IMG/VR virus record: IMGVR_UViG_3300037116_000299 | Coordinates: 1-64,000 of that record | Length of the DNA stretch: 64,000 bases | Direction: 5' to 3' (one strand) | Shown: positions 1-64,000 of the stretch, in pieces | Numbering within the stretch: position 1 is the first letter of the stretch | Layout of the letters: each line of letters starts with the position of its first letter | Program-made: the position numbers and the translations under genes | Notes under the pieces: generated by a model | Database searches by the model: none | What the model saw: the letters and a program-made list of their open reading frames with translations, nothing else | Told to the model about the DNA's origin: nothing

Positions 1-1098
1 TTAGTGATCACCTGGTTTGTAAGTTATCCTAGCCCCGTCGGCGCAGAGAGCTAAAAGACGCTTTCCGTCACGGGCCCAGATCATGTCAATCACTGGCGAG
101 CCGGCAGCTAATTCCGAGATGACACCACCTGAATTCAGATCAGAGATAGATATTCTTCCGGTTGACGGATGGTCATCGAGCATCCACCACCGGCCTGTAG
201 AAAAGGCACAGATCGGGCCCCCAACATGAGGTCGGCAAAGGTCTGCTTGCCCGACAGCTATCTCTTCAAGAGCCGGGGAAGAGTATATATATGCATCTAT
301 CGGACCATACCTATAAGCCTTATATTCCGCCGTACACAACACTAGGTGCCGGCTGTCGTAGCTCCACTTGATGTCTGTGATTCGTTGTGCGACTTCAAAT
401 TGAAATAGCTCCCGCAGGTCGGGGATGGAGAGCACCGCGATACGTTGGCCCGCTTCTTTGAGTGAGGCTACGGTCACCAGCAGCGAATCATTGCGATCTA
501 TATCGACAGGACCGAAACCATATAGCCCGTGCGAGCTATAGAGATCGTAAGGATAGTTGCACAGGTGAGAGATTTCAGACGCAAGCCTCACGCTAATGAT
601 TGGCTCACTCTCCAGTTCATCAGAGCTGAACAGTGCGTCCTGGCTATGATCAACGGCATCCAACTGATTTGCGTCCAGGTACTGGACGTTCCAAAGCTTC
701 AGTTGAGGGTCGTGATGTTGAGAGGTTGACGCAATATATCTACCGGACCGGGACCAACAAACATTCCAGAGGTCGTCCTGATGACGGCCGAACACTGTGA
801 GGAACTGCTTGCGTTGCAGGTCAAAGATTCGGAGGGCACGTTCGTGGTTGCCCGAGCCCGTAACAAGGAATCGCCCACCAGGCGACCACGCTGCACACTG
901 GGCTGATGTAGCCCATTCTGTGGTCTCACCGACGATGTATGAACTTCCATCATCGTCATAACATTCAAGCCGGTGTTCGTGAAACTTGTTGAGCGCTCGA
1001 CAGTATGTTCCGCTGGGAGATATCCATGCGGAATACAAAACGTCCGAACGGGGCGCCCGGTCTATCGTCCAAGGGCCATTGATCTCTGTTAGTGGCAT
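1..1098 (-). CDS. WD40/beta-propeller repeat protein
   Basis: Repeats 'AAWSPGGRFLVTGSG..LRIFD', 'GRHQDDLWNVCWSRSGRYIAS..LKLWN', 'IKWSYDSRHL', 'MIWARDGKRL'. ATG at 1098 with AAGGA upstream; TAA at 1-3. Confidence 0.75.
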   Translation of the reverse strand: MPLTEINGPWTIDRAPRSDVLYSAWISPSGTYCRALNKFHEHRLECYDDDGSSYIVGETTEWATSAQCAAWSPGGRFLVTGSGNHERALRIFDLQRKQFLTVFGRHQDDLWNVCWSRSGRYIASTSQHHDPQLKLWNVQYLDANQLDAVDHSQDALFSSDELESEPIISVRLASEISHLCNYPYDLYSSHGLYGFGPVDIDRNDSLLVTVASLKEAGQRIAVLSIPDLRELFQFEVAQRITDIKWSYDSRHLVLCTAEYKAYRYGPIDAYIYSSPALEEIAVGQADLCRPHVGGPICAFSTGRWWMLDDHPSTGRISISDLNSGGVISELAAGSPVIDMIWARDGKRLLALCADGARITYKPGDH

Positions 1099-1138
1099 GT
1101 GTTGGTCCTTTGAACAGCTGCGAAATCGAGTCAGGCCT

Positions 1139-1384
1139 TTAGGAGCGGATCTCAAGCTTCGTCGGCTCCATCGCCCGCCTCAGTTTCATCATCCGTTCGT
1201 TCTTGAACCTTCCGCTAATTCGATATCTAAACTTGGGATTTATGAGTTCGGGAGGGATGTCTTCGCGCTTGATAATCGCCAACTTGGGTTTAGTAGCTCC
1301 CGACAGGAAGTATGCGACACAAAGCACGACAGTATCAAGCCTCTCTCGCGCGGTCCGAGGATCGCTGGCGTGATTTGGACTCAC
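1139..1384 (-). CDS. small hypothetical protein
   Basis: 81-aa ORF filling the gap between the helicase and WD40 genes on the same strand; no motif. Confidence 0.3.
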   Translation of the reverse strand: MSPNHASDPRTARERLDTVVLCVAYFLSGATKPKLAIIKREDIPPELINPKFRYRISGRFKNERMMKLRRAMEPTKLEIRS

Positions 1385-1400
1385 GCCTAGCTCTGCCGCC

Positions 1401-3938
1401 TCACACTCTCCCTACCACGGTGTCGTAGAGCCCGTAATGTCTGAGATCCTTGTGGCTCTCGATGCCCGTATACCTCAGCGACGCATCCTCGTAGCGACGG
1501 AACGCGAACACCGCCTGATTCATCTGTTCGGTATTGAATACCTTGAGGCGCACGAGCAGATGGAAGTCCTTCACGGTCAGACCGGTGACGGCCAGGAACA
1601 AATCCGGCTCCAGCTTGGTGATCACGTCTTGTAGCGTGTTCTCGCGGAAATCGGTCAGGTACATAAACGCAGGGATGCGGGTCGCGAACTTGATCAGCTT
1701 TTCTTGTACGAGCTTGCGCTTGGACTTGTATTCCTTCTCTTCGTCTGTGAGCTGCTGCTTCTGTTTCTCGGTCAGTTCCTTGCCTTTGGCCTTGCCCTTG
1801 AGTTCCTTGACCTCCTCGCTCTTGTTGATGATGGTTTCGATGACATGATCTCCCAGCGCGCGCCAGCCCTCGATACGCTCTACGGCTGCCATCGCCTCGG
1901 GGTTATCAAGGATTCGGCGCAGCGTGTCGTTGTCCACGTTCACCAGCAGTGCGCTCTCCCATTTGCGCGCAAGCAGCGTAGCCGAGGTGCCTGCCATCGC
2001 GATGTCCAAAATACCGCCAGCATCGATTTGAGTCATGTTCGCGCCGTCGTAAGCCAGTACCGGCAGGAACGACACCAGGTCCTTGACGGCTTGTTCCGGA
2101 TTCGACTCGTTAGGCGAGAGTCCGATGCCGTATTCGCAGAGTTGCCTAAGCGCGCGCGTAGGTGCAAAGTCGAATACGAAGCACGCAGGTTTGAGGATTT
2201 CTTCCTCATTCGGATTGTCACCATTCGGGTTCATGATGGACCACGGAGACTGCACCCGAAAGGCTGCCTGGAAGTAGGTTTCAGGGCTCTTCAGATTGCG
2301 CAGCATGAGGATCGAGGACCATTGCGACACGGTCACGCCGGTGGTGAGTTTGCCGCATGACAGTGTGATGGTTTTGGTCGTGAACCCGCTCCCAATGGCT
2401 TTGCGTACCGGAGGCAGCGCCTCCAGGCCGATACCCGCCGACGCGCCAGCCGCCACGACAACCTGGTACTCATGCCAGAAGATGTTGTGCTTCTCAGCCA
2501 GCAGTTTCGCCATAGCGTGACATGCAGCGACGTTTGGCAGAAACCAGAACGAGTGCTGTAGGTACGGCAGAAGCCGCACATCCGAGTAAGGGAACGGCGG
2601 CGAGCCCGTCTTGAGGCCATCCACAATCTTCGGTGCGTACTGGCCTCGGATGATGTCCAGCCACTTTTGTACGTCGCTTTTGTGCTCGAACTGCGCGGCC
2701 TTTCCTGTGCCTGTACCCGCAAAGAACTCGTTGAGGTCGAACTCGTCGAACTCCCCACCGCTCGCTACCGTTAGCAGTTCGTCCGGCATCTGGTAGGTAA
2801 GCAGACGCATCTGCGGCAGAGCACCATAAGAGTTCCACTTGCCGGGACTCCTAACGGCGAATTCTTCCTTGGCGCGCTGTTCGTCGGTGTAAGTCCAGTT
2901 GAAGATTTGTTCTTCAATGAACTCGCCTGTTGCCAGCGCCTTGAACGGTGTTCCAGACAGGTAGAGATAGGCTTTCGTCGTGATGGGAAGGAACTCGGTT
3001 TCCTTCTCCGAAAGCACGCCGAGGTCTTCGTTCACATCTTCCAGCGCGGGGGCGTACTCGAGCTTAGACTCTTTCTTCGCAACGGCCTCTTCCTCGCCCT
3101 CAAACAGTTCCTTGGCGGTCTCCCGCCAGGCTCCGAAGTGGTATTCGTCAAACACAACGAGGTCCCAATTTACGGCGTGCAGCCATTCGTTTCTCGCTTT
3201 GATATTTCCCACCGCATCGCGACCCAGGAGGTCCTGAAAGGAACCGAAATAGACAACCGGCTTCTTGTCGTCGATTTTGGTGGGGTCGCTGTTGGAACTA
3301 CGGGAGAGATAATGCCACCCGTCAAAATCGGCATGGGATTCGAGATCGGTCTGCCATGCGTCTTCTACCGCAGGTTTGAAGGTCAGCACCAGCACACGCG
3401 TGACGCCAAGCTTCTTCGCTAGCTGGTAGGCCGTGAACGTCTTGCCGAAGCGCATCTTCGCGTTCCACAGGAAGCGCGGGACCGCATGCTGATCCTCAGA
3501 CCAGATCGAGTGAAAATAGTCGAATGTCTTGTCGACCGCCTCGGCCTGTTCACGACGCATCCGAAATGTCTGGTCGTGCGTGCCGGTGAAGTGTTGTCCC
3601 GTGCGCAGCTCGGTGAGCACGGTCTTCACATCCTTGACCGTGCAGCGCACCCATTCCAGTTCGGCGTTCTCGAACTTCTTCCTGATGAGCGCCGCGCGAA
3701 CCTCGTGGTCGCTGAAGATGGTTCCGTCGTCGCGCTCAGCGGGTTCGTCCACTTCGACGGTGAAGTTCTTGATGGCGGCGGTCTTGAGCTGCTCGGCGAC
3801 GCGCTGTTTCACATTGCGCGTTGTCTGCCCAACCTTGAGAAGACCCTTGTGCGCATTATCGTCGATCGAATAGGCGTAGATACGCGGCCAAGCATTCGGC
3901 TTGGGCGCAAGGATTTCCTCGATGGTTGGCTTACTCAT
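1401..3938 (-). CDS. restriction-type subunit: N-terminal GIY-YIG/T5orf172-like nuclease + SF2 (ResIII-like) DEAH helicase
   Basis: IYAY..LLKVGQTTRNVKQRV N-terminus; Walker A AKMRFGKT; DEYH; SGT; QAAFRVQ; overlaps the end of the MTase gene. Confidence 0.85.
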   Translation of the reverse strand: MSKPTIEEILAPKPNAWPRIYAYSIDDNAHKGLLKVGQTTRNVKQRVAEQLKTAAIKNFTVEVDEPAERDDGTIFSDHEVRAALIRKKFENAELEWVRCTVKDVKTVLTELRTGQHFTGTHDQTFRMRREQAEAVDKTFDYFHSIWSEDQHAVPRFLWNAKMRFGKTFTAYQLAKKLGVTRVLVLTFKPAVEDAWQTDLESHADFDGWHYLSRSSNSDPTKIDDKKPVVYFGSFQDLLGRDAVGNIKARNEWLHAVNWDLVVFDEYHFGAWRETAKELFEGEEEAVAKKESKLEYAPALEDVNEDLGVLSEKETEFLPITTKAYLYLSGTPFKALATGEFIEEQIFNWTYTDEQRAKEEFAVRSPGKWNSYGALPQMRLLTYQMPDELLTVASGGEFDEFDLNEFFAGTGTGKAAQFEHKSDVQKWLDIIRGQYAPKIVDGLKTGSPPFPYSDVRLLPYLQHSFWFLPNVAACHAMAKLLAEKHNIFWHEYQVVVAAGASAGIGLEALPPVRKAIGSGFTTKTITLSCGKLTTGVTVSQWSSILMLRNLKSPETYFQAAFRVQSPWSIMNPNGDNPNEEEILKPACFVFDFAPTRALRQLCEYGIGLSPNESNPEQAVKDLVSFLPVLAYDGANMTQIDAGGILDIAMAGTSATLLARKWESALLVNVDNDTLRRILDNPEAMAAVERIEGWRALGDHVIETIINKSEEVKELKGKAKGKELTEKQKQQLTDEEKEYKSKRKLVQEKLIKFATRIPAFMYLTDFRENTLQDVITKLEPDLFLAVTGLTVKDFHLLVRLKVFNTEQMNQAVFAFRRYEDASLRYTGIESHKDLRHYGLYDTVVGRV

Positions 3939-5610
3939 CGTCACCGATAACCGCCGAGTCGTGCGCGTTGCCAGTGAGATCCATCGGGCGAATCATCCAC
4001 TCAACAAACGCGATCTCTTTATCAGTTAGGCCATACTTCGCATAAAGCCTCTGATCAGTCCACTCCTTAGAGAAATTCTGTATAGGAACAAAGGTATAAA
4101 CCTTCTTTGTTGCGTCTTGAGCGGGCTTGTGCAACATCACCAAGAAGCGCGTCAGCTTGCACGAGATATAAGAGCAAACATTCTTGGCTTCACTCTCCGA
4201 CTTGAACGGGCCGATACAGAGGTAGGTTTCCGTTGAGACCGATCCAGGTTCGCCAACAAAAGGCCGACCGAGAACTGCCTTTGGCGGTGCATCTCGGCTT
4301 GCCCCGCCACCGCCTCGGTCGCCATATGCCCTCCCAATGAATACTTTCCATCCTTCAATCAAGTTGCCTTCGTCAGTCACATCGCTCCTTGAGACCCAGC
4401 CCTTGCCGCTTTGCTTGAACCCTGGGCCGCCGTTCCAGTAGGCGACGACATCGTTCTTCTGTCTGTTCGAACGAACTTTGAAGTTCGAGCGTATGCCAAA
4501 GGGCCTACTGGCTCTCACTAGATTCGTGAATCGTGACTTCTCCGGTATTAGAACGGAAGCGGCCTCCCCGCCTTCCACGGCAACAATCTTCTTCAAGATC
4601 GGCACTGCCTCGTTGTAGCGGATGAACACATCCGAGCCTTCCTCCAGCAAAGGTCGCGTGGCGCTCGATAGCACCGTACCTTCGTAATGCGTGACAACCT
4701 CGCAATCACCCGGCTCCTCGCGATTCCAGAGGAAGTAAAGAATGCCGCCCTGAATAGCCACGCCGGGAAAGGCTTCGCCGACCAGCAGGTAGTCATGAAT
4801 GGCGCGGGTGCGGCTGTCGGTCAGCATGCTTTCGCGAAACTCATCCAAACCTTTTCCGCCCGCAAACCATCGTGCGGGGATGACCAGCGACAGATAGCGC
4901 GGTTCGAGCTTCTTTGCCTGTTCCACAAAGAGGTGATAAATCGGTGCGGCACTAGCACCTTGCCCACCGTCGGCAAGTTGGTACGGCGGGTTCCCAACAA
5001 TCACGTCAAACTGCATGTTGCCTCCAAACAACTCGGCAATCCGAGCCTTGATGTCGTCCGTGTGGATGAACGCATAAGCGTGGGTCTCTATTCCCTCGCC
5101 GCGGTCCAGGACATCCTTGCTGGCACCGCAAAAGCTGCACCTGCCGTTAGCCCAGGAATGCTCGGTACGCTCGAACCAGATATTACCCTCATCGCTGTCA
5201 AAGCTCTTGGCGATGGAATGCTCCCCGGTCGCGTGCTTTGAGCAATAGAGGCTGCGCCGCGCGAGCAGGCTGGTGAGTCGGGTGGTGCCAACGCCGAACA
5301 CCTGCCGCGTCAGGATATGATCGACGCGGCTCTGGAGATCAGGTATCTCCGCTTCCAAACCCCTCGTGAGACGGCTGGTGATTTCGCGAAGGAATACGCC
5401 CGATTTTGTGCACGGGTCAAGAAACCGGATTGAACTATCCGCCCAGATGTCCGCCCCGCCATTGTTTGCTGCCCAAGTCTCGGCCAGTGTATCGAGCATC
5501 AGGTTTGCAAACTCAGGCGGTGTGAACACCTCGTCGTTGGATAGATTAGCTATGCAGGTCAGAACATCCGGGTTGCGCCCGCGAAGCGTAAAGCTCGCCT
5601 GATCGTTCAT
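3931..5610 (-). CDS. Eco57I-like N6-adenine DNA methyltransferase with C-terminal target recognition region
   Basis: EVFTP; motif I FLDPCTKSGVFL; motif IV FDVIVGNPPY; IPARWF. Confidence 0.9.
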   Translation of the reverse strand: MNDQASFTLRGRNPDVLTCIANLSNDEVFTPPEFANLMLDTLAETWAANNGGADIWADSSIRFLDPCTKSGVFLREITSRLTRGLEAEIPDLQSRVDHILTRQVFGVGTTRLTSLLARRSLYCSKHATGEHSIAKSFDSDEGNIWFERTEHSWANGRCSFCGASKDVLDRGEGIETHAYAFIHTDDIKARIAELFGGNMQFDVIVGNPPYQLADGGQGASAAPIYHLFVEQAKKLEPRYLSLVIPARWFAGGKGLDEFRESMLTDSRTRAIHDYLLVGEAFPGVAIQGGILYFLWNREEPGDCEVVTHYEGTVLSSATRPLLEEGSDVFIRYNEAVPILKKIVAVEGGEAASVLIPEKSRFTNLVRASRPFGIRSNFKVRSNRQKNDVVAYWNGGPGFKQSGKGWVSRSDVTDEGNLIEGWKVFIGRAYGDRGGGGASRDAPPKAVLGRPFVGEPGSVSTETYLCIGPFKSESEAKNVCSYISCKLTRFLVMLHKPAQDATKKVYTFVPIQNFSKEWTDQRLYAKYGLTDKEIAFVEWMIRPMDLTGNAHDSAVIGDDE

Positions 5611-6263
5611 ATGGGCTCCGCCAAGCCAATCTCCATCGGCAAACAGGCAAGCTCCCGCACACTCGTAGGCGGATATGCCTTGATCGGCGTGAAGATCTCA
5701 TGCTTGCCAAGATGGGCGAAGAGTGACCCTTCCTGACTGTAGGATGACATTTGCGTTAGATCGTCAAAGCGGAAGTCTCGCCGCTGGAACTTGCCCTTGC
5801 CGAGGTAGCCCCATTCGGCAAAGGTGATGGGCTGGCCGTCATGCATGCGCATCGTCAGCGCATCACCATGCACAAGATTCTCCGACAAGACATAGAAAGC
5901 GGCTCGATAGACATCATCGGACTCATCCACATTCAGGTAGTCAGCGAGAACCTCAAGCATCTTCGCGCGGCACTCAGCGATATTATCTGCCAGGATCTCA
6001 ATTCCGTAGGCGCACATCACCGCCAATAAGGCGTAATGCCGCCGCTCAAAGTCGGACTTGCCGAACTTGGCTTCGACGGCGGCCAGCTTGCGCTGGAGTA
6101 CAGGGACAAGGAAGTTTCCACTTCCGAAGGCAGGCTCCAGAAAACGAGAGTCGATGCGCTCGGTCTCGCCCTTCACCAGGTCTAGCATGTTCTCGACCAG
6201 CCACCGAGGCGTAAACACCTCCCCGTGATCGGCAACGCGCCTCTTGGATTTGATCAGACTCAT
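5607..6263 (-). CDS. short methyltransferase-like protein (SAM-binding half, no NPPY)
   Basis: GEVFTP, FLEPAFGSGNFL, YGIEI, VHGDAL; no motif IV; ATGA overlap with the downstream MTase. Confidence 0.8.
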   Translation of the reverse strand: MSLIKSKRRVADHGEVFTPRWLVENMLDLVKGETERIDSRFLEPAFGSGNFLVPVLQRKLAAVEAKFGKSDFERRHYALLAVMCAYGIEILADNIAECRAKMLEVLADYLNVDESDDVYRAAFYVLSENLVHGDALTMRMHDGQPITFAEWGYLGKGKFQRRDFRFDDLTQMSSYSQEGSLFAHLGKHEIFTPIKAYPPTSVRELACLPMEIGLAEPI

Positions 6264-6276
6264 AGGTTGTGGCTTG

Positions 6277-6537
6277 CTATCTCGACCAGCAGCTTGTGGC
6301 GGACTGCGACGATCTCCTTGGCAGACCACATCTTGCATATACATCATAGGATAGCCGACGCCCCGCCCGAGTGCGCGTGCGAGTGGGTACGTGGCAGTCG
6401 TCGAAGGTGAGCATGACGCGGGGCATGATGACAGCATCGGGTTTCTGATTGGGCGCAGGTGGCGGCGAGACCTTACACGCGCAGCAGATTTGACCTGACA
6501 ACCTCATCCGTGTCGTGGATGCTCGCTCCCCGCCCAT
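6277..6537 (-). pseudogene. possibly degraded small Cys-containing protein (MGGERAST..GQICCACK), apparently leaderless
   Basis: ATG lies just downstream of a TATTAT -10 flanked by GCGAA repeats. The N-terminus resembles an acidobacterial hypothetical family I recall; the C-terminus looks degenerate. Confidence 0.35.
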
Positions 6538-6555
6538 AGGCGAATAATAGGCGAA
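6536..6555. promoter_or_regulatory. direct repeat ATAGGCGAA x2 (11-bp period), LexA-box-like, overlapping a minus-strand -10 (TATTAT, 6545-6550)
   Basis: Minus strand reads TTTC-gcctatt-ATTC, matching the period of the GTTC-N7-GTTC box of Acidobacterium/alphaproteobacterial LexA. Confidence 0.55.
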
Positions 6556-6611
6556 ATCGTTGTGGATTTTGAAGATTGTCAGTTTGGCGCAACATCGTTT
6601 GCGATGAGAGC

Positions 6612-7475
6612 ATGGCGGGCATGGACAGACTTTCGTTTCTCGGGTTCTATCGCCGTGTGTTTCGGGATGCGTGGGAAGCGGCAAAGATATGGGTTCGAGA
6701 CAACGTATTCGTGGCGGGCGTCATGGCCACTGTGCCCGCCATCGCGATCTATCTCGCAGATCATAGCCACGCGATCGACTGGCCAGTCATGAGGCTAACG
6801 CTGTGCATGTATGCCGGATTGTTGATTCTGTACTATGCCTTTCATCTCATTAGGGCACCCTGGCTCCTCCACCGCAGTAAAGAAGAGCAATTGATCGCCG
6901 CTGACGACGAGCGGGATAGTTATGCCGCGAAGCTGAGAGAGATTGAGGATGACAAGCCGGAGATTGTCCAAGCGGGAGCAGTTGTCGAGCCTATAGGTTT
7001 CGGAATTCAGGGGTCTATGACGCCGTATTTTACCGCCGAGTTCGTAAAAATGAGGTTCGTCAATAAACCTAAAGGGAATTCGGAACGTGCCATAGCACGC
7101 GCAGTTAGAGCCAAAATCAAGTTCATTGATTCTGATTCGAAGGCACTCTTGCTGGAAATCGATGGTAGATGGGACAGCACCGATCAGCCATCCACGAGGC
7201 AATATGGCACGACTCGGAATGACCTCCTCCCGATGAATTTCGGAATCGAAGAAGCACAACAAATCGACATCGCCTTTTGGGATGCGGGGATACGCAAGTT
7301 TGTTGGGTTCAACAATGACAGCTATAACTTTGCACTGTATGGGTACAAGAAGCCGGGGTATGAGTTATCGGCAGGGCCGATAACCGCTGAGATACGACTG
7401 GTTGGAATCGGGGTGAACAAAACGTTCTCTATGACGTTTGGCACCGACCTCCAGGGCAGAGTAGTGCTCCTTTGA
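6612..7475 (+). CDS. membrane-anchored hypothetical protein (2 N-terminal TM + coiled coil + beta-rich domain)
   Basis: Hydrophobic segments VFVAGVMATVPAIAIYL and LTLCMYAGLLILYYAFHLI; long ORF. Confidence 0.7.
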   Translation: MAGMDRLSFLGFYRRVFRDAWEAAKIWVRDNVFVAGVMATVPAIAIYLADHSHAIDWPVMRLTLCMYAGLLILYYAFHLIRAPWLLHRSKEEQLIAADDERDSYAAKLREIEDDKPEIVQAGAVVEPIGFGIQGSMTPYFTAEFVKMRFVNKPKGNSERAIARAVRAKIKFIDSDSKALLLEIDGRWDSTDQPSTRQYGTTRNDLLPMNFGIEEAQQIDIAFWDAGIRKFVGFNNDSYNFALYGYKKPGYELSAGPITAEIRLVGIGVNKTFSMTFGTDLQGRVVLL

Positions 7476-7821
7476 AGCAGTTGTTTCACGCCAGTCACCG
7501 ATCCATGAACCATTAACCATCCCCAGTCCCGGCGGATCAGGTGACCGAAGAAGGACAGGATAGGCGACATCCTTGACGGCCTAGAAGCCTCGGTCGCCTG
7601 GACCTGACCTTGGATGATCCGATCTGATAGCCGGTCCTCTGGCTAAATCACTTCGTTCCAACGGTGCCAGTACAGCAACAGACTGTGCCACCAACGCATC
7701 GCATTCTCTCCTATTGGGCGTGCCAGCACCGCCCTGTAACGAGTCACCTCCGTGGACTCGGTGACATTCATCACGCAACTCAATTCCTGAGACCGCGCCT
7801 TACCCCGCTACCCAGCCGGAG

Positions 7822-7837
7822 GCGTACAATAGGCGAA
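7822..7837. promoter_or_regulatory. second LexA-box-like repeat GCGTA-caatag-GCGAA overlapping a plus-strand TACAAT -10
   Basis: Same spacing as the 6540-6555 site with one mismatch; lies upstream of the 7901 operon. Confidence 0.4.
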
Positions 7838-7900
7838 TACCAAAACAATTGCCGTCCACGGATGCCGGGGCCGGTTTCCAAGATGTGAAGGGAGGCGGTT

Positions 7901-8578
7901 TTGAAGGAACTGCCGTTCGATCCTTACGACTTCTTCGGCTACATCGCGTCCGGCCTCGTGCTAGTCGTAGTGGCACAACTGACCCTTGGGTTCCCGAGGG
8001 TCTTCGGTGCCGACCTCAAGCCCTTCGACATCGCAGTCACGGTGTTGGCGGTCTACATTGCCGGGCAGATCGTGGCCGGTCCAGCAAAGGCGATCTTCGA
8101 AGACTTCTTCGTACACAAGGTACTTGGCAGTCCCACAAAGAACCTTCTTCGCCCTAAGCCTCATCCCATGCTGAGGGTCATCTTCCCCGGCTTCTACAAG
8201 CCGCTCCCACCTGTCACCTGCGCAAGAATTGCCGCGAAGGCTGCCGTGGTGGCCGCCGGAGCTGAGAACGCAGAGGGCATCTTCCTAACGATCAGGTACG
8301 CCCCCGAGGTCCTCGCAAGTGCTTCCCTGATCGCCAAGATTGACACCTTCCGAGACATGTACGGTTTCAATCGCAACGTCTCGTTTAGCCTCTTGCTCGC
8401 GTCCCTCTGCCTTGCCATTGCCGGTCATGGCCAGGGCCGGGCTGAGCTTAGTCACTACGCTATCGCGGCGTTCATCTGCGGGGCACTTCTTTTCTATCGC
8501 TACCTCAAGTTCTTTCGCCAGTATTCGTATGAACTCTTCAACGTATACGCCTGCATGGGCGAGAAAGGCACGACCTGA
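7901..8578 (+). CDS. 4-TM membrane protein (YDFFG...YGFNRN type), putative defence-associated
   Basis: GGAGG SD before TTG; two TM pairs flanking a soluble loop; TGATG coupling to the MBL gene. Confidence 0.75.
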   Translation: MKELPFDPYDFFGYIASGLVLVVVAQLTLGFPRVFGADLKPFDIAVTVLAVYIAGQIVAGPAKAIFEDFFVHKVLGSPTKNLLRPKPHPMLRVIFPGFYKPLPPVTCARIAAKAAVVAAGAENAEGIFLTIRYAPEVLASASLIAKIDTFRDMYGFNRNVSFSLLLASLCLAIAGHGQGRAELSHYAIAAFICGALLFYRYLKFFRQYSYELFNVYACMGEKGTT

Positions 8579-9399
8579 TGTTCACGTTTACGTTGTTCGA
8601 TGTCGGCCATGGATTCTGCGCATACGCCACTACGCCTAAAGGGGCGAACATTCTGTTCGACTGTGGCTACGATGTTGATCTGAAGTTCTATCCATCCCGG
8701 TACTTCGCTGATCGTCGCATCACACAGATAGATCGTCTCTTTCTGAGCCACTTCGATCAGGACCACGTGTGCGACCTCCCTGATCTTCGAAAAGTGGTGA
8801 CCTTTGGGTCTATTCATCGCAACTCTTCTGTCCCAGTAGATGTCATTAGGCGTGAGAAACAGCAGGGAGGCATCGTCACGACTGCAATGGCAAGTGCCCT
8901 TGATATGCACCAGAACTGGACAGGCCAGGTGACGATGGAACCCGACTGGGGAGGGGTGACGATTAGTACCTTTTTCAACCTGTATCCCAGCTTCACGGAC
9001 ATGAACAATTTGAGCGTGGTCACCTTTCTGGAGTACGGCGGAACTGGAATCGTCATCCCCGGAGACCTTGAAGGGGAAGGTTGGTTGGAGCTTCTAAAGA
9101 ATCCGGAATTTCGTCTGTGTCTGGCTCGAACGGAAATCTTTATCGCATCGCACCACGGCAGAAACGCCGGCTATTGCGAAGAGGTTTTCAACTATTGCAA
9201 CCCGGCGATCATCATCCTGTCCGACAAGGGTATCGTTCATGGCAGTCAAGAACACGACTACACGAAACATGCGATCGGCATCCCCTGGGACGGCGGTTCA
9301 CAGACGAGGCGAGTGCTGACAACCCGGAGCGATGGTCACATTCGCATCACAAAGGAAGCGGGGAAAGGATTCTTCATCAACTCCAACGTGACACTGTAA
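8578..9399 (+). CDS. ComEC/Rec2-like metallo-beta-lactamase-fold hydrolase (stand-alone)
   Basis: FDVGHG, FDCG, SHFDQDH, PGDLE, ASHHG, TTRSDG motifs. Confidence 0.85.
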   Translation: MFTFTLFDVGHGFCAYATTPKGANILFDCGYDVDLKFYPSRYFADRRITQIDRLFLSHFDQDHVCDLPDLRKVVTFGSIHRNSSVPVDVIRREKQQGGIVTTAMASALDMHQNWTGQVTMEPDWGGVTISTFFNLYPSFTDMNNLSVVTFLEYGGTGIVIPGDLEGEGWLELLKNPEFRLCLARTEIFIASHHGRNAGYCEEVFNYCNPAIIILSDKGIVHGSQEHDYTKHAIGIPWDGGSQTRRVLTTRSDGHIRITKEAGKGFFINSNVTL

Positions 9400-9423
9400 C
9401 CAGCTTTCTGTACTGCTCATCAG

Positions 9424-9594
9424 TCAGGTGAGCTTCCCGTACTGCTCCCGCGCTCGCTTCAACCAGACGGCACCGCGGCCCATGCTGATCCCGCGTTCAA
9501 TCGCCTGACGACCGGCGAGGTTGAACTCGGCTCCGCCACGCCTGGCCAGGTCAATGATCTCGACCTCAGCCGTCTGCCAGGGACGGGAACCAAG
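9424..9594 (-). pseudogene. start-less gene remnant (..EIIDLARRGGAEFNLAGRQAIERGISMGRGAVWL..EQYGKLT*)
   Basis: Protein-like reading frame with no start codon after an in-frame TAA; resembles the C-terminal half of an acidobacterial hypothetical family (recollection, unverified). Confidence 0.45.
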
Positions 9595-9742
9595 TTAGTT
9601 ACTAGCACCCCTTGTGGTCGCCTAGCCTCAAGGTCCAGTCTAAAGCGAAGCAGCTTATTCGCCTAAACGGCGGTGGTCACCCGCCTGATTCCTGGCCCGC
9701 TCGCCTCTTCCGTGGCCGGGAGCTGTCCGAAAAGGGGTTCCA

Positions 9743-10270
9743 ATGCATATTCCGACAATCTCAAGACGGACGCTCACACTCGCTCTAGGAGCATTTTTGA
9801 GTTGCTCCTTGGTCGCGGCTCAAAAACCTGACGAGGGCATCGCAAAGGCGAGGGCCGCTTGGGAGAACAGCTTCAATTCGAAGGACCTGCCTGGATTGAT
9901 GTCTCTTTATGCCGACGATGCGGCGCTACTGGCGACTTCAGGAGAACGGATCGTCGGCAAGGACAAGATCGCCGCGTACTTCAAGGCCCTCTTCGACTCC
10001 TCTAGCACGCTGCACGTGAAGCTGAACAGCGAAACGACTGCTAGCGCTTCTGACCTGGGCTATGACAGCGGAACGTATGAAGAGGTCGTGACACATGCCG
10101 GAGGAACGACCATCAGTGGCAATGTTGTTGTTTCGGGAAACGTTCAGATAAGTGGTGGTGGAGAGTCGCGAGAGATTTCAAATGGCAGCTATCTGTTTGT
10201 GTTGACGCGTAAGGCAGGAAAATGGCTATTTACACAGCAGGCTTGGACCATACACGCGCAGCCCAAGTAG
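9743..10270 (+). CDS. secreted NTF2/SnoaL-like (DUF4440/YybH-like) protein
   Basis: Signal peptide; 'WENSFNSKDLPGLMSLYADDA..GKDKI', 'GYDSGTY', 'GSYLFVL..GKW'. Confidence 0.8.
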   Translation: MHIPTISRRTLTLALGAFLSCSLVAAQKPDEGIAKARAAWENSFNSKDLPGLMSLYADDAALLATSGERIVGKDKIAAYFKALFDSSSTLHVKLNSETTASASDLGYDSGTYEEVVTHAGGTTISGNVVVSGNVQISGGGESREISNGSYLFVLTRKAGKWLFTQQAWTIHAQPK

Positions 10271-10311
10271 CGGCTTACTGCTGAGGACACACGACCTCAA
10301 ATCGAGAACAA

Positions 10312-10515
10312 TCAGGGACGGATCTTGATTTCAAATGTCTGGCGGAGATTGGAGAGCACCATGTGCAGGTACTTCTCTGCCCCGATCTCCCGGATCAGTT
10401 TGACTCCGGCGGCGATCCAGACATCTTCCGCGACAATTGCTGGTTCAGAAAGACAGTAGATTGGGTTGGTCATCATCTCTCTGACTCTTTCTGCAGTCCA
10501 TGGCTCTTGATCCAT
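10312..10515 (-). CDS. small hypothetical protein
   Basis: 67-aa ORF (WTAERV..NPIY..W..GAEKYL), divergent from the 10646 cluster. Confidence 0.55.
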   Translation of the reverse strand: MDQEPWTAERVREMMTNPIYCLSEPAIVAEDVWIAAGVKLIREIGAEKYLHMVLSNLRQTFEIKIRP

Positions 10516-10598
10516 AAGGCCGGCATCCTGGGCCGGACGACGAGTCTAGCACAACAACAAAAAGGCCAGGTCATCGTTCGACCGGCCAAGTAGGGATA

Positions 10599-10629
10599 GC
10601 TTTGGTACTTTCGCCCGGGGCCGCATGCT
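10599..10629 (+). promoter_or_regulatory. putative element-specific promoter GCTTTGGTACTT-N12-G-CATGCT
   Basis: Identical 12-mer and spacing to the site at 17192-17222; lies upstream of the plus-strand cluster. Confidence 0.4.
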
Positions 10630-10645
10630 GGCCTTGAGGTGAAAG

Positions 10646-10870
10646 ATGACTGACGGCGTTGATATCCCAATCCCTGAACCGCTTCCAGCCAAGCTGGTGG
10701 CTTTCCTGTACCTGCTGATGCGGGACAACCTGCCCGTTGGTGACGTCGCCGGCATCCTGCAGAACCACGTCCGCAAGCTGGCCACCTTGAATCCGAAGGG
10801 CTGGCTGTTCTCGAACACCCACCTGGAAGCCTATGCGCGTGAGATCGCGGCCGAGCTGGTGCAACCGTGA
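10646..10870 (+). CDS. phage-type hypothetical protein
   Basis: GAGG SD; 'LVAFLYLLMRDNLPVG..FSNTHLEAYA'. Confidence 0.65.
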   Translation: MTDGVDIPIPEPLPAKLVAFLYLLMRDNLPVGDVAGILQNHVRKLATLNPKGWLFSNTHLEAYAREIAAELVQP

Positions 10871-11286
10871 CCGGCGAGACCATGACTCATCTGTTCGCCG
10901 CCGGCTTCATCATGGTCATGATCGGCCAGGTCTGTGTCTTCGGCATGGTCATCCGCCCGGCGTGGCCGGACGAGCTGAAGGAGTGGTTCAAGGACCAGTG
11001 GGATCCAGCCTGGCGTTCCCGCGGCGGTCACTACAACTTCGCGCCCCTGGAGAATCGGCTCGAGCAGATGACCCGGCATGAGATCGCCAAGAAGGCTACC
11101 TTCGGCTGGAAGCGGTTGCACTGTCGGCGGCGCACTCTGAAGCCGCGCCGCCTGGCCATGCAGTTGATCTGGCGGTTGACTTCGTATGCGCACACCTCCT
11201 GCCAGTGTGCTTGTCATTCCCCGCGTTTTGGATGTGCTCAGACCTGCGGCACCCAGACCAACATGTATCACGAGCCCTGCTGCTAA
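10867..11286 (+). CDS. hypothetical protein, N-terminal TM and Cys/His-rich C-terminus
   Basis: GTGA overlap with the previous gene; CQCACH..CAQTCG..HEPCC. Confidence 0.55.
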   Translation: MTGETMTHLFAAGFIMVMIGQVCVFGMVIRPAWPDELKEWFKDQWDPAWRSRGGHYNFAPLENRLEQMTRHEIAKKATFGWKRLHCRRRTLKPRRLAMQLIWRLTSYAHTSCQCACHSPRFGCAQTCGTQTNMYHEPCC

Positions 11287-11295
11287 GGAACGAAC

Positions 11296-12072
11296 ATGCA
11301 ATGGCTGATTCAAGACTCTGGCGTCACCTTTGACTGCCTGGATCGCAATGTGAAGCCCCTGGTCGAGGCTGTCGATCACCGCGGGCTTCCGCGGACCTGC
11401 GTAGGCTACGTCCCGTTCGTCCACACCCTCACGGGGATTGAGGGCCTGGATCGTAGTGTGCCTACGATGTTCTATGGCTCAACCAAATTGGCTGAGCTGG
11501 CCATGACCTCCGGCTTTGCGCCCGGCGGCTTCTACGATGCCGCCTGGTTCGATCCGGGCAACTGGGTAAGGAAGCGGCCTGACCTTCTGAACGAAGCTCA
11601 GACCAGGATCACTGCCGGCCAGCTCCGCCAGACCTGGATCTCCGAGCCGACCTTCGTCAAGTCCGTCGACGCCAAGGTCCTCACCGGCATGGTGCTCGAG
11701 GGTCCGGATCGAGGCTGGTGGACTGAAGAATACAGCCACGTGAAGGACACCGACGTGTTGACGGTGAGCCCGGTTCAGACGATCGACCAGGAGTGGCGTT
11801 TCTTTATTGTAGAGGGCGAAGTTGTCGCCGGATCTCAATACAGGAAGGACGGTTGCCTGCGCTGGCGGGCTCCGATCGATGACTTCGTCTGGTTCCAGGC
11901 CAGGAAGATGGCGAAACTCTGGCTGCCGGCGCCGACAGTCGTCATGGACATCTGCCTGACCAAGAACAACTGGTTCAAGGTGGTCGAGTTCAACTGCGTC
12001 AACTCGAGCGGCTTCTACTCGGCCGACGTGGGCGCATTCGTCGATGCAATGGAGAAGGCCTATGCGGGATAA
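11296..12072 (+). CDS. ATP-grasp domain protein (DUF4343/R2K-like)
   Basis: FVKS..KVLTG, EWRFFIVEGEVV, VMDI, VVEFNCVNSSGFY. Confidence 0.85.
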   Translation: MQWLIQDSGVTFDCLDRNVKPLVEAVDHRGLPRTCVGYVPFVHTLTGIEGLDRSVPTMFYGSTKLAELAMTSGFAPGGFYDAAWFDPGNWVRKRPDLLNEAQTRITAGQLRQTWISEPTFVKSVDAKVLTGMVLEGPDRGWWTEEYSHVKDTDVLTVSPVQTIDQEWRFFIVEGEVVAGSQYRKDGCLRWRAPIDDFVWFQARKMAKLWLPAPTVVMDICLTKNNWFKVVEFNCVNSSGFYSADVGAFVDAMEKAYAG

Positions 12073-12253
12073 GTGCAGGGCAGTCCTCCGGGCGCACCTT
12101 CGCCGCAACCGGGCTCGCACCTGGCTGGCGGCGAACGCTCCGATCGCCAGGCGCAACGGAAAGACCAGGGCCACCATGGCACTCTTTGAGTACCATCGCC
12201 GGGTGTTCTGGAGTTCAGTCAAGCAAATCATGGAGGCAGTAGATGGAAGGTAA
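12062..12253 (+). CDS. small basic hypothetical protein
   Basis: Overlaps neighbours at both ends in the same operon. Confidence 0.45.
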   Translation: MRDKCRAVLRAHLRRNRARTWLAANAPIARRNGKTRATMALFEYHRRVFWSSVKQIMEAVDGR

Positions 12254-12503
12254 CGAGCAGCTCACCCCGGATCAGATCCTGGCCAACGGTCATATCACTT
12301 TGGATATGATCTTCGACTTGTACACCAGAATTCTGATGGACGGATTCGTGTCGGATGGACCTCTGTTCACCTCGATGAATCAGCTCCAGGAGTGGCGGCC
12401 GGACCTGACCGACGAAGTCCTGGCGGAGTCGGGCTTCATCCGCGGCGTTCATATCGCCCACATTCACGATGGTTTGATCGAACCTTACGCCGTGCCGGAT
12501 TGA
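12243..12503 (+). CDS. hypothetical protein
   Basis: GGAGG SD; 86 aa; last gene of the cluster. Confidence 0.55.
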   Translation: MEGNEQLTPDQILANGHITLDMIFDLYTRILMDGFVSDGPLFTSMNQLQEWRPDLTDEVLAESGFIRGVHIAHIHDGLIEPYAVPD

Positions 12504-12588
12504 GAAATAGTAGGGTAGTATTTCTAAATGCTTTCCTGCGACAAAACGTGACACTATTCGCTGGAAACAACTGATTCTGTGAGGCTTC

Positions 12589-12792
12589 TCATCTCGGTGA
12601 GAAGCCTTTCTGATTGAGCACCTTTTGCAGCTGCACCAGGGCCTGCTTCATCAGATCAGCCTCTTCGTCGTCTACGGCACAGGCACGGATCTGGGCCCAC
12701 TGCAGACGCTTGACGAACTCAGCCAGCGCCCAGGCTGCCTTGGGGAAGAGGGAGAGATCAAGGTCGACAGTTGGCTCGGACATGGTGTCCAT
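12589..12792 (-). CDS. small MGE protein (DUF7706-like)
   Basis: 'AWALAEFVKRLQW..IRACAVDDEEA..M..L..GFSPR', a pattern I recognise from plasmid/phage proteins. Confidence 0.65.
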   Translation of the reverse strand: MDTMSEPTVDLDLSLFPKAAWALAEFVKRLQWAQIRACAVDDEEADLMKQALVQLQKVLNQKGFSPR

Positions 12793-13068
12793 AGTAGCTC
12801 AGGTGCAGGCCAGTTCCTCGTCCTTGACTTCGACTGAAGAAGTTACCGTACGGTGTCTTTTCGCCATGACACCGCTCGGTGACATGCAAATGATCCCGTG
12901 CGGGATGATTCTGCTTTCAAAAGCACCTTGTCGCCCCTGGTACAAACATACTTGGCTCATCAGACTAGAAGTTCTTGCGTTTTCTGTCGCTTGCAGAATT
13001 CTACCTGTGTCAGACCTTGTTTTTGTCCGGTTTTCGTGGATGAATAGGGGTTATAGGGGGTTTACTTT

Positions 13069-13191
13069 ATGTCGAAGTGCGAGCGGACGTCACGGCGGGT
13101 TGCGAGGCTTGCGGCGAAACAGATGCGCAATGGGAAGCGAAGCGAGCGAAGTGTTGCAGCTTCGTCGCTACGGGCGCGCAGGCGCGGCTAA
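13069..13191 (+). CDS. 40-aa basic peptide MSKCERTSRRVARLAAKQMRNGKRSERSVAASSLRARRRG (not in ORF track)
   Basis: AGGGGG SD; TSxRVAxxA..SVAxSxL pattern; stop is 1 nt before the next start. Confidence 0.55.
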   Translation: MSKCERTSRRVARLAAKQMRNGKRSERSVAASSLRARRRG

Positions 13192-13192
13192 C

Positions 13193-13453
13193 GTGGAACT
13201 TGTTCTTATTGAATGGCTGGACTCCCGCAGGGGAGAGGGGTGGGTGCGGCTGGACGAACTCGACAGCACTGTAACCAGGTGTCGCTCGGTCGGCTGGATT
13301 GTGGCTAGGGACCGTGATTCGGTCACTCTTGCCGGACACCTTGGAGAGAATCCCGATCAGTGCTGCGGCGACCTGACAATCCCCCAAAAAGCAATGCTCA
13401 GAATGACCCCTCTAAGTATCCCAAAAGCCGCGCTAGCCGCATCAGCGAAGTAG
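13193..13453 (+). CDS. small phage-type protein (LIEWLDS..CRSVGW family)
   Basis: GTG directly after the peptide; C-terminal part of track ORF 12614..13453. Confidence 0.65.
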   Translation: MELVLIEWLDSRRGEGWVRLDELDSTVTRCRSVGWIVARDRDSVTLAGHLGENPDQCCGDLTIPQKAMLRMTPLSIPKAALAASAK

Positions 13454-13672
13454 TTCAAACGTCTCGACTCCAAGCGCGATGGCGAGGCGTTCCAGTACCA
13501 GCACTCCCGGCTCAATTTGGGCGGTTTCCAGACGCGCAAGATGGGCCTGCTCAATCTGAGCGTGGTCGGCAAGCATCCGCTGGGACCATCCCTTCTTTAT
13601 TCGAAGGCTGCGCACCTTCTGTCCGATTCGGAGACAGATGGAGGGAGGCGCGGCCAATTTCCCGGTTGCCAT
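13442..13672 (-). CDS. XRE-family HTH transcriptional regulator
   Basis: IGQKVRSLRIKKGWSQRMLA..HLARLETAQIEP..LAIALGV. Confidence 0.85.
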   Translation of the reverse strand: MATGKLAAPPSICLRIGQKVRSLRIKKGWSQRMLADHAQIEQAHLARLETAQIEPGVLVLERLAIALGVETFELLR

Positions 13673-13744
13673 CCTGCAAGCATGGCGTTAGGCTGGGGGG
13701 CGTGTTGATGTCGGATAGAACATCAAAACTAAGGAACGATCCCC

Positions 13745-14431
13745 ATGAGACGCCTGCACGTCTTACCTGTAGTTATCCTCTGCGCCCTGGCTGGGTGTTC
13801 GTCGGGAATGTCCGGCGGCTCGGCGGCCAAAACTGGAACGGGCGGCACGTCGAGCGATTACGTTGCCCTCAGTCAGACAATCTTCATGGGCGACGTTATT
13901 ACGCAGAACTGGCCGCAAGCCGCGAGTCCGGCAACTGCCATCACCATCACGGAAGGAGCGGCGGGCGATTTTGGAAAGTTTGATAGTAAGTGCGTGACTG
14001 GTTGTAGTCCGTCCGCATTGCAGATTGCCGCTCCAAACAATAAGCGCCTTGTGATCTTGGTTGGTGAGGTTGATGCTTTGACGCTATGTGGTGGCGGAAC
14101 TGACGCGGATTTCTCTTTCAATCTGAGTACGCTAGTTGGGGCCGCGCAATCACTGTTTGGGTTGGAGGTGTGGATTGGGACGGTCCCGCCGATTTACTCG
14201 CCAAACAACGGCGCTCTTACCTGCCAGACGGCGACGGCCACTATCAACCAACAGATAGGTGCTGTGGCGCTCGCCAGCGGAGTACGCGTCTTAGACTTCG
14301 CCAGCGTTCTTAATTCTTCAAACGACTTCAGCGCGAAGCCGCCCGTGCAAGCCTTTGGAATTCCGTACAGTCTGCCCAATACGGTTGGATATGCGGCTAT
14401 GACTACGCTCTACACGCAAGATAACCAGTGA
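13745..14431 (+). CDS. lipoprotein with degenerate SGNH/GDSL fold
   Basis: Lipobox LAGC; blocks FMGDVIT, LVGEVD, SLPNTVGY; Ser and His absent at the expected positions. Confidence 0.7.
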   Translation: MRRLHVLPVVILCALAGCSSGMSGGSAAKTGTGGTSSDYVALSQTIFMGDVITQNWPQAASPATAITITEGAAGDFGKFDSKCVTGCSPSALQIAAPNNKRLVILVGEVDALTLCGGGTDADFSFNLSTLVGAAQSLFGLEVWIGTVPPIYSPNNGALTCQTATATINQQIGAVALASGVRVLDFASVLNSSNDFSAKPPVQAFGIPYSLPNTVGYAAMTTLYTQDNQ

Positions 14432-14734
14432 GGCGAAGTACTAGGGGCGCTTCGTGAGCGCAAGTATTGGTTTTAGGATGAATTGGGCAGTTTGCTTGTA
14501 GTCCATCGGCGCGGGCGCTTCGTTTGCTTGATCCGCGAGCTTACCCCATTCCTGTTGTGATTCGCTATCATGTTGGAATTGCTCATCTTGGGCGCTCATT
14601 CCGCACCCCTGATGAGTGAAGTATGTTTGTACCCTCTTCCCGTACGGGATGATCCAGACGCACGAAAGGCAGGCTCCAGGCCTGCCCTTGTGAATGTTCT
14701 CAGAATGCGATCGCTCGTTCTCCGAATGAGAACG

Positions 14735-15199
14735 CTAGGCGCTGGCGGTGCTGGGTGTCCGGATCTCCTGGATGACCGGAGTCTTGCGTAACTCCAGGAG
14801 CCCGAAGCGGCCATCCTCGGTCTTGTAGAACTCGCGGCCCGCGGAGGCCCGCTTGTAGAGCATCTGGTCCAGGGTCTTCGCCGGATCGATGCCGTAGGTG
14901 GTGCGAATCATGACCTTCAGATCGTCGGGAGACTTCTCGGTGCCGGCGTTGCGCAGCACGGTCCTGGCCATATCCAGGGTGTTGGGCTGCTCCTTGCGGT
15001 TCACTGGGCCTTCGGTCAGGGCCCGGACAGGCTGCGGCTGGTAGGGCGCAGTTCCAGGCTGGACGAATCCATCGAGAGCGTTGCGCGCCTCAATGGTGTT
15101 CTTGATCGAAGTCCTATACCGCTCTAACTGGTCGATCTTGGAATCGATCCCGGCCAGCTCCTGCTCTAAAGCCTTGATGACTGCATCGTTCATAGACAC
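14735..15199 (-). CDS. coiled-coil + HARE-type winged-helix DNA-binding protein
   Basis: N-terminal heptads; 'TLDMARTVLRNAG..L..MI..FYKTEDGRFGL'. Confidence 0.7.
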   Translation of the reverse strand: MSMNDAVIKALEQELAGIDSKIDQLERYRTSIKNTIEARNALDGFVQPGTAPYQPQPVRALTEGPVNRKEQPNTLDMARTVLRNAGTEKSPDDLKVMIRTTYGIDPAKTLDQMLYKRASAGREFYKTEDGRFGLLELRKTPVIQEIRTPSTASA

Positions 15200-15241
15200 A
15201 TCCTAGACTTTCTGCAGACCGAGTGTAAGGCCTGCTCCAGC

Positions 15242-15270
15242 AGTAGAGCACGCAGTATAGGACTTGTCAA
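15242..15270 (-). promoter_or_regulatory. sigma70-type promoter TTGACA-N17-TCTACT with TGn extension
   Basis: Perfect -35 (15265-15270), 17-nt spacer, ~40 nt upstream of the 15199 start. Confidence 0.6.
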
Positions 15271-15491
15271 TACCTATTTTGTACCACTCTAAGACAGCTC
15301 TTCCCTTCTGAGGGTTCAATCTTATACAAAGTGAAACGATTGTTCTTGACGGGGAGCGGTGGCGCGGCGGCTGCCGCGCGGTCCATCTGACGAAGGCCAC
15401 TGATCATGCCCCAGGTCACCAGGGTGCAGAGGACAGGCAGGATCGGGATGTGGGCGCAGAGCGAGTACAGCGTCCGCCAAAGGCTTCCCAT
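15267..15491 (-). CDS. small membrane protein (tentative)
   Basis: GGAG SD; hydrophobic IPILPVLCTLVTWGMI. Confidence 0.4.
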   Translation of the reverse strand: MGSLWRTLYSLCAHIPILPVLCTLVTWGMISGLRQMDRAAAAAPPLPVKNNRFTLYKIEPSEGKSCLRVVQNRY

Positions 15492-15526
15492 TCGAGTTCT
15501 CCGTGAGAGTCATAACCCTAAACAAC

Positions 15527-15555
15527 ACAAAACAAAGACAAATACAAATACAAAG
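15527..15555. repeat. five near-tandem ACAAA units in an AT-rich tract
   Basis: acaaa-acaaag-acaaat-acaaat-acaaag. Confidence 0.6.
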
Positions 15556-15564
15556 TGAGAGGGT

Positions 15565-15767
15565 TGCTCAATGGAAAGCCAGATGGCGCGAGAGGTCCCC
15601 GCGTCTGTCTAGTATAGGAACCAGGAGGTCAAGAGCCCCGAAACCAATAACACCACGCGGCATCCTGCCGACTTCTCCCACGCCTACCTGTTATAGGAAG
15701 GGGCCCACCGCGATTGAGCATTGGTGGGCCCAAATGAGAACGGCCGGAGCACGAGGCCCCGGCCGTT
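15565..15767 (-). other. structured intergenic region: two GC-rich hairpins plus loop-to-distal complementarity
   Basis: Stems 15701-15731 and 15739-15767; loop ATTGAGCA (15713-20) complementary to TGCTCAAT (15565-72). Confidence 0.45.
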
Positions 15768-15783
15768 GAGAGAGTGAAGATCG

Positions 15784-16911
15784 CTACGCGGCCTTCTCTG
15801 AGATGACAACATGGCCCCGCAGATACTGCATGACCTCGTTGTACTGTTGGCGCGCCGTCTGGGTACTACACTGCAGCAGCGCCGCGACCTGGACCCAGTT
15901 GTACTCCTTGCAGTAGACCATCTGGAGGATCCAGCGCTCCTGCGGAGTCAGCGTGCGGAAGAGACGGTCATCGGTACTCTTGACCCAGGCGTCAGTCATG
16001 CGACTGATGTCCACCTGGGAGTGCATCAGGTCCGTGTCCGCCGCCCAGAGAACGCCGTTGGCATCACTGAAGTTGCCGTCTGCGCTAGGCAGCGCAGTGG
16101 CGTAGATGCGAGTATCGCCTGCAGCAGCTTCAGCGACTCCGCTCGGCCGATAATCGAGTTGCAGAAGGCCTGGCCGCGCTTCGAGTTCATTACGCCGAGC
16201 CTTGATGAACTCGATGAGATAGAACCGGAACTGGCGTTGCGCGTGATAAACAAACCCGATCGGCCCTGACTTGAAGAATGCCGGCTTGGGTGGCCACTCC
16301 GGCCCCCTCTTGTAACCGAGAACCTTCCGCCGCGGACCGTATACCGCGACCAGGTATCCCTTGCTAACCAGCAGCCGAACACACCTAACAGCATCAAAAT
16401 CCAGCTCTGCTGAGATAACTTCGGCTGTGAACTGCTTGTTCCCGAACTTCGCATCAACTACCTCGCATACCTGGCGCACCTTATCCGTGTACTTGGGGTC
16501 GTAATGGTGGCATGCCCGGAGAAAGCACATGACCATCACGTCGTACACTTCATCTGTCGACAATTGCTTGAACGCCAGGTGGAGGGAACGGCAGGCTTCT
16601 GAAAGCGTAGCCATATCATCGGTCTCGCCAGGGGCCAAGAGATTGCGCAGCATGTTCGCCGCATCCTTACCAGGACGCGAGCGCAGGCTGGGCAGCTGAC
16701 CACGAATCACCATGTTGGTGTACTTGATCAGGATCCCGTGGAAACACTGCACCAACGTCAGGAAGAGACCTTCTTTCTCAGGTCCGTCCGGCAGGTTGGC
16801 GTAGCGAATGGCGAGCAGATTGACAGCATCGCGATCGTGGAATTCGTCATCGGCAGGCACAGCCCATTTCGACGCGTAGTGGACCGACGACAGATTGTAA
16901 GAACGGGACAT
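15784..16911 (-). CDS. phage-type sigma-70-like factor with inserted winged-helix-like segment (alternative start 17175)
   Basis: Region 2-like 'DEVYDVMVMCFLRACHHYDP' and 'FVYHAQRQFRFYL'; region 4 'LTPQERWILQMVY..WVQVAALLQCSTQTARQ'; GAGG SD before ATG 16911. Confidence 0.7.
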   Translation of the reverse strand: MSRSYNLSSVHYASKWAVPADDEFHDRDAVNLLAIRYANLPDGPEKEGLFLTLVQCFHGILIKYTNMVIRGQLPSLRSRPGKDAANMLRNLLAPGETDDMATLSEACRSLHLAFKQLSTDEVYDVMVMCFLRACHHYDPKYTDKVRQVCEVVDAKFGNKQFTAEVISAELDFDAVRCVRLLVSKGYLVAVYGPRRKVLGYKRGPEWPPKPAFFKSGPIGFVYHAQRQFRFYLIEFIKARRNELEARPGLLQLDYRPSGVAEAAAGDTRIYATALPSADGNFSDANGVLWAADTDLMHSQVDISRMTDAWVKSTDDRLFRTLTPQERWILQMVYCKEYNWVQVAALLQCSTQTARQQYNEVMQYLRGHVVISEKAA

Positions 16912-16978
16912 CAGGATTCCTCTCGGTGTTTCGTGTCCCCACACGGAAGAGAGAGTTGTCCTGATAACTAACCGCTTG

Positions 16979-17182
16979 CTAGGCGGCTTTGCTGAGTACC
17001 TCAGCACGATCGGTGGCGGTGCGGCGACCTTCTTCACCATCGCTGGTGCGAACTGTTTCCGCCGGCATGGGCCAACGAGTAGTGCGGATTGGAGACGACA
17101 TCCCCTGCCGCGGACTGAGATAATCCTGAGCGAACGGGAAAGCGAGTTGTCTTGGATCAAGTGCTGCTGAGACATGTGTCAT
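16979..17182 (-). CDS. possible 67-aa protein (QLAFPF motif, ends KAA)
   Basis: Alternative reading to the N-terminal extension of the sigma ORF; ambiguous. Confidence 0.35.
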   Translation of the reverse strand: MTHVSAALDPRQLAFPFAQDYLSPRQGMSSPIRTTRWPMPAETVRTSDGEEGRRTATDRAEVLSKAA

Positions 17183-17191
17183 AACTCCTCC

Positions 17192-17222
17192 AGAATACGA
17201 AGCGTGATTGAAGTACCAAAGC
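17192..17222 (-). promoter_or_regulatory. putative promoter GCTTTGGTACTT-N12-G-TATTCT
   Basis: Intergenic, upstream of the sigma-like gene; same 12-mer and spacing as 10599-10629. Confidence 0.45.
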
Positions 17223-17782
17223 TACGCGGCAGCCGCCAGGACAGGACGTCTCGTGACCAATCTTTGAATCCAGGCCCTGAAGTCCTCATACGATGAGTCA
17301 CTCTTCGCCCTGTTACAGGTTTCGCAGCAGGTCACAACATTGCTGGATTCATAACCTTTCGAACTGTCGATCCGGTCGATCCCGTTGTAGGTGAAGGTTT
17401 CACCCTTATGGAGTCTGGTTGTGTGCGGCGAAAGATCACAGTAGTGGCAATCACCTTGGAACAGGTATTCCAACTCCTCGCGGGTCAACTCAAATGCCAA
17501 CCCTCTGCGCTTTGCATTGCTCCGGTAGTCAAGAATGATCCGCGTACACATGGCGTAACCAGCAGGTTTGTGTCCCATCTTCTGAATCTCACGGCCGTGT
17601 TCACGACGGGACTCAGTCCAGAGGCAACCGCAACTGTTGGTGCATTTGCCCAGATTCGACCGATACACAGAGGCTTCATTGCCGCAGTCACAATCGCAAA
17701 TCCAGTAGCCTTCTTTCTCCGAAGACCGTTCGCGAACGACAAGACGTCCGAATCGCTTGGTTGGGTACACTCTAGGCGACAT
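17222..17782 (-). CDS. HNH homing-type endonuclease
   Basis: RFGRLVV..WICDCDCG; CHYC..GIDRIDSSKGY..NVVTCCETCNRAK. Confidence 0.9.
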   Translation of the reverse strand: MSPRVYPTKRFGRLVVRERSSEKEGYWICDCDCGNEASVYRSNLGKCTNSCGCLWTESRREHGREIQKMGHKPAGYAMCTRIILDYRSNAKRRGLAFELTREELEYLFQGDCHYCDLSPHTTRLHKGETFTYNGIDRIDSSKGYESSNVVTCCETCNRAKSDSSYEDFRAWIQRLVTRRPVLAAAA

Positions 17783-18476
17783 CGATCTTCCGATCTTTGA
17801 AGTAGGTCTTTACCACATCGGCGACGACTTCCTTCTGGGCTACCACCAGGTCCTTCTCGTGCGTGTTGGTGATCGCGCGGCCGAGCTGCGTGAGCGCGAA
17901 GGCGTCGGCGATGTTGTTGTCGTCGAAGTCCGCGCCGTAGCGTTTGAAGACTTCCTTGAGCACGATGTCCTTCTGAGCGCCGCCTTTGCCGGTGATGAAC
18001 TTCTTCACCTGCGTGGGTGGGACCTCGATGTACGGGATCTTCTCGTCCCAGAGCGCCAGGCGCGTGACGCCGCCCAGCTCCCCGAGCGAGATGCCGCTCG
18101 AGCCCTTGGCGCCGAAGGCATAGCCCTCGATGAGGACCAGGCACGCGATCCGTGGCGGAGCGCAGTTCGCGTCCTCGGGTCGAACTCCGTACCGCGCCAT
18201 GGAAAGAACGTGTTCCCGCAGCCAGACCAGGCGCTTCATACCCAGGATCTGGACCACCTTCTTACTCTTGTTGGGATTGGGCTCGAAGACACCCTGGGTG
18301 GTCTCGCCGGTCTTGAGGTTGGTGAGACACCAGCCAGTGTGTTCGAGGGACATGTCGAGGCCCAGGATGTGCTCTGGGGCCGACAGATAGACGGGTGTGG
18401 CAGCCGTGGGCTTGTTGAGTCCAGCAATGCTGGGCATCTTGACCTTCGGTGCTTTCATCGTGGGTGCGGTTGTCAT
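17772..18476 (-). CDS. ruvC: RuvC-like Holliday junction resolvase
   Basis: ILGLDMSLEHTG, LIEGY, ELGGV, PTQVKKFITGKGGAQK, DDNNIADA. Confidence 0.85.
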   Translation of the reverse strand: MTTAPTMKAPKVKMPSIAGLNKPTAATPVYLSAPEHILGLDMSLEHTGWCLTNLKTGETTQGVFEPNPNKSKKVVQILGMKRLVWLREHVLSMARYGVRPEDANCAPPRIACLVLIEGYAFGAKGSSGISLGELGGVTRLALWDEKIPYIEVPPTQVKKFITGKGGAQKDIVLKEVFKRYGADFDDNNIADAFALTQLGRAITNTHEKDLVVAQKEVVADVVKTYFKDRKIDVA

Positions 18477-18937
18477 ACTTCGAACAGATCCTTCCCTTGC
18501 TTCTTCTGGTCCGCCGCGATCGATTCGATCCGCTGCTTGACTCCGGACTTGGCTTCGAGCAGGATTCGGCCAATCTCTTCAACGTCAGCTTTGTAGTAGG
18601 CCAGGGACACAACCCATTCCCCAGTGGAGAGCAGCTTCGGACGCTGCGCCAACGGGATGTCGGTGAAGCGACGTTTCATGCTCTCGAAGATGTTGTACAG
18701 ATCCCTGGTCAGCGGATTCTTCAGCGAGTCCGCCTGCATGATAGCCACCAGGCACTTGAACTCGACGACCGTGAACGGGATCCGGTAGCTGTACCGGGTC
18801 GGCATCTTGACGACGCCGGCGACCGGGTGCATCCAATCGCGATCGGAGAAGATCTCGCCACGCTCGTAGTGCCGAAACCAGTCGACGATCTTCGCCAACA
18901 GGGTGTCGCACGCAGGTCGAAACCAGAGAGGTCCCAT
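18473..18937 (-). CDS. hypothetical protein
   Basis: Coupled overlaps at both ends. Confidence 0.7.
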   Translation of the reverse strand: MGPLWFRPACDTLLAKIVDWFRHYERGEIFSDRDWMHPVAGVVKMPTRYSYRIPFTVVEFKCLVAIMQADSLKNPLTRDLYNIFESMKRRFTDIPLAQRPKLLSTGEWVVSLAYYKADVEEIGRILLEAKSGVKQRIESIAADQKKQGKDLFEV

Positions 18938-19143
18938 TAGCGCCCCTGCCTGCCGAGTATCTCGCTGCTGAGACTGCCGTTAGAACGGCCATACTTGGGG
19001 TTGATTACGGTAGGTGTGAGCCCGCCTTCGAACTGCCCCATCTTGCCGATGCCTTTGACGTTGCGCGCCGGCGCCTTGATGGGAGCTGACGGCACCTTCC
19101 CGCCACGCATCTTCGGTCCTCGCAGTGCCAGTTTCTTTGCCAT
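18937..19143 (-). CDS. small basic hypothetical protein
   Basis: SD present; K/G-rich. Confidence 0.55.
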   Translation of the reverse strand: MAKKLALRGPKMRGGKVPSAPIKAPARNVKGIGKMGQFEGGLTPTVINPKYGRSNGSLSSEILGRQGR

Positions 19144-19158
19144 GTGACTTCCCTTTCG

Positions 19159-20073
19159 TTACCAGTTGCGATCCTCAAAGAGGATCTGTTGTTCGATTGC
19201 AGGCCTGGGCTGGACGGGATTCAATGCGTCCCGCGCTTCCTTCTCAACCAGGCCGCGAAAGATACGATCAAATGTCGATGCGGACATGGGTTCAATTCCC
19301 TGCCAGTTGATCCCCTTCATCGTGACTGTGTTCGCCGTAACGGTACCTCCTGGCCGGTAGTCATACGCGTCGAAGAAGTGAACGACACCTGGCTCGATGC
19401 GGTCATCAGCGACGATGCGCATGACTGCGCCTTCGACGTTGACCTGGCCGATCTCTTGAGGAGGCCGTTCAATTCCCGGCCGTGGGCGCGGGATGCCTGT
19501 ACCAGGAGGCCAGCAACCTTCCAGGGCAGGACCTTCATGGCGCACAAACCGTTCTTCATAGCCGGTCCCTTTGCATTCAGGGCAATCATGACTATCCTCG
19601 CCAGGGGTTCCATCCCACTGACCTGGTGTCCCCGGAATGAGGCCAGCCTGACAATGCATGCAAGGACGTGAGTAGTCTCTCGACGGACGCTGTACGGACG
19701 GCCCCTCTGGATCTACCCGAGGAGGGTCATTCAACATCTCAACGAAGGCGTTGGGAATCAGGAATCCATTGGGGTCGTACTGTGGCCGAGGCCCTCCAAA
19801 TAGTGTGGTCGGCACCAGCGTATTGGTCATCTCCCGGTCCAGAATCTCGCGCAAACGCCGGCTGAACTGGTTACTCTCTTCCGGAGTAAGGTCGACACTC
19901 ACCGATCCCGAAGCTCCTCCGTTGAACCCGTACACCGACTCGATTGAGCGGGACGGTGTGATCTTGAAGTCAGTCACGGTACCCAGCGCGTGCCAGCCGC
20001 CCTCGGCTCCTTGCATACGAGCCATCCATTCGGGCGCCTCTGCCTGGTTCGCCATCTTGATTTCGACAGGCAT
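19159..20073 (-). CDS. mosaic hypothetical protein with CxxC..CxxCxGxG (DnaJ-type) zinc finger
   Basis: CMHC..CPECKGTG; TAATG coupling. Confidence 0.65.
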   Translation of the reverse strand: MPVEIKMANQAEAPEWMARMQGAEGGWHALGTVTDFKITPSRSIESVYGFNGGASGSVSVDLTPEESNQFSRRLREILDREMTNTLVPTTLFGGPRPQYDPNGFLIPNAFVEMLNDPPRVDPEGPSVQRPSRDYSRPCMHCQAGLIPGTPGQWDGTPGEDSHDCPECKGTGYEERFVRHEGPALEGCWPPGTGIPRPRPGIERPPQEIGQVNVEGAVMRIVADDRIEPGVVHFFDAYDYRPGGTVTANTVTMKGINWQGIEPMSASTFDRIFRGLVEKEARDALNPVQPRPAIEQQILFEDRNW

Positions 20074-20435
20074 TACCCTACCCTCTCGTCGTCGAGCAGC
20101 GGATCGTACTCAATCTGCAGCATCTCGCGGCGGTGTTCTTCTGCCAGTTCCTGGTTGGTCTTCACCGGGCGCTGGGCCACCAGGGGAAACCGGGGTGTGA
20201 CCCGTCCTCTACCCAGTACGGCCGAGACGGTATCGACCCCGAACCCGATGTTGCCTTCGAAGATCTGATACCCGCCGCCGCGCATGACCGAATAGTCCAC
20301 GCGGGCGACGAAGTGTTCATGTCCTCCAGGGAAGCCCACATCGAAGCGGGCCACGTCAGAAGAGGTCAGTGCCAGGTGATTTCGCACCGCAACGTAGGCC
20401 TTCTGCCGCATCTCTGGATCCACTGTCCTAGCCAT
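20073..20435 (-). CDS. hypothetical protein
   Basis: In operon; 120 aa. Confidence 0.65.
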   Translation of the reverse strand: MARTVDPEMRQKAYVAVRNHLALTSSDVARFDVGFPGGHEHFVARVDYSVMRGGGYQIFEGNIGFGVDTVSAVLGRGRVTPRFPLVAQRPVKTNQELAEEHRREMLQIEYDPLLDDERVG

Positions 20436-20450
20436 TCTGTTTATCCATGA

Positions 20451-20493
20451 GGTGGCTGATAATCATCCGTGAAGTGGTTGATTATCAGCCGCC
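20451..20493 (-). other. intergenic 15-bp inverted repeat/hairpin
   Basis: GGTGGCTGATAATCA-N13-TGATTATCAGCCGCC. Confidence 0.75.
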
Positions 20494-20496
20494 GTT

Positions 20497-21069
20497 CTAG
20501 CGCAGGTTGGCCAGGGCCTTCTGGTCAACGATGCCCTTCTGTTCGAGGAAGAATGCAAGCGCATCGAAGATGGTCGTGTCTGCGATGTGAGAGAGCCAGT
20601 CTTCATGGGACCGCATAACTGCGACCGTATTCGGATGGCACTTCACCGCGTAGATGTTGATCATCAGCTCGGCCTGTTTCTCGGGTGCCTTCATCAGCCA
20701 CTCGGGATACATCGAAGCGTTCGACTTGTGGCACTGCCCGCACTGCCCTTTGGCGTTGAAGGCGGGGTTCTTGCAGGTGCAGAGGGAGTGCCTGACCAGG
20801 AAAGCATCCATCGTCTCCCGGAAGACCACGTAGAACGTATTGGTCGGGCGGTGACGAACGGTGGCCAGGTGCTCGTAGTAGGTGACGTCCTCGCCTACCG
20901 GAGTGGTCCCGGCGATCTTCGACAGGCGCGAGTCCACTTCATTCGACTGGCGCCTGCCGGTGGCTCCCGGCAGGGGGAAGATCTTGTTGCTTTCGATCTC
21001 CAGCCCTACCAGGAACGCGCGGTTGATATTGCGAACGGGGTCTTTGAACCCCGCGAGGTTGGTGGCCAC
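20497..21069 (-). CDS. hypothetical protein with CxC..CxxC insert
   Basis: In operon; YEHLAT..YVVFRET. Confidence 0.7.
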   Translation of the reverse strand: MATNLAGFKDPVRNINRAFLVGLEIESNKIFPLPGATGRRQSNEVDSRLSKIAGTTPVGEDVTYYEHLATVRHRPTNTFYVVFRETMDAFLVRHSLCTCKNPAFNAKGQCGQCHKSNASMYPEWLMKAPEKQAELMINIYAVKCHPNTVAVMRSHEDWLSHIADTTIFDALAFFLEQKGIVDQKALANLR

Positions 21070-21767
21070 TACGCGCCCCCACCCTGCCGCTGCATGCGCC
21101 CGCGAGCGCCGCCCGGAGCGACGGAGCGTCCGGCCGTCTCAACGTGGCGTGTGCCGTCGTTGGACTGTGTGGAGCCGCTGGCGATGTTGGACCTGCCGCG
21201 GTTCCCGTGGGCAATCGGGAGATCGTGGTTCGCATACGCGCCATCCGGAGGCTGAGGCAGGCTCATGTCGCGCCCGCCGGTCTGCTGCGGCTGCTGTGGC
21301 TGCTCAGCTTCGCCCTCGTCGCCTGAAGCGGGCTCAAGGCCAGCGACCACGTCGACGGTCTCGCCGGCAACGAAGGCATTGAACTGCTCGATCAGGTTGT
21401 TGACGACGCCCAGAAGGTTGTCGTGCTCGGCGGGGCTGACCATGCCCTGGGCCATCAGGTCCAGGCTACGCTGCTTGCTGTAGTCAGCCGCGGCCTGCAA
21501 GGACTCCGCGAACAAAGCGCGTTCGCTGCCAGCTGGTACTGCCGAGTTGAAGCCCGGGGGCAACTGCAGTTCGCCACATACGCAGCGGTAGACCTTCATC
21601 GGCACCGTGCTGATGCCGCGGAACCCGTTGGAGCCCGGGGTGTACATCGAGGCTTGGACCTCGGTGAAGTACACCGATCCGCACTTCCCACAGAAGGCTG
21701 GCTGGTTGACATTGTTGACGGCGGCAGCGACCCTTTGGGCGCTAGTCGTTACTCGGGGCTTGATCAT
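21069..21767 (-). CDS. zinc-ribbon protein with disordered C-terminus
   Basis: CGKCGS..CVCG; GAGGAG SD before ATG 21767. Confidence 0.7.
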   Translation of the reverse strand: MIKPRVTTSAQRVAAAVNNVNQPAFCGKCGSVYFTEVQASMYTPGSNGFRGISTVPMKVYRCVCGELQLPPGFNSAVPAGSERALFAESLQAAADYSKQRSLDLMAQGMVSPAEHDNLLGVVNNLIEQFNAFVAGETVDVVAGLEPASGDEGEAEQPQQPQQTGGRDMSLPQPPDGAYANHDLPIAHGNRGRSNIASGSTQSNDGTRHVETAGRSVAPGGARGRMQRQGGGA

Positions 21768-21957
21768 TCGACTCCTCTTCCACTTGCTTCTTGGTTTTGC
21801 CACAGATCAGGCATACGGCACGGTCTCCGTACTTGTGTTCATGCGGCCGGTGATCTTCAATTGCCATGTCGGTGATGCGGAACCGGATCGCTCCGGTCTT
21901 CGGATCTGCTATCTTCAGCACCTCTTCGCAGTCCGACCCAACGTAAATCTCATCCAC
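21742..21957 (-). CDS. small Zn-binding protein (HEH..CLIC)
   Basis: GGAGG SD before GTG. Confidence 0.55.
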   Translation of the reverse strand: MDEIYVGSDCEEVLKIADPKTGAIRFRITDMAIEDHRPHEHKYGDRAVCLICGKTKKQVEEESNDQAPSND

Positions 21958-22636
21958 GGAACACCTCCCGACAGGTCTTGAGAGCGCAGCGGTCGCAATG
22001 GTTGCCGGCCACCGGATACTTCGGCATCTCAACGGTCTTCAGTATTGCCGAGACCCACTTTGCTACCAAAGCCACGTCCACTTGTTTCCGTTCCCAGGCG
22101 GTCCCCTCCAACAGCGGCAGGTGATAAATCCCTACCTCGGTGGCAGTCGTAGACCGCATCACGTGGAGATATCGCAGCATCTCCAGGACGTCCGGGCACT
22201 GATGGAACTTCGGCCGACGGCTGTGCACCATCAGGAGCAGCGGCTTCTTGTACCCGGACCGGCTGCGGCCGCGGCGCTGGACCATGGCGTACTGGCCCAG
22301 GACCGTCTGACCGTCGATGAGCATCTCGTACGATGTCACTGGGATCAGAGGTTCGAAGAGCTGCAGGAACATGTAGATCCGCTTCGCCGCCGTGTTGCCA
22401 TTGCGCACGGCCTGGTAGAAGAGCGCGTCCTTGACCCCCGATGGATCCTGTTGCTGCCAGAACCACAGGAACTTCGAGCGCAGGTTAGGCACCGGCACAA
22501 GGCGGCCGTTGAAGGCCTCCAGGAGCGCCCACTGCATGAGCCTCTCGGCACAGGCAGCAGGGTCCCGCAGCGTGTCGACAGGGCTCAGCAATGGGCAGGT
22601 CAGATGGTCAGCCAGGACCTTCTCGGAGAGGGCCAT
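21950..22636 (-). CDS. degenerate Cas4/AddB-like PD-(D/E)XK-fold protein
   Basis: N-terminal TCP and C-terminal GNHCDRC..C; catalytic D..ExK not evident. Confidence 0.55.
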   Translation of the reverse strand: MALSEKVLADHLTCPLLSPVDTLRDPAACAERLMQWALLEAFNGRLVPVPNLRSKFLWFWQQQDPSGVKDALFYQAVRNGNTAAKRIYMFLQLFEPLIPVTSYEMLIDGQTVLGQYAMVQRRGRSRSGYKKPLLLMVHSRRPKFHQCPDVLEMLRYLHVMRSTTATEVGIYHLPLLEGTAWERKQVDVALVAKWVSAILKTVEMPKYPVAGNHCDRCALKTCREVFRG

Positions 22637-23229
22637 CAGGCGGCCGCTTGATCCAGGACAGGAACCCGGTAACTGCGGGCGGCGATCTCATCCAAGGTCG
22701 GAAGCACGGGTGCCCGTTCCTCGTACGACACCCTGAAGGCATTGGGGTGTACCGGCAGTTCGCGGGCAGTTCCCTTCCCGTCCGGAAGCGTCGCAGCTGC
22801 GATCGTGATGGCATGCTCCAGGTTGTCGACCGTCCAGCCGGCGCACTCCCGCACCATCGCATGGTTGTGCAGGTTGCCCTTTTCTATGATCAGGATGATG
22901 GGAATGTTGTTGGCATTGGCCCAGCCGATCTCAATCATGGTGCCGATCGAGACCCGTGTGGCCCCAAGCAGGTTCATGATGATCAGATCGGAACGGGTGC
23001 AGTCCATCCGGTCCCGCGTGGTGATGCCCTTGGCTGTGGTCAGAGGGTCATCTTCGTAGGTGTCCTCGATGATGCCGACCCTGGCGAGCCGAACATCCTT
23101 GGCGCGCAGAGGCGAGATCGCCTGGAACTCCTTCGGCAGGGCCTGGGCGACATACTCCCGCCAGTCCTGCCCTTGGTCATAGGTCAGGCCCGTAATCGGG
23201 CCCGCCAGGTAAACGAGAAAGTCGCGCAA
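22636..23229 (-). CDS. nucleoside 2-deoxyribosyltransferase / nucleotide N-hydrolase-like protein
   Basis: VYLAGPI..WRE..SPLR..RD..SD..SIGTMIEIGWA. Confidence 0.85.
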   Translation of the reverse strand: MRDFLVYLAGPITGLTYDQGQDWREYVAQALPKEFQAISPLRAKDVRLARVGIIEDTYEDDPLTTAKGITTRDRMDCTRSDLIIMNLLGATRVSIGTMIEIGWANANNIPIILIIEKGNLHNHAMVRECAGWTVDNLEHAITIAAATLPDGKGTARELPVHPNAFRVSYEERAPVLPTLDEIAARSYRVPVLDQAAA

Positions 23230-23616
23230 CTAAACCCTCCATCCTGCAGCCGGAGCTTCTGTCTCGGCCTGTACTGCATCTGCCACGACGACCTGGGCAG
23301 GTTCCTCGATGACCAGAGCCACCGGCTCTGCCACCACAACTTCACCGACGGCGGCGATCTCCACGGCGGGTTCCGCCGGCAGATCCACTTCACCGGCGGC
23401 CGGCAACTGGATCTCGAGGCCGGTCTCGTCGAAACGAGTCTCGAGCGGGTACGAGATGATGTTCTCGGCCCTATGACCGGTCACCTTCACGAATGCCGCT
23501 TCCATGCCCAGCTCAACCACCATGTCTTCGGGGACTAAGACCTGGTTGCCGGTCCCCGTATACTCTCCGCCTGCAAACGACGGATCGAATTCCACCTTAT
23601 AGTTCAGGTTCTTCAT
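23230..23616 (-). CDS. hypothetical protein with acidic/Ala-Val-rich tail
   Basis: ATGA coupling to the upstream gene. Confidence 0.65.
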   Translation of the reverse strand: MKNLNYKVEFDPSFAGGEYTGTGNQVLVPEDMVVELGMEAAFVKVTGHRAENIISYPLETRFDETGLEIQLPAAGEVDLPAEPAVEIAAVGEVVVAEPVALVIEEPAQVVVADAVQAETEAPAAGWRV

Positions 23617-24467
23617 GACTTGCTCTCCATTAGCGGGTGGCGAATGCTGTCCCGCACTTCCAACCCGCAGGGTGTCTTCTTCGTTCCGAAGAAGTGATCA
23701 GGAAAGGGCCTGACCAGCCATGGCACGTAGAGCGCGCCGTTGATCCGGGAGACATCGACCATTTGGGGATCGATATCGCAGCCGTACAGCCTGAGCGAGT
23801 AGTTCGAGGCGTGCAACAGCATGCGGCCGGTGCCTACACACGGATCGCATACCGTCTGCGACCTCGACACCTCCTGAGGAATGCCAGTGAAGTTCATCTG
23901 AACCATGAAATCCACCACCTCATGCGGCGTGGGAAAGAAAGCGTTGGGGTTCCAGGAACCCTTGTGGCCGGCGATCCAGGATCCGAAGTAGTCGTACGGT
24001 TCGAGCAGGAATGGTCCCAGGTTGAAGGTCCGATACAGGAACTCCTGGACATCCTCCGCCAGCGCCGGCACGGCCTTGTTCAACCCAAAGCCCCAGAGCA
24101 ACCAGTCCAGAAACGTCTGCACCGGACTGGTCACCTGGTTCGCCAGGCGGTTGATGATCACATCGAGCTGCTTGTAGGCAGCTGTCCGATCGACACCGCC
24201 TGTAGGGCCAAACCTGACCTGTGGAATAGGATCGGCCAATATGCGTCCGGCTTCCATACAGCGAAACCAGTAGGTCCACCGGCCGGTCGCATCAGGATGG
24301 GTGTCCGACAGCATAAGGTAGTAGGCCAGCCATCCGCGGTACGTCCAGGGCTTGCGGGCGTCCTCGATCAGAGGGACTCGCCCGCGCGCCTTCACGAACT
24401 GCGACCACTCGCAGTCCTTGATCGGAATCACCAGGTCAAATAACGAAGGTTGTGTTGCTGTAGCCAT
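23613..24467 (-). CDS. N6-MTase-like protein, SAM-binding part only
   Basis: FFPTPHEVV, VCDPCVGTGRML, YGCDID; no NPPF/Y. Confidence 0.75.
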   Translation of the reverse strand: MATATQPSLFDLVIPIKDCEWSQFVKARGRVPLIEDARKPWTYRGWLAYYLMLSDTHPDATGRWTYWFRCMEAGRILADPIPQVRFGPTGGVDRTAAYKQLDVIINRLANQVTSPVQTFLDWLLWGFGLNKAVPALAEDVQEFLYRTFNLGPFLLEPYDYFGSWIAGHKGSWNPNAFFPTPHEVVDFMVQMNFTGIPQEVSRSQTVCDPCVGTGRMLLHASNYSLRLYGCDIDPQMVDVSRINGALYVPWLVRPFPDHFFGTKKTPCGLEVRDSIRHPLMESKS

Positions 24468-24474
24468 TAGGCTC

Positions 24475-24795
24475 CTAAGTCAGTTCTGCACGAACTGTGC
24501 GCAATTGGTTCTGCCAACCCGGCCGCATCTCCACATCTTCGAAGGTGCAGCTGGGCTGGGTTGAAGCGCGGCCTTGCTTGCGCTTTCGGTTGGGGTTCTT
24601 ATGCACCTCACGCTTGACCCCGAGAAGAGATCTCAGGTTCGACAGCGCGTTGTGCCAGGCGTAGTAGTCCGAGGGAGTTGCTGAGATCACATAGGTCTGG
24701 CCGTTGGACAGCCGGTAGACCATGTGGCACGCTGACCGGACCAGGACTGCTCCGTCACGAGCGAGCAGAGACGTCACTTCATCCTTGGCGTTCAT
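24475..24795 (-). CDS. HicA-like (dsRBD-fold) protein
   Basis: LLARDGAVLVRSACHMVYR..TPSD..N. Confidence 0.55.
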   Translation of the reverse strand: MNAKDEVTSLLARDGAVLVRSACHMVYRLSNGQTYVISATPSDYYAWHNALSNLRSLLGVKREVHKNPNRKRKQGRASTQPSCTFEDVEMRPGWQNQLRTVRAELT

Positions 24796-27404
24796 CCGCG
24801 CGTCAACCTTGCGCGATGAGGCGCCCTGGAGTCGCGATCGGAACGAGCTGTAGCCAGCTCGGCCGCGGCCGCGATCTCGGTGTCCTTATACTGCTGTTGT
24901 TCCGAGTCGGGGCACTCGGTCATCTTCCCGGAGAGGTTCTCCAGGCGGTAGAAGATCGAACCCGTCTTGCCGCTGACCTTGTTCTTGTCGACCAAGATCT
25001 CGATCACCGGCTTGCGGATATGCACGCGCGACTGACACCCGTCAGGATTCGTGCGTGTCTCCATGAACTCCGAACTCTCCCACCATAGGTGGATGTTCTC
25101 CGGAGCGCTCGACCAATCCTGCAGTTGGTTGTAGACGCCCACGTTGGCCTTGGCATCGAACGACAACCCACGCGAACCCTTGAGGTTCAGGTAGCTGGGT
25201 TTGACGCCCGCTTTCATGGTCTCGCTGGGGATCTCCATCGTGAAGATGGCCGTGGTGCGCAGCGAGGCGATGATCTCCTCGTTGACGTACCGCGACATGG
25301 CCCGGATGTACGACTCGCCAGTCTCGTTCGAGGTCAGGCTGTACAGATGGAAGTTGTCCCCGATGACAATGAGGACCCGGTCTTCGTACTTGCGGCGAAG
25401 ATCCTGGACCACTGCCTTGAGGCATTCCAGCGTACCGGGGACGATCGACGGATCGACAACGATCAGCCGACCTTCCTCGTGCATGCGGCGATACCAGGAC
25501 TTGGCAGCGTAGTAGCGCTCGTGGAAGTTCTCCGGTGCGTCCTGCTGCCCCTGCGGATCGGTCAGGTAGTAACCCGGCCGGCGGAAGCAGTCACTCGGCA
25601 TGCCCGTCTTGGCGCCCAGCAGCCGATTGATCCGGTCATTCATCGAGTCGTCCACGGTGTGCAGAAGGATCTGCACCTCGGGGTTGTTCTCGAGGAGACC
25701 GATGATCATGTTATCGAGCCAGATGCTCTTGCCGTGATGGGGCTTGCCGGGCAGACTGAACAGCGAACCGTACCGCGGGATGCCGCCAAAGATGGCATCG
25801 AAGCGGGGAAACCCGGTCCGCAACTCAAACTGCGTGACGTTCTTCTCCTTATGGTCGAACAACAGGTCGATGGTCTTGAGGACCGACTCCAGGTTGAATC
25901 CGACCTTGCGCTTGTTGAGAGATTCCAGCTGCGTTGCGGCGGCGTGGAGGTGGGCCTCAATCTTCGATGGATCCTGACGAACCTTCTTCATCAGGTTGTC
26001 GGCGATCAGGCAGCGCTCCTCTTCGAGCCGTGCGTCGTCGGCGTCCATCAGCCGCAGGACTTCGCGCAGCACGAACTCCTCGTTGGTGTTGGTAATGCGG
26101 GCCAGCTCCTTCGCGCGCTTCATGCGGACGACGTTCGAAGGCTCGTTGACGATCAAAGGCAACGTGGATTCACAGATGGTGAACGCATCCTCGCCGCTCT
26201 CAACCCGCTGTTTCAGGCTCCAGGTGAACAGATCCAGGCGGTCCAGCTTGCGCCAGGCCTCCACACCCGCTTCGAGGGTCGAGTAACTACGGACAAACTC
26301 GTCCGGATCCTTGATCCCTACCGGGGTGGTTGTCACTTCCAGGCGAAGCCCGACGTTGCCGCCAGCCTCCTCGACCATCTTGACGACCCGTTCAGTTCCC
26401 TTCTTGCCCGCCTTGTCGTTGTCCATGCCGACGATGATGTGTTTCTTGCCCATTCCGGTCAGCAGCAGGAGGTGCTCGCGCGTGAAGGCAGTTCCCAGGG
26501 TGGAAACCACTCCCAGGTCTCCGCCGCCGTACAGGCTGACGCAGTCCGGGTTGCCTTCGACCACTGTGATCGGGCCGTCGTACTTCTTCGCCAGGTCCAG
26601 GTTGTAGAGCACGGTCTTCTTATCGAAGAGGGTTCCCTCTTCCCGGGTGTGGATGTACTTCTTCGGCTCGTACTTGCGTGTGCCGGCCTCAAACTCCTTG
26701 ATCTGCTCGGCATACTTCAGGTTGCGGGCCGAGAAGCCCACCACCGTTCCGTTGATGTCGCGGACGGTGTAGATCAACGCGCTCGGAGAGAAGATCCGGC
26801 TGGCGTTGTAGTGGTTATTCTGGGGATCATCGGCCAGGTCGCAGGACTTCAGGAATTCCAGCGAGTGTTTGTACTGCACGGTCATCCGGTGCAGGAAGTC
26901 CTCGTTCGAGAGGACTCCGCCGATGCCCAGCTTGTAGCGCAGCGACTGCGGCCAGCGATAGTTGCCCACTGAGTCCTGCACCACCTGAGGCAGCTCCACG
27001 TCCTTGAGGTGGCGGATGATCTGGCTGGCATGAGAGTAGGCGCTGATGACTTCCATCTCGCGCAGCTCTTCCGTGCTCAGGTCGGGCGCATCGAAGGCGA
27101 TGCCAAACCGGTCGGCCAGGTACTTGACCGTCTCGGTCACCCAGCCCGGGCCCGCGGAGGGTCGGCCTTCAAGCCATACGCATAGGTCAAAGATGTCGAA
27201 CGACGTGCTGCAGGAGAAGCACCAACCGCGGCTGCCCTGACGAATCAGGCAGGCCGACGGGTGCTTGTCCGGATGGTCCGGATTCGGGCACGTGAACTTC
27301 TTGCCAATGTCGTATCCGAACGAGGTCAGATACTGCGCGACGTACTGCGGTTCTTTGAGCTGCGCGATGCCCTGATCGAATGCCTGTCTGCTGGTGGTGC
27401 TCAT
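24792..27404 (-). CDS. DnaG-type primase fused to DnaB-like helicase
   Basis: Zn finger CPNPDH..CFSC; VVGFSAR; KYI; Toprim VEGNPD/MDND; Walker A GKPHHGKS. Confidence 0.9.
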   Translation of the reverse strand: MSTTSRQAFDQGIAQLKEPQYVAQYLTSFGYDIGKKFTCPNPDHPDKHPSACLIRQGSRGWCFSCSTSFDIFDLCVWLEGRPSAGPGWVTETVKYLADRFGIAFDAPDLSTEELREMEVISAYSHASQIIRHLKDVELPQVVQDSVGNYRWPQSLRYKLGIGGVLSNEDFLHRMTVQYKHSLEFLKSCDLADDPQNNHYNASRIFSPSALIYTVRDINGTVVGFSARNLKYAEQIKEFEAGTRKYEPKKYIHTREEGTLFDKKTVLYNLDLAKKYDGPITVVEGNPDCVSLYGGGDLGVVSTLGTAFTREHLLLLTGMGKKHIIVGMDNDKAGKKGTERVVKMVEEAGGNVGLRLEVTTTPVGIKDPDEFVRSYSTLEAGVEAWRKLDRLDLFTWSLKQRVESGEDAFTICESTLPLIVNEPSNVVRMKRAKELARITNTNEEFVLREVLRLMDADDARLEEERCLIADNLMKKVRQDPSKIEAHLHAAATQLESLNKRKVGFNLESVLKTIDLLFDHKEKNVTQFELRTGFPRFDAIFGGIPRYGSLFSLPGKPHHGKSIWLDNMIIGLLENNPEVQILLHTVDDSMNDRINRLLGAKTGMPSDCFRRPGYYLTDPQGQQDAPENFHERYYAAKSWYRRMHEEGRLIVVDPSIVPGTLECLKAVVQDLRRKYEDRVLIVIGDNFHLYSLTSNETGESYIRAMSRYVNEEIIASLRTTAIFTMEIPSETMKAGVKPSYLNLKGSRGLSFDAKANVGVYNQLQDWSSAPENIHLWWESSEFMETRTNPDGCQSRVHIRKPVIEILVDKNKVSGKTGSIFYRLENLSGKMTECPDSEQQQYKDTEIAAAAELATARSDRDSRAPHRARLTRG

Positions 27405-27407
27405 TCG

Positions 27408-27986
27408 TTACTCTCCCGTGAGGTACCCAAGTACGCGAGCGAAGTCGGTTTCCATAAACACCACGACTCCAACTCCATGTTTGTTACGCAGGACCAGTCC
27501 GCCGATCGGCTTTCCAGCGCGCTGCGCGTCTTCCCGAACCTTCCGCATCTCCGACAAGGAGACGACTGGGTTCTCGTTCTTCGATTGATTCTTGTTGTCG
27601 AGCGTGATCATGCCGGCGCTCATGTCGCCGTCCTTGAAACTGCGGCCGGAGTTGATGGTCGGAGTCACGTTCAGCTTCTTGACGGCCTGCGACTCGGAGT
27701 ACGCGGCCCGTTTACCGAGCGAACGCTTCGTCCGGTCGACGCCGAGGCGTTTGGTCAGACTGGCGGCTGCCTTGTCCTTCCGCTTGGTCAGCTTCTCCTG
27801 TTCCAGAACAGGATGCCGATCGCGCGGATTGATAGGACGCCATTGCGTTGTCGTGACATGTGGATTGTCCGAGGCCAGGCGGCAGTCGTTACAGTGAGCA
27901 CTGCCCTTCCCCATGTTGCTGACGGAATACTTACATCGGGAACCCACAGAACACTCTGTGGGCTCCCCGATCCGAAACAAAGCCAC
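27408..27986 (-). CDS. Cys-rich N-terminus + Hjc-like PD-(D/E)XK nuclease
   Basis: C..C..CNDC; SE..NSGRSFKDGD..LDNK. Confidence 0.6.
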   Translation of the reverse strand: MALFRIGEPTECSVGSRCKYSVSNMGKGSAHCNDCRLASDNPHVTTTQWRPINPRDRHPVLEQEKLTKRKDKAAASLTKRLGVDRTKRSLGKRAAYSESQAVKKLNVTPTINSGRSFKDGDMSAGMITLDNKNQSKNENPVVSLSEMRKVREDAQRAGKPIGGLVLRNKHGVGVVVFMETDFARVLGYLTGE

Positions 27987-27994
27987 GATCGCTC

Positions 27995-29272
27995 CTATGC
28001 TGCGGTTGGAAGAGCAGATTCGACCTGCTCCTCGCTGGCGAGATCCTCCGACTCGGCCGCGGCCGCTTCGTCAACCTCTTCGACACCAACCTCGACATCC
28101 TCGCCATCGATCAGGTTGACGATGTACTGCCAGGCAGCCTGGCCGTACGCCGAATCCCCTGTCAACAGCCGGTACGTCGCCAATTCACCCTGGCCCTTGA
28201 AGCTGGCATTCTTCTTCTTCTCCTCGATGTTCTTGCCTTCGCCGAGGATGTAATGCCAGCCGCCCTTCTGCACCGAAAGGATGCCCAGAGCGATTGCCTG
28301 GTTGAAGTAGGAGTAGGTCGTCGACATGCCTTCCCCGTTGATGTAATACAGGTCAACGAAGCGGCCCTTGTCGCCGATCTTGTTCTTGATGATCTTCACG
28401 CGGCAGATGAAGCCGTACGGCTTGCCGTCATCTCCACCCTCCTTCAGGGTCTTGATGTCGGACAGTTCCCAGCGCATCGTGGCGTAGAACGGCAGCGCCT
28501 TGCCTCCGCTGGTGACGTAGGTCGTGCCGCCGGATGGGTTGTAAGCGCCCACAGCCATGCGGGTTTGGTTGCACCACGCGCAGCACGCGCGGTAATTCTT
28601 GTTCTCACGGAAAAAGGCGCTGAGCTTCTTGGAGATGCCGCCAACCTGACGGTTGTCTTCCACTTCCTTGAGCGCATCGTCCTTTGAAGCGAGAGCATCG
28701 ATTGAATCAATGATCAGGAAGTCGAACACATTCATCGCCTTCTTCACGATTCCCAACACGTCGTCGCAGTAGAGGTCAATCTTCTCCGGCTCGTCGTCAT
28801 TGAAGCTGAAATGCGAACGCAACAGCCGCACGGGGTAAAGATTGTCGCCGCATTCGGCCGCGGTGGTCTTCAATCCGTTCAACGTCATGTACGCCGTCGT
28901 GATGGTCTGCTCGATGTCCGCGATGCCGACCCGGAAACCCAGCGATTGCAGGACCGCTGCAATCTTGAGCAACAGGGAAGTCTTGCCCGAACTCTCCTTC
29001 TTGGAGAAGACCTCTACGTGCCGGGCGCGCGGCATTCCGCTCTTACCCTGAGCAGCCAGCTGCTCATTGATGGCGGCGTCCAGATCGGGGAAGCCTGTGG
29101 TCATGCATTCAACGTCCATGCCAATCAGGTTCTCCGCCAGCTGTAGCGCGTCTGCCAGTCCGAGTCCTTCGAGTTCCTTCTCAAAGAGATCGTTCTTTGT
29201 CTTGGGGAGTTCCTCGACCTCTTCAGCCTTCGCTTTCCCCTTCTTCTTCGGTGCTGCCTTAGCTTTCGCCAT
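27995..29272 (-). CDS. recA: RecA/UvsX recombinase
   Basis: TTGFPDLD, KESSGKTS, IIDSIDAL, NQTR, TSGGKALPFYA, IIKNK. Confidence 0.9.
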   Translation of the reverse strand: MAKAKAAPKKKGKAKAEEVEELPKTKNDLFEKELEGLGLADALQLAENLIGMDVECMTTGFPDLDAAINEQLAAQGKSGMPRARHVEVFSKKESSGKTSLLLKIAAVLQSLGFRVGIADIEQTITTAYMTLNGLKTTAAECGDNLYPVRLLRSHFSFNDDEPEKIDLYCDDVLGIVKKAMNVFDFLIIDSIDALASKDDALKEVEDNRQVGGISKKLSAFFRENKNYRACCAWCNQTRMAVGAYNPSGGTTYVTSGGKALPFYATMRWELSDIKTLKEGGDDGKPYGFICRVKIIKNKIGDKGRFVDLYYINGEGMSTTYSYFNQAIALGILSVQKGGWHYILGEGKNIEEKKKNASFKGQGELATYRLLTGDSAYGQAAWQYIVNLIDGEDVEVGVEEVDEAAAAESEDLASEEQVESALPTAA

Positions 29273-29287
29273 GAATCACTTCCCTTT

Positions 29288-29770
29288 CTATGAAAAGCGT
29301 CCGTTCGGACGGCCATTGTCTTCGAGTCCAGCCAACTTCTTGCAGAGGTTCACGCGGGAATCGATGCTGTAGATCAGGCCTTCCAGCCAGGTCTCCAGAC
29401 CGACGAACCCAGCAGTCAACCGCTTCTGATACGCCGCGCGCTCGAACTCCGTGACGCCCTTGGTGCGGGCGACGATGAAGTGATCGCTCTTGCAGTGCTC
29501 GACGAAGCACTTGGCCAGTGAATGCCAGCGGGACGTGCGTTCCCGCCAGCGTTCCACCTCGGTCATGTGATCGAGCTGGCTGATGACGTCCGTCGACCGG
29601 ACATCCTGGCCGAGGAGACGGATCAGCGGAGCGCCGGCCTCGTAGATCGCGTCCTCAAACTTGGCGAGTTCCGCGACCAGGTCCTCTTCTTTCGTGAGGG
29701 CCAGGATCTGCCGGACCCGGCTGACCGGAGCGACCTTCGGCTTGGGGAAAGTAATGGTGCTAGCTGCCAC
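29288..29770 (-). CDS. helical protein, possible UvsY-like recombination mediator
   Basis: Coiled-coil character; immediately upstream of recA; function inferred from position only. Confidence 0.55.
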   Translation of the reverse strand: MAASTITFPKPKVAPVSRVRQILALTKEEDLVAELAKFEDAIYEAGAPLIRLLGQDVRSTDVISQLDHMTEVERWRERTSRWHSLAKCFVEHCKSDHFIVARTKGVTEFERAAYQKRLTAGFVGLETWLEGLIYSIDSRVNLCKKLAGLEDNGRPNGRFS

Positions 29771-29954
29771 AAATCACCTCATTCTTGATGGTTGCGACAA
29801 CCTGGGACGCTGGCAGTTGATCCTGCACGTACTTCTGGATATCCCGGGCCATCTGTTGAATCTTCTCGACCGTGGTTTCGGGCGGGAAGACCAGGCTTGC
29901 CCTGATCTCCAACAGCGCCGACCCCATGACGTACTGCTTCTTCTTGTTAGCCAA
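29760..29954 (-). CDS. small hypothetical protein
   Basis: Overlaps both neighbours in the operon. Confidence 0.55.
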   Translation of the reverse strand: MANKKKQYVMGSALLEIRASLVFPPETTVEKIQQMARDIQKYVQDQLPASQVVATIKNEVICGS

Positions 29955-31224
29955 AGGTCACCTCGGCCGCGGGATCGAGCAGCAGGGACTGCAGATCGAT
30001 GAGCGTGTACTCCAACTCCGGACGTGAGACCTTCAGGCAGTGACCCGCCACCGAGCAGTAGCTGCACTGCCAGTCGCCGATCCTCTGAATCTTGTTCTTG
30101 TTGTAGTCGGCGAACTTGGTCTTGCCGATCTCCTTGTGCTCGTGGAGCAGCTTGATCCGCTCCGGAGAGTAGGACCACTCGTACTCCGCCGGTGGCCAGT
30201 AGTCGTTCGGCAGGGCGCGCACTTCGTTCTCGAGATGCTTCAGGTAGGCCAGCTCGGCCGCCTGCTCATCCTTCGACTTCTTGATCGGGATCTCGACTTC
30301 CATCACATCCTGGGCGCAGAAGACCAGCTTCAACGTCGGAGGCGGCTGGATGCCACGATCGGACAGGTTCTGGGCGGCGGCGCCGCGGGCGCGGAACCAG
30401 TAGCCCTGGATGGTCTTATACCGGGTGTAGATCGATTCCAGGTTGAAGACCTTGAAGGGCACGCCATCGACCATCGGATAATGAGCACCGTCGAAGTCCT
30501 CGAAGATCTCGATGGTGAACTCCTTGCGGGAGGCATCGCCGCGGTCGACGTAGATCAGCTTGGCGCCAATCGGGCCGTCGTCCATCGACTCCACCATCTC
30601 CATGTCCGCTTCGCAGCGGTAGCGATGCTCGAAGGGAATTCCCTGGACGGCCAGTTCATGCTGCTTCTTGTTCATGGCCATCGTGTCGTCGAGCGACTTG
30701 CGGATCATTGCCTTCAGCCTCATGCCCGTGCGGGCTTCGAGGAGATAGAGGCATATCTGCATCAGGTTTTCGTACTTCGGTTTGTTCTCCGTTTCGATCT
30801 GTTTCTTGGCGAAGTAGCCGGAGTAGGACTTGATCTCGCAAAGCCAGCCGCGCTTGTCCACCGGGTCAATGGTGATGACGTCGAACTCGAGCGAGAGGGT
30901 GATGTCCCGGATGAAGTGCTTGACCCCGTTGGCCGCATAGATATTGGCCATCTTGGTCTGCTCGGTCAGGTTCGACTCAATCTCCCGGCCCATAACCCAT
31001 TTCCAGGCGCTGGTGGCGTCGGTGGGATTGGTGATGGAGAAGCCCATCATGCGCATATAAGCCGCACGGTGGCACTTGCCCGCGATGTTCCACAGGGTCT
31101 TGTCGACCCGCAGAGCGGATGCCTCGGACGGCCAGACTGCCGGCGTCTTGGAGGCGTAGGGTTCACCCATCTCGAACGCGATCAGGGCTGGATCGAGGTG
31201 CTTGAAGATCTCAAATTGAGCCAT
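29947..31224 (-). CDS. Cas4-like PD-(D/E)XK exonuclease with Fe-S staple (solo)
   Basis: GKCHR; EFD..CEIKS; QICLY; WQCSYCSVAGHC. Confidence 0.8.
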   Translation of the reverse strand: MAQFEIFKHLDPALIAFEMGEPYASKTPAVWPSEASALRVDKTLWNIAGKCHRAAYMRMMGFSITNPTDATSAWKWVMGREIESNLTEQTKMANIYAANGVKHFIRDITLSLEFDVITIDPVDKRGWLCEIKSYSGYFAKKQIETENKPKYENLMQICLYLLEARTGMRLKAMIRKSLDDTMAMNKKQHELAVQGIPFEHRYRCEADMEMVESMDDGPIGAKLIYVDRGDASRKEFTIEIFEDFDGAHYPMVDGVPFKVFNLESIYTRYKTIQGYWFRARGAAAQNLSDRGIQPPPTLKLVFCAQDVMEVEIPIKKSKDEQAAELAYLKHLENEVRALPNDYWPPAEYEWSYSPERIKLLHEHKEIGKTKFADYNKNKIQRIGDWQCSYCSVAGHCLKVSRPELEYTLIDLQSLLLDPAAEVTFG

Positions 31225-31231
31225 AGTTTCC

Positions 31232-31951
31232 TTATGCTGCGAGTGTTGCGATGATTGGTTTCTGGTAATGCGGGCAGTGACTTTCAAAGCCCGCGATTCT
31301 CATGCCCTCGATACGGGCGGCAATTCTGGGGAAGCCGTGGTCGATGTGGCCGGCGATGGGATACGACCCGTCGCAGGTCTGGAAGATCACAGAACCGTCC
31401 GGCTGCACCGCCAGGCGCAGTGGTCTGGTGTCCCAGTCACAGCGCTGACTGCAGGCGATCGGCCGACCCGCCAGGCGTCCCATGGGAAGGAACTCGGTCT
31501 CAGCTGCCTTGATCTCGAACTGTTCCGGGTAACGCTCGCAGAACTTGGCCAGGATCTCGGCGTTCTGGACCCGCTGATGAGCGGCCGTAGAACTGACGAA
31601 GACCTTGAATCCGAAGTGTTTGGCGTACCACTTCACGATGGTGGCGTCATGCTGGTCCCTCGACCAGTAGCCGTTCGAGATCATGAACTTGGGCTTGTCC
31701 TGTGGCAGCCAACCCATGATTCCGGCATTCTCGTTGAGGAACATCGTTGGTTCGCCGCCATAGAAGCCGAACGAATTGATGCGGTCCATCGGAATGGTTT
31801 GGATGAAGTCATAGAGCGCGCTCAGGCTCAAGCGATCTTTGACCTCGGGGCCGGAACTATACATGCAGAACGGGCAGCGCAGGTTGCACTCCCGCGAGTA
31901 CATGAAACTGAGATCGAAGAGATTGGAGGTTCCCTGTAGGTTCCAGACCAT
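31232..31951 (-). CDS. radical SAM protein
   Basis: CNLRCPFC, YGGEP, ISNGYW, GR..CSQRC..C. Confidence 0.9.
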   Translation of the reverse strand: MVWNLQGTSNLFDLSFMYSRECNLRCPFCMYSSGPEVKDRLSLSALYDFIQTIPMDRINSFGFYGGEPTMFLNENAGIMGWLPQDKPKFMISNGYWSRDQHDATIVKWYAKHFGFKVFVSSTAAHQRVQNAEILAKFCERYPEQFEIKAAETEFLPMGRLAGRPIACSQRCDWDTRPLRLAVQPDGSVIFQTCDGSYPIAGHIDHGFPRIAARIEGMRIAGFESHCPHYQKPIIATLAA

Positions 31952-32160
31952 CAGAAAGCCTCCGCGCGTCGCATGGAATCGGCGGTAAAACCAAGGCCCC
32001 AGATCACCATCACGAGTTGGCCGATCTGCGCCCAAACCGGGCCGTGCTCAACAATCGTCTGGTGAAGGGCAAACAGATTCGTAAGCGTCAGCAGCAGGCA
32101 CAGGAATCCAAAGCCCTGCCAGGCGATTCTGCCCGGAATTACTTCGTTGATTGGTCTCAT
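31951..32160 (-). CDS. small 2-TM membrane protein
   Basis: Two hydrophobic segments; TGATG coupling to the radical SAM gene. Confidence 0.6.
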   Translation of the reverse strand: MRPINEVIPGRIAWQGFGFLCLLLTLTNLFALHQTIVEHGPVWAQIGQLVMVIWGLGFTADSMRRAEAF

Positions 32161-32188
32161 ATCTCCCCAACATACTGTCAGTACGGAA

Positions 32189-32214
32189 GGCACCAAAGCT
32201 TGCGCCTTGGTGCC
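32189..32214 (-). terminator. hairpin with GCAA tetraloop after the AAA gene (weak U tract); overlaps a promoter-like motif
   Basis: mRNA GGCACCAAGGC-GCAA-GCUUUGGUGCC-UUCC. Confidence 0.55.
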
Positions 32215-32220
32215 CCCAGG

Positions 32221-34185
32221 TTATGCAGCGTCTGCCAGCTGCAGTTCTTCAGCCCGAGCGATCCAGTCCAACGGGCAGTAGTCGAAGTTGTCGACATGCA
32301 CCAGCGCCAGGTTGATCATCTTCTCCACTTCGCGAGTGTTCGGGACCACCACCTTGAAGGCGTGGTTCCAATCGTCCAGCTGAATGGTGAGGTCGAGCTT
32401 GCCGTCAAGCTTGCGGTCCTGGCGAGTCATCCTGCGATAGGCTGACACCAGGAGCTGCTCGATCTCAGCGCCGGTCCAGATCCTCTTCTTGTCGAAGAGA
32501 AGCTGACCCAGACCCTGTCCAGGCTTGTCCTTGGTGGCTTCCAGTTCCGGCGACAGAACCATCTTCTGTTTCCGAGTCTGGGCAGCCAGGATCGACCAGC
32601 GTCCCTTGTTGTCGCCCTTGACAGGCGGCAGCATGGGAATCTTGACGTCGATACGGCCAGCACGAATCAGGGCAGCGTCGAGCAGGTCAGGCCGGTTGCT
32701 GGCCATCAGGGCAACAACCTTGCCCTGGCGCCCAGGATCGGACAACCATGTCATCAAGTTGTTGAACATGCGGGCCGAGGTTCCGGAGTCGCCGCCGCCG
32801 GAGCGGCCGCTCGAAAGGACTGAGTCGACTTCGTCAAAGAACGCGATGCAGGGCGCCGCGGCTTCAATCGCCTCGATCAGCTTGCGCATGTTCTTCTCGG
32901 TCTCTCCAACAATGCCACCGAATACCTTCCCGAGATCGACCTGCAGGAAGTTGACACCAGCCTCGTAGGCCAGAGCCCAGGCGATCATGGTCTTGCCGGT
33001 GCCCGGAGGTCCGGTCATCAGGGCGCCGCGGGAGCAAAGCTTGCGGTTCCCTTCCTTGAGAGGCTTGATGATCTCCCAGCGACAGTAGTCCTTGAAGTGC
33101 TCGTGACCGCCGATCTGGTCGAAGCCGAAGGTGGGTTCCTTGATGTCCAGGATCCCGCCGTACTCGTCGTCCAGCGCCCGCTTCTTGCGTTCCTGCACCA
33201 TCGGGAAGTCCAGAGGGATGCGGGACCGCCAGGAGTTGAGGATCACGTCCTTGAGCTGCTTGCGATTCATGCCGGCCGACTGGTTGGCAAACTCGGCCAG
33301 GTTGAAGTCGGAAGCGAAGTCGATGCCGCGAACCTCGAGATTGTCCCCTACCTTCAGGGCCCCATCCAGCTCCACCTTGCGGAGGATCGACTGGTTGAAG
33401 TTGGTGATCCACTCAGTACGGTCCTGCAGATTCGGCTTGCGAACCACGTGACTGACTGCCAGCTCTCCGCGGATCGAGTCCTGAATGTCCGAGATGTGCC
33501 GGGTCATCAGGATGATCCGGTTCCGGGATCCAAGGACAGTGTCCTGGGCCCAGTTGCGGGCATTGATGATGGCCGCACGGTCCTGGACCAGGTTGGCGAT
33601 CTCGCCGCGCGGAAAGAGTGCGTCCGCGTCGGTGATGACCAGGGTCATGACCAGTTCCTTGCGTAAGGTTTGCTGCTGTGCCTTGCGGACCTCGTTGTCC
33701 ATCAGGATCTGCTTGGAGATCGAGAACCACTTGTTGAACAGCATCATGGCGGAGTCAGGGCTGCCGGGGTGGAAGTAGTCTTCTCCCATCTCGTTGATCG
33801 CCTCATCGCCCATGATCTGCTTGAAGGCGTCCTTGAACATCTCGTAGCTGCGGGTGTCCGGAAACTCCAGGCCCTGCGAGGTGTTGTAGAACGCCATGAC
33901 TCGGACCTTCTCCGAGACTCGGGCGTTGGTCTGCTGGACGCCGATCTCCTGGCTGTCGGGGCGCGCGTCCGGGTTCAGGCCGCGCTGGATGTTGTCATCG
34001 AAGTTGCAGGCCAGAACCTTCTTGATGCCAAGATTGCTGCCGGCGTTATCGACGAAGTCGTAGATGTTGCCGTACAGGAGGAACAGGTGCGAGATCTGCG
34101 CCTGATAGTCATCCTTGATAGCGCGGATGAAGTCAGGTTCGCCGCGCTGGATCACTCGGGTCGGTCGTGTCGTTCTGGGTGGCAT
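32221..34185 (-). CDS. AAA+ ATPase (Ycf46/CDC48-like; degenerate N-terminal + active C-terminal AAA module)
   Basis: FDQIGG, GPPGTGKT, GIVGETEKN, FFDEVD, ASNRPDLLDAALIRAGRID. Confidence 0.92.
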   Translation of the reverse strand: MPPRTTRPTRVIQRGEPDFIRAIKDDYQAQISHLFLLYGNIYDFVDNAGSNLGIKKVLACNFDDNIQRGLNPDARPDSQEIGVQQTNARVSEKVRVMAFYNTSQGLEFPDTRSYEMFKDAFKQIMGDEAINEMGEDYFHPGSPDSAMMLFNKWFSISKQILMDNEVRKAQQQTLRKELVMTLVITDADALFPRGEIANLVQDRAAIINARNWAQDTVLGSRNRIILMTRHISDIQDSIRGELAVSHVVRKPNLQDRTEWITNFNQSILRKVELDGALKVGDNLEVRGIDFASDFNLAEFANQSAGMNRKQLKDVILNSWRSRIPLDFPMVQERKKRALDDEYGGILDIKEPTFGFDQIGGHEHFKDYCRWEIIKPLKEGNRKLCSRGALMTGPPGTGKTMIAWALAYEAGVNFLQVDLGKVFGGIVGETEKNMRKLIEAIEAAAPCIAFFDEVDSVLSSGRSGGGDSGTSARMFNNLMTWLSDPGRQGKVVALMASNRPDLLDAALIRAGRIDVKIPMLPPVKGDNKGRWSILAAQTRKQKMVLSPELEATKDKPGQGLGQLLFDKKRIWTGAEIEQLLVSAYRRMTRQDRKLDGKLDLTIQLDDWNHAFKVVVPNTREVEKMINLALVHVDNFDYCPLDWIARAEELQLADAA

Positions 34186-34429
34186 TGGATACCTCAATGA
34201 ATTCGGACATGGCGAGCTGCCCGGGGCCGTTGGTTGACGGCATGTCCCGCAGGAATCGCTCGCGTGTGATGTAGTGTTCGAGATATGCCTGCAGTGCTGA
34301 CGTTTCGTCAGACGCAACCATCAGGCATTGTCGATAGATAGGGTCTTCCTCGATGCGTTCCATGTCGAGGGAGATCCGGGCCATCAAGCCGAGGCGCACC
34401 TCGAGCAGGTCTTCGGGACTGCGAGCCAC
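34133..34429 (-). CDS. hypothetical protein
   Basis: AAGGAG SD; in operon. Confidence 0.55.
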   Translation of the reverse strand: MARSPEDLLEVRLGLMARISLDMERIEEDPIYRQCLMVASDETSALQAYLEHYITRERFLRDMPSTNGPGQLAMSEFIEVSNATQNDTTDPSDPARRT

Positions 34430-34431
34430 GG

Positions 34432-34662
34432 CTACTCCTTTGCGGTGATGCTTTCGGAGCGAACCTTGGACGCAGTCAGCGTTCCAATCGAAACGCCCAG
34501 GGCCAGATGGTCGATCGCTTTGCCGCGGAGCTGCTTGCGCAGCAGTTTGCCTGCATCCTCGGCATTGTCGGCGACCATCTTCTTCTTTAGCCGGAAGGTG
34601 CCGGTCACCTGACCGGACACCTCGACTGTGAACTCGTGAAACCTATGCTGCTTCTTGGACAC
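34432..34662 (-). CDS. small basic hypothetical protein
   Basis: GTG with GGAGG SD; C-terminal part of track ORF 34432..35187. Confidence 0.55.
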   Translation of the reverse strand: MSKKQHRFHEFTVEVSGQVTGTFRLKKKMVADNAEDAGKLLRKQLRGKAIDHLALGVSIGTLTASKVRSESITAKE

Positions 34663-35257
34663 AGTTGGCCTCCAATCCGCCGATGTTGAACCGCAGCGCC
34701 TTGAGAATCGAGTACGCGTGCAGTGCGCCAGTGAGCGCCCCATGTGGTTTCGGCTCGGCTGGCAGGCCCAAGGCCTCGGCAACATAGTCCTTGCCCAGCT
34801 TGGCTTGTGGTCCGAGGATTCCCCAGGCAATGCTGGGAAGATCGAGCAAGTGGCGATCGAATGGACCAAAGCGCTTGAGGTCGTCATCGTTGTTATGGGG
34901 GAAGTAGGAATGGATCGGAGGCTGGATGAAGCCAAGCTCGAAGTGAGCATTCCACGACGACATGATCGCGTTCCGGCCGAACTCGAAGAACGAAGTCCAG
35001 GCATCCCGCCGGCGGACAGCGAATTGCCACCGCTCAGGGGTGTAGCCGTTGACCTCGAGGGCTTTGGGCTGAGCCAGCTCAAGACGCCAGGGCTCGATCT
35101 TGACCTGGAACGTGCTCTGGATCGCCAGCGTTCGCTGATGACAGAGGACTGCGCCGATCTCGAGGACATCGTGAATCGCGGGGTCAAGACCAGTGGTTTC
35201 GAGGTCCAGGATCAGCAGGGGACGATCTTGAAAGCTATACTTCTTCGCTTCAGGCAC
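34643..35257 (-). CDS. DEDDh 3'-5' exonuclease (DnaQ/RNase T-like)
   Basis: ILDLETTGLD, EIGAV, WNAHFE, LLD, HGALTGA (two expected Asp appear substituted). Confidence 0.85.
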   Translation of the reverse strand: MPEAKKYSFQDRPLLILDLETTGLDPAIHDVLEIGAVLCHQRTLAIQSTFQVKIEPWRLELAQPKALEVNGYTPERWQFAVRRRDAWTSFFEFGRNAIMSSWNAHFELGFIQPPIHSYFPHNNDDDLKRFGPFDRHLLDLPSIAWGILGPQAKLGKDYVAEALGLPAEPKPHGALTGALHAYSILKALRFNIGGLEANCVQEAA

Positions 35258-35909
35258 AGGCCAGCTCCAGTTCACCCTCATCTTCGTCGCGAGGGTGGTC
35301 AATCGGGTCCAGCGTCTCCGGGAAACCGGTGATCTGGATCAGACCGTCATCTAGGTTCACGTCCATTTCGACGATGTTGTTCGGGTTGAGGTCCTTGGAG
35401 GAGTAACGCTTGGTCAGGAAGTGAACTTCCTGGTTGCGCGAACCACACAAGGGCTTGTCGTCGCAGCGCTGCAGTTCGTTGTAGCGGCCGGCGATGATGA
35501 AGTCCATGCGGCTCAGGATTTCCTTGGCCAGCTTGGCGTCGCCGGGCACCATCATGCCCAGGCCTGGGTTCCACCACTGGAACTTGCCTGCTTCCAGCTC
35601 CTGGCGGGTGTATCCGGTGAAGCTGCCAACTGTGAATCCAGGTCGGCGCTCCTTGAGATAGTCGATCAGTACGTTCAACGCGGGCGCCTGCTGGAAGGGC
35701 TCTCCACCGGAGAACGTCACACCTTCAACGTCCTGCGCAAGGATCCAATCCGCGACCTCGCTGATCAGCATGTCCTTCTCGGGTGCAAAGGCATGGGTCT
35801 CGGGATTCCAACAGCTGGCGCACTTCAAGGTGCATCCCTGGAGCCATACCACGCTTCGTTCTCCGGGCCCATTGGCTCCGGATCGTGCAATCTTGTTGTG
35901 GATAAACAT
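35250..35909 (-). CDS. NrdG/PflA-like radical SAM protein (4Fe-4S single cluster)
   Basis: NGPGER..WLQGCTLKCASCWN, GVTFSGGEPFQQ, GSRNQ. Confidence 0.9.
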   Translation of the reverse strand: MFIHNKIARSGANGPGERSVVWLQGCTLKCASCWNPETHAFAPEKDMLISEVADWILAQDVEGVTFSGGEPFQQAPALNVLIDYLKERRPGFTVGSFTGYTRQELEAGKFQWWNPGLGMMVPGDAKLAKEILSRMDFIIAGRYNELQRCDDKPLCGSRNQEVHFLTKRYSSKDLNPNNIVEMDVNLDDGLIQITGFPETLDPIDHPRDEDEGELELACA

Positions 35910-35925
35910 CGGTTGTTCCCTTTCC

Positions 35926-36273
35926 CTAACTCGGCTTGCGCAAACCCTTGAAGCCTGCCGGATCTTCCTCGGTTAGCTCGGCGATCCGCTTCAGCAGTTG
36001 TTGATTGACCAGCTCGAGAGCCATCACCTCGGCGGTTTTGATCCGCGAACGGGTCACGCACGTGAGGCATTCGATGATCTCGAGTTCGAACATGTGGATC
36101 TTGCCCAACTCGGTGTGGACTAGCGCGCCGTTCTGCCAGTCCTCTTTTCGGTCGATCTGGCTATTGCCGATCAACACATAGCTTGTGGAGCCGCACCGCG
36201 GACATTTGATATCACTGCCATCAATGTCCGCGGCGCTCACAAATTGCTCCATCATTACCAGCACTTCGGCCAC
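35926..36273 (-). CDS. zinc-ribbon protein
   Basis: CPRCGS..CLTC. Confidence 0.65.
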   Translation of the reverse strand: MAEVLVMMEQFVSAADIDGSDIKCPRCGSTSYVLIGNSQIDRKEDWQNGALVHTELGKIHMFELEIIECLTCVTRSRIKTAEVMALELVNQQLLKRIAELTEEDPAGFKGLRKPS

Positions 36274-36279
36274 TGGAAG

Positions 36280-36477
36280 CTACCGCCCGTTGGTCAGAGC
36301 GTTGCCCTGACCCTGGCAGGGAGCTGCGCCCGGCTTCGGCGTGTCTTTGGTGACGGTGCCCATGGTTTCGAAGGCTTTCTGGACAGCTGCACAGCCGTTG
36401 CCCTGGAAGCCGTCGGTGTCGACCGTGAACTCCTTGTCGGTCACGTTCACGTCGATTGTGATGAGTTTTCTCGGCAT
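36280..36477 (-). CDS. DUF2997-like protein
   Basis: ITIDV..TVDTDGFQGNGC..F..MG. Confidence 0.75.
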   Translation of the reverse strand: MPRKLITIDVNVTDKEFTVDTDGFQGNGCAAVQKAFETMGTVTKDTPKPGAAPCQGQGNALTNGR

Positions 36478-36520
36478 CTTCTTTACCTTTCTAGGTGGTG
36501 AGGGAGGGTGAAGCGGGCGC

Positions 36521-36940
36521 TTACGCGCCCACCTTCTCGTATTGCAAGCGGACATGCTGCTTGCCGTTGACCTCGTACTTCTGAGGGGCTCCAACCACAC
36601 GCAGGCCCAGTTTGGCAGCCGTGGCCTTGGCCTTGGTGACGATGTACTGTCCTTCGACCTTGTCCATGAAGTTCTCCGGGGTGATCGGGCTCATGATGTA
36701 CGGATCCATGCCGATGGTGTAGAACCCATCCGCTTCTTTCTTGAATCCGATGTCGCCACGCGACCCGGTGTCTTCCTTGCGGAGGAGGATCTGGTAGCCC
36801 TTGCGGTTGTCGGCTCGCGTATCTCCGCGAACCGTCTGGTCCTGTCCTACGACGGGCGAGTAGCCCATGTGCTTCAGGGTGTCGACCAAGCACTTCTCGT
36901 GGTTCATCGACTTGGCTTTGAGCTGACGGAAACTGCTCAT
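36521..36940 (-). CDS. DUF1257 (Ycf35-like) protein
   Basis: MSSF..LVDTLKHMGY..VRG..DIGFKKEADG.Y..D.Y..QY..G. Confidence 0.8.
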   Translation of the reverse strand: MSSFRQLKAKSMNHEKCLVDTLKHMGYSPVVGQDQTVRGDTRADNRKGYQILLRKEDTGSRGDIGFKKEADGFYTIGMDPYIMSPITPENFMDKVEGQYIVTKAKATAAKLGLRVVGAPQKYEVNGKQHVRLQYEKVGA

Positions 36941-37653
36941 ACGGTGGTACCTTCTTTCGGTTGGAATGGCTCGAGCATGTTGCGCATCTGGTACTCGAGG
37001 CTGTAAGTGCTGGTGAGTTTGTCGCGCGGAAAGAGCAGCGCCGGCGGGGCTTGCCCATAAGCCGGCACGATCCGAACCCCCTGTTGTCCCGCCCCCGCGC
37101 TAGTGGCAAACGCTTCCAGACCAGGGGTCGGCATCGTTGCAACGTACGCGTTGGTGGAGCGCCAGAGTAACGCCATGTCCTTGAGGACCAGATCTTCCCT
37201 CTTGCTGAAACATCCAGTCAGAGAGCAGGTGTGCCCGCCTGGTTCAAAGTAGCGATCAGTCGTGTTCTTTGCGCCATCGATTCCGTGAAACCGAACGATG
37301 TGGTTCTTGAGCACGATATGCTGTCCGTGCTCCTGCGCTGTGGGGTAGAACGTCGAGGTGTACTGGCTGTAGCCGGCTTTGGACTCGTCATTGGGAACCC
37401 ATTTCAACAGGGTGCCGAACTTCTTTGCGTCCGAGCTGGTGCTGATAAAGGCGGTCTCCTCATACATCCAGAGATTGACCTCTTCATCAGTCAGAAAGCA
37501 GGCCTGGATAACATTCCCACAGGTAGGGCACCGGTGTCCGTAGATCAGATCCCGTTCGAGGTTCGGCGCCTTCGGGTTCCCCCGAAAGGCCGGCCGCGGT
37601 GTGAATAAGAGCTTGCAGGACTTGTCACCGGGAGCCCCTGTCAGTTCAATCAA
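36937..37653 (-). CDS. hypothetical protein (CPTC..HTC..C)
   Basis: Coupled overlaps. Confidence 0.7.
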   Translation of the reverse strand: MIELTGAPGDKSCKLLFTPRPAFRGNPKAPNLERDLIYGHRCPTCGNVIQACFLTDEEVNLWMYEETAFISTSSDAKKFGTLLKWVPNDESKAGYSQYTSTFYPTAQEHGQHIVLKNHIVRFHGIDGAKNTTDRYFEPGGHTCSLTGCFSKREDLVLKDMALLWRSTNAYVATMPTPGLEAFATSAGAGQQGVRIVPAYGQAPPALLFPRDKLTSTYSLEYQMRNMLEPFQPKEGTTV

Positions 37654-37958
37654 TAGGACCTCCTGTAGATGCGGGCATATTCATCGCCCTCCTTCTCGAT
37701 CCGTGCGTGAGCGACGCTCATACACGATTCCTGTTGTGGCATCAGGTAGAGGAAGTCAGGCCAGAGCATACGAAATACCTCGGGCTCGATCTTCATAACC
37801 TGGAAGAAGGTGGTGTTCGATTCAACCGAACACTTGAACCCCTTCGCGACCGCGTTGAGCAGCCGCGCCCAGACGAATGCGGATTCCCGCGGGATATAGC
37901 GGAGACGATTCATTGCCTCCACTACCTGCAGGACATTCTTCTCTTGCTCAGGGGTCAT
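37650..37958 (-). CDS. hypothetical protein
   Basis: Coupled overlaps. Confidence 0.65.
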   Translation of the reverse strand: MTPEQEKNVLQVVEAMNRLRYIPRESAFVWARLLNAVAKGFKCSVESNTTFFQVMKIEPEVFRMLWPDFLYLMPQQESCMSVAHARIEKEGDEYARIYRRSY

Positions 37959-38293
37959 GAAGCTGGCACCCCCGGCGGAAGCCGCTGGGCGTCATAAAAC
38001 TCCTGCAATCGCTGCAACCCCAGATTTGAGAGACGAATGAACGGATCGAGTAGCCGGTAGGCCTGCTCTCCTGTTTTCTCGTTCATCAAGTTGAGCCGGT
38101 AGAAGTCGGTGTTCGGGTTCACGTGATACACCCCGCCAACCGTAACCGCTTCCACAATCCCCATCCAGTCCCACTGAGCGTGGCCGGAACCCCGGCTTAG
38201 ACGGTATGCTTGCATCACCGTCAAAAGCCGAGACTCCAGATCCGTTGTGGGATCGGGCAGCGACAACTTCAGATAATCCGACTTGCTGCTCAT
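37955..38293 (-). CDS. hypothetical protein
   Basis: ATGA overlap with the SNF2 stop (MSSKSDYL...). Confidence 0.65.
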   Translation of the reverse strand: MSSKSDYLKLSLPDPTTDLESRLLTVMQAYRLSRGSGHAQWDWMGIVEAVTVGGVYHVNPNTDFYRLNLMNEKTGEQAYRLLDPFIRLSNLGLQRLQEFYDAQRLPPGVPAS

Positions 38294-41175
38294 GCTAGAC
38301 GTTCCTCCATCATCTCCAGGTCCGGGATGTAGACAAGTTCGTCGTCTCCCAGGTCGTCCCTGATCTGCAGTCCGAGGGCTTCTTCCTCCTCGAGAACGCG
38401 CTGTGCGAAGAACTTCACATCGAAGTCCATAGCTCTCCGGTTCATGACCTTCCGATCGAGCGCCTGTTCCGCGCCGACCATCTTGCCGTAGAAGACCGTG
38501 TAGATATACTCGTCCAGCGAATTCTGCGAGACCATAAGGTAAACATCGCAGTTTCGATCCCGCGGTGTCGGCGCCATAGTCCTCGACCAGGCCTGGCATT
38601 GCCAGGCAGGTGACCAAAGCATGTCCGTGCAGATGGTGACATCGGCACAGGACGCATCGATCGATTCACGGACCGCCCGCGTGCCTGCGATATACACCCA
38701 GGCATCTGGATCGTTCGCGAACCGTTCCATGCTGTCAGCCCGTCTCTCGTCTCCCCAGCTAGTGATGAGGCGGATCGGGTTGTACTGCTTCAGCTCCTTC
38801 TCCAGCAGGCACTGCATCTCGATGAAGTCCGAGATGATGAAGACCTTCTTACCCTGCTCGACGCTGTCGGCGACCAGCTTCTTGATGTATTCCATCTTGC
38901 CGCCGCCGGGCGGCCCGGTGTACACCTCGCTTCCGAACTTCCGGTTGATGCGTTCCGGAGAGGTTGCGATGGTGCGCAGTGCGGACATCTTGGCGATGAC
39001 CAGGGTCTTGTTGACCTCGTTGCCCTTCTTCTCAGCGTCCTCGACCATCGCTTCATACTGCTTGCGGAAGTCGCGGAGCGCGTCGAGCATGACAGCGGCC
39101 TGCTTGTGGTGCATCGGCACCGTCACCTTCTTGATGCTAGGCCGAGGCTGGAGCATACCCGCCTCGATCAAAGACGACTTGAAGAGCGGATCCGAGTAGT
39201 TGCGGCGAACGATCTTGGACTGCATCGTGCGCCACCAGTCCGGGGGATTGACCAGGAACGGAGTCCGTTTCCGGATCGTCTTGGTGATCTCCAGGCCTGT
39301 CTCCTCATCGATCTCGCCTGTCGGCTTCTCCAGGTACACGAAGTCGCAGAACCGCTTCTCGAACTGCACACTACCGTCCTTGCCCCGCCAGGGGAAGTCC
39401 GGGCTGGGTGCATTGACGGCCCAATACAGGGGCCAGTACGCATCCAGCGGAGAGTTCGAGAGCAGCGTGCCGGTCATCCCGATGCGACGGCGCGTGCGGA
39501 AGGCATACAACGCCCGGGCGTTCTGGGTATTCATAGCCTTCGCATTGTGGATCTCGTCGCCCACGATGACTGGATACCGTCTCGATATCCGGCGGTAACG
39601 CGGTGGTTGCCACGCTCCGTCGGTTGCACCACACTCCTGGCACTGGCGGCCCTTGATTCGGGTTCCGGTGCAGCGCGCGTGAAGCGCCAGGGCTACATCG
39701 ACGTAGGTTCCCGGCTTGTGATGGGTGAGACGATTGCCTACAGCAGCCCAGGCGGCGCCGCGGTGAGACTTGCCTCCCTTGACGATGCCGACCTTGGGGC
39801 CGGATGTAGGGAAGGCCTGGTTGCGGTTGTCGGTCTGCCAGGCACAGCGCGAGCTGCGGCACACGTAGCCCTTGGATGTCGTCCAGGCAGCTTTCGTGGT
39901 CACACCCTTATCTGCCAGCAGGGGACGCTCCATGGGGTCGCCACAGTGCGGGCACGGGTTGTGCTGATAGACAAGGATCTCCTGCGGATCGCTCTTGTCC
40001 CATTCGACCTTGCGGCGAACCATGCGCTCCGGAGCACGCAGATAGTTCTCGTAGTCCTTGCGCTCGCGCAGGCTGGGATCGTCCATCTCCTTGATCCAGT
40101 CCAGGGTGAAGAGGTAATACTTACCCTCTTTCTCCAGGTCCGAATACTTGTTGACGAAGACGAAGTTATCCATGCCCAGGCGCTGGAACTCCTTGCGGAA
40201 GGCCAGACGGACGTTGCGCGTGCCGATGACGCCGATCTTCTTCGAGCCCCAAAGCTCGCAGATAGTAATCGCCTCGGATGTCTTACCCATCCGCATCAGC
40301 TTGCAGTTGATGACGCCGCGGTTCATGGCCTCGAGCACAGCGTCCAGACGGACGTGCTCGTAGAGGGGATGTTTCTTCCCTTCTTCCAGGGCCTTGCGAA
40401 CGAAGTCCAGCTTGTTCAGCCGGCTAGTCATCTCAGCAACGCGCTCAGGATACTTCTGGTCGATGGTGGCGCCGAACTCAACGCTTTCGCTGTCGTCGAG
40501 CCACTCCTCCATCGGAGGATCCAGCTCGGTCCAGTCGTACAGCTTGGACTTGGCTACCATATTCACACTGGAGTTGTGCGAGACAGCTTCCGTGCAAATG
40601 GTGACCTGATCCATGCCGTCCGTACCGCCGCCGGCGTTGGTAACCAGGTATCGCTTCCCCTTGACGAAGGTTTGCGAGACCTGGCCGGGTGCCACATAGT
40701 CCTTGATGCACAGCAGGTTCGTGCCCGGGCAGCAGCGGCCGAAGAGAGGAACCTCTTCGTCATTGCTGACAGCCACGGCCGGATAGGGCGCTGACTCCAG
40801 CTCTCGGCGGCGATACTCCTTACGGATGTAGCCCTCGAGGCTGGGAGAGGTGCCGATCTCGATCCCGTAACTGCGTAACAGACCGCAGAACGGGTGCTCG
40901 TTGATCTTGCCCTTCAAGTGCTGCCACAGCTCGATCTTCTTGTAGTCGGTGACCGGAATGCCTTCAGCGTTGTAGAAGTCCGGGGACTTCATCCACTGGC
41001 AGGACATACGGATCTGCAGCTCGCGTAGAGCGTCAGCAGCGAAGACATCGCTGGGTTTGATGAGGAGGTACTTCCCGCGCTTGTGTAACATCACGCTGGG
41101 CTTGGACGCATCCAGGATGACCGGGAAGTCAAACGCTAAGGTGCACTCCAGTTCACGTATCCGTGGCCTTCTCAT
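38290..41175 (-). CDS. SNF2/SF2 helicase with Zn-finger insertion
   Basis: MRMGKT, GDEIH, MTGTLLSN, RESID, WSPAWQCQAWSR. Confidence 0.88.
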   Translation of the reverse strand: MRRPRIRELECTLAFDFPVILDASKPSVMLHKRGKYLLIKPSDVFAADALRELQIRMSCQWMKSPDFYNAEGIPVTDYKKIELWQHLKGKINEHPFCGLLRSYGIEIGTSPSLEGYIRKEYRRRELESAPYPAVAVSNDEEVPLFGRCCPGTNLLCIKDYVAPGQVSQTFVKGKRYLVTNAGGGTDGMDQVTICTEAVSHNSSVNMVAKSKLYDWTELDPPMEEWLDDSESVEFGATIDQKYPERVAEMTSRLNKLDFVRKALEEGKKHPLYEHVRLDAVLEAMNRGVINCKLMRMGKTSEAITICELWGSKKIGVIGTRNVRLAFRKEFQRLGMDNFVFVNKYSDLEKEGKYYLFTLDWIKEMDDPSLRERKDYENYLRAPERMVRRKVEWDKSDPQEILVYQHNPCPHCGDPMERPLLADKGVTTKAAWTTSKGYVCRSSRCAWQTDNRNQAFPTSGPKVGIVKGGKSHRGAAWAAVGNRLTHHKPGTYVDVALALHARCTGTRIKGRQCQECGATDGAWQPPRYRRISRRYPVIVGDEIHNAKAMNTQNARALYAFRTRRRIGMTGTLLSNSPLDAYWPLYWAVNAPSPDFPWRGKDGSVQFEKRFCDFVYLEKPTGEIDEETGLEITKTIRKRTPFLVNPPDWWRTMQSKIVRRNYSDPLFKSSLIEAGMLQPRPSIKKVTVPMHHKQAAVMLDALRDFRKQYEAMVEDAEKKGNEVNKTLVIAKMSALRTIATSPERINRKFGSEVYTGPPGGGKMEYIKKLVADSVEQGKKVFIISDFIEMQCLLEKELKQYNPIRLITSWGDERRADSMERFANDPDAWVYIAGTRAVRESIDASCADVTICTDMLWSPAWQCQAWSRTMAPTPRDRNCDVYLMVSQNSLDEYIYTVFYGKMVGAEQALDRKVMNRRAMDFDVKFFAQRVLEEEEALGLQIRDDLGDDELVYIPDLEMMEERLA

Positions 41176-41192
41176 ACAGCGTCACCCCCGAA

Positions 41193-41235
41193 CACCGGGA
41201 GAAGCCGCAGCTTGAACGGCAGCTTCCCCCGGGTG
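41193..41235 (-). other. intergenic imperfect hairpin (G-U pairs on the mRNA strand)
   Basis: CGGGGGAAGCUGC-N10-GCGGCUUCUCCCG. Confidence 0.65.
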
Positions 41236-41259
41236 GCCTGGTAGTAGAGAAAACCTGAA

Positions 41260-42117
41260 TCAAGCAGACAGCCCAGGAGAACTACTCCCAACAGCGTCAG
41301 CAAACTCAGTAGAATCGGTTTCGAAAGCAAGGTGGTCTCCTTCAAGTGGCTGCATGCGTGTCTGTGCCCGTTCCGCTTCGGCGAGCCGGTCGGGGCGGAA
41401 CTGGAACCTGGTGCCAGGCGCAGGTCCCTGGCGCTGCCACCGCGCCAGACGAGCGCACTGCTGGCGGTAGCGGCGAGGTTGATAACGAATCAGCTCGGAC
41501 ACGTCGTCCGGGTTCTTGGGTTCGGTGAGGACTTCATCCAGATCCTGGCTGAAGAACTTCATGGGGATGGTCTCGCCCCGCAGCAAACTGCGAGAGACAG
41601 ACCGGTTATTCAACAGGGCGATGAACGTCTCGATCTGCTTGCGGTTCTCACCGATCAAGCGCTTGCGTTCGGCACGAAGGGCCGAGACGAAACGCTCCAC
41701 AGGGAACGGCATCTCCAGCAGATCCCACTGCGCATCGATACACGCCAGCTTCAGCTGCTCATCAGTGAGTGTGAGCACGCGCGTGACACGCTTGCCCTGC
41801 GCCTCATCGAAGAACGTGTCCCGCATGTAGCGTGCGCACTGCCAGGTTTCTGGCCGACTTGCCCTACAGCGAAACAAGTATTCGACCGAGAACCAGAATT
41901 CGTCTGCACTGGTTCCGTTCTGGCCCAAGCCAAAGAACAGATAGTTTGAACAGGCGTCCTTCAAAGACTCAGCCAGCATGGTACGCTCGCCGGGAACCCC
42001 GGAGAAGACATCCACCAACTGGCCTCCCAACATAGACGGGCCTTGCAGGTTACATTTGTCCAGGCGCTCATGGCCCCCAAACGGGTTCTTTGCCATCCCG
42101 CCCCTGCCGTTACTCAT
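41260..42117 (-). CDS. hypothetical protein
   Basis: ATGA overlap with the HU-like gene; long ORF. Confidence 0.7.
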   Translation of the reverse strand: MSNGRGGMAKNPFGGHERLDKCNLQGPSMLGGQLVDVFSGVPGERTMLAESLKDACSNYLFFGLGQNGTSADEFWFSVEYLFRCRASRPETWQCARYMRDTFFDEAQGKRVTRVLTLTDEQLKLACIDAQWDLLEMPFPVERFVSALRAERKRLIGENRKQIETFIALLNNRSVSRSLLRGETIPMKFFSQDLDEVLTEPKNPDDVSELIRYQPRRYRQQCARLARWQRQGPAPGTRFQFRPDRLAEAERAQTRMQPLEGDHLAFETDSTEFADAVGSSSPGLSA

Positions 42118-42407
42118 TTGATCTCCAATTCCCGCGGTGTGAAAACAACGCGATAACGCTTGCGATAAATCACTCGGACTCGTCCAAGCCGCCAGCATCG
42201 TTCAGGGGAGCGACTCTGTTTGACCACGGAAAACCGGCCAAATGGCAAGTCGACTACCTCATGTCGCGTCAAAGCTTCCTTGATGGAATCGAAGACAAGA
42301 TTGACGAAACTGTGGGCTTCCTCCCAGGAGAAACCCTTGGAGGCAAGTACCAAAGACAGAGGATGCGTTTTCCCAATCGCATACTTCTTCTTCTTCTTGT
42401 TAGCCAC
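42114..42407 (-). CDS. HU/IHF-like DNA-binding protein
   Basis: GFSWEEAHSFVNLVFDSIKEAL..VDLPFGRFSV..VVFTP. Confidence 0.75.
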   Translation of the reverse strand: MANKKKKKYAIGKTHPLSLVLASKGFSWEEAHSFVNLVFDSIKEALTRHEVVDLPFGRFSVVKQSRSPERCWRLGRVRVIYRKRYRVVFTPRELEIK

Positions 42408-42411
42408 AGGA

Positions 42412-43368
42412 TTAGGCCTTCGCCCAGATGTCGGCTTCAACAACCTGGACACCCCAGTCGTACTTCTCCGGTCCCAGCGCGATCCAGCCTGGGTTGCCGA
42501 GCGTTGGTACGATCCGGTGATAAGCAGCATTCATGCAGTCGGCCATGATCTTCTTGACCGGCGGGATATGATCCTGACGGACGTGCATGACAATCTCGTC
42601 ATGTACGACCAGGAGGAACCTGGCATCGTAGATGAGCGGCGCCGTAAACGACCCGCCACGTACAGCCTTGTAGATCTCCGGCATCGCCATCTTCAGGATG
42701 TCGGCATTGCCGGCCTGAATTGGCATGTTGCCGGCCCACCGCTTGATCTGAGAGAGCAACTCCTCAGCTTCCGGATCCCCGGCGGCTGGCAGTTGGTAGA
42801 ACCGCTTGCGGCCGCGCGGGCTGGCGCTATAACCCAGCTCGATGGCCAGACGGCCCTGGTTGTCCAGCCAGGCCTTGAGAACCTTGAAGGTGCAGAAGAA
42901 CTCCTCGATGAAGTCTTTGGCTTCCTCGACGGTCATACCCGTCATCAGAGCCACCCGAGTGGGGCCTGCCCCGTAGGGAACGCCAAAGGTCACAGTCTTG
43001 ATGCGTGACCGGATCAGGGCGAGTTCGTTGTGGCGGGGATGGCTCTCGGTGCTGCGAGCCTCCTCCATCTCTTCGTAAGTAAACTTGAAGCGGGCGCCAA
43101 ACACCTTCGTTGCATTGAAGGTGTGAACGTCCTGTCCGGAGTTGATGGCGGCGATCAGGATGGGATCTCCCGAAGCGTGCGCCATCAGCTTTACTTCGAT
43201 CTGCGCGTAGTCCGAGGCCAGGATCTTGTAGCCTTCGTCGGCCCGGATTGCCGAGCGCGGGTCGGGGACTGACCACTCCAGGACGTTCGTCTTGAAGTTC
43301 CAGAAATAGGACTTACCTGCAAAGTCCCCGACCTTTTCCCGCTCAACCAACACTGCTGCTTCTGCCAC
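42412..43368 (-). CDS. polA: DNA polymerase A, C-terminal (palm/fingers) subunit of a split enzyme
   Basis: Motif A DYAQIE; motif B RSRIKTVTFGVPYG; GNMPIQAGNAD; motif C VHDEIV. Confidence 0.92.
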   Translation of the reverse strand: MAEAAVLVEREKVGDFAGKSYFWNFKTNVLEWSVPDPRSAIRADEGYKILASDYAQIEVKLMAHASGDPILIAAINSGQDVHTFNATKVFGARFKFTYEEMEEARSTESHPRHNELALIRSRIKTVTFGVPYGAGPTRVALMTGMTVEEAKDFIEEFFCTFKVLKAWLDNQGRLAIELGYSASPRGRKRFYQLPAAGDPEAEELLSQIKRWAGNMPIQAGNADILKMAMPEIYKAVRGGSFTAPLIYDARFLLVVHDEIVMHVRQDHIPPVKKIMADCMNAAYHRIVPTLGNPGWIALGPEKYDWGVQVVEADIWAKA

Positions 43369-43371
43369 GAT

Positions 43372-43803
43372 CTACTCCTGTGGTTCGTCGTCCCCGCGGT
43401 AAAGGCCTTCTTCTCCGCCGTTCTCATCTACCTGGCGTGCCTGTTGTTCCAGGGAAGCCCGTTGAACCTTCATGGCGTTGCGCATGTCACCTTCACTGAA
43501 GGGACATTCAAAGATCAGCTCGCCGCTTTCGCGGTAAGCAGCCCACACGGGCTCGCGCGCGATCGCCGGGAACTGTTCAGCAGCTTCCTGCATCAGGAGG
43601 ATGAAAGAGATCTCGGCATTGGCTGCGTCGATCTGTCGCTTGCGATCGGCAATGGCCGACTTACGGGCAGACGCTACAGCCAGCTCACGCTGGACCTGCA
43701 GTTCTTCGTAGCGCAACTCCAGGGCGGACTTGATCTTGTCGTCTTCGAGTTCAGATAGGCGTAACCGCAGGGGCTTGAACGCCCGACGCTTGGAATCACT
43801 CAT
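43372..43803 (-). CDS. coiled-coil hypothetical protein
   Basis: Lies between the polA halves; heptad pattern. Confidence 0.7.
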   Translation of the reverse strand: MSDSKRRAFKPLRLRLSELEDDKIKSALELRYEELQVQRELAVASARKSAIADRKRQIDAANAEISFILLMQEAAEQFPAIAREPVWAAYRESGELIFECPFSEGDMRNAMKVQRASLEQQARQVDENGGEEGLYRGDDEPQE

Positions 43804-43973
43804 AGTTCTTTCTCCATGTCTTGGTGCAGAGCCTGCACCAGGTTGTTGTCGTACCTATCCGGGGCGTGGTAAGCCCCAAGAGCAGCCACAACGAGGGCCG
43901 CGGTACGATGGTTGAGGGTAAGGACCATGTCCCCTGAAGGGGATTTGCATCCCACATAGTTGGGACTGGTCAT
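43800..43973 (-). CDS. 57-aa hypothetical protein MTSPNYVGCKSPSGDMVLTLNHRTAALVVAALG... (not in ORF track)
   Basis: ATGA overlaps at both ends. Confidence 0.6.
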   Translation of the reverse strand: MTSPNYVGCKSPSGDMVLTLNHRTAALVVAALGAYHAPDRYDNNLVQALHQDMEKEL

Positions 43974-44152
43974 GACGGGCGCACCTGGGTCTCCAGGCGT
44001 TCCGCCACGGCGATTGCAGCGTCATCGTCCGGGGAGAGAATAGCCAGAGCATCGGCGACCAAGTCGGCCGTCTTCTTGTTCATGATGAGAGTGGTTACCT
44101 CTCCCATCTCGACCACGCTCCACTGGAACTTCTTGTGCGATTCCACATTCAT
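43970..44152 (-). CDS. small hypothetical protein
   Basis: ATGA overlaps at both ends. Confidence 0.6.
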   Translation of the reverse strand: MNVESHKKFQWSVVEMGEVTTLIMNKKTADLVADALAILSPDDDAAIAVAERLETQVRPS

Positions 44153-44370
44153 GCGGCTACCTGCTCTCGCAACAGCGGAGCAATCTCGGTGGTCGAGACT
44201 GGGTTCTCCGACGAGCCGTCCCAGACATGGACACGAAGTTTGCCTTCGTAGACCTCGATGTAGATCTGGGAGGGGAAGTTGGGATCCGTATCTGGAGAGT
44301 CCCTGAATCCGCGGACTCCTATCTCCAGACCTTCAGGGCCGGTTCCAAGGGTGTCTAATTCAATGCGCAT
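44149..44370 (-). CDS. small hypothetical protein (IYIEVYEGKLRVHVWD)
   Basis: AAGGAGG SD. Confidence 0.65.
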   Translation of the reverse strand: MRIELDTLGTGPEGLEIGVRGFRDSPDTDPNFPSQIYIEVYEGKLRVHVWDGSSENPVSTTEIAPLLREQVAA

Positions 44371-44372
44371 CG

Positions 44373-45797
44373 TTAGGCAGCCTCCTTGAGCTGCTGGCTT
44401 TCGACGGCCAGGCGTTCTGCACGCATGGCTGCGATCTGTGCTCCGAATGCCGACATGACATGCTCGATCTCTTCGGGCCGGCGCACCGGGGCGTACAGCT
44501 CCTTCGGCTTCGGAAACTGCTGTGCATCAGAGCTGAAGCGTCCGGTCGCGATCGTGGCCTTGTCTTCCCCGCCACTCTTGCGTCCTTCTTCTTCCCCTGA
44601 GCCCAGCTGCTTGAAGCGAGGGTGCCACTTGCCGGTGTGCTGGTTGATCTTGTCGACCATGTTGGTGCCGTAGGTCGAGGTCATCTTGGTGACGTTCGAG
44701 AACTCGGCCATCAGCTTGCACATCTCGCGCTGTTCCGGAGAGAAGTCCTTGCCCTTGACCTTGTTCTTGGTGACGTCCTTGAGGGTGTCGCGGCGAATGT
44801 CATCGAGATTGATATCGATCTCGCGCAAAGCGGCCAGCTTCTCGGCGTTCGACTTGAGGTTGAATACCGAGTCCAGTCCGGGGATCAACGATCCAACCAG
44901 ACTTCCCTGCTGCTTCTTCATCGCCGTGAACAGCTTGAAGATCTTCTCGCCGAGGTCGGACTCATGCTGCGTCCAATACTCGATGATCTGGCGCATGATC
45001 GGCACGCTCAGGTTGACGCCGTGGATCTCCATCTCCGCGGTGGGGAAGATGACATCGAACTCATCCCTGGCAGTGTCCAGAAGCTGCCACTGTTTCAGCA
45101 GCTTAGACTGGTCCTGCATCAGCGGGAACATCAGCACGATATCCCGGGCAGAGTAGTACGCCATGCTGCGCGTCAGCTTCCTCCGCTCGTCATCGAGACC
45201 GATGAACATGTCGCGTACGGCCTTGTTGATCAACCAGTAAGGCTCATGCCGGCGAACGCAGTCCGCCAGGCCTACCTTCATGGCCAGAAGCCCGGCAACC
45301 AGGATCTGTTCGGCGAGCATGGAGCAGTAAACCCGCTGCATGTGGACGCCGTACTTGACCAGGAGCCACTTGAAGTCATAGATCGCGTTGTGCAGCAGGT
45401 GTAGGAACTTGTCCGACTCCAGCCACGCTTTGAACTCGACCACCAGGTCGGGATCGATCAGATAGACCTGGTCCTCGTTGCCGATCTGGAACAACACCAT
45501 CCGGGTATCCGGATTGACCGGGTTCATCGAATAGCCCTTGTCGCCCTTGACGGTGCGGCCGGTGGTCTCGGTGTCGATTCCATGGATCCGGATGCGGTCC
45601 AGGAACTCTTTAATTGGGGCCAGGTCTCCAGTCGAGGTGACCTGGATGACCTGGTTTTGATCCCAGGCCCCAGGTTCCCACGCACTTTGCAGCCAATCCG
45701 GCCGGCCAACGATGCGATAGTTCACTGGAACGTGCATCTCCAGTGGAGTACACACCGGACCACGGGAGTGACCGCTACTGCGTCCTCTAGGTGCCAT
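44373..45797 (-). CDS. polA: DNA polymerase A, N-terminal subunit (3'-5' exonuclease + thumb)
   Basis: Exo I IDTETTG, Exo II HNAIYD, Exo III YSARD; EMEIHGV; FNLKS; TYG; HPRFKQ; ATGRFSS..QQFP. Confidence 0.92.
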   Translation of the reverse strand: MAPRGRSSGHSRGPVCTPLEMHVPVNYRIVGRPDWLQSAWEPGAWDQNQVIQVTSTGDLAPIKEFLDRIRIHGIDTETTGRTVKGDKGYSMNPVNPDTRMVLFQIGNEDQVYLIDPDLVVEFKAWLESDKFLHLLHNAIYDFKWLLVKYGVHMQRVYCSMLAEQILVAGLLAMKVGLADCVRRHEPYWLINKAVRDMFIGLDDERRKLTRSMAYYSARDIVLMFPLMQDQSKLLKQWQLLDTARDEFDVIFPTAEMEIHGVNLSVPIMRQIIEYWTQHESDLGEKIFKLFTAMKKQQGSLVGSLIPGLDSVFNLKSNAEKLAALREIDINLDDIRRDTLKDVTKNKVKGKDFSPEQREMCKLMAEFSNVTKMTSTYGTNMVDKINQHTGKWHPRFKQLGSGEEEGRKSGGEDKATIATGRFSSDAQQFPKPKELYAPVRRPEEIEHVMSAFGAQIAAMRAERLAVESQQLKEAA

Positions 45798-46564
45798 TAC
45801 GCCGCCTTTACTGCCTGGTCCCTGACAAGATACGGGAGAGGCGAACTGACTGTTGGTTCGGAGATGCGACGAAGAACTTCCTCCTCGATCGTCGAGGCAA
45901 GTCCTTCCTTGGTTGAAGATTCGTAGATGTCCAGCACAAAGGTGCGGGGCAGAGGTTTCAGATACTTCAGGTAGGCATTCTGGATCGTCCGCTGAGGCTC
46001 AACGTCGTTCCAGGTCTTGCCGTCCTGCTTGCCGGCCTCGCCGCCGCGCCGGGCATTGGCCCGCGCCAGAGCCCAGGAGATATCTTCCTCACGGTGCATG
46101 CCGCGGGTAGGCGGCGGATAAGGAACGAAGATGTGAGGGCCGCGCGCCACCATCAGAATGGTCAGGTCCGGGATGATGCCAAAGTTCAAGGCATAGGTAT
46201 CCATCGTCCACTCAGGAGCCTTGCGGGCGGCCGCGGCGCCGTACGCAAACTGAGAGTCTGCATACCGGTCGCTGATAACCACCTTGCCTGCTTCAACCGC
46301 ATTGGCGATGTCGCCTGCATTCTGAATGTGGTCAGCCAGAAACAGCATGTCCGCAACGCCAGGATGCATTGCATGGGTCGTAGGGTCCGTAAACAGAAGT
46401 GAACGCACCCCACTGCCGATCAACGAGCCCGACCGCGCATCGCCCGGTTCCTTGGTGTTGACCACGATGTAATCCCGAGCCTGCAGGGTCTGGGTCAGCA
46501 GTCCTACCTGCGTGGACTTGCCTACTCCATCGATGCTTTCGAAGGAAATGAATAAGCCTCTCAA
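45797..46564 (-). CDS. tmk: thymidylate kinase
   Basis: FISFESIDGVGKSTQ, TKEPG, ISDRYADSQFAYG, PDLT. Confidence 0.9.
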   Translation of the reverse strand: MRGLFISFESIDGVGKSTQVGLLTQTLQARDYIVVNTKEPGDARSGSLIGSGVRSLLFTDPTTHAMHPGVADMLFLADHIQNAGDIANAVEAGKVVISDRYADSQFAYGAAAARKAPEWTMDTYALNFGIIPDLTILMVARGPHIFVPYPPPTRGMHREEDISWALARANARRGGEAGKQDGKTWNDVEPQRTIQNAYLKYLKPLPRTFVLDIYESSTKEGLASTIEEEVLRRISEPTVSSPLPYLVRDQAVKAA

Positions 46565-47079
46565 GCGCTCACCTCCGGCTGCTGCTTCTTGATGACCATG
46601 GCCAGATCGGCCGGTGAATAGGTGTCGGGCTTGATGACCTTACCGTCTTCCCGCTTGTGGATGGTGCCATCGGGCCAGACCTTGCTCAGGTTCGAGCGCT
46701 GGACTTCGTCCCAGGCCGGCGGAACATACAGGCCAATCGCATTGGCGGCGCCGTAGGTGACAACCAGGGTGTCGGTGATGGCGTCCGCCATTTCTACCAG
46801 ATCAGGTTCGACAGTCTCATCGATCACGACGTGGGGACCTGCTCCCTTATTCAAGGCTGGAACGTCACAGCCCGCCGCGTGAACGAATTCCAGTGCCTCT
46901 TCAAACATCAGGCGGGCGCGGAGCAGGAGAGTATCCCGGTCGGGGATGCCTGGAAATGGGCGGATCTCCTGGTCGTAAAGCGTCATCAGCACGCCGATGT
47001 CGCCTTGCGGGTTATAGGTGCGAACCGCCGCGATGTTCTTGGCTACTTCGGGGCCATACGTCAAAACTGTCGTGTTCAT
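46561..47079 (-). CDS. MazG-superfamily (DR2231-like) dUTP/NTP pyrophosphohydrolase
   Basis: RLMFEEALE, EMADAITD..V.YG, EVQRSNLSK, REDGKVIKP. Confidence 0.85.
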   Translation of the reverse strand: MNTTVLTYGPEVAKNIAAVRTYNPQGDIGVLMTLYDQEIRPFPGIPDRDTLLLRARLMFEEALEFVHAAGCDVPALNKGAGPHVVIDETVEPDLVEMADAITDTLVVTYGAANAIGLYVPPAWDEVQRSNLSKVWPDGTIHKREDGKVIKPDTYSPADLAMVIKKQQPEVSA

Positions 47080-47093
47080 GCCTATCCTTTGGG

Positions 47094-47363
47094 TTATGCA
47101 AACTCTTTTACCGGAGTTGGTTCTATGCTGGTGTCCTCGATCAGGCGAATGATGTCACAGCCCTCATAGGGCCAGGGCATTGGGTTCCCCGGGTATCGAC
47201 TGTTGTAGCGATTCAAGTTGTCAGCCACCATGGTCAGGTGCGATTTGAGCGTCGCCCTTCTCCACACCTTGCCTGTCTTGTTGAAAGGTGGACGCGTGCC
47301 GCCTCCTGAGAAGAGTCCGTCGCTGAAGCGGCGGATCATGTAATGGTTCCTGTCAACAGCCAC
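47094..47363 (-). CDS. phage hypothetical protein (GLFSGGG..F..GKVW..LKSHL)
   Basis: Pattern typical of small phage proteins. Confidence 0.6.
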   Translation of the reverse strand: MAVDRNHYMIRRFSDGLFSGGGTRPPFNKTGKVWRRATLKSHLTMVADNLNRYNSRYPGNPMPWPYEGCDIIRLIEDTSIEPTPVKEFA

Positions 47364-47365
47364 GT

Positions 47366-47767
47366 CTATCCTTTCGGCCGGGTCCAGGTGCGCAGAACGC
47401 CATCGGCGGCGCACCAGGCTTGAAACAGCGCGGTCACCCGCTGCCACAGAGGGCGGTCGGTCAGATCTACCACCGAGCCTTCTTCCGTGATGATGAGGTC
47501 GTAACTGCGCAGGAGAGCCTGCAGCAGCTTCATCTCGACGCCCATACCGGACTTGTTCAGGGTCTCGAGAATCAACCCTGCATCGGTCAGGAAGAGCGTC
47601 TTGGTGCCTGGGCGGGTGTAGGCGTAGAAGGTGAAGAACTCACCGTTCCGATCCTCGAACGCGGTCACGAACTTGACCGCGTTGTTCAGATCGACCTTTT
47701 CCACCTTCAGGCTGGCGAGCACGTGTCCAAGAGCTTCCTGGACCTGCTTCACATCCTTTGCGGTCAT
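47366..47767 (-). CDS. DUF1828-like protein
   Basis: TAFEDRNGE..Y..LTDAG..L..L. Confidence 0.6.
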   Translation of the reverse strand: MTAKDVKQVQEALGHVLASLKVEKVDLNNAVKFVTAFEDRNGEFFTFYAYTRPGTKTLFLTDAGLILETLNKSGMGVEMKLLQALLRSYDLIITEEGSVVDLTDRPLWQRVTALFQAWCAADGVLRTWTRPKG

Positions 47768-48030
47768 ACGTCGAGCTGGCGAACGGAGTCGAGGCTCAGC
47801 TCGGCATTGCCAGTGTGAAACGCGTGGTCGAGCTGCTCTGCCTCGGCGGCGGGCATGGCAAAGCGCAGGGTGACTACCCGTACTGAACCATTCGGCTTGA
47901 GAGCGGAGAGTTGTGAATCCGCAACGATGACCCTGTCCTTGAACAGATCGACACCATTGCCGTAAACCGCGTTGACATTCAAGCGGACCAGATTGTTTGT
48001 GCTGCCCATTGTGTTGCCTTTCGGAATCAT
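47764..48030 (-). CDS. hypothetical protein
   Basis: In operon. Confidence 0.55.
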   Translation of the reverse strand: MIPKGNTMGSTNNLVRLNVNAVYGNGVDLFKDRVIVADSQLSALKPNGSVRVVTLRFAMPAAEAEQLDHAFHTGNAELSLDSVRQLDV

Positions 48031-48035
48031 AGAAG

Positions 48036-48079
48036 TGGTGGGACGGGATCCAGTTTTACCCGGACCCCCTCCTCCACCA
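48036..48079 (-). other. long imperfect hairpin downstream of nrdJ
   Basis: mRNA UGGUGG..GGGGUCCGG-GUAAAA-CUGGAUCCC..CCACCA. Confidence 0.65.
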
Positions 48080-48094
48080 AAGCCACGACGCGCT

Positions 48095-50968
48095 TTACGA
48101 ACAGCCGGTCGTTGATCCGCACTCCATGCACTTGAAGCAGGATCCGTTCCTCACCGTCAGGGCACCGCAATCAGGACAGGCTGGGGAGTCCGAAGACGCC
48201 AGGCCTGTTGATGTGGTGGGAGCTGCTGAGACCGGCGCCGTCGCCGGCTTGGTCTCGAACAACACACCCTGTTTGGACTTGAGGAACTGAAGCTCCAACC
48301 ACCGGGCCAGGTAGTCCATGATGGACTTCGCGTAACCCAGATCGGCATTTCCTGTCCAGCCGCTGGGATCAAAACCGGTATGAGCCAGCTTCGAACACAG
48401 GGTTGTTAGAGGAACGCCATGCTGCAGTGAGAGGGAAAAGACCAGCGCAAATGAATCCATGAGCCCGGAGAGGGTAGACCCTTCCTTGGCCATGGCGACA
48501 AAGATCTCCCCAGGCTGACCGTTCTTGTACAGACCGACGGTGAGGTATCCTTCATGCCCGGCAATGGAGAACTTGTGAGTGACGGCAGGCCGGGTGTCCG
48601 GAAGCCGGTGACGAACCGCGTGCGGCGGAGCGTTCAGATCGTCCAGGACAGCTGCCACAGCCGGCAACCCTGCCAGAATGTCGCCAGCGGTTCCAGGCTC
48701 TGTCTTGCCCTTGTCCTTCTTGGTGGTGAGCACCTGGTTGGTCTTGGACCCGTCGCGATAGATTGCCACGGCCTTCACGCCCATCTTCCAGGCCTGCAGA
48801 TACGCCTCGGCAATGTCTTCCACCGTTGCGTCGCTGGGCATGTTCACCGTCTTCGAGATCGCGCCCGACAGGAACGGCTGCACTGCTGCCATCATCTTGA
48901 TGTGACCAAGATAGTGGATGCAACGCGTACCCTTTTCTGGCTTGAACGACGTGTCGAAGACAGGAAGATGCTTGGCCTGCAGCGTGCTTCCCTCCAGCGA
49001 ACCGTTCTTGTCGATGTACTCGATCAACTCATCCACATGGGCTGGGTTGTAACCCAGCTCACGCAACGCCGCTCCAACCGTCTCGTTGACGATCTTCATG
49101 ACACTGCCGCCGACCAGCCGCTTATACTTCACCAGGGCCAGCTCGGGCTCGATGCCGGTGGTATCGCAGTCCATCATGAAACCTATCGTGCCCGTGGGCG
49201 CGAGAACGGTGACCTGAGCATTGCGATAACCGGACGCCTTGCCCTGGCCGAGGACCTTGTCCCAGACCTCGGCAGCGCTGTTGAACAGAGCCGCGTTGGG
49301 TGAGCCAGAGTCGGACACGAACTGCTGCGCATGTTTCCTGTGCAGCTTCATGACTCCCAAGAAGGAGTCCTTGTTGATGAAGTATCCCGGAAACGCACCG
49401 GAGCGCTTGAGTTTACCGCCGCCGGCGGCAACACAGTGTCCTGTATGCAGCTCGTAGTCATCGATCAGCTTTTCACCTGCCGGAATCAAGGCAGTCATGG
49501 TCTCGGCAATCTTGCCCGAGGTCAGGTAGGCCTGGCCCGTCATCAGTGAAGTGACGGCGCCGGCGAATGCGCGACCGATCTGGCTGTCATACGGTTCGCC
49601 CAGGGCCATGAGAAGGGCACCCAGGTTGGCGTAACCCAGTCCAAGCGGACGGTAGTCATGCGAGTTCTTGCCGATCGTTTCCGTCGGGTACCCGGCGAAG
49701 TCGATCAGGATGTCCTGCGCCAGGATGAAGATCTCGACGGCGTGCTTGAATGCAGCCACCTTGAAATTGCCATCCTTGTCGATGAACTTGAGCAGGTTCA
49801 GGCTGGCCAGGTTGCAGGCTGAGTCGTCCAGGAACATGTACTCCGAGCAAGGGTTCGAGCTGTTGATACGGCCCGACGTCTTGCAGGTATGCCACAGGTT
49901 GATGGTGTCGTCAAACTGCATGCCGGGATCGCCGCACGCCCAGGTGGCTTCGGCAATCTTCGTCAGGACAGCGCTGGCATCCAGGCTGTCGACTGGAGCA
50001 TTCGGATGTTTGACCCCGAAGGTGTTATACCGCTCCTTCTTGGCCGCACGATCCATGAACAGATCGCTGACCCGAACCGAGTTGTTGGCGTTCTGGTAGA
50101 AGACGGAGGTATAAGCCTCGCTGTCCGGACCGCTGGTCCCGTCATAGCCCATGGCCATCAGGGCCTGGGCCTTCTTGTCTTCCTTCAGCTTGCAGTCGAT
50201 GAAGTCCAGAATGTCGGGGTGCTCGACGTTCAGGATGGCCATCTTCGCCGCGCGCCGTGTCTTACCGCCCGACTTGATGACGCCGGCGAAGGCATCAAAC
50301 CCACGCATGAACGACAGCGGACCGCTGGCCTTACCTCCGCCCGAAACGGCTTCCTTGGAAGAACGCAGCGAGCTGAAGTTGGTGCCAGTACCGCTTCCGA
50401 ACTTGAACAGCATGGCTTCGGTCTTGGCCAGGGCCATGATGCCTTCCATGCTGTCTTCGACGCTGTTGATGAAGCAGGCCGAGCACTGCGGAGTGGTGTA
50501 GCCGGTGGCCGCATTCTGAATCGCGTGCGCCTCCGGGTTCCAATGCCAGCTGGTGGCCTGAGCGTTGGGCTCGTAGCGGTCGCACCCTACGTTGAATTCC
50601 ACCGGCGAGTTGAATGCGCCGTACTGGTTCAACAGCAGATAGGAGAGTTCATGCGAGAAGATCTTGGCATTCTCCACATCGAAGTAGTTCTGCTTCAGAC
50701 CCGACGCGGTGATGCTGTCCACCACACGGCCGATCAGCTGATCGACTCCGCTCTCACGGGCCGGCGAACCGAGCTTGCCGTGGAAATACTTGCTGGCCAC
50801 GATGTTCGTTGCCGACATCGACCAGCTCTTGGGGACGCGGACCTCCTTCTGTTCGAAGATGGTCTCGCCCTGGGAGTTGGTCAGCGACGCAGTGCGCGTA
50901 TCCCACTCTATCTGTTCGGAAGGCGAAGCGCCTGCAGTGCTAAAGAAGCGCTGTACTTGGATAGTCAT
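48095..50968 (-). CDS. nrdJ: class II (B12-dependent) ribonucleotide reductase
   Basis: FNSP, PQCSACFI, GGKTRRAAKM, SNPCSEY, APTGTI, SGAISKTVN, YRDGSK; TSCPD domain and C-terminal CPDCG/CMECG. Confidence 0.95.
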   Translation of the reverse strand: MTIQVQRFFSTAGASPSEQIEWDTRTASLTNSQGETIFEQKEVRVPKSWSMSATNIVASKYFHGKLGSPARESGVDQLIGRVVDSITASGLKQNYFDVENAKIFSHELSYLLLNQYGAFNSPVEFNVGCDRYEPNAQATSWHWNPEAHAIQNAATGYTTPQCSACFINSVEDSMEGIMALAKTEAMLFKFGSGTGTNFSSLRSSKEAVSGGGKASGPLSFMRGFDAFAGVIKSGGKTRRAAKMAILNVEHPDILDFIDCKLKEDKKAQALMAMGYDGTSGPDSEAYTSVFYQNANNSVRVSDLFMDRAAKKERYNTFGVKHPNAPVDSLDASAVLTKIAEATWACGDPGMQFDDTINLWHTCKTSGRINSSNPCSEYMFLDDSACNLASLNLLKFIDKDGNFKVAAFKHAVEIFILAQDILIDFAGYPTETIGKNSHDYRPLGLGYANLGALLMALGEPYDSQIGRAFAGAVTSLMTGQAYLTSGKIAETMTALIPAGEKLIDDYELHTGHCVAAGGGKLKRSGAFPGYFINKDSFLGVMKLHRKHAQQFVSDSGSPNAALFNSAAEVWDKVLGQGKASGYRNAQVTVLAPTGTIGFMMDCDTTGIEPELALVKYKRLVGGSVMKIVNETVGAALRELGYNPAHVDELIEYIDKNGSLEGSTLQAKHLPVFDTSFKPEKGTRCIHYLGHIKMMAAVQPFLSGAISKTVNMPSDATVEDIAEAYLQAWKMGVKAVAIYRDGSKTNQVLTTKKDKGKTEPGTAGDILAGLPAVAAVLDDLNAPPHAVRHRLPDTRPAVTHKFSIAGHEGYLTVGLYKNGQPGEIFVAMAKEGSTLSGLMDSFALVFSLSLQHGVPLTTLCSKLAHTGFDPSGWTGNADLGYAKSIMDYLARWLELQFLKSKQGVLFETKPATAPVSAAPTTSTGLASSDSPACPDCGALTVRNGSCFKCMECGSTTGCS

Positions 50969-51002
50969 TCATGTCCTCTTAGTGAAAGGTTAGGGGGGAA
51001 TT

Positions 51003-51020
51003 CCTGATCCGGGGATCAGG
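51003..51020. promoter_or_regulatory. perfect inverted repeat CCTGATCC-GG-GGATCAGG upstream of nrdJ
   Basis: Seen directly; function unknown. Confidence 0.5.
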
Positions 51021-51038
51021 TGAAGTGCTTACTTGCGA

Positions 51039-51353
51039 CTAGCTGTTGAGGAAGGCCGCGATGGCCTCAGCTAAGTGGCGCGAGAAGATGTGGGTTGCGA
51101 TCGGCGTGCTGGCGCTGCCATCGTGATCGCGCAGCAGGCACTCGTCTCCGACCTGCTCGACAACGACCTTGCCTGTATAGGCCTTCTCCTGGCGGGCAAA
51201 GCCCAAAGCCAGGCCGGCACGTACCTGGGCTCGTCTCTTCATAGCCCGGAGACGTGCTGCCTCTGCTTCAGAAGGAGGAATCAATGTGTGGACAGACAGC
51301 TCACCAACGTCAGTCCATCCAGATCCGGAAACCCATTCACGGTGTTGAGGCAT
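51039..51353 (-). CDS. hypothetical protein
   Basis: TGATG coupling. Confidence 0.6.
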   Translation of the reverse strand: MPQHREWVSGSGWTDVGELSVHTLIPPSEAEAARLRAMKRRAQVRAGLALGFARQEKAYTGKVVVEQVGDECLLRDHDGSASTPIATHIFSRHLAEAIAAFLNS

Positions 51354-51535
51354 CAGTCCTCCTCGTCGTCTTCATCCAGGTCGTGACCGGAGTCTTCCGG
51401 CACTCCCCCGACCTCGAGGTAATCCTCTTCCTCGCCGACGATGACCAGAGTGAGACCGCCCTCGTCGACGGCGATCTCCTCGTCTCCACTGCGGCCCTTG
51501 AGCCACTCACGCAAATCACGAATACTGGTTGCCAC
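51353..51535 (-). CDS. small acidic protein
   Basis: AAGGAG SD; D/E-rich. Confidence 0.65.
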   Translation of the reverse strand: MATSIRDLREWLKGRSGDEEIAVDEGGLTLVIVGEEEDYLEVGGVPEDSGHDLDEDDEED

Positions 51536-51675
51536 TAGTTCTCCTTTTCATCGGTCGATTCGCAGGTGTGATCACCCATGCAATCTGCACAGAGGCCGTC
51601 ATCCCCACACTCAGGACAACTCTGAACTTCAGAGTCTTCGATCTCTTTAGTGCAACGAGAGCAGTTAGTCTTCAT
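51535..51675 (-). CDS. 46-aa Cys-rich zinc-finger microprotein (CSRC..CPEC..CADC..HTC; not in ORF track)
   Basis: GGAG SD; TAGTG coupling to the next gene. Confidence 0.65.
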   Translation of the reverse strand: MKTNCSRCTKEIEDSEVQSCPECGDDGLCADCMGDHTCESTDEKEN

Positions 51676-51680
51676 GGGCG

Positions 51681-52781
51681 CTAGTTCTCCTCTTCGTCCG
51701 TTGTTCCCTGCTTGAACTTCAGGGTGTTGATGTCGTCTGCCTTGTCCAGCTCGCCCTCGCGCGAACCCAGATAGACCGGCTGATACAGCGAGCCACCGGG
51801 GTAGGCATAGAGATAGCGAACCTCGATCAGATCACCCTCGTTCGGGATACCAAAGTTGGGGAGGATGGTGACGTTGCCGACACCCACCAGTTCCTTGCCG
51901 TTCTCCATACCCAGCACTACGCTGCGCTTGCCATCGTTGATGGAACGCACGAAGCAGGTGCAGCTCTGAACGAACTTGAACTTGAGCTGATTACCACCGC
52001 TATTCGGGCGACCAGGGACGTAGGGCGCGCCGCGGCGCTTGAATACCACGCCCTCTGCCCGCTGCTCACGAAGCCGATTGTAGGCAGAGCGTTTCGACTC
52101 CCGGCCGCGGAAGGTGAAGACCCTGCAGACCTGGGGATACGGCGCCATCTTGTCCTCGGTATCGAAGAAAGCCGACAGAGCGACCTCGCGCGAGACAACA
52201 TCTTCCTGAGTGAGATCCTGGCCATGAAGCGACAGGATGTCGAACAGGAAGTAGGTGTCGCCAACGGCTTCGCCATCGAGGACTGCTGACTTGTCGCCGA
52301 GACGATCCTTCAAGCGCTGTTCGATGAAGGTGGAGATCGGAACGATCAGGCCCTTGCGGTTCGAACCCGTGATCACTTTGTTGGCAGCCTCGGTCATCAG
52401 CCGGACGCCGTCCTTCTTTTCCTGCATGATCCAATCGTCGTCTGCAATCAAGCGCTCAACCATATCCTCGTCGATGGCATTGAGCAGCTGGGGCACACGG
52501 CCGGATACCTGGCCGGCAAGCTCGGTGCCTGCGTAGGGCGTGCCGTCTTCGCCAGGGGTATAACCCTTGGCGGTCTTCTCAGCAACCAGCTTGAGGTAGA
52601 TCTTCTGGGCCTTGTCCTCGTCGACCGGACTGGCGGTCTTGGTGCCGGTCTGTAACGTAGAACCGCGGCGGCCGTATTGGAAGTTGACGACGAATCCGCC
52701 ATCTGCCTTCTCAATTTGAGCGTGATAGACCTTGTCGCTACCACCGTCACGGTAGTAGAGACTCGTTGTTTGAACTGACAT
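51681..52781 (-). CDS. WGR-domain ATP-dependent DNA/RNA ligase
   Basis: SDKVY..QYGRRG; QEKKDGVR; LDGE; FDIL; EGVVFK; KFKF; short OB-like tail. Confidence 0.85.
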   Translation of the reverse strand: MSVQTTSLYYRDGGSDKVYHAQIEKADGGFVVNFQYGRRGSTLQTGTKTASPVDEDKAQKIYLKLVAEKTAKGYTPGEDGTPYAGTELAGQVSGRVPQLLNAIDEDMVERLIADDDWIMQEKKDGVRLMTEAANKVITGSNRKGLIVPISTFIEQRLKDRLGDKSAVLDGEAVGDTYFLFDILSLHGQDLTQEDVVSREVALSAFFDTEDKMAPYPQVCRVFTFRGRESKRSAYNRLREQRAEGVVFKRRGAPYVPGRPNSGGNQLKFKFVQSCTCFVRSINDGKRSVVLGMENGKELVGVGNVTILPNFGIPNEGDLIEVRYLYAYPGGSLYQPVYLGSREGELDKADDINTLKFKQGTTDEEEN

Positions 52782-52795
52782 GATTTCCCTTCCTT

Positions 52796-53410
52796 TTATG
52801 TGAGTAGTTTGATTCCAGGCGCTTCGAGGCGGGCCAACCCTTCCGGGGTAGTCAGCAGGGCGTTCAATCGATCACGCAGGACCTCGATCTGATCGACGAT
52901 CCGCAACAGATTGGCCCAGACGTTGTCGGTATAAGGCAGGTGGTAGCGGTTCTCGTCATGCTGCCAGTCCGCAGAGAGCACGTGGAGTGTGAAGTCCCGG
53001 CCGGCGAAGTAGTGAGCCTCAGAGATCCAATCCTTGCGGGCCTTTTCCTGGTCAGGAATCGGATCACCCTCTTCCAGCTCTTCTTCCCATCGGTGTTCCA
53101 CCCAGTCGTCGTTGGCCTTCTTCGCAATCCAGCTGCGATCGAGAGTGAACCCCACGAACGAGCGTTCCTGACAGGCGAATGGCTTGAGCTGGTTCACCGT
53201 GATGATCGGCTGCCATTGCAGATCGTGAGTTGCCAGGATCTGATCATGGGCAAGCCGCCGCAGCTCCTCAATCGAGGGCTTGCGAAAGGTGGTACCGCCC
53301 AACACAAAACAGAAGTCGGCGCGGTTCTTGTCAAAGCAGAGAGATACCCTGACACCCAGCCTATCGAATCGGTAGTCCTCAATGTGCTGAGGTTTAGCTG
53401 CACGTGCCAT
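52796..53410 (-). CDS. hypothetical protein
   Basis: In operon. Confidence 0.7.
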   Translation of the reverse strand: MARAAKPQHIEDYRFDRLGVRVSLCFDKNRADFCFVLGGTTFRKPSIEELRRLAHDQILATHDLQWQPIITVNQLKPFACQERSFVGFTLDRSWIAKKANDDWVEHRWEEELEEGDPIPDQEKARKDWISEAHYFAGRDFTLHVLSADWQHDENRYHLPYTDNVWANLLRIVDQIEVLRDRLNALLTTPEGLARLEAPGIKLLT

Positions 53411-53797
53411 CTAACCCTCCGTCCCCGTAAGAGCCATTGCAACTCCCGCGGCCGCCTTGATGGCATGCCGCTTGCGGAAATGGAGTGGGGACTTCTGCTC
53501 AACCCGCCGCAGTTCGCGCTGGGTTTCCTCGTCGAAGTCCAGATCACAGGTGTCACAGAGAGCAAGGAGCGTAACCCCAATGCCTCCCATTTCCTGATAC
53601 ACCATGCCAACCGGCCGGCTGTAGACACGCTCGACCAACTTCAAAGCATCGTCCTTGGTCACTTCCAAGGCCTGGTTCAGCTCAAGTGTCTCTTCGAGGA
53701 ACCGTTTGGCGCGTTCCTGGCGCGAGTAATATACCGAAGCACCGAAGCAGTTGATGACCCAGTGACGAATTCGAGTCGTCAGTCCTGTCAAATCCAT
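53411..53797 (-). CDS. MazG-like nucleotide pyrophosphohydrolase
   Basis: W..FG..ERAKRFLEETLEL..QEMGG..TL; TAATG coupling. Confidence 0.7.
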   Translation of the reverse strand: MDLTGLTTRIRHWVINCFGASVYYSRQERAKRFLEETLELNQALEVTKDDALKLVERVYSRPVGMVYQEMGGIGVTLLALCDTCDLDFDEETQRELRRVEQKSPLHFRKRHAIKAAAGVAMALTGTEG

Positions 53798-54846
53798 TAC
53801 GCGGCACTCCTTTGGCTCCGGATCCCCTGGACCCGGTTGCATATCTTATGAACGGAGGCGACCGCGGCCGACAGCTGCAGGCCCGTCTCCGGGGTATTGT
53901 GATCGGTCAGTTCATGAATGAACTCGGCCAGCAGGTCCGCGCGAGACGGCGGACAGTTGGCTTCCAGCAGCTTCTTGCGGAAGAACCCGCTCAGAATGAT
54001 CCGGATATCCGCACCATCCCGCGGCTCAGCGCCCTCGAGCAACTCGCGCGCCTCAAACCAGTTGCCCTGGATCACGGCGCCGCACAGCTTGCCGACGTTG
54101 ATCTTGCCGGAGATCGTAGGAATGACGGCCGACTCTTCCGGGGTCATGCCTTTGGCCAGGTTCTCCACGGCCGTGACGATGTCGCCTGGCGCGTTGATAC
54201 CGCGACCGATGAGCAGCGCTTCGAGCTGGGCCAGGTCGGTATCTTTCCAGCCGCCTTGGGGCTCGGCGTGCGGCACGACCTTGACGATCAGGTCCTTGAC
54301 CTCCCAGGGCATCAGGCCTCCCAGGACATAGCGGGCAGACATGCACCGCTTCATCAACTCGGCGCGCAGCTTGGTTGGATCGCTGGTACAGAACATGAAG
54401 AGGTTGTTGCCGTCCGGACTCTCCACCGGCTTGAGCAGGACGCTCTGGGCGGCCGTGTGCATCGCCTGGCACTCATCGAAGATGAGCGAGCGGAAAGAGC
54501 CGTACGCCGGCGCGTAAGGAAGAATCGCCAGCATGTCCCGGATCTCATCCGCTGATCCTTCTGCGGCACAGTTGCGATCCAGGATCTCCATGTCCGCTTC
54601 GTGGGCCAGGCAGTCGTCGCAGGGCTCCCCAAAGGGAGCATGCTGACAGTTGACCGAGACCGCAATGATCTTTGCCAACGTGGTCTTGCCCCCGCGGGAC
54701 ATGCCCTCAAAGAGCATCGCCGTGGGCACACGACCGGAGGAGAACTGATTGCGCAACTGGTGGATGACGTTCTCGTAACCGACCACTTCGCTGAAGCGGC
54801 GGGGGCGAAGGGCAGCACTGAGATTGCGTGTGATTTCCTGGATCAT
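53797..54846 (-). CDS. dnaX: clamp loader large subunit (DnaX gamma/tau-like)
   Basis: LRPRRFSEVVG, GGKTTLAKI, NC..PCDDC, FDECQ, LLKPVE, KRC. Confidence 0.88.
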   Translation of the reverse strand: MIQEITRNLSAALRPRRFSEVVGYENVIHQLRNQFSSGRVPTAMLFEGMSRGGKTTLAKIIAVSVNCQHAPFGEPCDDCLAHEADMEILDRNCAAEGSADEIRDMLAILPYAPAYGSFRSLIFDECQAMHTAAQSVLLKPVESPDGNNLFMFCTSDPTKLRAELMKRCMSARYVLGGLMPWEVKDLIVKVVPHAEPQGGWKDTDLAQLEALLIGRGINAPGDIVTAVENLAKGMTPEESAVIPTISGKINVGKLCGAVIQGNWFEARELLEGAEPRDGADIRIILSGFFRKKLLEANCPPSRADLLAEFIHELTDHNTPETGLQLSAAVASVHKICNRVQGIRSQRSAA

Positions 54847-54849
54847 TTG

Positions 54850-55110
54850 TTACTCCTCATTCGAATCTGGCCGGGTATCCAGATGACAGCAGTTCCGGCA
54901 TTCATAGTGGCCATCGCCCTTACAGTCGTTCCAGTCGCCCAGCTGATGCGGCCGCGGCGAGTAGGAAGCGCAAGGCATCTCTGGATCCCGGTTCCCCGGA
55001 ACTCCTACAGGTTTGCGGCGGTCCGGTGAGCCTTTCGCCCAGCGGCGGTAAGCGAACAGCGCCACCCGCTTCCAGAACGACTTGAAGCTCAGATCGAGTG
55101 TCAACGTCAT
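54850..55110 (-). CDS. small Cys/His-rich protein
   Basis: PC..CKGDGHYECRNC. Confidence 0.6.
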   Translation of the reverse strand: MTLTLDLSFKSFWKRVALFAYRRWAKGSPDRRKPVGVPGNRDPEMPCASYSPRPHQLGDWNDCKGDGHYECRNCCHLDTRPDSNEE

Positions 55111-55604
55111 ACCGCCACCGCCTCCGCCACTGCACCAACCACCTTGTCCGGCGTCACGGGTTTGATCGTTTCGATGAACATGGTGTAGACGGGCTTGCGA
55201 CCTGCCTTCTCGGCAGCGTGCAGCATCGTCCTGTTCTTCACGTAGATCCCGCTCGACAGTGTGGTGCAGTCCTCTTCCAGCACCCAGGCTTTCACCTGGT
55301 CGTACATCTGCTGGTAGATTCCATTGCCGCGCCGAAGTGGATCGACCCAGGACATGGTGATGAAAGCATCCTTGCGATACTCGAAGGGCTTCCAGGACAT
55401 GAAGCCCACCAGCCTGTGTGCCGGGTCACCGTTGAAGTGATTCGCCTTGGCCTCGCGGACCAGCAGGACGTGATCTTCCCAGCTCATGGACTGCTCAAAA
55501 CGATCGGCATACTCCGTGCGTGCGAGTTCCGAGTAGACCCCCATAGCCAGGCCCCATTGGCCTGACATGATGATCTTGTTGAAGCGTTCAAATACCAGTT
55601 CCAT
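55107..55604 (-). CDS. GNAT acetyltransferase
   Basis: WVDPLRRGNGI; N..M..K.G. Confidence 0.8.
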   Translation of the reverse strand: MELVFERFNKIIMSGQWGLAMGVYSELARTEYADRFEQSMSWEDHVLLVREAKANHFNGDPAHRLVGFMSWKPFEYRKDAFITMSWVDPLRRGNGIYQQMYDQVKAWVLEEDCTTLSSGIYVKNRTMLHAAEKAGRKPVYTMFIETIKPVTPDKVVGAVAEAVAV

Positions 55605-55617
55605 TACTGCCTCTTCT

Positions 55618-56841
55618 CTACTGTTTATCTGGACGCATGCGGTGGAAGACCGGGAACTTGAGGCTGTTCTTCTCCGTGATGCCCTTGTGCTTGACCTCGA
55701 CGACCTTGCCCACCAGCGTTCCGGCCTGGAACTCGACCCAGAGCGCGATCCGTTCCTTGTTGTCGAAGCCGGTACCGACCTCGCTGGTCACCGTGACGGT
55801 GGGAAAGACGCTCTGGCCGATCAGGTCAGGAGCGATGTTGCCATCGTCCTGCAGGAAACCAAAGACCATGAGCCCGCCCAGCATGCCGGCGCATTTACCC
55901 CGGCCCTCGTAGGCACCCTCGATCTTGAAATCGCCATCCTTCATGTCGGCGATGAAGTCACCCGTAAACTCGGGCTTCCACTTCAGCCACACGCCGGACT
56001 TGCGATATTCGTAGAGGCCGTCGGCACGCTTGACAACGATGCCTTCCTTGCCTTTCTCGATGACCTGGAGACGGGCATAATCGATGATGTTCTCGAGGGC
56101 GCCCTCCTCGTACGGATTCTCCTGGATCTTGCAATCTGGACCGTTCACCTTCTGAATGAGTGTGACGATCTGCCTCAGATTCACCTTGCGACGAGATAGA
56201 AGGTCCCTGCATGTCGTGGCATCAAACTCTGCTTTCGGCAGAACGTCCCAAACCTTGTAAACGAAGCCCTCGGCTTGTGGATCGTCCTCGTGCAGTCGGA
56301 GCAGTCCGCCGGCTGCATTGAAATCCAGGGTCAGATGGACAATCTCTCCATCGAGCACAATGTCGTCACAGGACTCGTACGCAGCGGCCGCGGCTTCAAG
56401 CTGTGCTTGGATAAACCGCACGTTATGGTGAGGCAGGCCCGTTGACGTCAAAAGCTCGGCTTTCCCGTTCTTGATATGAGCGGGGCAGCGGTAGCCATCT
56501 TCCTTGGGCTCGAAATAGACCCAGGTCCAGTCTTTGGGCGGTTTCGCAGGGTCATAGACCTTGCAGAGCTGGATGCCTTCACGCTTGCGGCGGACCACGA
56601 CAGGACCCTGCTTCAGGAGTGCCGGCCACGGCGTTTCAGGGCTGCAGTCCATCGGGATTGTCATAGGGGCATCACCGAAACACGCCCGGACGTCGGCTCC
56701 GGCCTGCGCCAGGGACTGAAGAATGACCTCCTTCACCGGCGAAGAAGGTGCTCTCAGTACGATCTCGTCATGTACTGTGGCGACCACATACTGCTTCAGA
56801 TCTTCCGGTATGCAATCAAACAGCGTTGGGTTCGTGTTCAT
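55618..56841 (-). CDS. ATP-dependent DNA ligase with N-terminal PolA-motif-C-like segment
   Basis: EPKEDGYR, LDGEI, WD, EGIVVK, WLKWK, EVGTGF, LKFPVF..RPDK; N-terminal VHDEIV. Confidence 0.9.
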   Translation of the reverse strand: MNTNPTLFDCIPEDLKQYVVATVHDEIVLRAPSSPVKEVILQSLAQAGADVRACFGDAPMTIPMDCSPETPWPALLKQGPVVVRRKREGIQLCKVYDPAKPPKDWTWVYFEPKEDGYRCPAHIKNGKAELLTSTGLPHHNVRFIQAQLEAAAAAYESCDDIVLDGEIVHLTLDFNAAGGLLRLHEDDPQAEGFVYKVWDVLPKAEFDATTCRDLLSRRKVNLRQIVTLIQKVNGPDCKIQENPYEEGALENIIDYARLQVIEKGKEGIVVKRADGLYEYRKSGVWLKWKPEFTGDFIADMKDGDFKIEGAYEGRGKCAGMLGGLMVFGFLQDDGNIAPDLIGQSVFPTVTVTSEVGTGFDNKERIALWVEFQAGTLVGKVVEVKHKGITEKNSLKFPVFHRMRPDKQ

Positions 56842-56995
56842 CGGTTCCTTGGTATTGCCGGATCAGCGCCGGTTCGGGGTAAGTGCAATGACACTGAATG
56901 AAGATCGCGGCATCCCAGGGAGTGGTTCCACCTGAGTCGGCTGACCCTGTCCCGTGACAGGTCAAGCAGTCGGGATCAGGCTGGATCGTCGTCAT
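56816..56995 (-). CDS. small Zn-finger protein (CLTCHGTG..CHC)
   Basis: Overlaps both neighbours. Confidence 0.5.
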   Translation of the reverse strand: MTTIQPDPDCLTCHGTGSADSGGTTPWDAAIFIQCHCTYPEPALIRQYQGTDEHEPNAV

Positions 56996-57158
56996 CTTCG
57001 CCACCCACGATCACATCGACCGTATAGGTCTGCTTGCCATCGACGACGATGCCTTCTGTTGGGCCGTCCGTTTCCACGTCGATGTCTTGCACGTAGTTCA
57101 CACCCTTGACGAATGCTTCAGCTTCCGCCAGTGAATCGAATACGTTGGTTGATCTCAT
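56976..57158 (-). CDS. small acidic protein
   Basis: AGGAG SD before ATG 57158. Confidence 0.65.
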   Translation of the reverse strand: MRSTNVFDSLAEAEAFVKGVNYVQDIDVETDGPTEGIVVDGKQTYTVDVIVGGEDDDDPA

Positions 57159-57280
57159 AGTTCTCCTGCCGGCATACAAAATCGGCCGGTACGAATTGGG
57201 ATTTGAAAAGGGAAAAGGTAGAAAACGCGTAAAACGTCCAACAACAGAACCCGTTTTTGGCCTCGCGTGAAGCCCTTTCC

Positions 57281-58006
57281 CTACATCATGCCGAGACCCT
57301 TCGCCTCGCGATTCTCCCTGGCCTCTACGGCCAGTTCGGTAATGCGGTTCTGTTCGATGAACTCGCGCTTGAAGTAATCGAGCGCGCGCTCTACGACCGC
57401 GTTCTTGTCCATCGAAGGCTTCTTTACCACCCAGACCGGATCGACCATGCAAAAGACCGGAACGCCCGGCAGGTACGAAGTCTCGAACCACTGGGCATCG
57501 TGGGTCTTCGCCTTCGGCTTGTCGTTGGGCGTGTCCCCGGTCCCCAGCAGGGCGGACGCGGCCACCCAGCCCAGGGCAATCACTGCCTTGAGATTGGGCA
57601 TGGCGCGCAGGACGCGCAGGCAGCGTGGGCCAAAGCAGGCCGAGATCTCGGTGGCTTCCGGCTCACGCTGGATCTCCTCGATTCCCTTCTTGACCTTGGG
57701 AGGCATGCATTGAATCACCGAAGTGATGAAGACGTCTTTCTGGGTGTCCAGACCGATGAGCTTCATCCACTGCTCGAAGGCGCGGCCGTGGGCGCCCACC
57801 AGGGCGACACCTCGTTCGCTCTCCGATTCGCGCGGAGCCTCATTGACAAAGGCCAGCTCGGCGAAGGGATTACCGCGGTAGATGAAGCCGCGGTTGTAAG
57901 GATGGAGCATGCTGAGGCGGCAGTTCTGACAGGCCGAGGAGATCGACTTGATCACCTCGGCCACGTCTTCCTGCTCGACCTCAACGCTATCGAATAAAGT
58001 TGCCAT
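57281..58006 (-). CDS. family 4 uracil-DNA glycosylase-like protein (Fe-S Cys kept, active site divergent)
   Basis: CQNCRL, GNP, VNEAP, QCMPP, EISAC, ALGWVA. Confidence 0.85.
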   Translation of the reverse strand: MATLFDSVEVEQEDVAEVIKSISSACQNCRLSMLHPYNRGFIYRGNPFAELAFVNEAPRESESERGVALVGAHGRAFEQWMKLIGLDTQKDVFITSVIQCMPPKVKKGIEEIQREPEATEISACFGPRCLRVLRAMPNLKAVIALGWVAASALLGTGDTPNDKPKAKTHDAQWFETSYLPGVPVFCMVDPVWVVKKPSMDKNAVVERALDYFKREFIEQNRITELAVEARENREAKGLGMM

Positions 58007-58160
58007 ATCGTTTGCCTACAGTCTCCGCAGCTGCTTTGAAGATCGAATCGCGGTAAGAGGTTCGTGCGGCCATCATGATGACGCCGACAAAGGTCACCGC
58101 GACCAGCAGCCAGAAAGTCTTCGTCAGCAGCCGGGCGAACATGAATAGAAGTATGTCCAT
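57987..58160 (-). CDS. small membrane protein
   Basis: Hydrophobic FWLLVAVTFVGVIMM. Confidence 0.55.
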   Translation of the reverse strand: MDILLFMFARLLTKTFWLLVAVTFVGVIMMAARTSYRDSIFKAAAETVGKRYGNFIR

Positions 58161-58164
58161 GGCT

Positions 58165-59391
58165 TTACTGCCAGACGGGCATAATGACGTACCGCGACTC
58201 GACAGCATCGTCGACATCGTCTACGACCAGGCCCTTGTTGAACTTGGCCTTGTCGTTGTAGTCGTGAATGCCAATCCGCAGTGTCTCCTTTGAGGAAGTG
58301 CTGGCTGCATTCTTGAGGTAGTCGAGGTTGACCGTGACCTTGACGTCCAGGTTCTCCGGCACACCTGCTTCCAGCGTGATCGGCATCTCGTCCGAGATAT
58401 CCGACACGTTCAGCTTGTTGTGGGCCGAGATCTTCAGCGTCTTGCCGTAGATCTCAAGGTGAGCCAAGCGGGCATCGTCGAAAGCGGTGACGCGGCCGAG
58501 GATCTGGCACAGCTCCTCGCGGTTGACGGTGAACCAGTAATCCGGCACGTGCATGTCGATGGTTTTCCCGATATCCGGGAACTTGCCAATCAGCAGGCGG
58601 GTACCAAAGAACGTGTCTTCGCCCATCCGGAAGAAGAGCTTGGAAATGTCGCCGGTGGCGTTTCGTGCGCCCTCGATAACACGAACGTCCTCTTCCTTGC
58701 GCACCAACTTGGCGAGCGAAGGCAGGGCCACGTCCGGGATCAGGATGTTCTCCATCTCCTTGGGACCCTTCTGGCCCTTGATGACGATCCGGGCGCAAGC
58801 GTGCGCATCGGTCGCATGGGCCTCGTAGCCACGGTCGGTAGACACCAGCTTCATGCCGCTGAAAGCAAAGCGCTGGGTGGCCTCGTTCTCGCGTGGGATA
58901 CAGAACTGTGCCCGGCGCACGAACTCGTTCAAATCCTTGCCCTTGACCGTGTAGCTGGGCGCTTGCTTGAACGGAATGGCATTCATCCTGGAAGCCATGA
59001 TGTCGGTTCCCTTGGAGTCGTAACCCAGGTGGAAGACGTTACGACCGATCTTCACCCGGATCCGGGAAGGCTTGTCGCTGCTGCCGGCCTTGCCCTTGCT
59101 GGGCGAGACCAGTTCAATCTCGGCGAGATCGCCAGGATTGCGGCTCTGCAGCCCGGCGCGGAGCTGATCCGGATCAAGCAGGGTCATGCCGGCCATTTCA
59201 ACGGTGGCCTGAAGCTTCACGGTGGACTCGGCAGTGATGTTGGTCGAGTACAGGAAGACGGCAGACGAAGTCTCGGTCTTGTGGACCGATACGAAGATGC
59301 CGCCGGTGCCTGCATCCTTCTTCTTATCGATGGTCGCTGAGACCTTGTTGACGGCGTCGAGTAAATCGCCGGCTTTGACACTGAACTTCAT
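58165..59391 (-). CDS. dnaN: DNA polymerase sliding clamp (beta subunit-like)
   Basis: MKFSV..L..V; ATDAH; TRLLIGKFPD; VNLDYL; YVIMPV. Confidence 0.88.
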   Translation of the reverse strand: MKFSVKAGDLLDAVNKVSATIDKKKDAGTGGIFVSVHKTETSSAVFLYSTNITAESTVKLQATVEMAGMTLLDPDQLRAGLQSRNPGDLAEIELVSPSKGKAGSSDKPSRIRVKIGRNVFHLGYDSKGTDIMASRMNAIPFKQAPSYTVKGKDLNEFVRRAQFCIPRENEATQRFAFSGMKLVSTDRGYEAHATDAHACARIVIKGQKGPKEMENILIPDVALPSLAKLVRKEEDVRVIEGARNATGDISKLFFRMGEDTFFGTRLLIGKFPDIGKTIDMHVPDYWFTVNREELCQILGRVTAFDDARLAHLEIYGKTLKISAHNKLNVSDISDEMPITLEAGVPENLDVKVTVNLDYLKNAASTSSKETLRIGIHDYNDKAKFNKGLVVDDVDDAVESRYVIMPVWQ

Positions 59392-59537
59392 GATTGCTCC
59401 ATTTCTTTAGGAGGACGCGACGAGATTGATTACTCGCCGTCCAGGGGTTTTCAACCTGGCTTTCCACCGTTGGCTTGGCCTTCGCCTTCGGCCTGGGAGA
59501 GCGCGACATCGCTGTCTCCCCGCGCGTCCATACTTGG

Positions 59538-60380
59538 TTAGGCTGCCTTCTGTTCGACCAGGCGCTGTTCTGCTTCGGGCGTAACCTGAGCATTGCGGCG
59601 TTTCTTCGAGCAGGCGGCACAGAGGGGAACCCCGTACTGAGCCTGGCTGCGCAGGAATACGTCCCAGAAGTGGAGCGAACGCTTGTTGTGCTGCGCGTCC
59701 TCGTATTCCACCGTCACGATCGGATCGGTGCACTCCGAGCAGTCCTTGGCCGGGTACGCCCAGTCAGGAATCTGAGGCTGATCGGTCCAGCACTTCTTGA
59801 TGGAGTTGTACTTGCACTCCTGGGTGGGAAATGCGTACAAATACCGGCCTGGACCCCATTTGGACATCGCGCGCTTGTAGGCCTGCGCCTCTGCCGTGGT
59901 GATCCAGTTGCCGTCGGCCGTATCCTTGGCGCCGGTCGAATCATGCCAGACCCAGCCGAGGACCGGACCCATCCAGATACCGACTCGAACTACGAGTCCA
60001 ACCTGGTAGGCGTTGACTTCCTTCGCCGGTTCCAGAACCCGGGCATTGCCCTGCTCGTCCTTGTTCTGCCAGTCCAGCCGGGCCTTGGCCAGTTTGGTGT
60101 AGGGCGCGATGTCGACGCGAACCACTTCGGACTGCCAGAAGCCTGGTCCGATGACGGCATCCATGCGTTCGGTGTAAACGCGCGAATCCGCATAGGCGGC
60201 CGCGGTAGCGACGCCGCTCTTGATGGTCTGCGGCAGGAAGTAGATGTCCTCGGGATTGAAAGGTTCTGCCAGGCTTCGCAGCGTTGCCTTGAAGTCCACG
60301 TGGTAGGCCGGGAGCGTGGCGCCCGGGAAAGCGAGTATAACCGGCGGCGCGGCCGCGGCTGTGGTGGGTTTGGTTGCCAT
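59538..60380 (-). CDS. Rad52/Sak-like single-strand annealing protein with C-terminal Zn finger
   Basis: LAEPF, AYADSR..ERMDAV.G..W, AYKRAMSKWGPGRYLY; CSEC..CAAC. Confidence 0.85.
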   Translation of the reverse strand: MATKPTTAAAAPPVILAFPGATLPAYHVDFKATLRSLAEPFNPEDIYFLPQTIKSGVATAAAYADSRVYTERMDAVIGPGFWQSEVVRVDIAPYTKLAKARLDWQNKDEQGNARVLEPAKEVNAYQVGLVVRVGIWMGPVLGWVWHDSTGAKDTADGNWITTAEAQAYKRAMSKWGPGRYLYAFPTQECKYNSIKKCWTDQPQIPDWAYPAKDCSECTDPIVTVEYEDAQHNKRSLHFWDVFLRSQAQYGVPLCAACSKKRRNAQVTPEAEQRLVEQKAA

Positions 60381-60387
60381 TTCTCTC

Positions 60388-60558
60388 CTAGTCGAAGTAG
60401 TTGAATCGAAACATCAGGTGACCGGCCTTCATGACCTTCTTGGCTGGCTTTTCACACTTGGGGCAGGACTGATCGACGTCAGAATCAGACATCTTGAGCA
60501 GCTTCTCGAACTTGTGAGCGCACTTCTTGGAAGTGCACTCGTAGTCATACATGGGCAT
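60388..60558 (-). CDS. FmdB-family zinc-ribbon protein
   Basis: MPMYDYEC..C.HKFE..CPKC. Confidence 0.8.
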   Translation of the reverse strand: MPMYDYECTSKKCAHKFEKLLKMSDSDVDQSCPKCEKPAKKVMKAGHLMFRFNYFD

Positions 60559-60886
60559 GGGTTTGATAACTCCTGGAGGCGATAGTGCGGTTGAAGATAC
60601 TCGCCGCGATCTTGCTGAAACGCGAACAGAACACATCCTGCCTGCGGTGAATGTCCCGCAGTTCGGCCATTCCTCCGTCATTGAGACGGTAGCCGGTTGA
60701 TCCACGATCGACGTACGTGACCGTGAGTCCGTTCAGAACCGCGTCGAACCGGCTGAGGCTGTTCTCCATCAGCAGACCGTATCGCTTGTTCATCACTAAG
60801 CACACTGACAGTAAGTTCGCTTCGGCCATACGATGGTCGGGGGCGGCTTCCAGCAGTAGCAGAATCATGCGTTCCATCAACATCAT
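60545..60886 (-). CDS. hypothetical, winged-helix-like protein
   Basis: ..L..L..TYV..YRLNDGG..L; TAATG coupling. Confidence 0.55.
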   Translation of the reverse strand: MMLMERMILLLLEAAPDHRMAEANLLSVCLVMNKRYGLLMENSLSRFDAVLNGLTVTYVDRGSTGYRLNDGGMAELRDIHRRQDVFCSRFSKIAASIFNRTIASRSYQTHAHV

Positions 60887-61257
60887 TACGAGACCTCTTC
60901 TACCTTTGTGGTTCCATCGGGACTACCAAAGACACGGTAGCGAGCACCCCAGTGCGGGGTTCCGCAATGCGTCTTGACGCGTTCCAGGGCCCGGGCGGCT
61001 GTCTGACAGAGGCTCTCAAGCAGCTCGCCGCGGAACACTGGACTTTTGACATGCCGGCCATCTTCCACCACATCCACGTGAGGGACAGTCCATACTGGGC
61101 CGTCAGTTCCTTTCACGTAGTTGATGTTGGTGATCGCCGTATCATCCCCAGGCCCCCAGCAGAGCGATACAGACGCGCGGATTCCGCTCGCTTCTGAATC
61201 GGGCTTGCTGGGCACCAGCACCAGGGCGTGGGTCATACCTTTCAATTCTCGGGACAT
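60886..61257 (-). CDS. SpoVG-like nucleic-acid-binding protein
   Basis: RASVSL..AITNINYVKGTDGPVWTVP pattern. Confidence 0.55.
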   Translation of the reverse strand: MSRELKGMTHALVLVPSKPDSEASGIRASVSLCWGPGDDTAITNINYVKGTDGPVWTVPHVDVVEDGRHVKSPVFRGELLESLCQTAARALERVKTHCGTPHWGARYRVFGSPDGTTKVEEVS

Positions 61258-61264
61258 GGGGCTC

Positions 61265-63562
61265 CTATGCAGCCTTAGGCAGGTTCGCCTCGGCCTTCAC
61301 TTCCTTGCGGATGCGATGGGCCAGGAATGTGAAACGCTGGTTGACGTCACACTGTTCGACCGCGAGCTTCACCGCATTCCAGGCGGCAATGAACACGATC
61401 ATCTTCTTGGCACGGGTATTCGCCGTGTAGAGGAGATTTCTCTGCAACATGGGGAAGTGGTGATTCGTCATAATGCAAATGACAAAACTGAACTCGGAGC
61501 CTTGACTCTTGTGCACCGTGGCCGCGTAAGCAAGGACCAGATCATCGGTCTCTGCATACGGATAGCGCACGATCTTGCCATAGAAGTCGATCTGGATCTC
61601 TTTGTTGATCTCATCGAACTCCTTGATGAAACCAATGTCGCCGTTGAAGATCTCCAACTTGTAATCGTTGGACAACTGCATGACGCGATCGCCAATGCGG
61701 AACTTCTGAGCCCGGATCGCAACTTCCTTGCCGTCGGGATTGAGTGTGGCCTGCAGCACGGTGTTGAAGACGGGGAAGCCAGCAGGTCCCTTGCGCATCG
61801 GCATCAGTACCTGGAGATCCCGTACCGGATCGATTCCATGCTTGACGACGATCCGATTGATCACCGCCGGCAGCATCTTCTTGATCCACTCCAGGTCGTC
61901 TTTGCCTTTGCCCTCACCTTCCGTAGCCTTCGGTACCTCCATGAAGTAGGAATCCGCTTCGATGTTGCGGCCCTTCTTCACGTCGGGGAAGATCGGCATC
62001 TGGCCGGTCCGGATCTTATGAGCGTTCCGGATGATCAGCGAGTTCTCCGCCTGGCGGAAGATCGTCTCCAGCTTGGTCACGTGGACCCGGTTGGAGTTGA
62101 TCAGGTCCCGCAGGACCATGCCAGGGCCGACTGAAGGCAGTTGGTCGATATCACCGACAAAGACTACCGAGCAGGCGTCCGAGACAGCATCCATCAGGGA
62201 GTCCGCCAGCTGAATGTCCAGCATGGAGGCTTCGTCCACAACCAACAGGTCGCAGTGGAGCGGATTGCTGCGATCCCGCAGGAAGTCGCCCATCTCCGGA
62301 TCCCATTCCAGCAGCTTGTGGATGGTCTGGGCTTCCTGTTCGGTCACCTCGGACATCCGCTTGGCCGCGCGGCCGGTAGGCGCGCACAGCTCCACCCTCA
62401 GACCCAGGCGAGCGGCGGTGCGCAGGAGCATCTTCAGCGTCGTGGTCTTGCCGGTTCCAGGACCTCCCGTCAGAATCGACAGGTTGTTCAGGAGGGCGGC
62501 GATGACCGCATCCCGCTGCTGTTCATTGGGGATTTGACCCAGGTCGGCTTCAACACGCTCCAGGGTCTCCTCGATGCCCCGAGGGGCAACGTGCAGGAAA
62601 CTCTGCAGCTCGCCAATGCGGCGGGCCAGACGTACCTCCGCCTCATGAATGTGAGGCAGATAGTAGAAGACCCAGGGCTTTCCATTGACCTGAATCTCTT
62701 CCTTCATCAAACGCTTGCGATCGACAGACCGGGTAATGGCGGCAATCGCCTCCAACTCCGGCAACTGCATCTCCTCGTCCTCGGTAACGCCGCGCCGGCT
62801 GCTGGCAATCTTGCGGACTGCCGTAATCAGGTCCGCGGCGGGAAGGAAGCAGTGACCGTGACCGGTACCTTCGGTCACCACATGGGTCACAGCTGCCTCC
62901 GTACGCTCCGGACAACGCTCAGGCCATCCCATGCGCTTGGCGAGGTCGTCGGCCTTCCTGAAGCCAATCCCGTCCACGGCCATGGCCTTGTACGGGTTCT
63001 TCTGGAGGGTCTCGGTGACCTTGTTGCCGAAGATGGCGATAAACCGCTTGGCCCATACATCGCCGATGCCGAACTGCGCCAGCCACAGACCCACCTGCCG
63101 AAGCAACGGATCGTGGTTCTCCAGCCAGGAGGCAGCAATCTTGTCGGCCTTTGCCTGGGTGATCCCCGGACATTCCGCCAACCGCATCGGCTGCTTGTCC
63201 AGGATCTCGATGATGTCGTGGCCGAAGTGAGCAGTCAGTTGTGCCGCTGTCTTCGGACCCACACCCTCGACCCAGCGTTCGAGAAAGCGTTGCTTGCCGA
63301 CCAGGCTGGTCGGGATTAGCTTCACGGCCTGGGACGCAACGAAGGTTGCGCCGTACTTCGGATCGTCCACGACTTTGCCGTAGAACTCGAACAGATCCTC
63401 TGGATCCCAGTCTGGAATCTCTCCTTTGACGGAGAGGTCGGGTCCTGGCTGTTCTGGATGAACACTCACGATCCGGAAGATGTTGCCTTCGGAGCTGGTG
63501 CCCTGGCGCGGATAGCGCTGCCACATGATGTTGCCCCGGAACTTCTGCAGATCGTCTTCCAC
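61265..63562 (-). CDS. recD2: RecD2-type SF1B helicase
   Basis: YG..F; HhH GVGPKTA and GIGFRKAD; GGPGTGKTT; APTGRAAKR; VDEASM; GDIDQLPSVG; IFRQ; TVHKSQGSE; YTANTRA. Confidence 0.95.
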   Translation of the reverse strand: MEDDLQKFRGNIMWQRYPRQGTSSEGNIFRIVSVHPEQPGPDLSVKGEIPDWDPEDLFEFYGKVVDDPKYGATFVASQAVKLIPTSLVGKQRFLERWVEGVGPKTAAQLTAHFGHDIIEILDKQPMRLAECPGITQAKADKIAASWLENHDPLLRQVGLWLAQFGIGDVWAKRFIAIFGNKVTETLQKNPYKAMAVDGIGFRKADDLAKRMGWPERCPERTEAAVTHVVTEGTGHGHCFLPAADLITAVRKIASSRRGVTEDEEMQLPELEAIAAITRSVDRKRLMKEEIQVNGKPWVFYYLPHIHEAEVRLARRIGELQSFLHVAPRGIEETLERVEADLGQIPNEQQRDAVIAALLNNLSILTGGPGTGKTTTLKMLLRTAARLGLRVELCAPTGRAAKRMSEVTEQEAQTIHKLLEWDPEMGDFLRDRSNPLHCDLLVVDEASMLDIQLADSLMDAVSDACSVVFVGDIDQLPSVGPGMVLRDLINSNRVHVTKLETIFRQAENSLIIRNAHKIRTGQMPIFPDVKKGRNIEADSYFMEVPKATEGEGKGKDDLEWIKKMLPAVINRIVVKHGIDPVRDLQVLMPMRKGPAGFPVFNTVLQATLNPDGKEVAIRAQKFRIGDRVMQLSNDYKLEIFNGDIGFIKEFDEINKEIQIDFYGKIVRYPYAETDDLVLAYAATVHKSQGSEFSFVICIMTNHHFPMLQRNLLYTANTRAKKMIVFIAAWNAVKLAVEQCDVNQRFTFLAHRIRKEVKAEANLPKAA

Positions 63563-63655
63563 TGATACCCCTGAACCTGACTAACAGTCAGTATGTCTTG
63601 CGGACGGTTATTTCCCTATAAGGGGAACTGCCTATATCCGTGTGAAATGCTGGTT

Positions 63656-64000
63656 CTATGCTGCTTTAGTGGTAGCGATCACACGCCCATGGCGCCGGAT
63701 CGGCGTAACCACAGCGAACTCGAGATCGAGCTGGCCTTCAGAGAAACTCTTGATGGGCACGGCACTGATCAGGTTCGCTTCACAGATCTGTTCGAGATCG
63801 ATGATCAACTTACCGGACAGGCCCCAGTCCAACTCGACCGTGAACAGTTCCTCGGCATCGAATTGCTCCCGCAGCTGGGCTCTTCCCAGCCGGATCGCGT
63901 CGGTTACAAGATCCGCACCGACACTAAAGTGCAGTTCAAGACCGGTCTTAGTCCGGTCGCCCAGACGAAACGTATATCGGTTCATACTGTCCTTTCCCAA
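63656..64000 (-). CDS. hypothetical protein (start near the window edge)
   Basis: Reading frame reaches the window end; QLDLEF; ends KAA. Confidence 0.6.
   Translation of the reverse strand: MGKDSMNRYTFRLGDRTKTGLELHFSVGADLVTDAIRLGRAQLREQFDAEELFTVELDWGLSGKLIIDLEQICEANLISAVPIKSFSEGQLDLEFAVVTPIRRHGRVIATTKAA

Follow-up and report, generated by a model that had tools for sequence, protein, structure and literature searches.

About one in five non-virion proteins of a 214-kb prophage, inferred to reside in a peat Acidobacteriaceae bacterium, ends in Ala-Ala (AA), which is the core of the bacterial ssrA/ClpXP degradation signal. These tails are clearly maintained by selection at the protein level, and it is inferred that the phage probably builds much of its early proteome to be short-lived. 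The stretch analyzed first (hereinafter referred to as the window) comprised 64,000 nucleotides (IMGVR_UViG_3300037116_000299:1-64000), and the analysis was extended to the whole 214,300-bp record.

Frequency and distribution of Ala-Ala ends

The first-pass annotation had listed 14 AA-ended minus-strand proteins between 15784 and 64000, and this observation was confirmed in full and proved larger than reported. All 14 proteins ended in AA with the tails given. With a codon-likelihood gene caller, 68 minus-strand genes were found in that span, of which 14 ended in AA and 10 more in xA, whereas 0.7 of 68 would be expected from the internal AA dipeptide frequency (1.07%). Non-gene ORFs ended in GCN-GCN-stop in 1.1% of cases (23 of 2090). 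None of the 17 genes called in 1-14.6 kb ended in AA; this contrast region (1..14431) is a mixed-strand accessory/defence-like arm with a T5orf172-ResIII helicase, an Eco57I/MmeI-type methyltransferase, an MBL-fold protein, and an ATP-grasp protein. The first-pass count of about 10 further xA ends was correct, but it was not an enrichment, since xA-only ends accounted for 9.9% genome-wide, about what composition predicts. Ax-only ends were also at expectation, and only the AA dipeptide was enriched.

Over the whole record, 37 of 292 proteins ended in AA directly before TAA, TAG, or TGA. Of these, 34 were among the 179 genes of the minus-strand non-virion block at 14.7-127.8 kb (19%, about 18 times the internal rate, binomial p 9e-32), and 3 were among the 83 genes (3.6%) of the plus-strand virion block at 128-210 kb (Fisher p 5e-4), which holds portal, major head protein, sheath, and baseplate genes. 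In three Acidobacteriaceae genomes of like GC content, 19 of 963 proteins (2.0%) ended in AA (odds ratio 11.7, p 2e-16). Equal AA frequencies in host and virion genes had been named in advance as an outcome that would refute the idea, and the idea was not refuted by these comparisons.

The enrichment was not attributable to a nucleotide-level effect. All four Ala codons (GCA 12, GCC 11, GCT 7, and GCG 7 at -2) and all three stop codons were used. Although 79 of 179 genes in the block overlapped or abutted the next gene (4 nt or less), the AA fraction was 19.0% (15 of 79), 24% (6 of 25), and 19.1% (13 of 68) for junctions of 4 nt or less, 5-20 nt, and more than 20 nt, respectively. Some tails contained GAGG or AAGG just before the Ala codons, but SD-like motifs were no commoner in AA tails (12 of 34) than overall (56 of 179).

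Proteins carrying the tails, their conservation, and the inferred host

Pfam searches confirmed 11 of the functional labels of the first-pass annotation. The 14 tailed proteins of the window, all encoded on the minus strand, included a sigma-70 region-4 protein (15784..16911; ...EKAA, stop TAG, 292 nt to the next gene), a nucleoside 2-deoxyribosyltransferase (NDT; 22636..23229; ...QAAA), and a protein of unknown function (17222..17668; ...AAAA), for which the ORF may start at 17782 and the earlier label HNH was not confirmed, as no Pfam hit was obtained. A phage RecA-like recombinase (27995..29272) carried ...PTAA at the end of a roughly 32-residue acidic tail predicted as disordered. Further, a radical SAM protein (31232..31951; ...TLAA), a Cdc48/VCP-like AAA ATPase (32221..34155; ...ADAA), and an RNase_T/DnaQ-like exonuclease (34643..35257; ...QEAA) were identified. 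A 73-aa protein of unknown function (44149..44370; ...QVAA) was followed, in coordinate order, by the N-terminal piece of a split family-A DNA polymerase, consisting of the 3'-5' exonuclease plus the start of the polymerase (44373..45725; ...KEAA), and by thymidylate kinase (Tmk; 45797..46564; ...VKAA, 71 nt to the next gene). The remaining proteins were a clamp-loader protein (pol III delta'/DnaX-like, 53797..54846; ...RSAA), a Rad52/Sak single-strand annealing protein (59538..60380; ...QKAA), a RecD2 helicase (61265..63562; ...LPKAA), and a protein of about 110 aa of unknown function (63656..63985; ...TKAA).

In two relatives at about 54% identity (L009 and L016), AA was kept in 10 of 11 cases, and the AA status of orthologues was concordant (10 AA/AA, 38 non/non, 2 discordant; p 1e-8), although positions -10 to -3 were only 16% identical and no conserved motif existed beyond the two alanines. 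Orthologues in L009 ended ...LVAA (radical SAM), ...AEAA (AAA ATPase), and ...VQAA (exonuclease), and those in L016 ended ...QRAA (clamp loader) and ...QQAA (Sak). In contrast, the related phages L010, L012, and L013 lacked AA on the same orthologues, including the AAA ATPase, and L013 (GC 0.60) showed no enrichment. Seven relatives of RecD2 at 64-68% identity ended LPxAA, whereas 1 of 104 cellular-type homologues ended in AA. For the RecA-like protein, 7 of 14 close family members and 9 of 39 family representatives ended in AA, against 3 of 110 generic RecA hits.

AlphaFold2 models were obtained for two of the 37 proteins, and in both the tail was predicted to be disordered: residues 759-765 of RecD2 and 394-425 of the RecA-like protein had pLDDT below 50 in models with mean pLDDT of 89 and 87, respectively. 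At position -3, the residues reported to disable AA degrons in E. coli (P, H, G, and short polar ones; PMC10862746) occurred in 5 of 37 tails against a background of 35-38% (p 0.001 and 0.008). Positions -4 and -5, however, were often Q, E, or P rather than the Leu, Ala, Arg, or aromatic residues favored further upstream, and these rules come from E. coli, not from the inferred host.

The element is a prophage, classed in IMG/VR as a provirus (99% complete), so that the carrier state invoked by the first-pass annotation is real. A tyrosine integrase (PF00589) lies at L008:6504-7661 next to an attachment tRNA, with host DNA beyond it, and the tRNA-Arg(CCG) was 100% identical to that of Granulicella, Edaphobacter, and Tunturiibacter. 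The tRNA and the roughly 550 bp downstream of it (654 aligned bases in all) were 89% identical to a Granulicella MAG. The host assignment is inferred from this single tRNA and short flank, and no related prophage was found in 401 Acidobacteriaceae genomes. In all five Acidobacteriaceae genomes searched, the tmRNA tag was AEPQFALAA, and ClpX (about 612-617 bits) and ClpP were present, with clpP next to clpX in four. The ssrA-binding loops of ClpX (GYVG, GGRKHP, and the pore-2 loop) were conserved. The phage itself carries a tmRNA with a tag ending ...YLAAA, but no ClpP or PDZ protein was found in it, so that any protease or C-terminus reader would have to be that of the host.

Possible role of the tails

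The first-pass annotation had proposed that the element tags its replication/recombination machinery for coordinated turnover, as a developmental switch or to limit toxicity in a carrier state, and this interpretation was only partly supported. The match to the ssrA/ClpX degron core held, but the emphasis on replication was too narrow. The tails also sit on the sigma factor, peptide deformylase, RNase H, RNA ligase, Tmk, NDT, the radical SAM enzyme, and about 15 small unknown proteins, whereas core replication proteins (primase-helicase, the C-terminal part of PolA, beta clamp, ligase, SSB, UDG, and RNR) lack them. Destabilization by the tails and coordinated, timer-like turnover remain inferences, and because the strictly lytic phage phiCbK shows the same bias, lysogen safety cannot be the whole story.

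The best explanation, held with no more than moderate confidence, is that the AA ends are genetically encoded mimics of the last two residues of the host ssrA tag (a C-motif-1 ClpX degron). In this view, each tail would sit at an exposed, unstructured C-terminus, and the host ClpX hexamer would grip the Ala-Ala-COO- end with its RKH, pore-1, and pore-2 loops, unfold the protein, and feed it to ClpP, possibly with a contribution of ClpAP or FtsH. About a fifth of the non-virion proteins would be intrinsically short-lived and the virion proteins lacking the tail stable, with the variable upstream residues (often K, V, A, L, or E at -3) setting individual half-lives. Enzyme and regulator levels would then follow transcription closely, early and middle functions would disappear once their genes are shut off, and products of leaky prophage expression would be cleared. 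The enrichment, its restriction to non-virion genes (apart from the 3 of 83 above), protein-level selection, conservation in orthologues, and the presence of the ssrA tag and clpP-clpX in the host lineage were established here from sequence; tail disorder is a prediction for the two modelled proteins; and recognition by ClpXP, actual instability, its abolition by an AA-to-DD change, and the purpose of the tails are inferred.

Terminal AA has been found in 91% of the 100 strongest C-terminal pentapeptide degrons, all ClpXP-dependent, but AA alone was not sufficient in that E. coli screen, in which 39% of xxxAA tags were weak (PMC10862746). Host proteins were not depleted of AA ends (2.0% against 1.4% internal), so a terminal AA is not strongly counter-selected in this lineage. 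Phages of hosts with equally good AA recognition (T4, Bxz1, and RSL1) showed no enrichment; together with L010, L012, and L013, this indicates that host recognition alone does not predict the trait. It is also odd that essential enzymes such as RecA, the clamp loader, and Tmk would be made unstable.

A less likely possibility is that the tails are recognized by ClpXP but serve to flood it. A burst of many AA-ended early proteins would out-compete host substrates and stabilize labile antitoxins, blocking abortive-infection toxin-antitoxin systems, or other ClpXP-controlled host or phage proteins, and the phage tmRNA would add to the load. The evidence on recognition applies equally here, many different proteins (37) carry the tail, and the densest cluster (10 of 29) lies among small proteins at 110-121 kb, close to the divergent start of the block at about 128 kb. 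Phages inhibit host proteases to defeat toxin-antitoxin defence, as T4 PinA and T7 gp4.5 do with Lon. However, a decoy needs only one or a few abundant proteins, whereas the tail is kept individually on the same orthologues across relatives while neighboring genes never acquire it, which points to a per-protein benefit. In addition, larger enzymes carried the tail more often (20 of 70 at 150 aa or more) than small proteins (14 of 109 below that).

Even more doubtful is a different reader of the C-terminus, with AA-COOH acting as a docking or sorting motif for a phage hub protein, a chaperone, or a compartment or replication-factory targeting system, or as a protective cap against a host exopeptidase or a C-degron pathway. 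The conservation and predicted exposure of the tails, the lack of depletion in host proteins (which fits a signal harmless by itself), and the patchiness among related phages (as expected for a phage-encoded partner) are compatible with this. No candidate reader was found in the phage, however, and the Cdc48-like AAA ATPase is also present in relatives without AA tails (L010 and L013). The same bias in unrelated phages makes a shared phage-encoded partner unlikely, and the absence of a conserved motif beyond the two alanines suits ClpX better than a specific docking site. Finally, a by-product of efficient termination, of the ribosome-binding site of the next gene, or of compositional or mutational bias is very unlikely and largely refuted by the junction, codon, and non-gene ORF data, by the low frequencies in the equally compact virion block and in a host lineage of the same GC content, and by the absence of enrichment in the high-GC phages RSL1 and Bxz1 and in L013.

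Comparison with known systems

No published description of such a bias was found, but with the same gene caller AA was the commonest terminal dipeptide in the Caulobacter phages phiCbK (26 of 306; 5.9 times expectation, p 8e-13) and CcrColossus (27 of 446; 4.5 times, p 2e-10) and in Sinorhizobium phage phiM12 (10 of 351; 4.1 times, p 2e-4). phiCbK also carries a permuted tmRNA whose tag ends ...AIAA. These are unrelated lytic phages of Alphaproteobacteria, and the bias is two to four times weaker. In the Caulobacter phages a single terminal Ala is also enriched, and in phiCbK the contrast between virion and non-virion genes was not significant (3 of 65 against 23 of 241) and position -3 showed no avoidance pattern.

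Other phage early or regulatory proteins are made unstable through host AAA+ proteases to time development or the lysis-lysogeny choice, including lambda O and Mu transposase/repressor (ClpXP) and lambda cII, N, and Xis (FtsH or Lon). Those are one-off cases with diverse degrons (N-terminal for lambda O, RRKKAI-type for MuA), for which a proteome-wide uniform C-terminal tag is not known to have been described.

Compared with the ssrA tag (...ALAA-COOH), the phage tails share the terminal Ala-Ala with a free carboxylate on an end predicted to be unstructured in the two modelled proteins. They are, however, encoded in the gene rather than added by trans-translation, only the last two residues are shared (Leu at -3 in 3 of 37 tails), and no SspB-binding part exists. 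Naturally encoded AA-COOH also makes single cellular regulators ClpXP substrates, as in Caulobacter CtrA. Streptomyces sigma-AntA is degraded by ClpXP through its encoded AA, is stabilized by changing AA to DD, and keeps AA in 67 of 71 orthologues (PMC7142297). The phage sigma-like protein ends EKAA, but whereas those are individual regulators, about 19% of a viral non-virion proteome, mostly enzymes, carries the tail here.

Genome context and verification of the Ala-Ala ends

The virus record, of which the window forms the first 64 kb, is 214,300 bp long with a GC content of 58.9%, and is classed by IMG/VR as a provirus with 99% completeness. At its right end (L008:6504-7807 and beyond, in segment L008 of the record; genome 210.5-212.4 kb), a tyrosine integrase (PF00589) was found next to a tRNA-Arg(CCG) that is 100% identical to the tRNA of many Acidobacteriaceae, including Granulicella, Edaphobacter, Tunturiibacter and Silvibacterium. 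The tRNA and the roughly 550 bp beyond it (654 aligned bases in all) were 89% identical to a Granulicella MAG. Near-identical sequence occurred in many peat and permafrost metagenomes. The element is therefore a temperate jumbo myovirus of roughly 210 kb with a peat Acidobacteriaceae host, although the host assignment is an inference from one tRNA and a short flank, and a search with the portal protein found no related prophage in 401 Acidobacteriaceae genomes.

The genome comprised a mixed-strand accessory arm at 1-14.6 kb, a long minus-strand block at 14.7-127.8 kb with genes for replication, nucleotide metabolism and translation-related functions and many unknown genes, and a plus-strand block at 128-210 kb with portal, major head protein, tail sheath and baseplate. 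The arm (window 1-14431) encoded a T5orf172-ResIII helicase (847 aa), an Eco57I-type methyltransferase (559 aa), an MmeI-Mtase-like protein, an MBL-fold protein and an R2K ATP-grasp protein, and looks like a defence or accessory island inside the provirus record. The family-A DNA polymerase was split (window 42412-43353 and 44373-45725, minus strand): the exonuclease plus N-terminal polymerase part and the C-terminal polymerase part (Pfam positions 142-361) were separate genes with four small genes between them, and only the N-terminal piece ended in Ala-Ala (AA). A dense set of translation and RNA-repair genes was found at genome 66-100 kb (segments L001 and L002 of the record), including peptide deformylase, PTH2 peptidyl-tRNA hydrolase, a T4-type RNA ligase, a PNKP-like kinase-phosphatase, a CCA-adding/poly(A) polymerase family enzyme, a SpoU methylase and 7 tRNAs, together with a REC-LuxR response regulator beside the tmRNA and a D123-family protein. 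One Rfam tRNA hit in this region (L002:4313-4435) was 123 nt long and may contain an intron. Further, two large ORFs at L001:12530-16331 (minus strand; genome 76.5-80.3 kb), of 387 aa with a weak T4SS-pilin hit and of 637 aa encoding a TPR-repeat protein, had codon usage so atypical that they were skipped by the gene caller, and may be a recent acquisition.

Genes were called with a codon-likelihood caller written for this analysis, which yielded 292 genes covering 87% of the record. A C-terminus depends only on which stop-delimited ORFs are real, not on the choice of start codon, and ORFs of 100 aa or more that the caller missed did not end in AA. The first-pass annotation had named 14 minus-strand proteins ending in AA between 15784 and 64000, and this observation held: all 14 were present with the tails it had given. 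Pfam confirmed 11 of its functional labels, whereas the label 'HNH' was not confirmed. The span contained 68 minus-strand genes, of which 14 ended in AA and 10 in xA.

Over the whole record, 37 of 292 called genes ended in AA. Of the 179 genes in the minus-strand non-virion block, 34 did so (19.0%, p 9e-32 against 1.07% internal AA), compared with 3 of 83 in the virion block (Fisher p 5e-4 against the non-virion block), 0 of 17 in the left arm (1-14.6 kb) and 23 of 2090 (1.1%) among ORFs not called as genes. In a first pass with 282 genes, Ala accounted for 23% of residues at position -1 and 21% at -2, but for 7-12% at -3 to -10. Only the dipeptide was enriched, since xA-only ends (9.9%) and Ax-only ends (8.2%) were both at expectation. 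AA ends occurred along the whole block, peaked at 110-121 kb (10 of 29), and were commoner in proteins of 150 aa or more (20 of 70) than in smaller ones (14 of 109).

The two Ala codons used all four wobble bases, and the stop codons were TAG (13), TGA (13) and TAA (11). The AA fraction was 15 of 79 for gene junctions of 4 nt or less, 6 of 25 for 5-20 nt and 13 of 68 for more than 20 nt, and SD-like tetramers occurred in the last four codons of 12 of 34 AA genes against 56 of 179 overall. An effect of the junction or of the SD of the next gene, which had been a concern in the first-pass annotation, is therefore excluded for the set as a whole.

Controls in other genomes and conservation among relatives

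The same caller was applied to other genomes, a comparison that had been proposed in part beforehand as a test of the degron idea. In three Acidobacteriaceae genomes (3 x 400 kb, GC 0.58-0.63), 19 of 963 genes ended in AA (2.0%; internal AA 1.4%). Against this host-lineage sample the non-virion block had an odds ratio of 11.7 (p 2e-16), whereas the virion block did not differ. Among published phages, AA ends were found in 2 of 323 genes (0.6%) of Ralstonia RSL1 (GC 0.58), 4 of 226 (1.8%) of Mycobacterium Bxz1 (GC 0.65), which carries a tmRNA, 1 of 275 of T4, 0 of 260 of Sphingomonas PAU, and 7 of 374 of Pseudomonas Lu11 (2.1 times expectation, p 0.05). In contrast, they were found in 26 of 306 genes of Caulobacter phiCbK (JX100813; 8.5%, 5.9 times expectation, p 8e-13), 27 of 446 of Caulobacter CcrColossus (JX100810; 6.1%, 4.5 times, p 2e-10) and 10 of 351 of Sinorhizobium phiM12 (KF381361; 2.8%, 4.1 times, p 2e-4). 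AA was the most frequent C-terminal dipeptide in these three cultured phages of Alphaproteobacteria, and in the Caulobacter phages a single terminal Ala was also enriched (23-24% at -1). The AA-tailed proteins of phiCbK included an exonuclease (gp121) and a ligase (gp151). Together with the 1.1% among uncalled ORFs and the absence of AA ends (0 of 24) in the metagenomic relative L013 (GC 0.60), these data rule out GC or Ala composition as the cause. The trait is likewise not a general phage property or a simple correlate of carrying a tmRNA. It recurred, more weakly, in unrelated phages of Alphaproteobacteria, and the present prophage was the strongest and cleanest case among the nine phage genomes examined (this prophage and eight published phages).

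DNA and protein searches of the public phage collection found no close relative, but relatives were present in metagenomes. Two syntenic loci, L009 (RecA 71% identical) and L016 (RecD2 67% identical, on a 3.26-Mb metagenomic contig), had 6 of 34 and 6 of 35 AA ends, respectively. Across these two loci the AA status of orthologues was almost perfectly concordant, with 10 AA/AA, 38 non/non, and 1 and 1 discordant (Fisher p 1e-8). In the ten AA/AA pairs, positions -10 to -3 were 16% identical against 54% for the whole proteins, which is purifying selection on the two alanines themselves. More distant metagenomic relatives, namely L010 (GC 0.34), L012 and L013, lacked AA on the same orthologues, and L014 had 4 of 17 AA ends, partly on other proteins. 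RecD2 relatives at 64-68% identity ended LPxAA, while cellular-type homologues ended in AA in 1 of 104 cases. In the phage RecA-like family, 9 of 39 representatives ended in AA after highly variable acidic tails, against 3 of 110 among weaker, generic RecA hits. A homologue search with the deformylase gave only 2 hits, too few to serve as a control. Contigs from four peat or permafrost runs aligned to 6 kb holding eight AA tails showed only 6 SNPs, none in a tail, which is uninformative on variation at the Ala codons. In addition, the L016 relative carried PRTRC_E, Prok_Ub and Prok-E2_D genes, a ubiquitin-like conjugation cassette, upstream of its SSB (L016:573-3279).

Candidate readers of the C-terminus

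No ClpP, PDZ protein or SmpB was found to be encoded by the phage. A Cdc48/VCP-like AAA ATPase lay close to a DUF1257 gene (window 32221-37653, minus strand), in a cluster that in relatives also held a DUF2997 gene and a radical SAM/Fer4_12 gene and that was conserved across all relatives examined, including AT-rich ones. As this ATPase was also present in relatives without AA tails, it is not the reader.

All five host-lineage genomes searched had a one-piece tmRNA with the tag AEPQFALAA, the last four residues of which are those of the E. coli tag. In these genomes clpP was next to clpX in four of the five. Their ClpX aligned end to end with solved ClpX structures and kept the GYVG pore-1 loop, the GGRKHP (RKH) loop and the pore-2 loop, the elements that contact the ssrA C-terminus (PMC7652416). 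The phage itself encoded a permuted (two-piece) tmRNA outside the window (L001:11193-11494, minus strand; genome 75193-75494; Rfam RF04321, 68.7 bits), which was also called by ARAGORN and whose predicted tag ends ...EAAYLAAA. Because the host lineage has an ordinary one-piece tmRNA, the phage gene is not a recent copy of the host's. Phage-borne two-piece tmRNAs are known, mostly from aquatic phages (PMC9004378).

AlphaFold2 models built from alignments placed the AA tails of the two proteins modelled, RecD2 (residues 759-765) and the RecA-like protein (394-425), in segments with pLDDT below 50, outside well-predicted folds. Position -3 of the 37 tails was K in 10, A in 5, V in 5, L in 3 and E in 3, with other residues in the remainder. 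Only 5 of 37 fell in the set of Pro, His, Gly and short polar residues, against a background of 35-38% (p 0.001 and 0.008). This set is the class reported to disable AA-ended tags in E. coli, and in the same E. coli screen terminal AA occurred in 91% of the 100 strongest C-terminal degrons and depended on ClpXP (PMC10862746).

Interpretation and comparison with known systems

The best-supported reading is that the tails are built-in ssrA-like degrons, which would make roughly a fifth of the non-virion proteins clients of host ClpXP. We consider this about as likely as not. The enrichment and the selection on the two alanines were established from sequence, whereas recognition by ClpXP and instability of the tailed proteins are inferred. 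AA alone is not always sufficient in E. coli, host proteins were not depleted of AA ends, and several phages of hosts with the same recognition system do not use it. The interpretation in the first-pass annotation, that the element tags its replication/recombination machinery for coordinated turnover, was only partly supported, being too narrow: the sigma-like protein, deformylase, RNase H, RNA ligase, Tmk, NDT, a radical SAM enzyme and many small unknown proteins also carried the tail, whereas primase-helicase, the PolA C-terminal part, clamp, ligase, SSB, UDG and RNR did not.

The purpose of the tails is less certain. Timed erasure of early and middle functions, clearance of leaky prophage products, and saturation of ClpXP are candidates. 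The presence of the bias in lytic phiCbK argues that lysogen safety is not the only driver, and per-orthologue conservation favours a per-protein benefit over a pure decoy. A phage-encoded protease or C-terminus reader, gene-caller bias, composition and a junction effect were rejected on the evidence described.

A broader reading, which is not excluded but which we regard as doubtful, is that several unrelated phage lineages, namely this Acidobacteriaceae jumbo prophage and its relatives, the Caulobacter phiCbK-like phages and Sinorhizobium phiM12, have independently converted a large share of their non-virion proteomes into ssrA mimics. In this view, host ClpXP would serve as a global post-translational clock that erases the early programme, possibly together with phage-encoded tmRNAs whose tags also end in AA, and would constitute a genome-scale layer of viral temporal control that has gone unnoticed and can be read directly from sequence.

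If the tails are working degrons, protein half-life is written into about a fifth of the early and middle genes of this phage with a two-residue code, a proteome-wide, post-translational layer of viral gene regulation on top of transcriptional timing. The last two codons would then help to separate non-virion from virion genes and would flag likely ClpXP clients in uncultivated phages. The idea also bears on why some phages carry tmRNA genes and on how large prophages keep dozens of potentially toxic DNA enzymes harmless in lysogens, and natural tails with graded upstream contexts would be a ready-made library of tunable degrons. It can be tested at once, because phiCbK, which shows the same bias, infects Caulobacter, a leading model for ClpXP proteolysis.

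Literature searches found no report of a viral proteome that uses AA tails systematically, although this is absence of evidence only. The degron type itself is well known, as are single phage or cellular proteins that use it; here, about 19% of a viral non-virion proteome carries the tail. A cellular precedent for an encoded AA degron on a sigma factor is Streptomyces sigma-AntA, which is degraded by ClpXP and stabilised when AA is changed to DD (PMC7142297).

What the first reader, a model, noticed from the sequence alone, without database searches (positions are those of the whole stretch)
31232..36940. DUF1257 + DUF2997 + Zn-ribbon + two radical SAMs + tandem AAA+ ATPase: an uncharacterised module inside the replication arm
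Seen, in order of transcription: DUF1257-like, DUF2997-like (GFxGxxC), Zn ribbon, NrdG-like radical SAM, DEDDh exonuclease, two small ORFs, a 654-aa AAA+ ATPase with degenerate N-module and intact SRH, a 2-TM peptide and a second radical SAM. Known: DUF1257/DUF2997/Ycf46-like AAA genes recur together and lack an assigned function; NrdG-type activases normally act on a glycyl-radical enzyme. Seen: the only RNR here is class II and no NrdD is in the window. Inference: the radical SAM modifies one of the small proteins (e.g. the Gly/Cys motif of DUF2997) and the AAA+ ring remodels or unfolds the product or host targets. This is the best candidate here for an undescribed multi-gene system.
Basis: partly seen in the sequence, partly recalled or inferred. 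Interest (0 to 1): 0.72.

Follow-up and report, generated by a model that had tools for sequence, protein, structure and literature searches.

The report
Orphan radical-SAM activase plus AAA+ module
A roughly 214-kb phage of Acidobacteria carries a four-gene set (an NrdG-like radical-SAM activase, an AAA+ unfoldase and two small proteins of unknown function) that recurs as a unit in phages, bacteria and archaea but never beside the activase's usual target, so it looks like an undescribed protein-radical system.

Summary
Comparative genomics splits them into a core and insertions.

- **Core:** DUF1257, DUF2997, an NrdG-like radical SAM (rSAM1) and a 654-aa AAA+ with a pseudo-D1 and an active D2. 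In this ~200-kb phage lineage the core also includes p238, a Zn-ribbon protein and p98.
- **Insertions:** the DEDDh exonuclease, and the TM-peptide plus second radical SAM, are specific to this lineage.

rSAM1 belongs to a distinct clade of ~200-aa NrdG-like proteins.
- Fourteen of 14 viral loci and 71 of 80 loci from bacterial and archaeal MAGs place it beside AAA+, DUF1257 and/or DUF2997. At least three gene orders occur.
- NrdD is never adjacent.
- NrdD is absent from this phage, from five other module-bearing viral records and from three of five carrier genomes.
- Sampling from DUF1257 instead, all nine loci had an adjacent radical SAM.
- One phage subclade kept the trio and lost rSAM1.

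The proposed target (the Gly/Cys motif of DUF2997) remains untested. No literature describing the module was found.

The parts
36937..37653 (-). p238: 238-aa protein of unknown function. It is the first gene of the module in the ~200-kb phage lineage (T1) and overlaps the DUF1257 start by 4 nt.
   Evidence: Found directly upstream of DUF1257 in all T1 relatives. No Pfam, PHROG, NCBIfam or Atlas hit.
36521..36940 (-). DUF1257/Ycf35-family protein, 139 aa. Core component.
   Evidence: Pfam PF06868 at 29.5 bits. AF2 model pLDDT 91.6. AFDB DUF1257/Ycf35 clusters match at TM 0.79-0.87. M1-S2 and G65 are invariant and F66 nearly invariant (DIGF motif) in 30 module proteins.
36280..36477 (-). DUF2997-like protein, 65 aa, with a G-F-x-G-x-x-C motif. 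Core component.
   Evidence: PF11211 at 14.5 bits at this exact place. Orthologues carry PF11211. C29 is invariant and G23/G26 are at least 90% conserved in 33 module proteins.
35926..36273 (-). Zn-ribbon protein, 115 aa (CPRC...CLTC). Accessory specific to T1.
   Evidence: Weak Com/Lar-like hits. Orthologues occur in most T1 loci, including two that lack rSAM1. It is absent from the other module types.
35250..35909 (-). rSAM1: NrdG-like radical SAM of the glycyl-radical-activase type, 219 aa. Core component.
   Evidence: Fer4_12 at 91.7 bits and NrdG TIGR02491 at 78 bits, below the cut-off. NGPGxR, CX3CX2C and SGGEP are invariant. It belongs to a monophyletic module-linked clade.
34643..35302 (-). 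DEDDh (RNase_T/DnaQ-like) 3'-5' exonuclease. A lineage-specific insertion, not core.
   Evidence: PF00929 at 48 bits. Present only in the window and its nearest clade, L005-L007/L091-L092.
34432..34660 (-). Small ORF of about 76 aa between the exonuclease and p98.
   Evidence: 44% identical to the 77-aa gene at the same position in L005. Start and stop read from the sequence.
34133..34429 (-). p98: 98-aa protein whose 3' end overlaps the AAA+ start. T1-conserved and a likely partner of the AAA+.
   Evidence: Lies immediately upstream of, and overlapping, the AAA+ gene in all T1 loci, including those without rSAM1. Carries an invariant P..TNGP motif.
32221..34185 (-). AAA+ ATPase, 654 aa: a pseudo-ATPase D1-like module plus an active classical-clade D2. 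Core component.
   Evidence: PF00004 at 117 bits. Walker A/B and SRH are invariant in 30 homologues. Model pLDDT 85. Aligns to p97/NVL/Rix7 D1+D2 over residues 12-653 with Z 25.
31951..32160 (-). 69-aa hydrophobic peptide with one clear and one marginal TM segment. Its stop overlaps the rSAM2 start by 1 nt. Accessory cassette.
31232..31951 (-). rSAM2: second radical SAM, about 240 aa, CX3CX2C. Accessory and not part of the module.
   Evidence: Radical_SAM at 28-29 bits. Absent from the nearest relatives. Its family has 18 members, one of which sits upstream of the polymerase genes in another 215-kb phage.

Best explanation
The real unit is a four-gene module carried by phages and other mobile elements of bacteria and archaea. 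It consists of an AAA+ unfoldase-type ATPase, a DUF1257 (Ycf35-like) alpha/beta protein, the ~65-aa DUF2997 protein with its G..G..C turn, and a dedicated clade of NrdG-like radical SAM enzymes.

Shown here:
- The radical SAM keeps every sequence hallmark of a glycyl-radical-enzyme activase.
- It forms its own clade.
- It is genomically tied to the trio and not to NrdD.
- The AAA+ has the two-tier build of a Cdc48/p97-type machine, with a dead upper tier.

Inferred:
- The radical SAM uses SAM and its 4Fe-4S cluster to abstract a hydrogen from a backbone glycine, or a nearby residue, of a module protein. The most likely target is the DUF2997/DUF1257 pair, which occurs fused in at least one relative.
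- The AAA+ ring then binds, presents, unfolds or recycles that radical-bearing or modified protein, or a client of it.

In this phage lineage the module sits between the helicase and the RecA/primase genes. It has picked up lineage-specific extras: p238, the Zn-ribbon protein, p98, an exonuclease and a second radical-SAM cassette. Its biological role (host takeover, counter-defence or replication support) is not known.
For: Co-occurrence starting from the radical SAM:
- The 14 best-scoring of 80 IMG/VR loci all lie beside AAA+/DUF1257/DUF2997. All lower-scoring loci do not, and 15 of those lie beside NrdD.
- Of the 80 best loci in bacterial and archaeal assemblies, 53 have all three partners on the same strand within 7 kb, 11 have DUF1257+DUF2997 and 7 have AAA+ with or without DUF1257. 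None has NrdD.

Independent architectures:
- T1: hel-p238-DUF1257-DUF2997-Znr-rSAM-p98-AAA.
- T2: AAA(~500 aa)-DUF1257-DUF2997-rSAM.
- T3: AAA...DUF2997-rSAM-DUF1257.
- Archaeal: rSAM-DUF1257-AAA, or rSAM-AAA-DUF2997-DUF1257.

Phylogeny:
- The 17 module-linked radical SAMs are monophyletic with SH-like support 0.88.

Co-occurrence starting from DUF1257:
- Seven of 7 loci in 201 Acidobacteriota genomes and 2 of 2 in 251 Chloroflexota genomes have an adjacent radical SAM. Seven are module-type and two are a different ~330-aa type.

NrdD:
- Absent from 6 of 6 module-bearing viral records, four of them at least 95% complete.
- Absent from 3 of 5 carrier genomes, and far from the module in the other two.

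Sequence and fold:
- Activase hallmarks NGPGxR, CX3CX2C and SGGEP are invariant, and the alignment to PFL-AE covers the Gly-rich loop.
- Fusions: DUF1257-like+DUF2997 in L018 and a possible AAA+DUF1257 in L202.
- The AAA+ fold is as stated.
Against: - The trio persists without the radical SAM in one nested T1 subclade (L010-L014) and in the distant relatives L018-L021. The trio can therefore work without it.
- Nothing in the genome matches the canonical glycyl-radical-domain fingerprint RVxG[FWY]x6-8[FL]x4Qx2[IV]x2R (motif from PMC13450708).
- The DUF2997 Cys and the DUF1257 DIGF motif are also conserved where the radical SAM is missing.
- G65 of DUF1257 is predicted to lie at the start of a beta-strand rather than at a hairpin tip.
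- The only complex prediction attempted gave no answer.
- All evidence is genomic. No substrate, product or phenotype is known.
- From my own knowledge: many Acidobacteriaceae are aerobes, which fits poorly with an oxygen-labile glycyl radical.
Confidence: 0.45

Rival explanations
1. rSAM1 is an ordinary NrdG that the phage supplies to activate the host's class III ribonucleotide reductase. Its position next to the trio is only inherited synteny.
For: - Its best family match is NrdG, over the full profile length.
- Source databases name its homologues 'anaerobic RNR activating protein'.
- Two carrier genomes (Methanoregulaceae, Scalinduaceae) do encode NrdD elsewhere.
Against: - It scores below the NrdG equivalog cut-off, 78 against 126 bits.
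- It belongs to a separate clade from the NrdD-adjacent NrdGs.
- The adjacency to the trio recurs in different gene orders, phyla and domains.
- Three of five carrier genomes lack NrdD, including the Acidobacteriaceae MAG that holds a prophage-like copy of this module.
- The phage already has a class II RNR.
Confidence: 0.07
2. DUF1257 and DUF2997 are not substrates. They are redox or Fe-S helpers that deliver electrons or stabilise the cluster of the radical SAM. The true substrate would be the AAA+ itself or a host or phage client that the AAA+ threads.
For: - In cyanobacteria the DUF2997-ycf35 pair is clustered with the 4Fe-4S ferredoxin Fed7 (PMC4284462), so the pair accompanies Fe-S proteins in two settings.
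- DUF2997 has one invariant Cys.
- A second, unrelated radical SAM type can take the same place.
- In a minority of loci only the AAA+ was detected next to the radical SAM.
Against: - One Cys per 65-aa protein is little to bind a cluster.
- DUF1257 shows no cofactor-binding fold.
- In at least one 'AAA-only' locus the small genes were present but had been missed by the profiles (L199).
- The trio persists without any radical SAM.
Confidence: 0.15
3. The radical SAM acts on a nucleotide or on DNA/RNA (modification or repair). This would fit the module's place in the replication arm beside a helicase, RecA, primase and an exonuclease. The AAA+ would be a replication-associated remodeller.
For: - Genomic position in T1 phages.
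- Fer4_12-type enzymes include the nucleotide-modifying QueE, for which there is a weak hit at 27 bits.
Against: - The Gly-rich NGPGxR loop and full-length NrdG similarity point to a protein substrate.
- In MAG and smaller-phage contexts the module travels without replication genes.
- The exonuclease is a late insertion.
Confidence: 0.08
4. The grouping is coincidental. The trio and the radical SAM are unrelated cargo genes that merely hitch-hike together on one family of mobile elements.
For: - Sporadic distribution: 3% of sampled Acidobacteriota and under 1% of Chloroflexota.
- Mobile-element neighbours, DUF3150 and a ThiF-like gene.
- Several MAG loci are nearly identical to one another.
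Against: - Rearranged gene orders keep the same four families together.
- AAA+ subfamilies as distant as 26-29% identity are involved.
- The module occurs in bacteria, archaea and at least three phage size classes.
- The radical SAM tree separates cleanly by context.
Confidence: 0.05

Closest known systems
NrdG / NrdD (class III anaerobic ribonucleotide reductase and its activase)
   Same: rSAM1 aligns to the whole NrdG profile. It has CX3CX2C, the NGPGxR loop, SGGEP and GSxNQ motifs.
   Different: - Below the NrdG equivalog cut-off.
- About 40 residues longer, with a conserved C-terminal extension (E...TGFP). Many T1 members also have an acidic tail.
- Forms its own clade.
- Never beside NrdD, and NrdD is often absent from the genome.
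PFL-activating enzyme with the small 'spare-part' glycyl radical protein GrcA/YfiD
   Same: An activase of the same type acting on a small autonomous protein is a precedent for a small-protein substrate (PMC13450708). The PFL-AE Gly-rich loop and cluster motif align with rSAM1.
   Different: - GrcA carries the canonical glycyl-radical-domain fingerprint. Neither DUF2997, DUF1257 nor any other ORF of this genome does.
- No PFL-type enzyme (Gly_radical) is present in the phage.
Cdc48/p97/VAT, NVL and Rix7 (type II classical-clade AAA+ unfoldases with adaptor proteins)
   Same: - Two stacked AAA modules by fold, with Z 23-25 over 465-490 residues.
- The D2 has Walker A/B, arginine fingers and a pore-loop-like LVG.
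- It is accompanied by small proteins that could serve as adaptors.
   Different: - No N-terminal double-psi-barrel domain.
- D1 lacks Walker A (HGN..D instead).
- CDC48 family score is 119 bits against a cut-off of 803.
- The partners are DUF proteins and a radical SAM, not ubiquitin-type adaptors.
Cyanobacterial/plastid Ycf35 (DUF1257), DUF2997, Fed7 cluster and the Ycf46 (slr0374) stress operon
   Same: The same two small-protein families are involved. The DUF1257 model matches Ycf35 clusters. The pair is again next to an Fe-S protein (PMC4284462). Ycf46 is an AAA+ of unknown mechanism (PMC7496141).
   Different: - No radical SAM is reported there.
- The function there is also unknown.
- I could not verify the domain content of slr0373/slr0376 or search cyanobacterial genomes with these tools.
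Radical SAM maturases of small proteins and peptides (RiPP-type systems)
   Same: A radical SAM gene sits directly after a ~65-aa protein that has an invariant Cys and conserved Gly residues.
   Different: - rSAM1 has no SPASM/twitch domain and is NrdG-like rather than maturase-like.
- DUF2997 has no leader/core organisation.
- An AAA+ and DUF1257 are obligatory companions.

Membership tests
Glycyl-radical-enzyme activases (NrdG/PflA type radical SAM) | N-terminal CX3CX2C cluster motif | tested here: met
   GCTLKCASC in the window. C26/C30/C33 are invariant in 33 module proteins.
Glycyl-radical-enzyme activases (NrdG/PflA type radical SAM) | Gly-rich (D/N)GPGxR loop just before the cluster motif. 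This loop contacts the peptide substrate in PFL-AE (my knowledge of PDB 3CB8). | tested here: met
   NGPGER aligns with DGPGIR of PFL-AE. N13, G14, P15, G16 and R18 are invariant.
Glycyl-radical-enzyme activases (NrdG/PflA type radical SAM) | Score above the curated NrdG equivalog cut-off | tested here: not met
   TIGR02491 scores 78 bits against a cut-off of 126.1. The other NrdG and PflA models score far below their cut-offs.
Glycyl-radical-enzyme activases (NrdG/PflA type radical SAM) | A cognate glycyl radical enzyme (NrdD, PFL-type) in the genome or neighbourhood | tested here: not met
   - PF13597 and PF01228 are absent from the 214-kb record.
- NrdD is absent beside 80 of 80 MAG loci, from 5 other viral records and from 3 of 5 carrier genomes.
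- No GRD fingerprint is present.
Glycyl-radical-enzyme activases (NrdG/PflA type radical SAM) | Generates a protein glycyl radical | not testable with these tools
   Needs anaerobic biochemistry and EPR.
DUF1257 / Ycf35 | Pfam PF06868 above the gathering score, and the same fold | tested here: met
   29.5 bits against 22.2. AFDB DUF1257/Ycf35 clusters match at TM 0.79/0.87 with probability 1.0.
DUF2997 | Pfam PF11211 above the gathering score | tested here: inconclusive
   The window protein scores 14.5 bits against 24.1. Its positional orthologues in L003, L004 and L018 carry PF11211. The G-x-x-G-x-x-C motif is present.
Cdc48/p97-type (type II, classical clade) AAA+ | Active AAA module with Walker A, Walker B and SRH arginines | tested here: met
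   GPPGTGKT, D451-E452, R498, R508 and R511 are invariant. PF00004 scores 117 bits.
Cdc48/p97-type (type II, classical clade) AAA+ | Two tandem AAA modules | tested here: met
   Met by predicted fold only. Model residues 12-653 align to D1+D2 of p97, NVL and Rix7. D1 has no Walker A.
Cdc48/p97-type (type II, classical clade) AAA+ | N-terminal substrate/adaptor-binding domain, and a family score above the cut-off | tested here: not met
   The model starts directly with the D1-like module. TIGR01243 scores 119 bits against 803.
Class III RNR system (NrdD + NrdG) | NrdD catalytic subunit present | tested here: not met
   The phage RNR is class II NrdJ.
Known anti-phage defence systems (PADLOC-DB v2) | Match of the small proteins or the radical SAM to a defence family | tested here: not met
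   Only generic AAA (IetA-like), DEDDh and weak viperin hits. Nothing for DUF1257, DUF2997, p98 or p238.

The most novel reading that the evidence does not exclude
DUF2997, alone or in complex with DUF1257, is a new minimal carrier of a protein radical (glycyl and/or thiyl). It would lie outside the ten-stranded-barrel glycyl radical enzyme superfamily. A dedicated NrdG-derived activase would install the radical and a Cdc48-like AAA+ machine would handle it. This would be a mobile 'radical plus unfoldase' system that phages and other mobile elements of bacteria and archaea use against host or rival targets.
Probability: 0.25. Interest if true: 0.9.

Novelty: new variant of a known kind. Interest (0 to 1): 0.78.

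Why it matters
Glycyl-radical activases are thought to exist only as partners of the large glycyl radical enzymes. The 2026 review of that field (PMC13450708) mentions no AAA+-linked, phage-borne or enzyme-less activases.

This work points to a whole clade of such activases. It is spread over phages, many bacterial phyla and methanogen-related archaea, and it is wired to an AAA+ unfoldase and two widespread proteins of unknown function. DUF1257 is Ycf35 of cyanobacteria and plastids.

If the activase does act on one of these proteins, three things follow:
- It would give the first biochemical handle on Ycf35/DUF2997, and possibly on Ycf46-type ATPases.
- It would extend protein-radical chemistry to a new scaffold.
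- It would reveal a new activity that large soil phages bring into their hosts.

The four proteins are small and soluble-looking, and the assay (anaerobic SAM cleavage, EPR, intact mass) is standard, so the idea is directly testable.

Tried and rejected
- **Single-sequence locus search:** searching IMG/VR with the AAA+ alone found nothing. An alignment was needed.
- **Cultured phages:** no close relative of the AAA+, DUF1257 or primase. The lineage is known only from metagenomes.
- **Defence and naming libraries:** PADLOC, NCBIfam and PHROGs gave no informative name for DUF1257, DUF2997, p98 or p238. An ESM Atlas look-up of p238 gave nothing.
- **Complex prediction** (rSAM1 + DUF2997, with SAM and a 4Fe-4S cluster): no verdict, score 0.02. 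This is not evidence either way.
- **PDB-wide structural search with the DUF1257 model:** only generic alpha+beta matches with Z at most 6.8 (KA1, IntS9/11 CTD, adaptin appendage). No functional lead.
- **Glycyl-radical-domain fingerprint scan** of all six frames of the 214-kb genome: no full match. The core pentapeptide occurs at chance level. The RVLGY near the C-terminus of p192 is not conserved.
- **Is rSAM2 a counterpart of other radical SAMs?** I compared it with the alternative ~330-aa radical SAM of L259/L260 and with the extra radical SAM of the rSAM1-less phage G005. Only generic cluster-motif similarity was found.
- **Gly motif against radical SAM presence:** I asked whether the conserved Gly residues of DUF2997 track presence of the radical SAM. 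They do not do so cleanly. G26 is lost in L010-L014, but it is also lost in the radical-SAM-positive L184, L187 and L202.
- **Promoter/terminator scan:** no minus-strand sites inside 29.3-41.5 kb. This is compatible with one long transcription unit but is weak evidence.
- **Literature searches:** no description of the module.

Full report
**What is in the window**

The window is the first 64 kb of a 214.3-kb IMG/VR virus record. The record is classed as a provirus and CheckV rates it 99% complete. All genes of the finding lie on the minus strand in a tight, partly overlapping array. No promoter-like or terminator-like site on that strand falls between about 41.5 and 29.3 kb.

In order of transcription the genes are:
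- **p238**, 36937-37653. No family hit.
- **DUF1257**, 36521-36940. Pfam 29.5 bits, above the cut-off.
- **DUF2997-like**, 36280-36477, 65 aa, carrying DGFQGNGC. Only 14.5 bits, but positional orthologues carry PF11211.
- **Zn-ribbon protein**, 35926-36273, four Cys.
- **rSAM1**, 35250-35909. Fer4_12 at 91.7 bits. It matches NrdG TIGR02491 end to end at 78 bits, below the cut-off of 126.
- **RNase_T/DEDDh exonuclease**, 34643-35302.
- **Two small ORFs**, 34432-34660 and p98 at 34133-34429.
- **AAA+**, 32221-34185, 654 aa.
- **69-aa hydrophobic peptide**, 31951-32160. One clear and one marginal TM segment.
- **rSAM2**, 31232-31951. Its start overlaps the peptide's stop by one base.

The surroundings are a replication arm:
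- a split family-A polymerase;
- a 961-aa helicase;
- RecA;
- a primase-helicase;
- a class II (B12) RNR at 48095-50968.

**The AAA+**

Thirty full-length homologues share invariant GPPGTGKT, DE and SRH arginines. At the position where an N-terminal Walker A would be, they have a conserved HGN..D.

An AlphaFold2 model (pLDDT 85) aligns over residues 12-653 to D1+D2 of p97, NVL and Rix7. The alignments have Z 23-25 over 465-490 residues.

So 'tandem AAA+ with a degenerate N-module' is right by predicted fold. The protein lacks a Cdc48-type N-domain and falls far below the CDC48 family cut-off.

**Core and insertions within the phage lineage**

The AAA+ has more than 100 full-length relatives at 36-67% identity, many on contigs of 180-230 kb. 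Gene maps of these contigs and IMG/VR loci give a conserved order, which I call T1:

helicase - p238 - DUF1257 (one or two copies) - DUF2997 - Zn ribbon - rSAM1 - ... - p98 - AAA+ - p446 - p160 - RecA - p192 - primase.

- The exonuclease occurs only in the window and its nearest clade.
- The peptide + rSAM2 pair is absent from the nearest relatives.
- The rSAM2 family has 18 members. In another 215-kb phage it sits upstream of the polymerase genes.

These three genes are insertions and not part of the system.

One T1 subclade (L010-L014) keeps p238, DUF1257, DUF2997, p98 and the AAA+ but has no rSAM1.
- A 100%-complete genome of that subclade has only an unrelated radical SAM 160 kb away.
- In an AAA+ tree this subclade is monophyletic and nested among rSAM1-bearing lineages, so this is a secondary loss.
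- More distant AAA+ relatives (L018-L021, 26-29% identity) also lack it.
- L018 has a single 234-aa protein with a DUF1257-like N-part and a DUF2997 C-part directly upstream of the AAA+.

**The radical SAM is tied to the trio far beyond this lineage**

This is the main result.

Context of individual relatives:
- An exhaustive HMMER search found 1568 representatives at E no greater than 1e-10, many of them ~200-aa proteins aligned end to end.
- Three of them, at 36-44% identity, all lie beside DUF1257/DUF2997/AAA+. One of these is in the same phage lineage. The other two have different orders and different AAA+ lengths, 521 and 611 aa.

Scan of IMG/VR with a radical SAM alignment (80 loci):
- The 14 loci that score at least 158 bits against a module-type profile all have the partners.
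- The 66 loci that score 150 bits or less have none.
- Fifteen of those 66 matched an NrdD profile within 7 kb. The six proteins that profile was built from were confirmed as NrdD by Pfam.

Tree:
- The 17 distinct module-linked enzymes form one clade with SH-like support 0.88. It is separate from the canonical 150-170-aa NrdGs.

Architectures:
- **T1**, as above.
- **T2**: AAA+(~490-520 aa)-DUF1257-DUF2997-rSAM, on 45-103-kb phage contigs and many Acidobacteriota MAG contigs.
- **T3**: AAA+(530-573 aa)...DUF2997-rSAM-DUF1257.
- **Archaeal forms**: rSAM-DUF1257-AAA+ and rSAM-AAA+-DUF2997-DUF1257.

Scan of one genome per prokaryote species returned 80 loci. Most are from Acidobacteriota. Others come from:
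- Chloroflexota, Nitrospirota and Planctomycetota;
- Verrucomicrobiota, Myxococcota and Desulfobacterota;
- Chromatiaceae;
- Methanomicrobiales.

Of these 80 loci:
- 53 have all three partners on the same strand within 7 kb;
- 11 have DUF1257+DUF2997;
- 7 have the AAA+ with or without DUF1257;
- 9 have none, and some of those are on short contigs;
- none has NrdD.

In at least one 'AAA-only' locus the small genes were visibly present but had been missed by my profiles (L199).

The best of these loci (L171, 68% identity, T1 order) lies inside a 3.26-Mb contig of an Acidobacteriaceae MAG. This names the likely host group.

**The reverse test and NrdD**

Starting from DUF1257 instead:
- Six of 201 sampled Acidobacteriota genomes have DUF1257, at seven loci.
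- In five of those six genomes an AAA+ lies directly beside DUF1257. The sixth is the T1 prophage copy, where the AAA+ lies further along the module.
- Five loci have the module-type radical SAM.
- Two have a different ~330-aa Radical_SAM/Fer4_12 protein upstream of the AAA+.
- In Chloroflexota two of 251 genomes have DUF1257, both with DUF2997 and the module-type enzyme adjacent.

The sporadic distribution and the neighbours (DUF3150, a ThiF-like gene) suggest mobile-element cargo.

NrdD (PF13597):
- Absent from this phage.
- Absent from five other module-bearing viral records, three of them 95-100% complete.
- Absent from three of five carrier genomes, and megabase-distant from the module in the other two.
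- By contrast, three of five viral records with canonical NrdG-type genes have NrdD elsewhere in the record. The other two are 14-43% fragments.

- An nrdD elsewhere in the element: not found.
- The radical SAM not co-conserved with the trio: false, it is co-conserved.
- No interaction detected among the proteins: not tested here.

**What the sequences say about chemistry**

rSAM1 and its clade keep several motifs:
- NGPGxR, CX3CX2C and SGGEP are invariant across 33 diverse module proteins. GSxNQ is kept in nearly all of them.
- The first block aligns to DGPGIR...CX3CX2C of PFL-activating enzyme.
- From my knowledge of the PFL-AE peptide complex, that Gly-rich loop binds the glycine-bearing substrate loop.
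- Compared with canonical NrdG, the clade has a ~40-residue C-terminal extension (E181...TG195FP). Many T1 members also have an acidic tail ending in (D/E)LVxA.

The likely chemistry is therefore hydrogen abstraction from a protein backbone. Several points cut against a canonical target:
- No ORF in the genome matches the glycyl-radical-domain fingerprint quoted in the 2026 review (PMC13450708).
- In 33 module-linked DUF2997 proteins C29 is invariant and G23 and G26 are at least 90% conserved (G-[FVAI]-x-G-x-x-C). However, the Cys and G23 persist in the rSAM1-less phages, and G26 is also missing in some rSAM-positive loci.
- In 30 DUF1257 proteins M1-S2 and G65 are invariant and F66 is nearly so (DIGF motif). 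G65 is predicted at the start of a strand.

The DUF1257 model is confident (pLDDT 91.6). It matches AFDB DUF1257/Ycf35 clusters. Its PDB matches are only generic alpha+beta platforms.

DUF2997 is the gene most often immediately upstream of the radical SAM. For that reason I rank the DUF2997/DUF1257 pair as the most likely substrate, at low confidence. A complex prediction of rSAM1 with DUF2997 gave no verdict.

**Mechanism and rivals**

I commit to the following.

Shown by genomics:
- A four-gene functional unit exists.
- Its activase-type radical SAM has been re-partnered from NrdD to the AAA+/DUF1257/DUF2997 trio.

Inferred:
- The enzyme makes a backbone radical, or a radical-derived modification, on the DUF2997/DUF1257 pair.
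- The pseudo-D1/D2 AAA+ ring presents, unfolds or recycles that protein or a client of it.

The rivals are:
- host-NrdD activation;
- DUF1257 and DUF2997 acting as redox or Fe-S helpers, suggested by the cyanobacterial DUF2997-ycf35-fed7 cluster (PMC4284462);
- a nucleic-acid substrate;
- mere hitch-hiking.

Each is listed with its evidence in the Rival explanations section. The loss of the radical SAM in two AAA+ lineages shows that the trio has a function without it. The radical step may therefore be regulatory, conditional (for instance anoxic) or replaceable.

**Comparison with what is known**

The parts belong to known families. These are GRE activases (three sequence features met, the equivalog score and GRE partner not met), DUF1257/Ycf35, DUF2997 and classical-clade AAA+.

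I found no description of the combination:
- Only five papers in the library mention DUF1257 or DUF2997, and none mentions a radical SAM.
- The Ycf46 operon of Synechocystis is still of unknown function.
- PADLOC has no such system.
- The 2026 GRE review mentions no AAA+, phage or orphan activase.

**Limits**
- All evidence is computational.
- Most genomes are MAGs or metagenomic contigs, so absences are provisional. Some near-identical loci are not independent.
- My DUF profiles were built from the loci themselves.
- I could not sample cyanobacteria.

Noticed in passing
Relatives of window 32221-34185 (proteins P0014, P0039, P0042, P0085, P0095, P0099, P0107); L004:16042-18166: Several homologues of the AAA+ are ~980-1060 aa and carry Hint/LAGLIDADG intein domains. 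RecA in one relative is also interrupted by a LAGLIDADG-type element.
   Followed up: no
window 31232-32160 (-); L262:5001-5759: The 69-aa hydrophobic peptide and rSAM2 overlap stop/start by one base. rSAM2 belongs to a tiny family of 18 proteins. In another 215-kb phage it sits upstream of the polymerase genes, so it looks like a roaming accessory cassette, possibly a peptide plus its maturase.
   Followed up: partly
window 42412-43368 and 44373-45797 (-): The family-A DNA polymerase is split into two genes: exonuclease plus N-terminal part, and C-terminal part. They are separated by about 1 kb. The same split is seen in a distant 215-kb relative.
   Followed up: no
window 29947-31287 (-): p446 is conserved just after the AAA+ in all T1 phages and ends in C...CxxCxxxxxC. 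It has no Pfam hit. The pattern recalls Cas4/RecB-type Fe-S nucleases.
   Followed up: no
window 27408-27986 (-): p192, between RecA and the primase, has invariant NSGR...DGD...D.K.QS motifs suggestive of a nuclease. Its C-terminal RVLGY resembles a glycyl-radical core motif but is not conserved.
   Followed up: yes
L171:8745-10720 (Acidobacteriaceae MAG, 3.26-Mb contig): This is a prophage-like copy of the T1 module with 68% rSAM identity. Its AAA+ gene is broken into at least four frame pieces. The cause could be long-read indel errors or decay of the prophage.
   Followed up: no
L018:9216-9920; L202:3796-5739; AFDB A0A7C1WI43: Natural fusions were seen. L018 has DUF1257-like + DUF2997 in one 234-aa protein. 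L202 has AAA+ + DUF1257 in one 647-aa ORF, which may be an indel artefact. An AFDB 'DUF2997 protein' of 228 aa has a middle part that aligns to the DUF1257 model.
   Followed up: partly
L259:1484-2488; L260:2313-3302: In two Acidobacteriota genomes a different ~330-aa radical SAM with a Cys-rich N-terminus sits upstream of AAA+-DUF1257(-DUF2997) in place of the NrdG-like enzyme.
   Followed up: partly
window 35250-35290 (C-terminus of rSAM1); window 36280-36300 (C-terminus of DUF2997): Many T1 rSAM1 proteins end in an acidic tail with a conserved (D/E)LVxA terminus. Most T1 DUF2997 proteins end in G-R or G-K. Both look like short docking motifs.
   Followed up: no
L184:7661-8581; L221:12242-13048: In Acidobacteriota MAGs the T2 module is followed by a DUF3150 protein. 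In one case a ThiF-like gene lies nearby. These are neighbours typical of plasmid or ICE cassettes.
   Followed up: no

What the first reader, a model, noticed from the sequence alone, without database searches (positions are those of the whole stretch)
42412..45797. Intein-free split family A DNA polymerase with four genes between the halves
Seen: the N-gene ends just after ATGRFSS-DAQQFP and adds a ~45-aa helical tail. The C-gene begins with a ~35-aa aromatic/beta extension, then DPRSAIRADEGYKILASDYAQIE. Known: in PolA, TGRLSSxxPNLQNIP is followed within a few residues by IRxAFxAxxGxxLxxADYSQIE, so the break is clean with nothing lost. Both halves keep all catalytic motifs and have their own coupled starts. 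Neither extension shows intein signatures (no C/S start, no HN-C/S/T). The 1-kb gap holds four coupled small ORFs, not a homing nuclease. Inference: a heterodimeric PolA assembled through the novel extensions. Only the N-half carries an AA tail, which could allow regulation.
Basis: partly seen in the sequence, partly recalled or inferred. Interest (0 to 1): 0.75.

Follow-up and report, generated by a model that had tools for sequence, protein, structure and literature searches.

The report
Three-gene split DNA polymerase in phage
A large temperate phage of peat-soil Acidobacteria encodes its only DNA polymerase as two separate proteins, with no intein or intron. A conserved small acidic protein is always encoded between the two halves. 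Split phage polymerases are already known, so this is a new variant, not a new kind.

Summary
On the minus strand, a 474-aa gene carries the exonuclease, thumb and TGR..QQFP motif. It is followed by four translationally coupled small ORFs and a 318-aa gene carrying motifs A, B and C. The break falls in the palm loop equivalent to Taq P585-R595.

It is not an artefact, an intron or an intein.
- About 75 N-halves and 185 C-halves in metagenomes are all stand-alone, down to 36-41% identity.
- The locus occurs in at least 16 peat metagenomes.
- Contigs from an RNA library are colinear across both gene boundaries.
- All catalytic residues are invariant.

It is under purifying selection, has no fold match and carries an acidic C-terminal tail. 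The other gap ORFs vary, and one relative carries two HNH endonucleases there.

The host is Acidobacteriaceae. The element is a 214-kb provirus with no other detectable polymerase.

Split PolAs are already described (MEP401 breaks about 12 residues away; also S-SBP1 and LUZ24). I therefore call this a new variant. The interesting untested idea is a three-subunit PolA.

The parts
44373..45797 (-). PolA N-half (474 aa): N-terminal region, 3'-5' exonuclease (Exo I D75/E77, Exo II N137/D141, Exo III Y215/D219), thumb, and motifs 1-2.
   Evidence: Pfam PF01612 residues 91-229 and PF00476 positions 28-132. PHROG_17 positions 658-997. Invariant residues. 75 stand-alone relatives of 430-490 aa.
44511..44549 (-). 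ATGRFSSDAQQFP (A417-P429), the counterpart of Taq T569-P585 (TGRLSS..NLQNIP). It is the last canonical element before the break.
   Evidence: Invariant T418 G419 R420 S423 D424 Q426 Q427 P429.
44376..44510 (-). 45-aa C-terminal tail of the N-half, with a conserved amphipathic pattern (KELF..V...EEI..V...F...IAA) and ending in -AA.
   Evidence: Alignment. Tail of 24-65 aa (median 37) in the 39 of 72 relatives matched by the motif pattern; 34 of 72 N-halves end in AA. No Cys or Ser follows QQxP: the next residue is K or R in 39 of 39.
44149..44370 (-). ORF73, a variable gap ORF with no relatives among the loci examined.
43970..44152 (-). ORF60, a member of a ~56-65 aa family found between the N-half and the 143-aa gene in the nearer relatives.
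   Evidence: BLASTP to L008_56 at 2e-9 and to L010_65 at 2e-6.
43800..43973 (-). ORF57, a tandem paralogue of ORF60 in the same ~60-aa family.
   Evidence: BLASTP to L010_65 at 3e-8 and to L008_56 at 3e-5.
43372..43803 (-). p143, a conserved 143-aa protein: a 54-residue helix, a beta-hairpin, a second helix and a disordered acidic tail (43375-43422). It lies between the polymerase halves in every relative examined.
   Evidence: BLASTP 4e-16 and 9e-18 to syntenic ORFs. 73 clusters, all stand-alone, 135-170 aa where full-length. HMM hits between the halves in all loci. AF2 pLDDT 91.6. No fold match. Net charge of the last 20 residues is negative in 64 of 64. dN/dS 0.07-0.28.
43264..43368 (-). 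35-aa N-terminal extension of the C-half (LG...GKxYYWN...W+VP). It is predicted as three beta strands.
   Evidence: G14, W32 and P35 are (nearly) invariant in 80 sequences. AF2 strands at 10-16, 19-24 and 29-32 with pLDDT 85-93. No [HSG]-N-[CST] motif in the first 60 residues in 0 of 80.
42412..43368 (-). PolA C-half (318 aa): motif A (D53, 43195-43212), fingers and motif B (R120 K124 Y132 G133, 42964-43011), and motif C (H256 D257 E258, 42595-42606).
   Evidence: PF00476 positions 142-361, E 1.4e-46. R38 aligns to Taq R595. Invariant catalytic residues in 80 sequences. AF2 pLDDT 93.3. VIA Z 25.6 to Bst Pol I residues 623-876.
42114..42530 (-). HU-like DNA-binding gene directly downstream. The mechanical ORF overlaps the 3' end of the C-half; the true start is probably internal. 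It is syntenic in relatives.
   Evidence: PF00216 at 7.5e-5. An HU gene follows the C-half.
45797..47079 (-). Upstream syntenic genes of the same coupled block: a MazG-like gene (46561-47079) and dTMP kinase (45797-46564).
   Evidence: Pfam. Same gene order.

Best explanation
This is the replicative family A DNA polymerase of a temperate ~214-kb phage of Acidobacteriaceae. It is permanently encoded as two polypeptides that associate non-covalently.

Shown:
- The gene is cut in the palm loop between motif 2 (TGR..QQFP) and the strand before motif A, equivalent to Taq P585-R595.
- The N-protein supplies the proofreading exonuclease, the thumb and the primer-contacting motifs.
- The C-protein supplies both catalytic carboxylate motifs and the fingers.
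- Both proteins, plus a 143-aa protein (p143), are made from one translationally coupled operon.
- The whole clade has this layout, and all three genes are under purifying selection.
- No RNA or protein splicing signal is present.

Inferred:
- The halves re-form a normal PolA fold by fragment complementation.
- The conserved N-tail helix and the C-extension beta unit help this association.
- p143, with its long helix, hairpin and aromatic-containing acidic tail, is a polymerase-associated third component. It could be an assembly clasp or a replisome tether.
- The split probably began with a mobile-element insertion at this conserved site. One relative still carries two HNH endonuclease genes in the gap, and one of them has detached a copy of the C-extension.
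For: Anatomy and clean break.

Clade-wide split: 185 stand-alone C-halves and 75 stand-alone N-halves at 36-100% identity. The next hit is an unsplit 625-aa PolA at 25% identity.

Invariant Exo I-III, TGR and motifs A, B, C.

Fold: the C-half model matches Bst and Taq Pol I at Z ~25.

Not an artefact: synteny holds in 12 independent assemblies. The locus is in at least 16 peat metagenomes, and an independent DNA contig spans 43190-44660.

No intron: no Rfam hit. The gap is fully coding, with ATGA overlaps. RNA-library contigs are colinear over both boundaries with no joints.

No intein: no Hint/intein Pfam hit. No C/S after QQxP and no [HSG]-N-[CST] motif in the C-half's first 60 residues.

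p143: always present between the halves. 73 stand-alone clusters. dN/dS at or below 0.28 and dN similar to the polymerase halves. Confident orphan fold. Acidic tail in 64 of 64.

Sole polymerase: no PolB or Pol III alpha in the 214-kb record.

Mobile-element link: L004 has two HNH/EndoVII genes in the gap plus a detached copy of the extension, E 2e-12.

Viability precedent: the cultured phages MEP401 and MEP402 break their PolA about 12 residues downstream.
Against: No direct evidence that the halves bind each other or that p143 binds either.

p143 has no recognisable domain, and its constant position could reflect linkage alone.

In the isolated C-half model, VIA superposes the extension on the segment holding the canonical motif-1/2 hairpin. 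The N-half must also fill that slot, so the real interface geometry is unknown.

RNA evidence comes from assembled contigs of a metatranscriptome library, which may contain DNA.

dS is saturated, so the dN/dS values are rough.
Confidence: 0.7

Rival explanations
1. Plain two-subunit enzyme. The halves assemble by themselves through native intradomain contacts. p143 and the other gap ORFs are passengers or have unrelated functions, and sit there only because the gap tolerates insertions.
For: MEP401 and MEP402 grow with a PolA broken nearby and an unrelated 77-aa gap ORF. The other gap ORFs are clearly variable, with NUDIX, HNH and ORFan genes in relatives. p143 has no domain or fold match.
Against: p143 is between the halves in 12 of 12 contexts across 20-90% identity, while everything else in the gap turns over. 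Its evolutionary rate resembles that of the polymerase halves. No member of the family is fused to another domain: all 73 clusters are stand-alone, and every context examined lies between polymerase halves.
Confidence: 0.25
2. Protein trans-splicing. The tail and the extension are an atypical split intein that ligates the halves into one chain, as in 'fractured genes'.
For: The layout resembles fractured genes, with two halves and intervening ORFs (PMC2677866).
Against: No intein or Hint Pfam hit. The residue after QQxP is K or R in 39 of 39, never C, S or A. No [HSG]-N-[CST] motif in the first 60 residues of 0 of 80 C-halves. The tail plus extension total about 80 aa, and the extension folds as part of the palm in the model.
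Confidence: 0.02
3. RNA splicing. The 1-kb gap is a group I or II intron carrying ORFs.
For: Phage PolA genes often carry such introns. Lbo-JY46 is broken in motif B with a LAGLIDADG gene. The authors of the MEP401 paper raised this possibility for their phage.
Against: No Rfam match at E<=1. The gap is fully coding with four overlapping or adjacent start-stop junctions. The halves are in different frames, each with its own Shine-Dalgarno. RNA-library contigs cross both boundaries unspliced. Gap content differs completely among relatives while the ends stay fixed.
Confidence: 0.02
4. Decay or mis-assembly. The polymerase is a broken pseudogene of a dying prophage, or a chimeric contig.
For: The record is classed as a provirus. 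In the Acidobacteriaceae MAG L010 the N-half is in four frame pieces, and L005 has an orphan C-half among transposases.
Against: The same break occurs in about 75 and 185 independent proteins, with invariant catalytic residues. dN/dS is well below 1. The locus occurs in at least 16 samples with independent contigs spanning the gap. CheckV completeness is 99%.
Confidence: 0.01

Closest known systems
MEP401/MEP402 (OM43 Methylophilales phages, Zobellviridae): split PolA, ORF13 / ORF14 / ORF15
   Same: The N-gene holds exo plus PF00476 to position 132 and ends just after TGRLSSSSPNLQNF. A small ORF of unknown function lies between the halves. The C-gene starts at motif A. No intein is present. 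The phages are cultured and infectious (PMC10580990).
   Different: The break is about 12 residues further downstream, after the IKTLF strand. There is no tail or extension. ORF14 (77 aa) is unrelated to p143, with E 0.009 over 23 residues. These are 43-kb lytic podophages, and their polymerase is only distantly related.
Exo/pol gene fission in S-SBP1-like T7-like cyanophages (Czernecki et al. 2023, PMC10201439)
   Same: Intein-free fission of a phage PolA into two interacting proteins. AlphaFold predicts a preserved fold with free termini.
   Different: That break lies between the exonuclease and polymerase domains, arose from a recent 1-nt frameshift, and has no intervening genes. Here the catalytic palm itself is cut, the split is ancient, and a conserved gene sits in the gap.
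LUZ24-like Bruynoghevirus multi-piece PolA (gp25 exo subunit, gp34 part II, gp36)
   Same: PolA pieces separated by several unrelated genes, including endonucleases, in a viable phage.
   Different: The break points differ: the exo domain is separate, and the last piece holds PF00476 positions 295-381. The pieces are spread over 5 kb.
Intein-less split genes with free-standing homing endonucleases: T4-like gp43 (PolB) and Aeh1 nrdA-mobE
   Same: An essential replication enzyme encoded as two genes in one operon with intervening ORFs, and active as a complex (as summarised in PMC2677866). Relative L004 has two HNH genes in the gap.
   Different: Those are different enzyme families. This window has no endonuclease in the gap. 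No conserved accessory gene has been described there.
PhiKZ split family B polymerase DNAP-N/DNAP-C with Rhc (PMC13648687)
   Same: A jumbo-phage replicative polymerase made of two stably associated polypeptides plus a third accessory protein that boosts activity.
   Different: That is a family B enzyme. Its third protein is an RNase H-clamp fusion. The genes are not arranged as N-accessory-C.

Membership tests
Family A DNA polymerase (PolA) | 3'-5' exonuclease motifs Exo I, II and III | tested here: met
   PF01612 at 1.7e-9. D75/E77, N137/D141 and Y215/D219 are invariant.
Family A DNA polymerase (PolA) | Polymerase motifs: TGR (motif 2), A (DYSQIE), B (R..K...F/Y..YG) and C (HDE) | tested here: met
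   TGR..QQFP is in the N-half. D53, R120/K124/Y132/G133 and H256/D257/E258 are invariant in 80 C-halves.
Family A DNA polymerase (PolA) | Palm-fingers fold | tested here: met
   AF2 C-half model at pLDDT 93. VIA Z 25.6, rmsd 1.8 over 235 residues to Bst Pol I.
Family A DNA polymerase (PolA) | Single polypeptide carrying the exo and whole pol domain (the usual form) | tested here: not met
   Two genes 1 kb apart in different frames. No fused relative down to 36% identity.
Split-intein 'fractured gene' | N-intein starting with C/S/A at the junction; C-intein ending in HN followed by C/S/T; Hint domain | tested here: not met
   No Pfam intein hit. K or R follows QQxP in 39 of 39. No [HSG]-N-[CST] motif in the first 60 residues in 0 of 80.
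Intron-interrupted phage polymerase gene | Structured group I/II intron RNA between exons, and a spliced mRNA | tested here: not met
   No Rfam match. The gap is fully coding. RNA-library contigs are colinear with no joints. This is contig-level evidence only.
Endonuclease-fractured intein-less split gene (Aeh1 nrdA / T4-like gp43 type) | Free-standing homing endonuclease gene between the halves | tested here: not met
   None of the four gap ORFs in the window hits Pfam or PHROGs. Relative L004 does carry two HNH/EndoVII genes there, so the history may be of this type.
Endonuclease-fractured intein-less split gene (Aeh1 nrdA / T4-like gp43 type) | Halves co-expressed from one operon and active as a non-covalent complex | not testable with these tools
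   The coupled operon is shown. Complex formation and activity need biochemistry.
MEP401-type split PolA | Break between motif 2 and motif A, with a small ORF in between | tested here: met
   Both N-genes end at PF00476 position 132. The C-genes start at position 142 here and 154 in MEP401. There is no homology of the gap ORFs and no close relationship, so this is a convergent or parallel case, not the same lineage.

The most novel reading that the evidence does not exclude
The enzyme is an obligate three-subunit PolA. p143 would clasp the two halves, with its long helix pairing with the N-half tail helix and its hairpin pairing with the C-half beta extension. Its aromatic-containing acidic tail would tether the polymerase to another replisome protein or to its own DNA cleft. 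The conserved -AA end of the N-half would act as a degron that removes unassembled, exonuclease-only subunits. This would be the first family A polymerase whose catalytic domain is assembled from separate chains by a dedicated subunit.
Probability: 0.25. Interest if true: 0.7.

Novelty: new variant of a known kind. Interest (0 to 1): 0.45.

Why it matters
PolA is the textbook single-chain polymerase and a workhorse of biotechnology. A natural, ancient cut through its palm shows that the catalytic domain tolerates fission at the motif-2/motif-A loop. This cut is kept across a whole clade of large soil phages.

The locus offers ready-made interface elements (tail, beta extension and possibly p143) for engineering split or conditionally assembled polymerases. 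It also gives a clean system for asking how mobile-element damage to an essential gene becomes fixed as a multi-subunit enzyme. Finally, it adds a replication-module marker for a largely unknown group of jumbo temperate phages of Acidobacteria in peat.

Tried and rejected
- **Close relatives in cultured phages or IMG/VR by the C-half.** None closer than 33% identity was found.
- **Fold assignment for p143.** Foldseek against PDB, AFDB clusters and BFVD, and VIA-wide, gave only generic coiled-coil matches. The ESM Atlas gave only unnamed viral clusters.
- **C-extension as a degenerate duplicate of the N-half motif-1/2 hairpin.** The structural superposition suggested this, but hhalign found no sequence similarity, with probability below 1%. 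I dropped it as a claim and kept it as a structural remark.
- **Stop read-through.** p143 and the C-half are in frame, separated by TAG plus one codon, in the window, L003 and L011. They are not in frame in L009, and the phage has no suppressor tRNA. I treat this as ordinary termination-reinitiation geometry.
- **The AA tail as a unique feature of the N-half.** Rejected, because 23 of 253 ORFs of the phage end in AA. The enrichment in N-halves (34 of 72) remains.
- **Leptolyngbya phage Lbo-JY46 as a same-site split.** Its break is in motif B, with a LAGLIDADG gene.
- **Multimer structure prediction of N + C ± p143.** Not possible with the tools offered.
Full report
**1. What is in the sequence**

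On the minus strand of 42412-45797 lie six tightly packed ORFs.
- A 474-aa gene at 44373-45797.
- Four small ORFs of 73, 60, 57 and 143 aa.
- A 318-aa gene at 42412-43368.

Pfam places PF01612 (3'-5' exonuclease) and PF00476 positions 28-132 in the first gene. It places PF00476 positions 142-361 in the last gene and nothing in the four small ORFs. PHROG_17 matches the first gene up to profile position 997 and the last gene from position 996. The break is therefore clean.

The N-gene ends ATGRFSSDAQQFP (A417-P429) plus a 45-aa tail. The C-gene has 35 extra residues before PDPRSAIRA..DYAQIE.

R38 of the C-half aligns with Taq R595 and D53 with Taq D610. By my own numbering of the Taq sequence, QQFP corresponds to NLQNIP585. 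The cut is thus in the short palm loop between motif 2 and the strand that precedes motif A.

The junctions are an AAGGAGG Shine-Dalgarno plus ATG, three ATGA overlaps, and AGGAG-TAG-ATC-GTG. No promoter-like site lies inside the block.

**2. Context**

The window is the first 64 kb of a 214.3-kb IMG/VR record classed as a provirus, with CheckV completeness of 99%.

The surrounding genes form a replication and nucleotide module. In order, they are ATP-dependent ligase, class II RNR, DUF1828, MazG-like, dTMP kinase, PolA-N, the gap, PolA-C, an HU-like gene, a 312-aa unknown and a 961-aa SNF2 helicase.

The record has a tyrosine integrase next to a tRNA-Arg at its far end, an SSB, eight tRNAs and a permuted tmRNA. 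It has no PolB, Pol III alpha, DnaB_C or beta-clamp Pfam hit. The split PolA is therefore its only detectable polymerase.

Relatives of the C-half lie in a 3.26-Mb contig of an Acidobacteriaceae MAG (76% identity) and in a Terracidiphilus MAG. The locus is held by at least 16 peat and permafrost metagenomes. I conclude this is a temperate jumbo phage of Acidobacteriaceae.

**3. The split is real and ancient**

A search with the C-half returned 185 proteins at E below 1e-10. Apart from a few shorter, probably partial sequences, those listed are about 290-355 aa stand-alone C-halves down to 41% identity. Many sit on 100-260 kb contigs.

A search with the N-half accepted lengths up to 830 aa, so it could have found fused forms. 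It returned 75 stand-alone N-halves of 430-490 aa at 36-100% identity. The next hit was an unsplit 625-aa PolA at 25% identity.

Exo I-III, TGR and motifs A, B and C are invariant. NG86 dN/dS is 0.04-0.19 for both halves, although dS is saturated.

An independent DNA contig spans 43190-44660 with one mismatch. Mis-assembly and pseudogene explanations are excluded.

**4. Not spliced**

*RNA level.* There is no Rfam match at E<=1 in 41-47 kb. The gap is fully coding. The content of the gap differs between relatives while the ends of the halves stay fixed. Contigs from a metatranscriptome library cross both boundaries colinearly (42839-43491 and 44338-44907), and no joint appears in the RNA runs. 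The caveat is that these are contigs, and such libraries can contain DNA.

*Protein level.* There is no intein or Hint hit. The residue after QQxP is K or R in 39 of 39 sequences. None of 80 C-halves has an [HSG]-N-[CST] motif in its first 60 residues.

**5.

I examined twelve contexts: the window, L003, L004, L006-L011, L016-L018 and the P0011 contig. In every one, a 139-157 aa ORF lies between the halves. For eleven of these the DNA was scanned with the family HMM; the P0011 contig was judged from its gene table only.
- BLASTP of the window protein against the syntenic ORFs of L003 and L004 gives 4e-16 and 9e-18.
- A profile search of 1.84 billion representatives finds 73 clusters. All are stand-alone (135-170 aa where full-length) and none is fused to another domain.
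- dN between the window and L008 is 0.24, against 0.20-0.21 for the polymerase halves. dN/dS is 0.07-0.28.

AlphaFold2 gives a confident model with pLDDT 91.6. It has a 54-residue helix (22-75), a short helix, a beta-hairpin (88-99), a helix (104-127) and a disordered tail.

That tail is acidic in 64 of 64 members, with a median net charge of -7 over the last 20 residues. It usually carries one aromatic residue, as in LY, MF or DF. From general knowledge, aromatic-containing acidic tails are how T7 gp2.5, T7 gp4 and bacterial SSB contact their polymerases. This is a lead, not a test.

No structural or sequence relative was found.

The other gap ORFs are variable.
- ORF60 and ORF57 are tandem paralogues of a ~60-aa family seen only in the nearer relatives.
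- ORF73 has no relatives among the loci examined.
- Other relatives carry a NUDIX gene or ORFans.
- L004 carries two HNH/EndoVII endonuclease genes.
- The minimal cassette, in L003 and L011, is N-half, p143, C-half.

**6. The extensions**

The N-tail pattern (KELF..V...EEI..V...F...IAA) and the C-extension pattern (LG...GKxYYWN...W+VP) are conserved.

The AF2 model of the C-half alone has pLDDT 93.3. It folds the extension into three strands at pLDDT 85-93. VIA-align superposes model residues 15-34 on Taq 557-585 and Klenow 652 onward, which is the segment holding the canonical motif-1/2 hairpin.

The N-half carries its own invariant hairpin for that slot. The geometry in the complex is therefore unresolved. 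The extension may augment the sheet beside the N-half hairpin, or it may hold the place until assembly.

hhalign finds no sequence similarity between the extension and the hairpin.

**7. The AA tail**

34 of 72 N-halves end in -AA, and 45 of 72 end in -A. The DNA is GCNGCN followed by a stop that overlaps or abuts the next start codon.

However, 23 of 253 ORFs of this phage (9%) end in AA, against 0.9% expected from its alanine content. These include the dTMP kinase and ORF73 next door.

So the feature is enriched in N-halves but not specific to them. A degron role is speculation.

**8. Origin**

In L004, a 54-aa ORF matches the C-extension profile at E 2e-12 and stops right after WRV. A 197-aa HNH endonuclease gene follows, and then a complete C-half with its own extension. 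The locus is therefore a live target for homing-type endonuclease genes.

This fits the known route to intein-less split genes, as in T4-like gp43 and Aeh1 nrdA-mobE (summarised in PMC2677866).

**9. Comparison with the known**

Split phage polymerases are established.
- PhiKZ PolB, where two stably associated subunits are boosted by a third, transiently binding protein (PMC13648687).
- T4-like gp43.
- The exo/pol fission of S-SBP1-like PolA, reported as the first PolA split (PMC10201439).
- LUZ24, with its PolA in three pieces.

The closest case is the cultured OM43 phages MEP401 and MEP402. Their ORF13 ends ..TGRLSSSSPNLQNF plus 12 residues. ORF15 starts at motif A, and an unrelated 77-aa ORF lies between.

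The break region here is therefore not unprecedented. What is new:
- clade-wide fixation in large temperate Acidobacteria phages;
- the conserved tail and beta extension;
- a conserved orphan protein always encoded between the halves.

**10. Verdict**

This is a genuine, functional, intein- and intron-free split PolA, with high confidence. It is probably a heteromer, and p143 is a plausible third component with moderate to low confidence. I classify it as a new variant of a known kind, with interest 0.45.

Noticed in passing
outside the window: G000:C1:75102-75521 (L019 694-995, minus strand): The phage record encodes a permuted two-piece tmRNA (Rfam RF04321, 68.7 bits against a gathering score of 47). 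ARAGORN predicts a tag ending ..AAYLAAA. A cluster of seven tRNAs lies at 73.7-86.8 kb, and none is a suppressor.
   Followed up: partly
whole record G000 (the window included): 23 of 253 greedily called ORFs (9%) end in Ala-Ala, and 44 end in Ala. Expectation from the 9.4% alanine content is about 0.9% for AA. This is a genome-wide C-terminal AA bias in a phage that carries its own tmRNA. It is unexplained.
   Followed up: partly
window 43800-44152 (-): ORF60 and ORF57 are tandem paralogues of a ~56-65 aa family (..LVMN.R.A.LV.SALE..NPD..). The family lies between the N-half and p143 in the nearer relatives L008, L009 and L010.
   Followed up: partly
L004 3976-6011: This relative's gap holds two HNH/EndoVII-type endonuclease genes: 211 aa on the opposite strand and 197 aa. 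It also holds a 54-aa ORF that is a detached copy of the C-half N-terminal extension (E 2e-12).
   Followed up: yes
L003 2614-3408: The MazG-like (PRA-PH) ORF upstream of the polymerase has a C-terminal ~100 residues that match the C-half HMM at positions 66-168, in the fingers region (E 6e-11). This looks like a partial PolA fragment fused to MazG.
   Followed up: no
L010 3769-5250 (Acidobacteriaceae MAG, 3.26-Mb contig): The N-half is in four frame pieces, while p143 and the C-half are intact. This is either a decaying integrated prophage or indel errors in a long-read assembly.
   Followed up: no
L005 (668-kb contig), 6001-6933: An orphan C-half (47% identity) with no N-half or p143 within 6 kb, surrounded by transposase and integrase genes.
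   Followed up: no
window 43366-43376; L003 5995-6003; L011 5932-5940: p143 and the C-half are in the same reading frame, separated only by TAG plus one codon, in three relatives. They are not in frame in L009.
   Followed up: partly
window 42114-42530 (-): An HU-like (PF00216) gene lies directly after the C-half. Its mechanical ORF overlaps the last ~120 nt of the C-half, and it is syntenic in relatives.
   Followed up: partly
L013 2872-5835 (Leptolyngbya phage Lbo-JY46): The PolA of this cultured cyanophage is broken inside motif B (..KSAGFAIN*). A LAGLIDADG endonuclease gene follows, and the rest of the polymerase lies 1 kb downstream. It is annotated only as 'putative DNA polymerase' plus hypothetical proteins.
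   Followed up: partly
outside the window: G000:C1:210585-211807: A tyrosine integrase lies next to tRNA-Arg(CCG) at the far end of the record. This fits integration at a tRNA gene.
   Followed up: no
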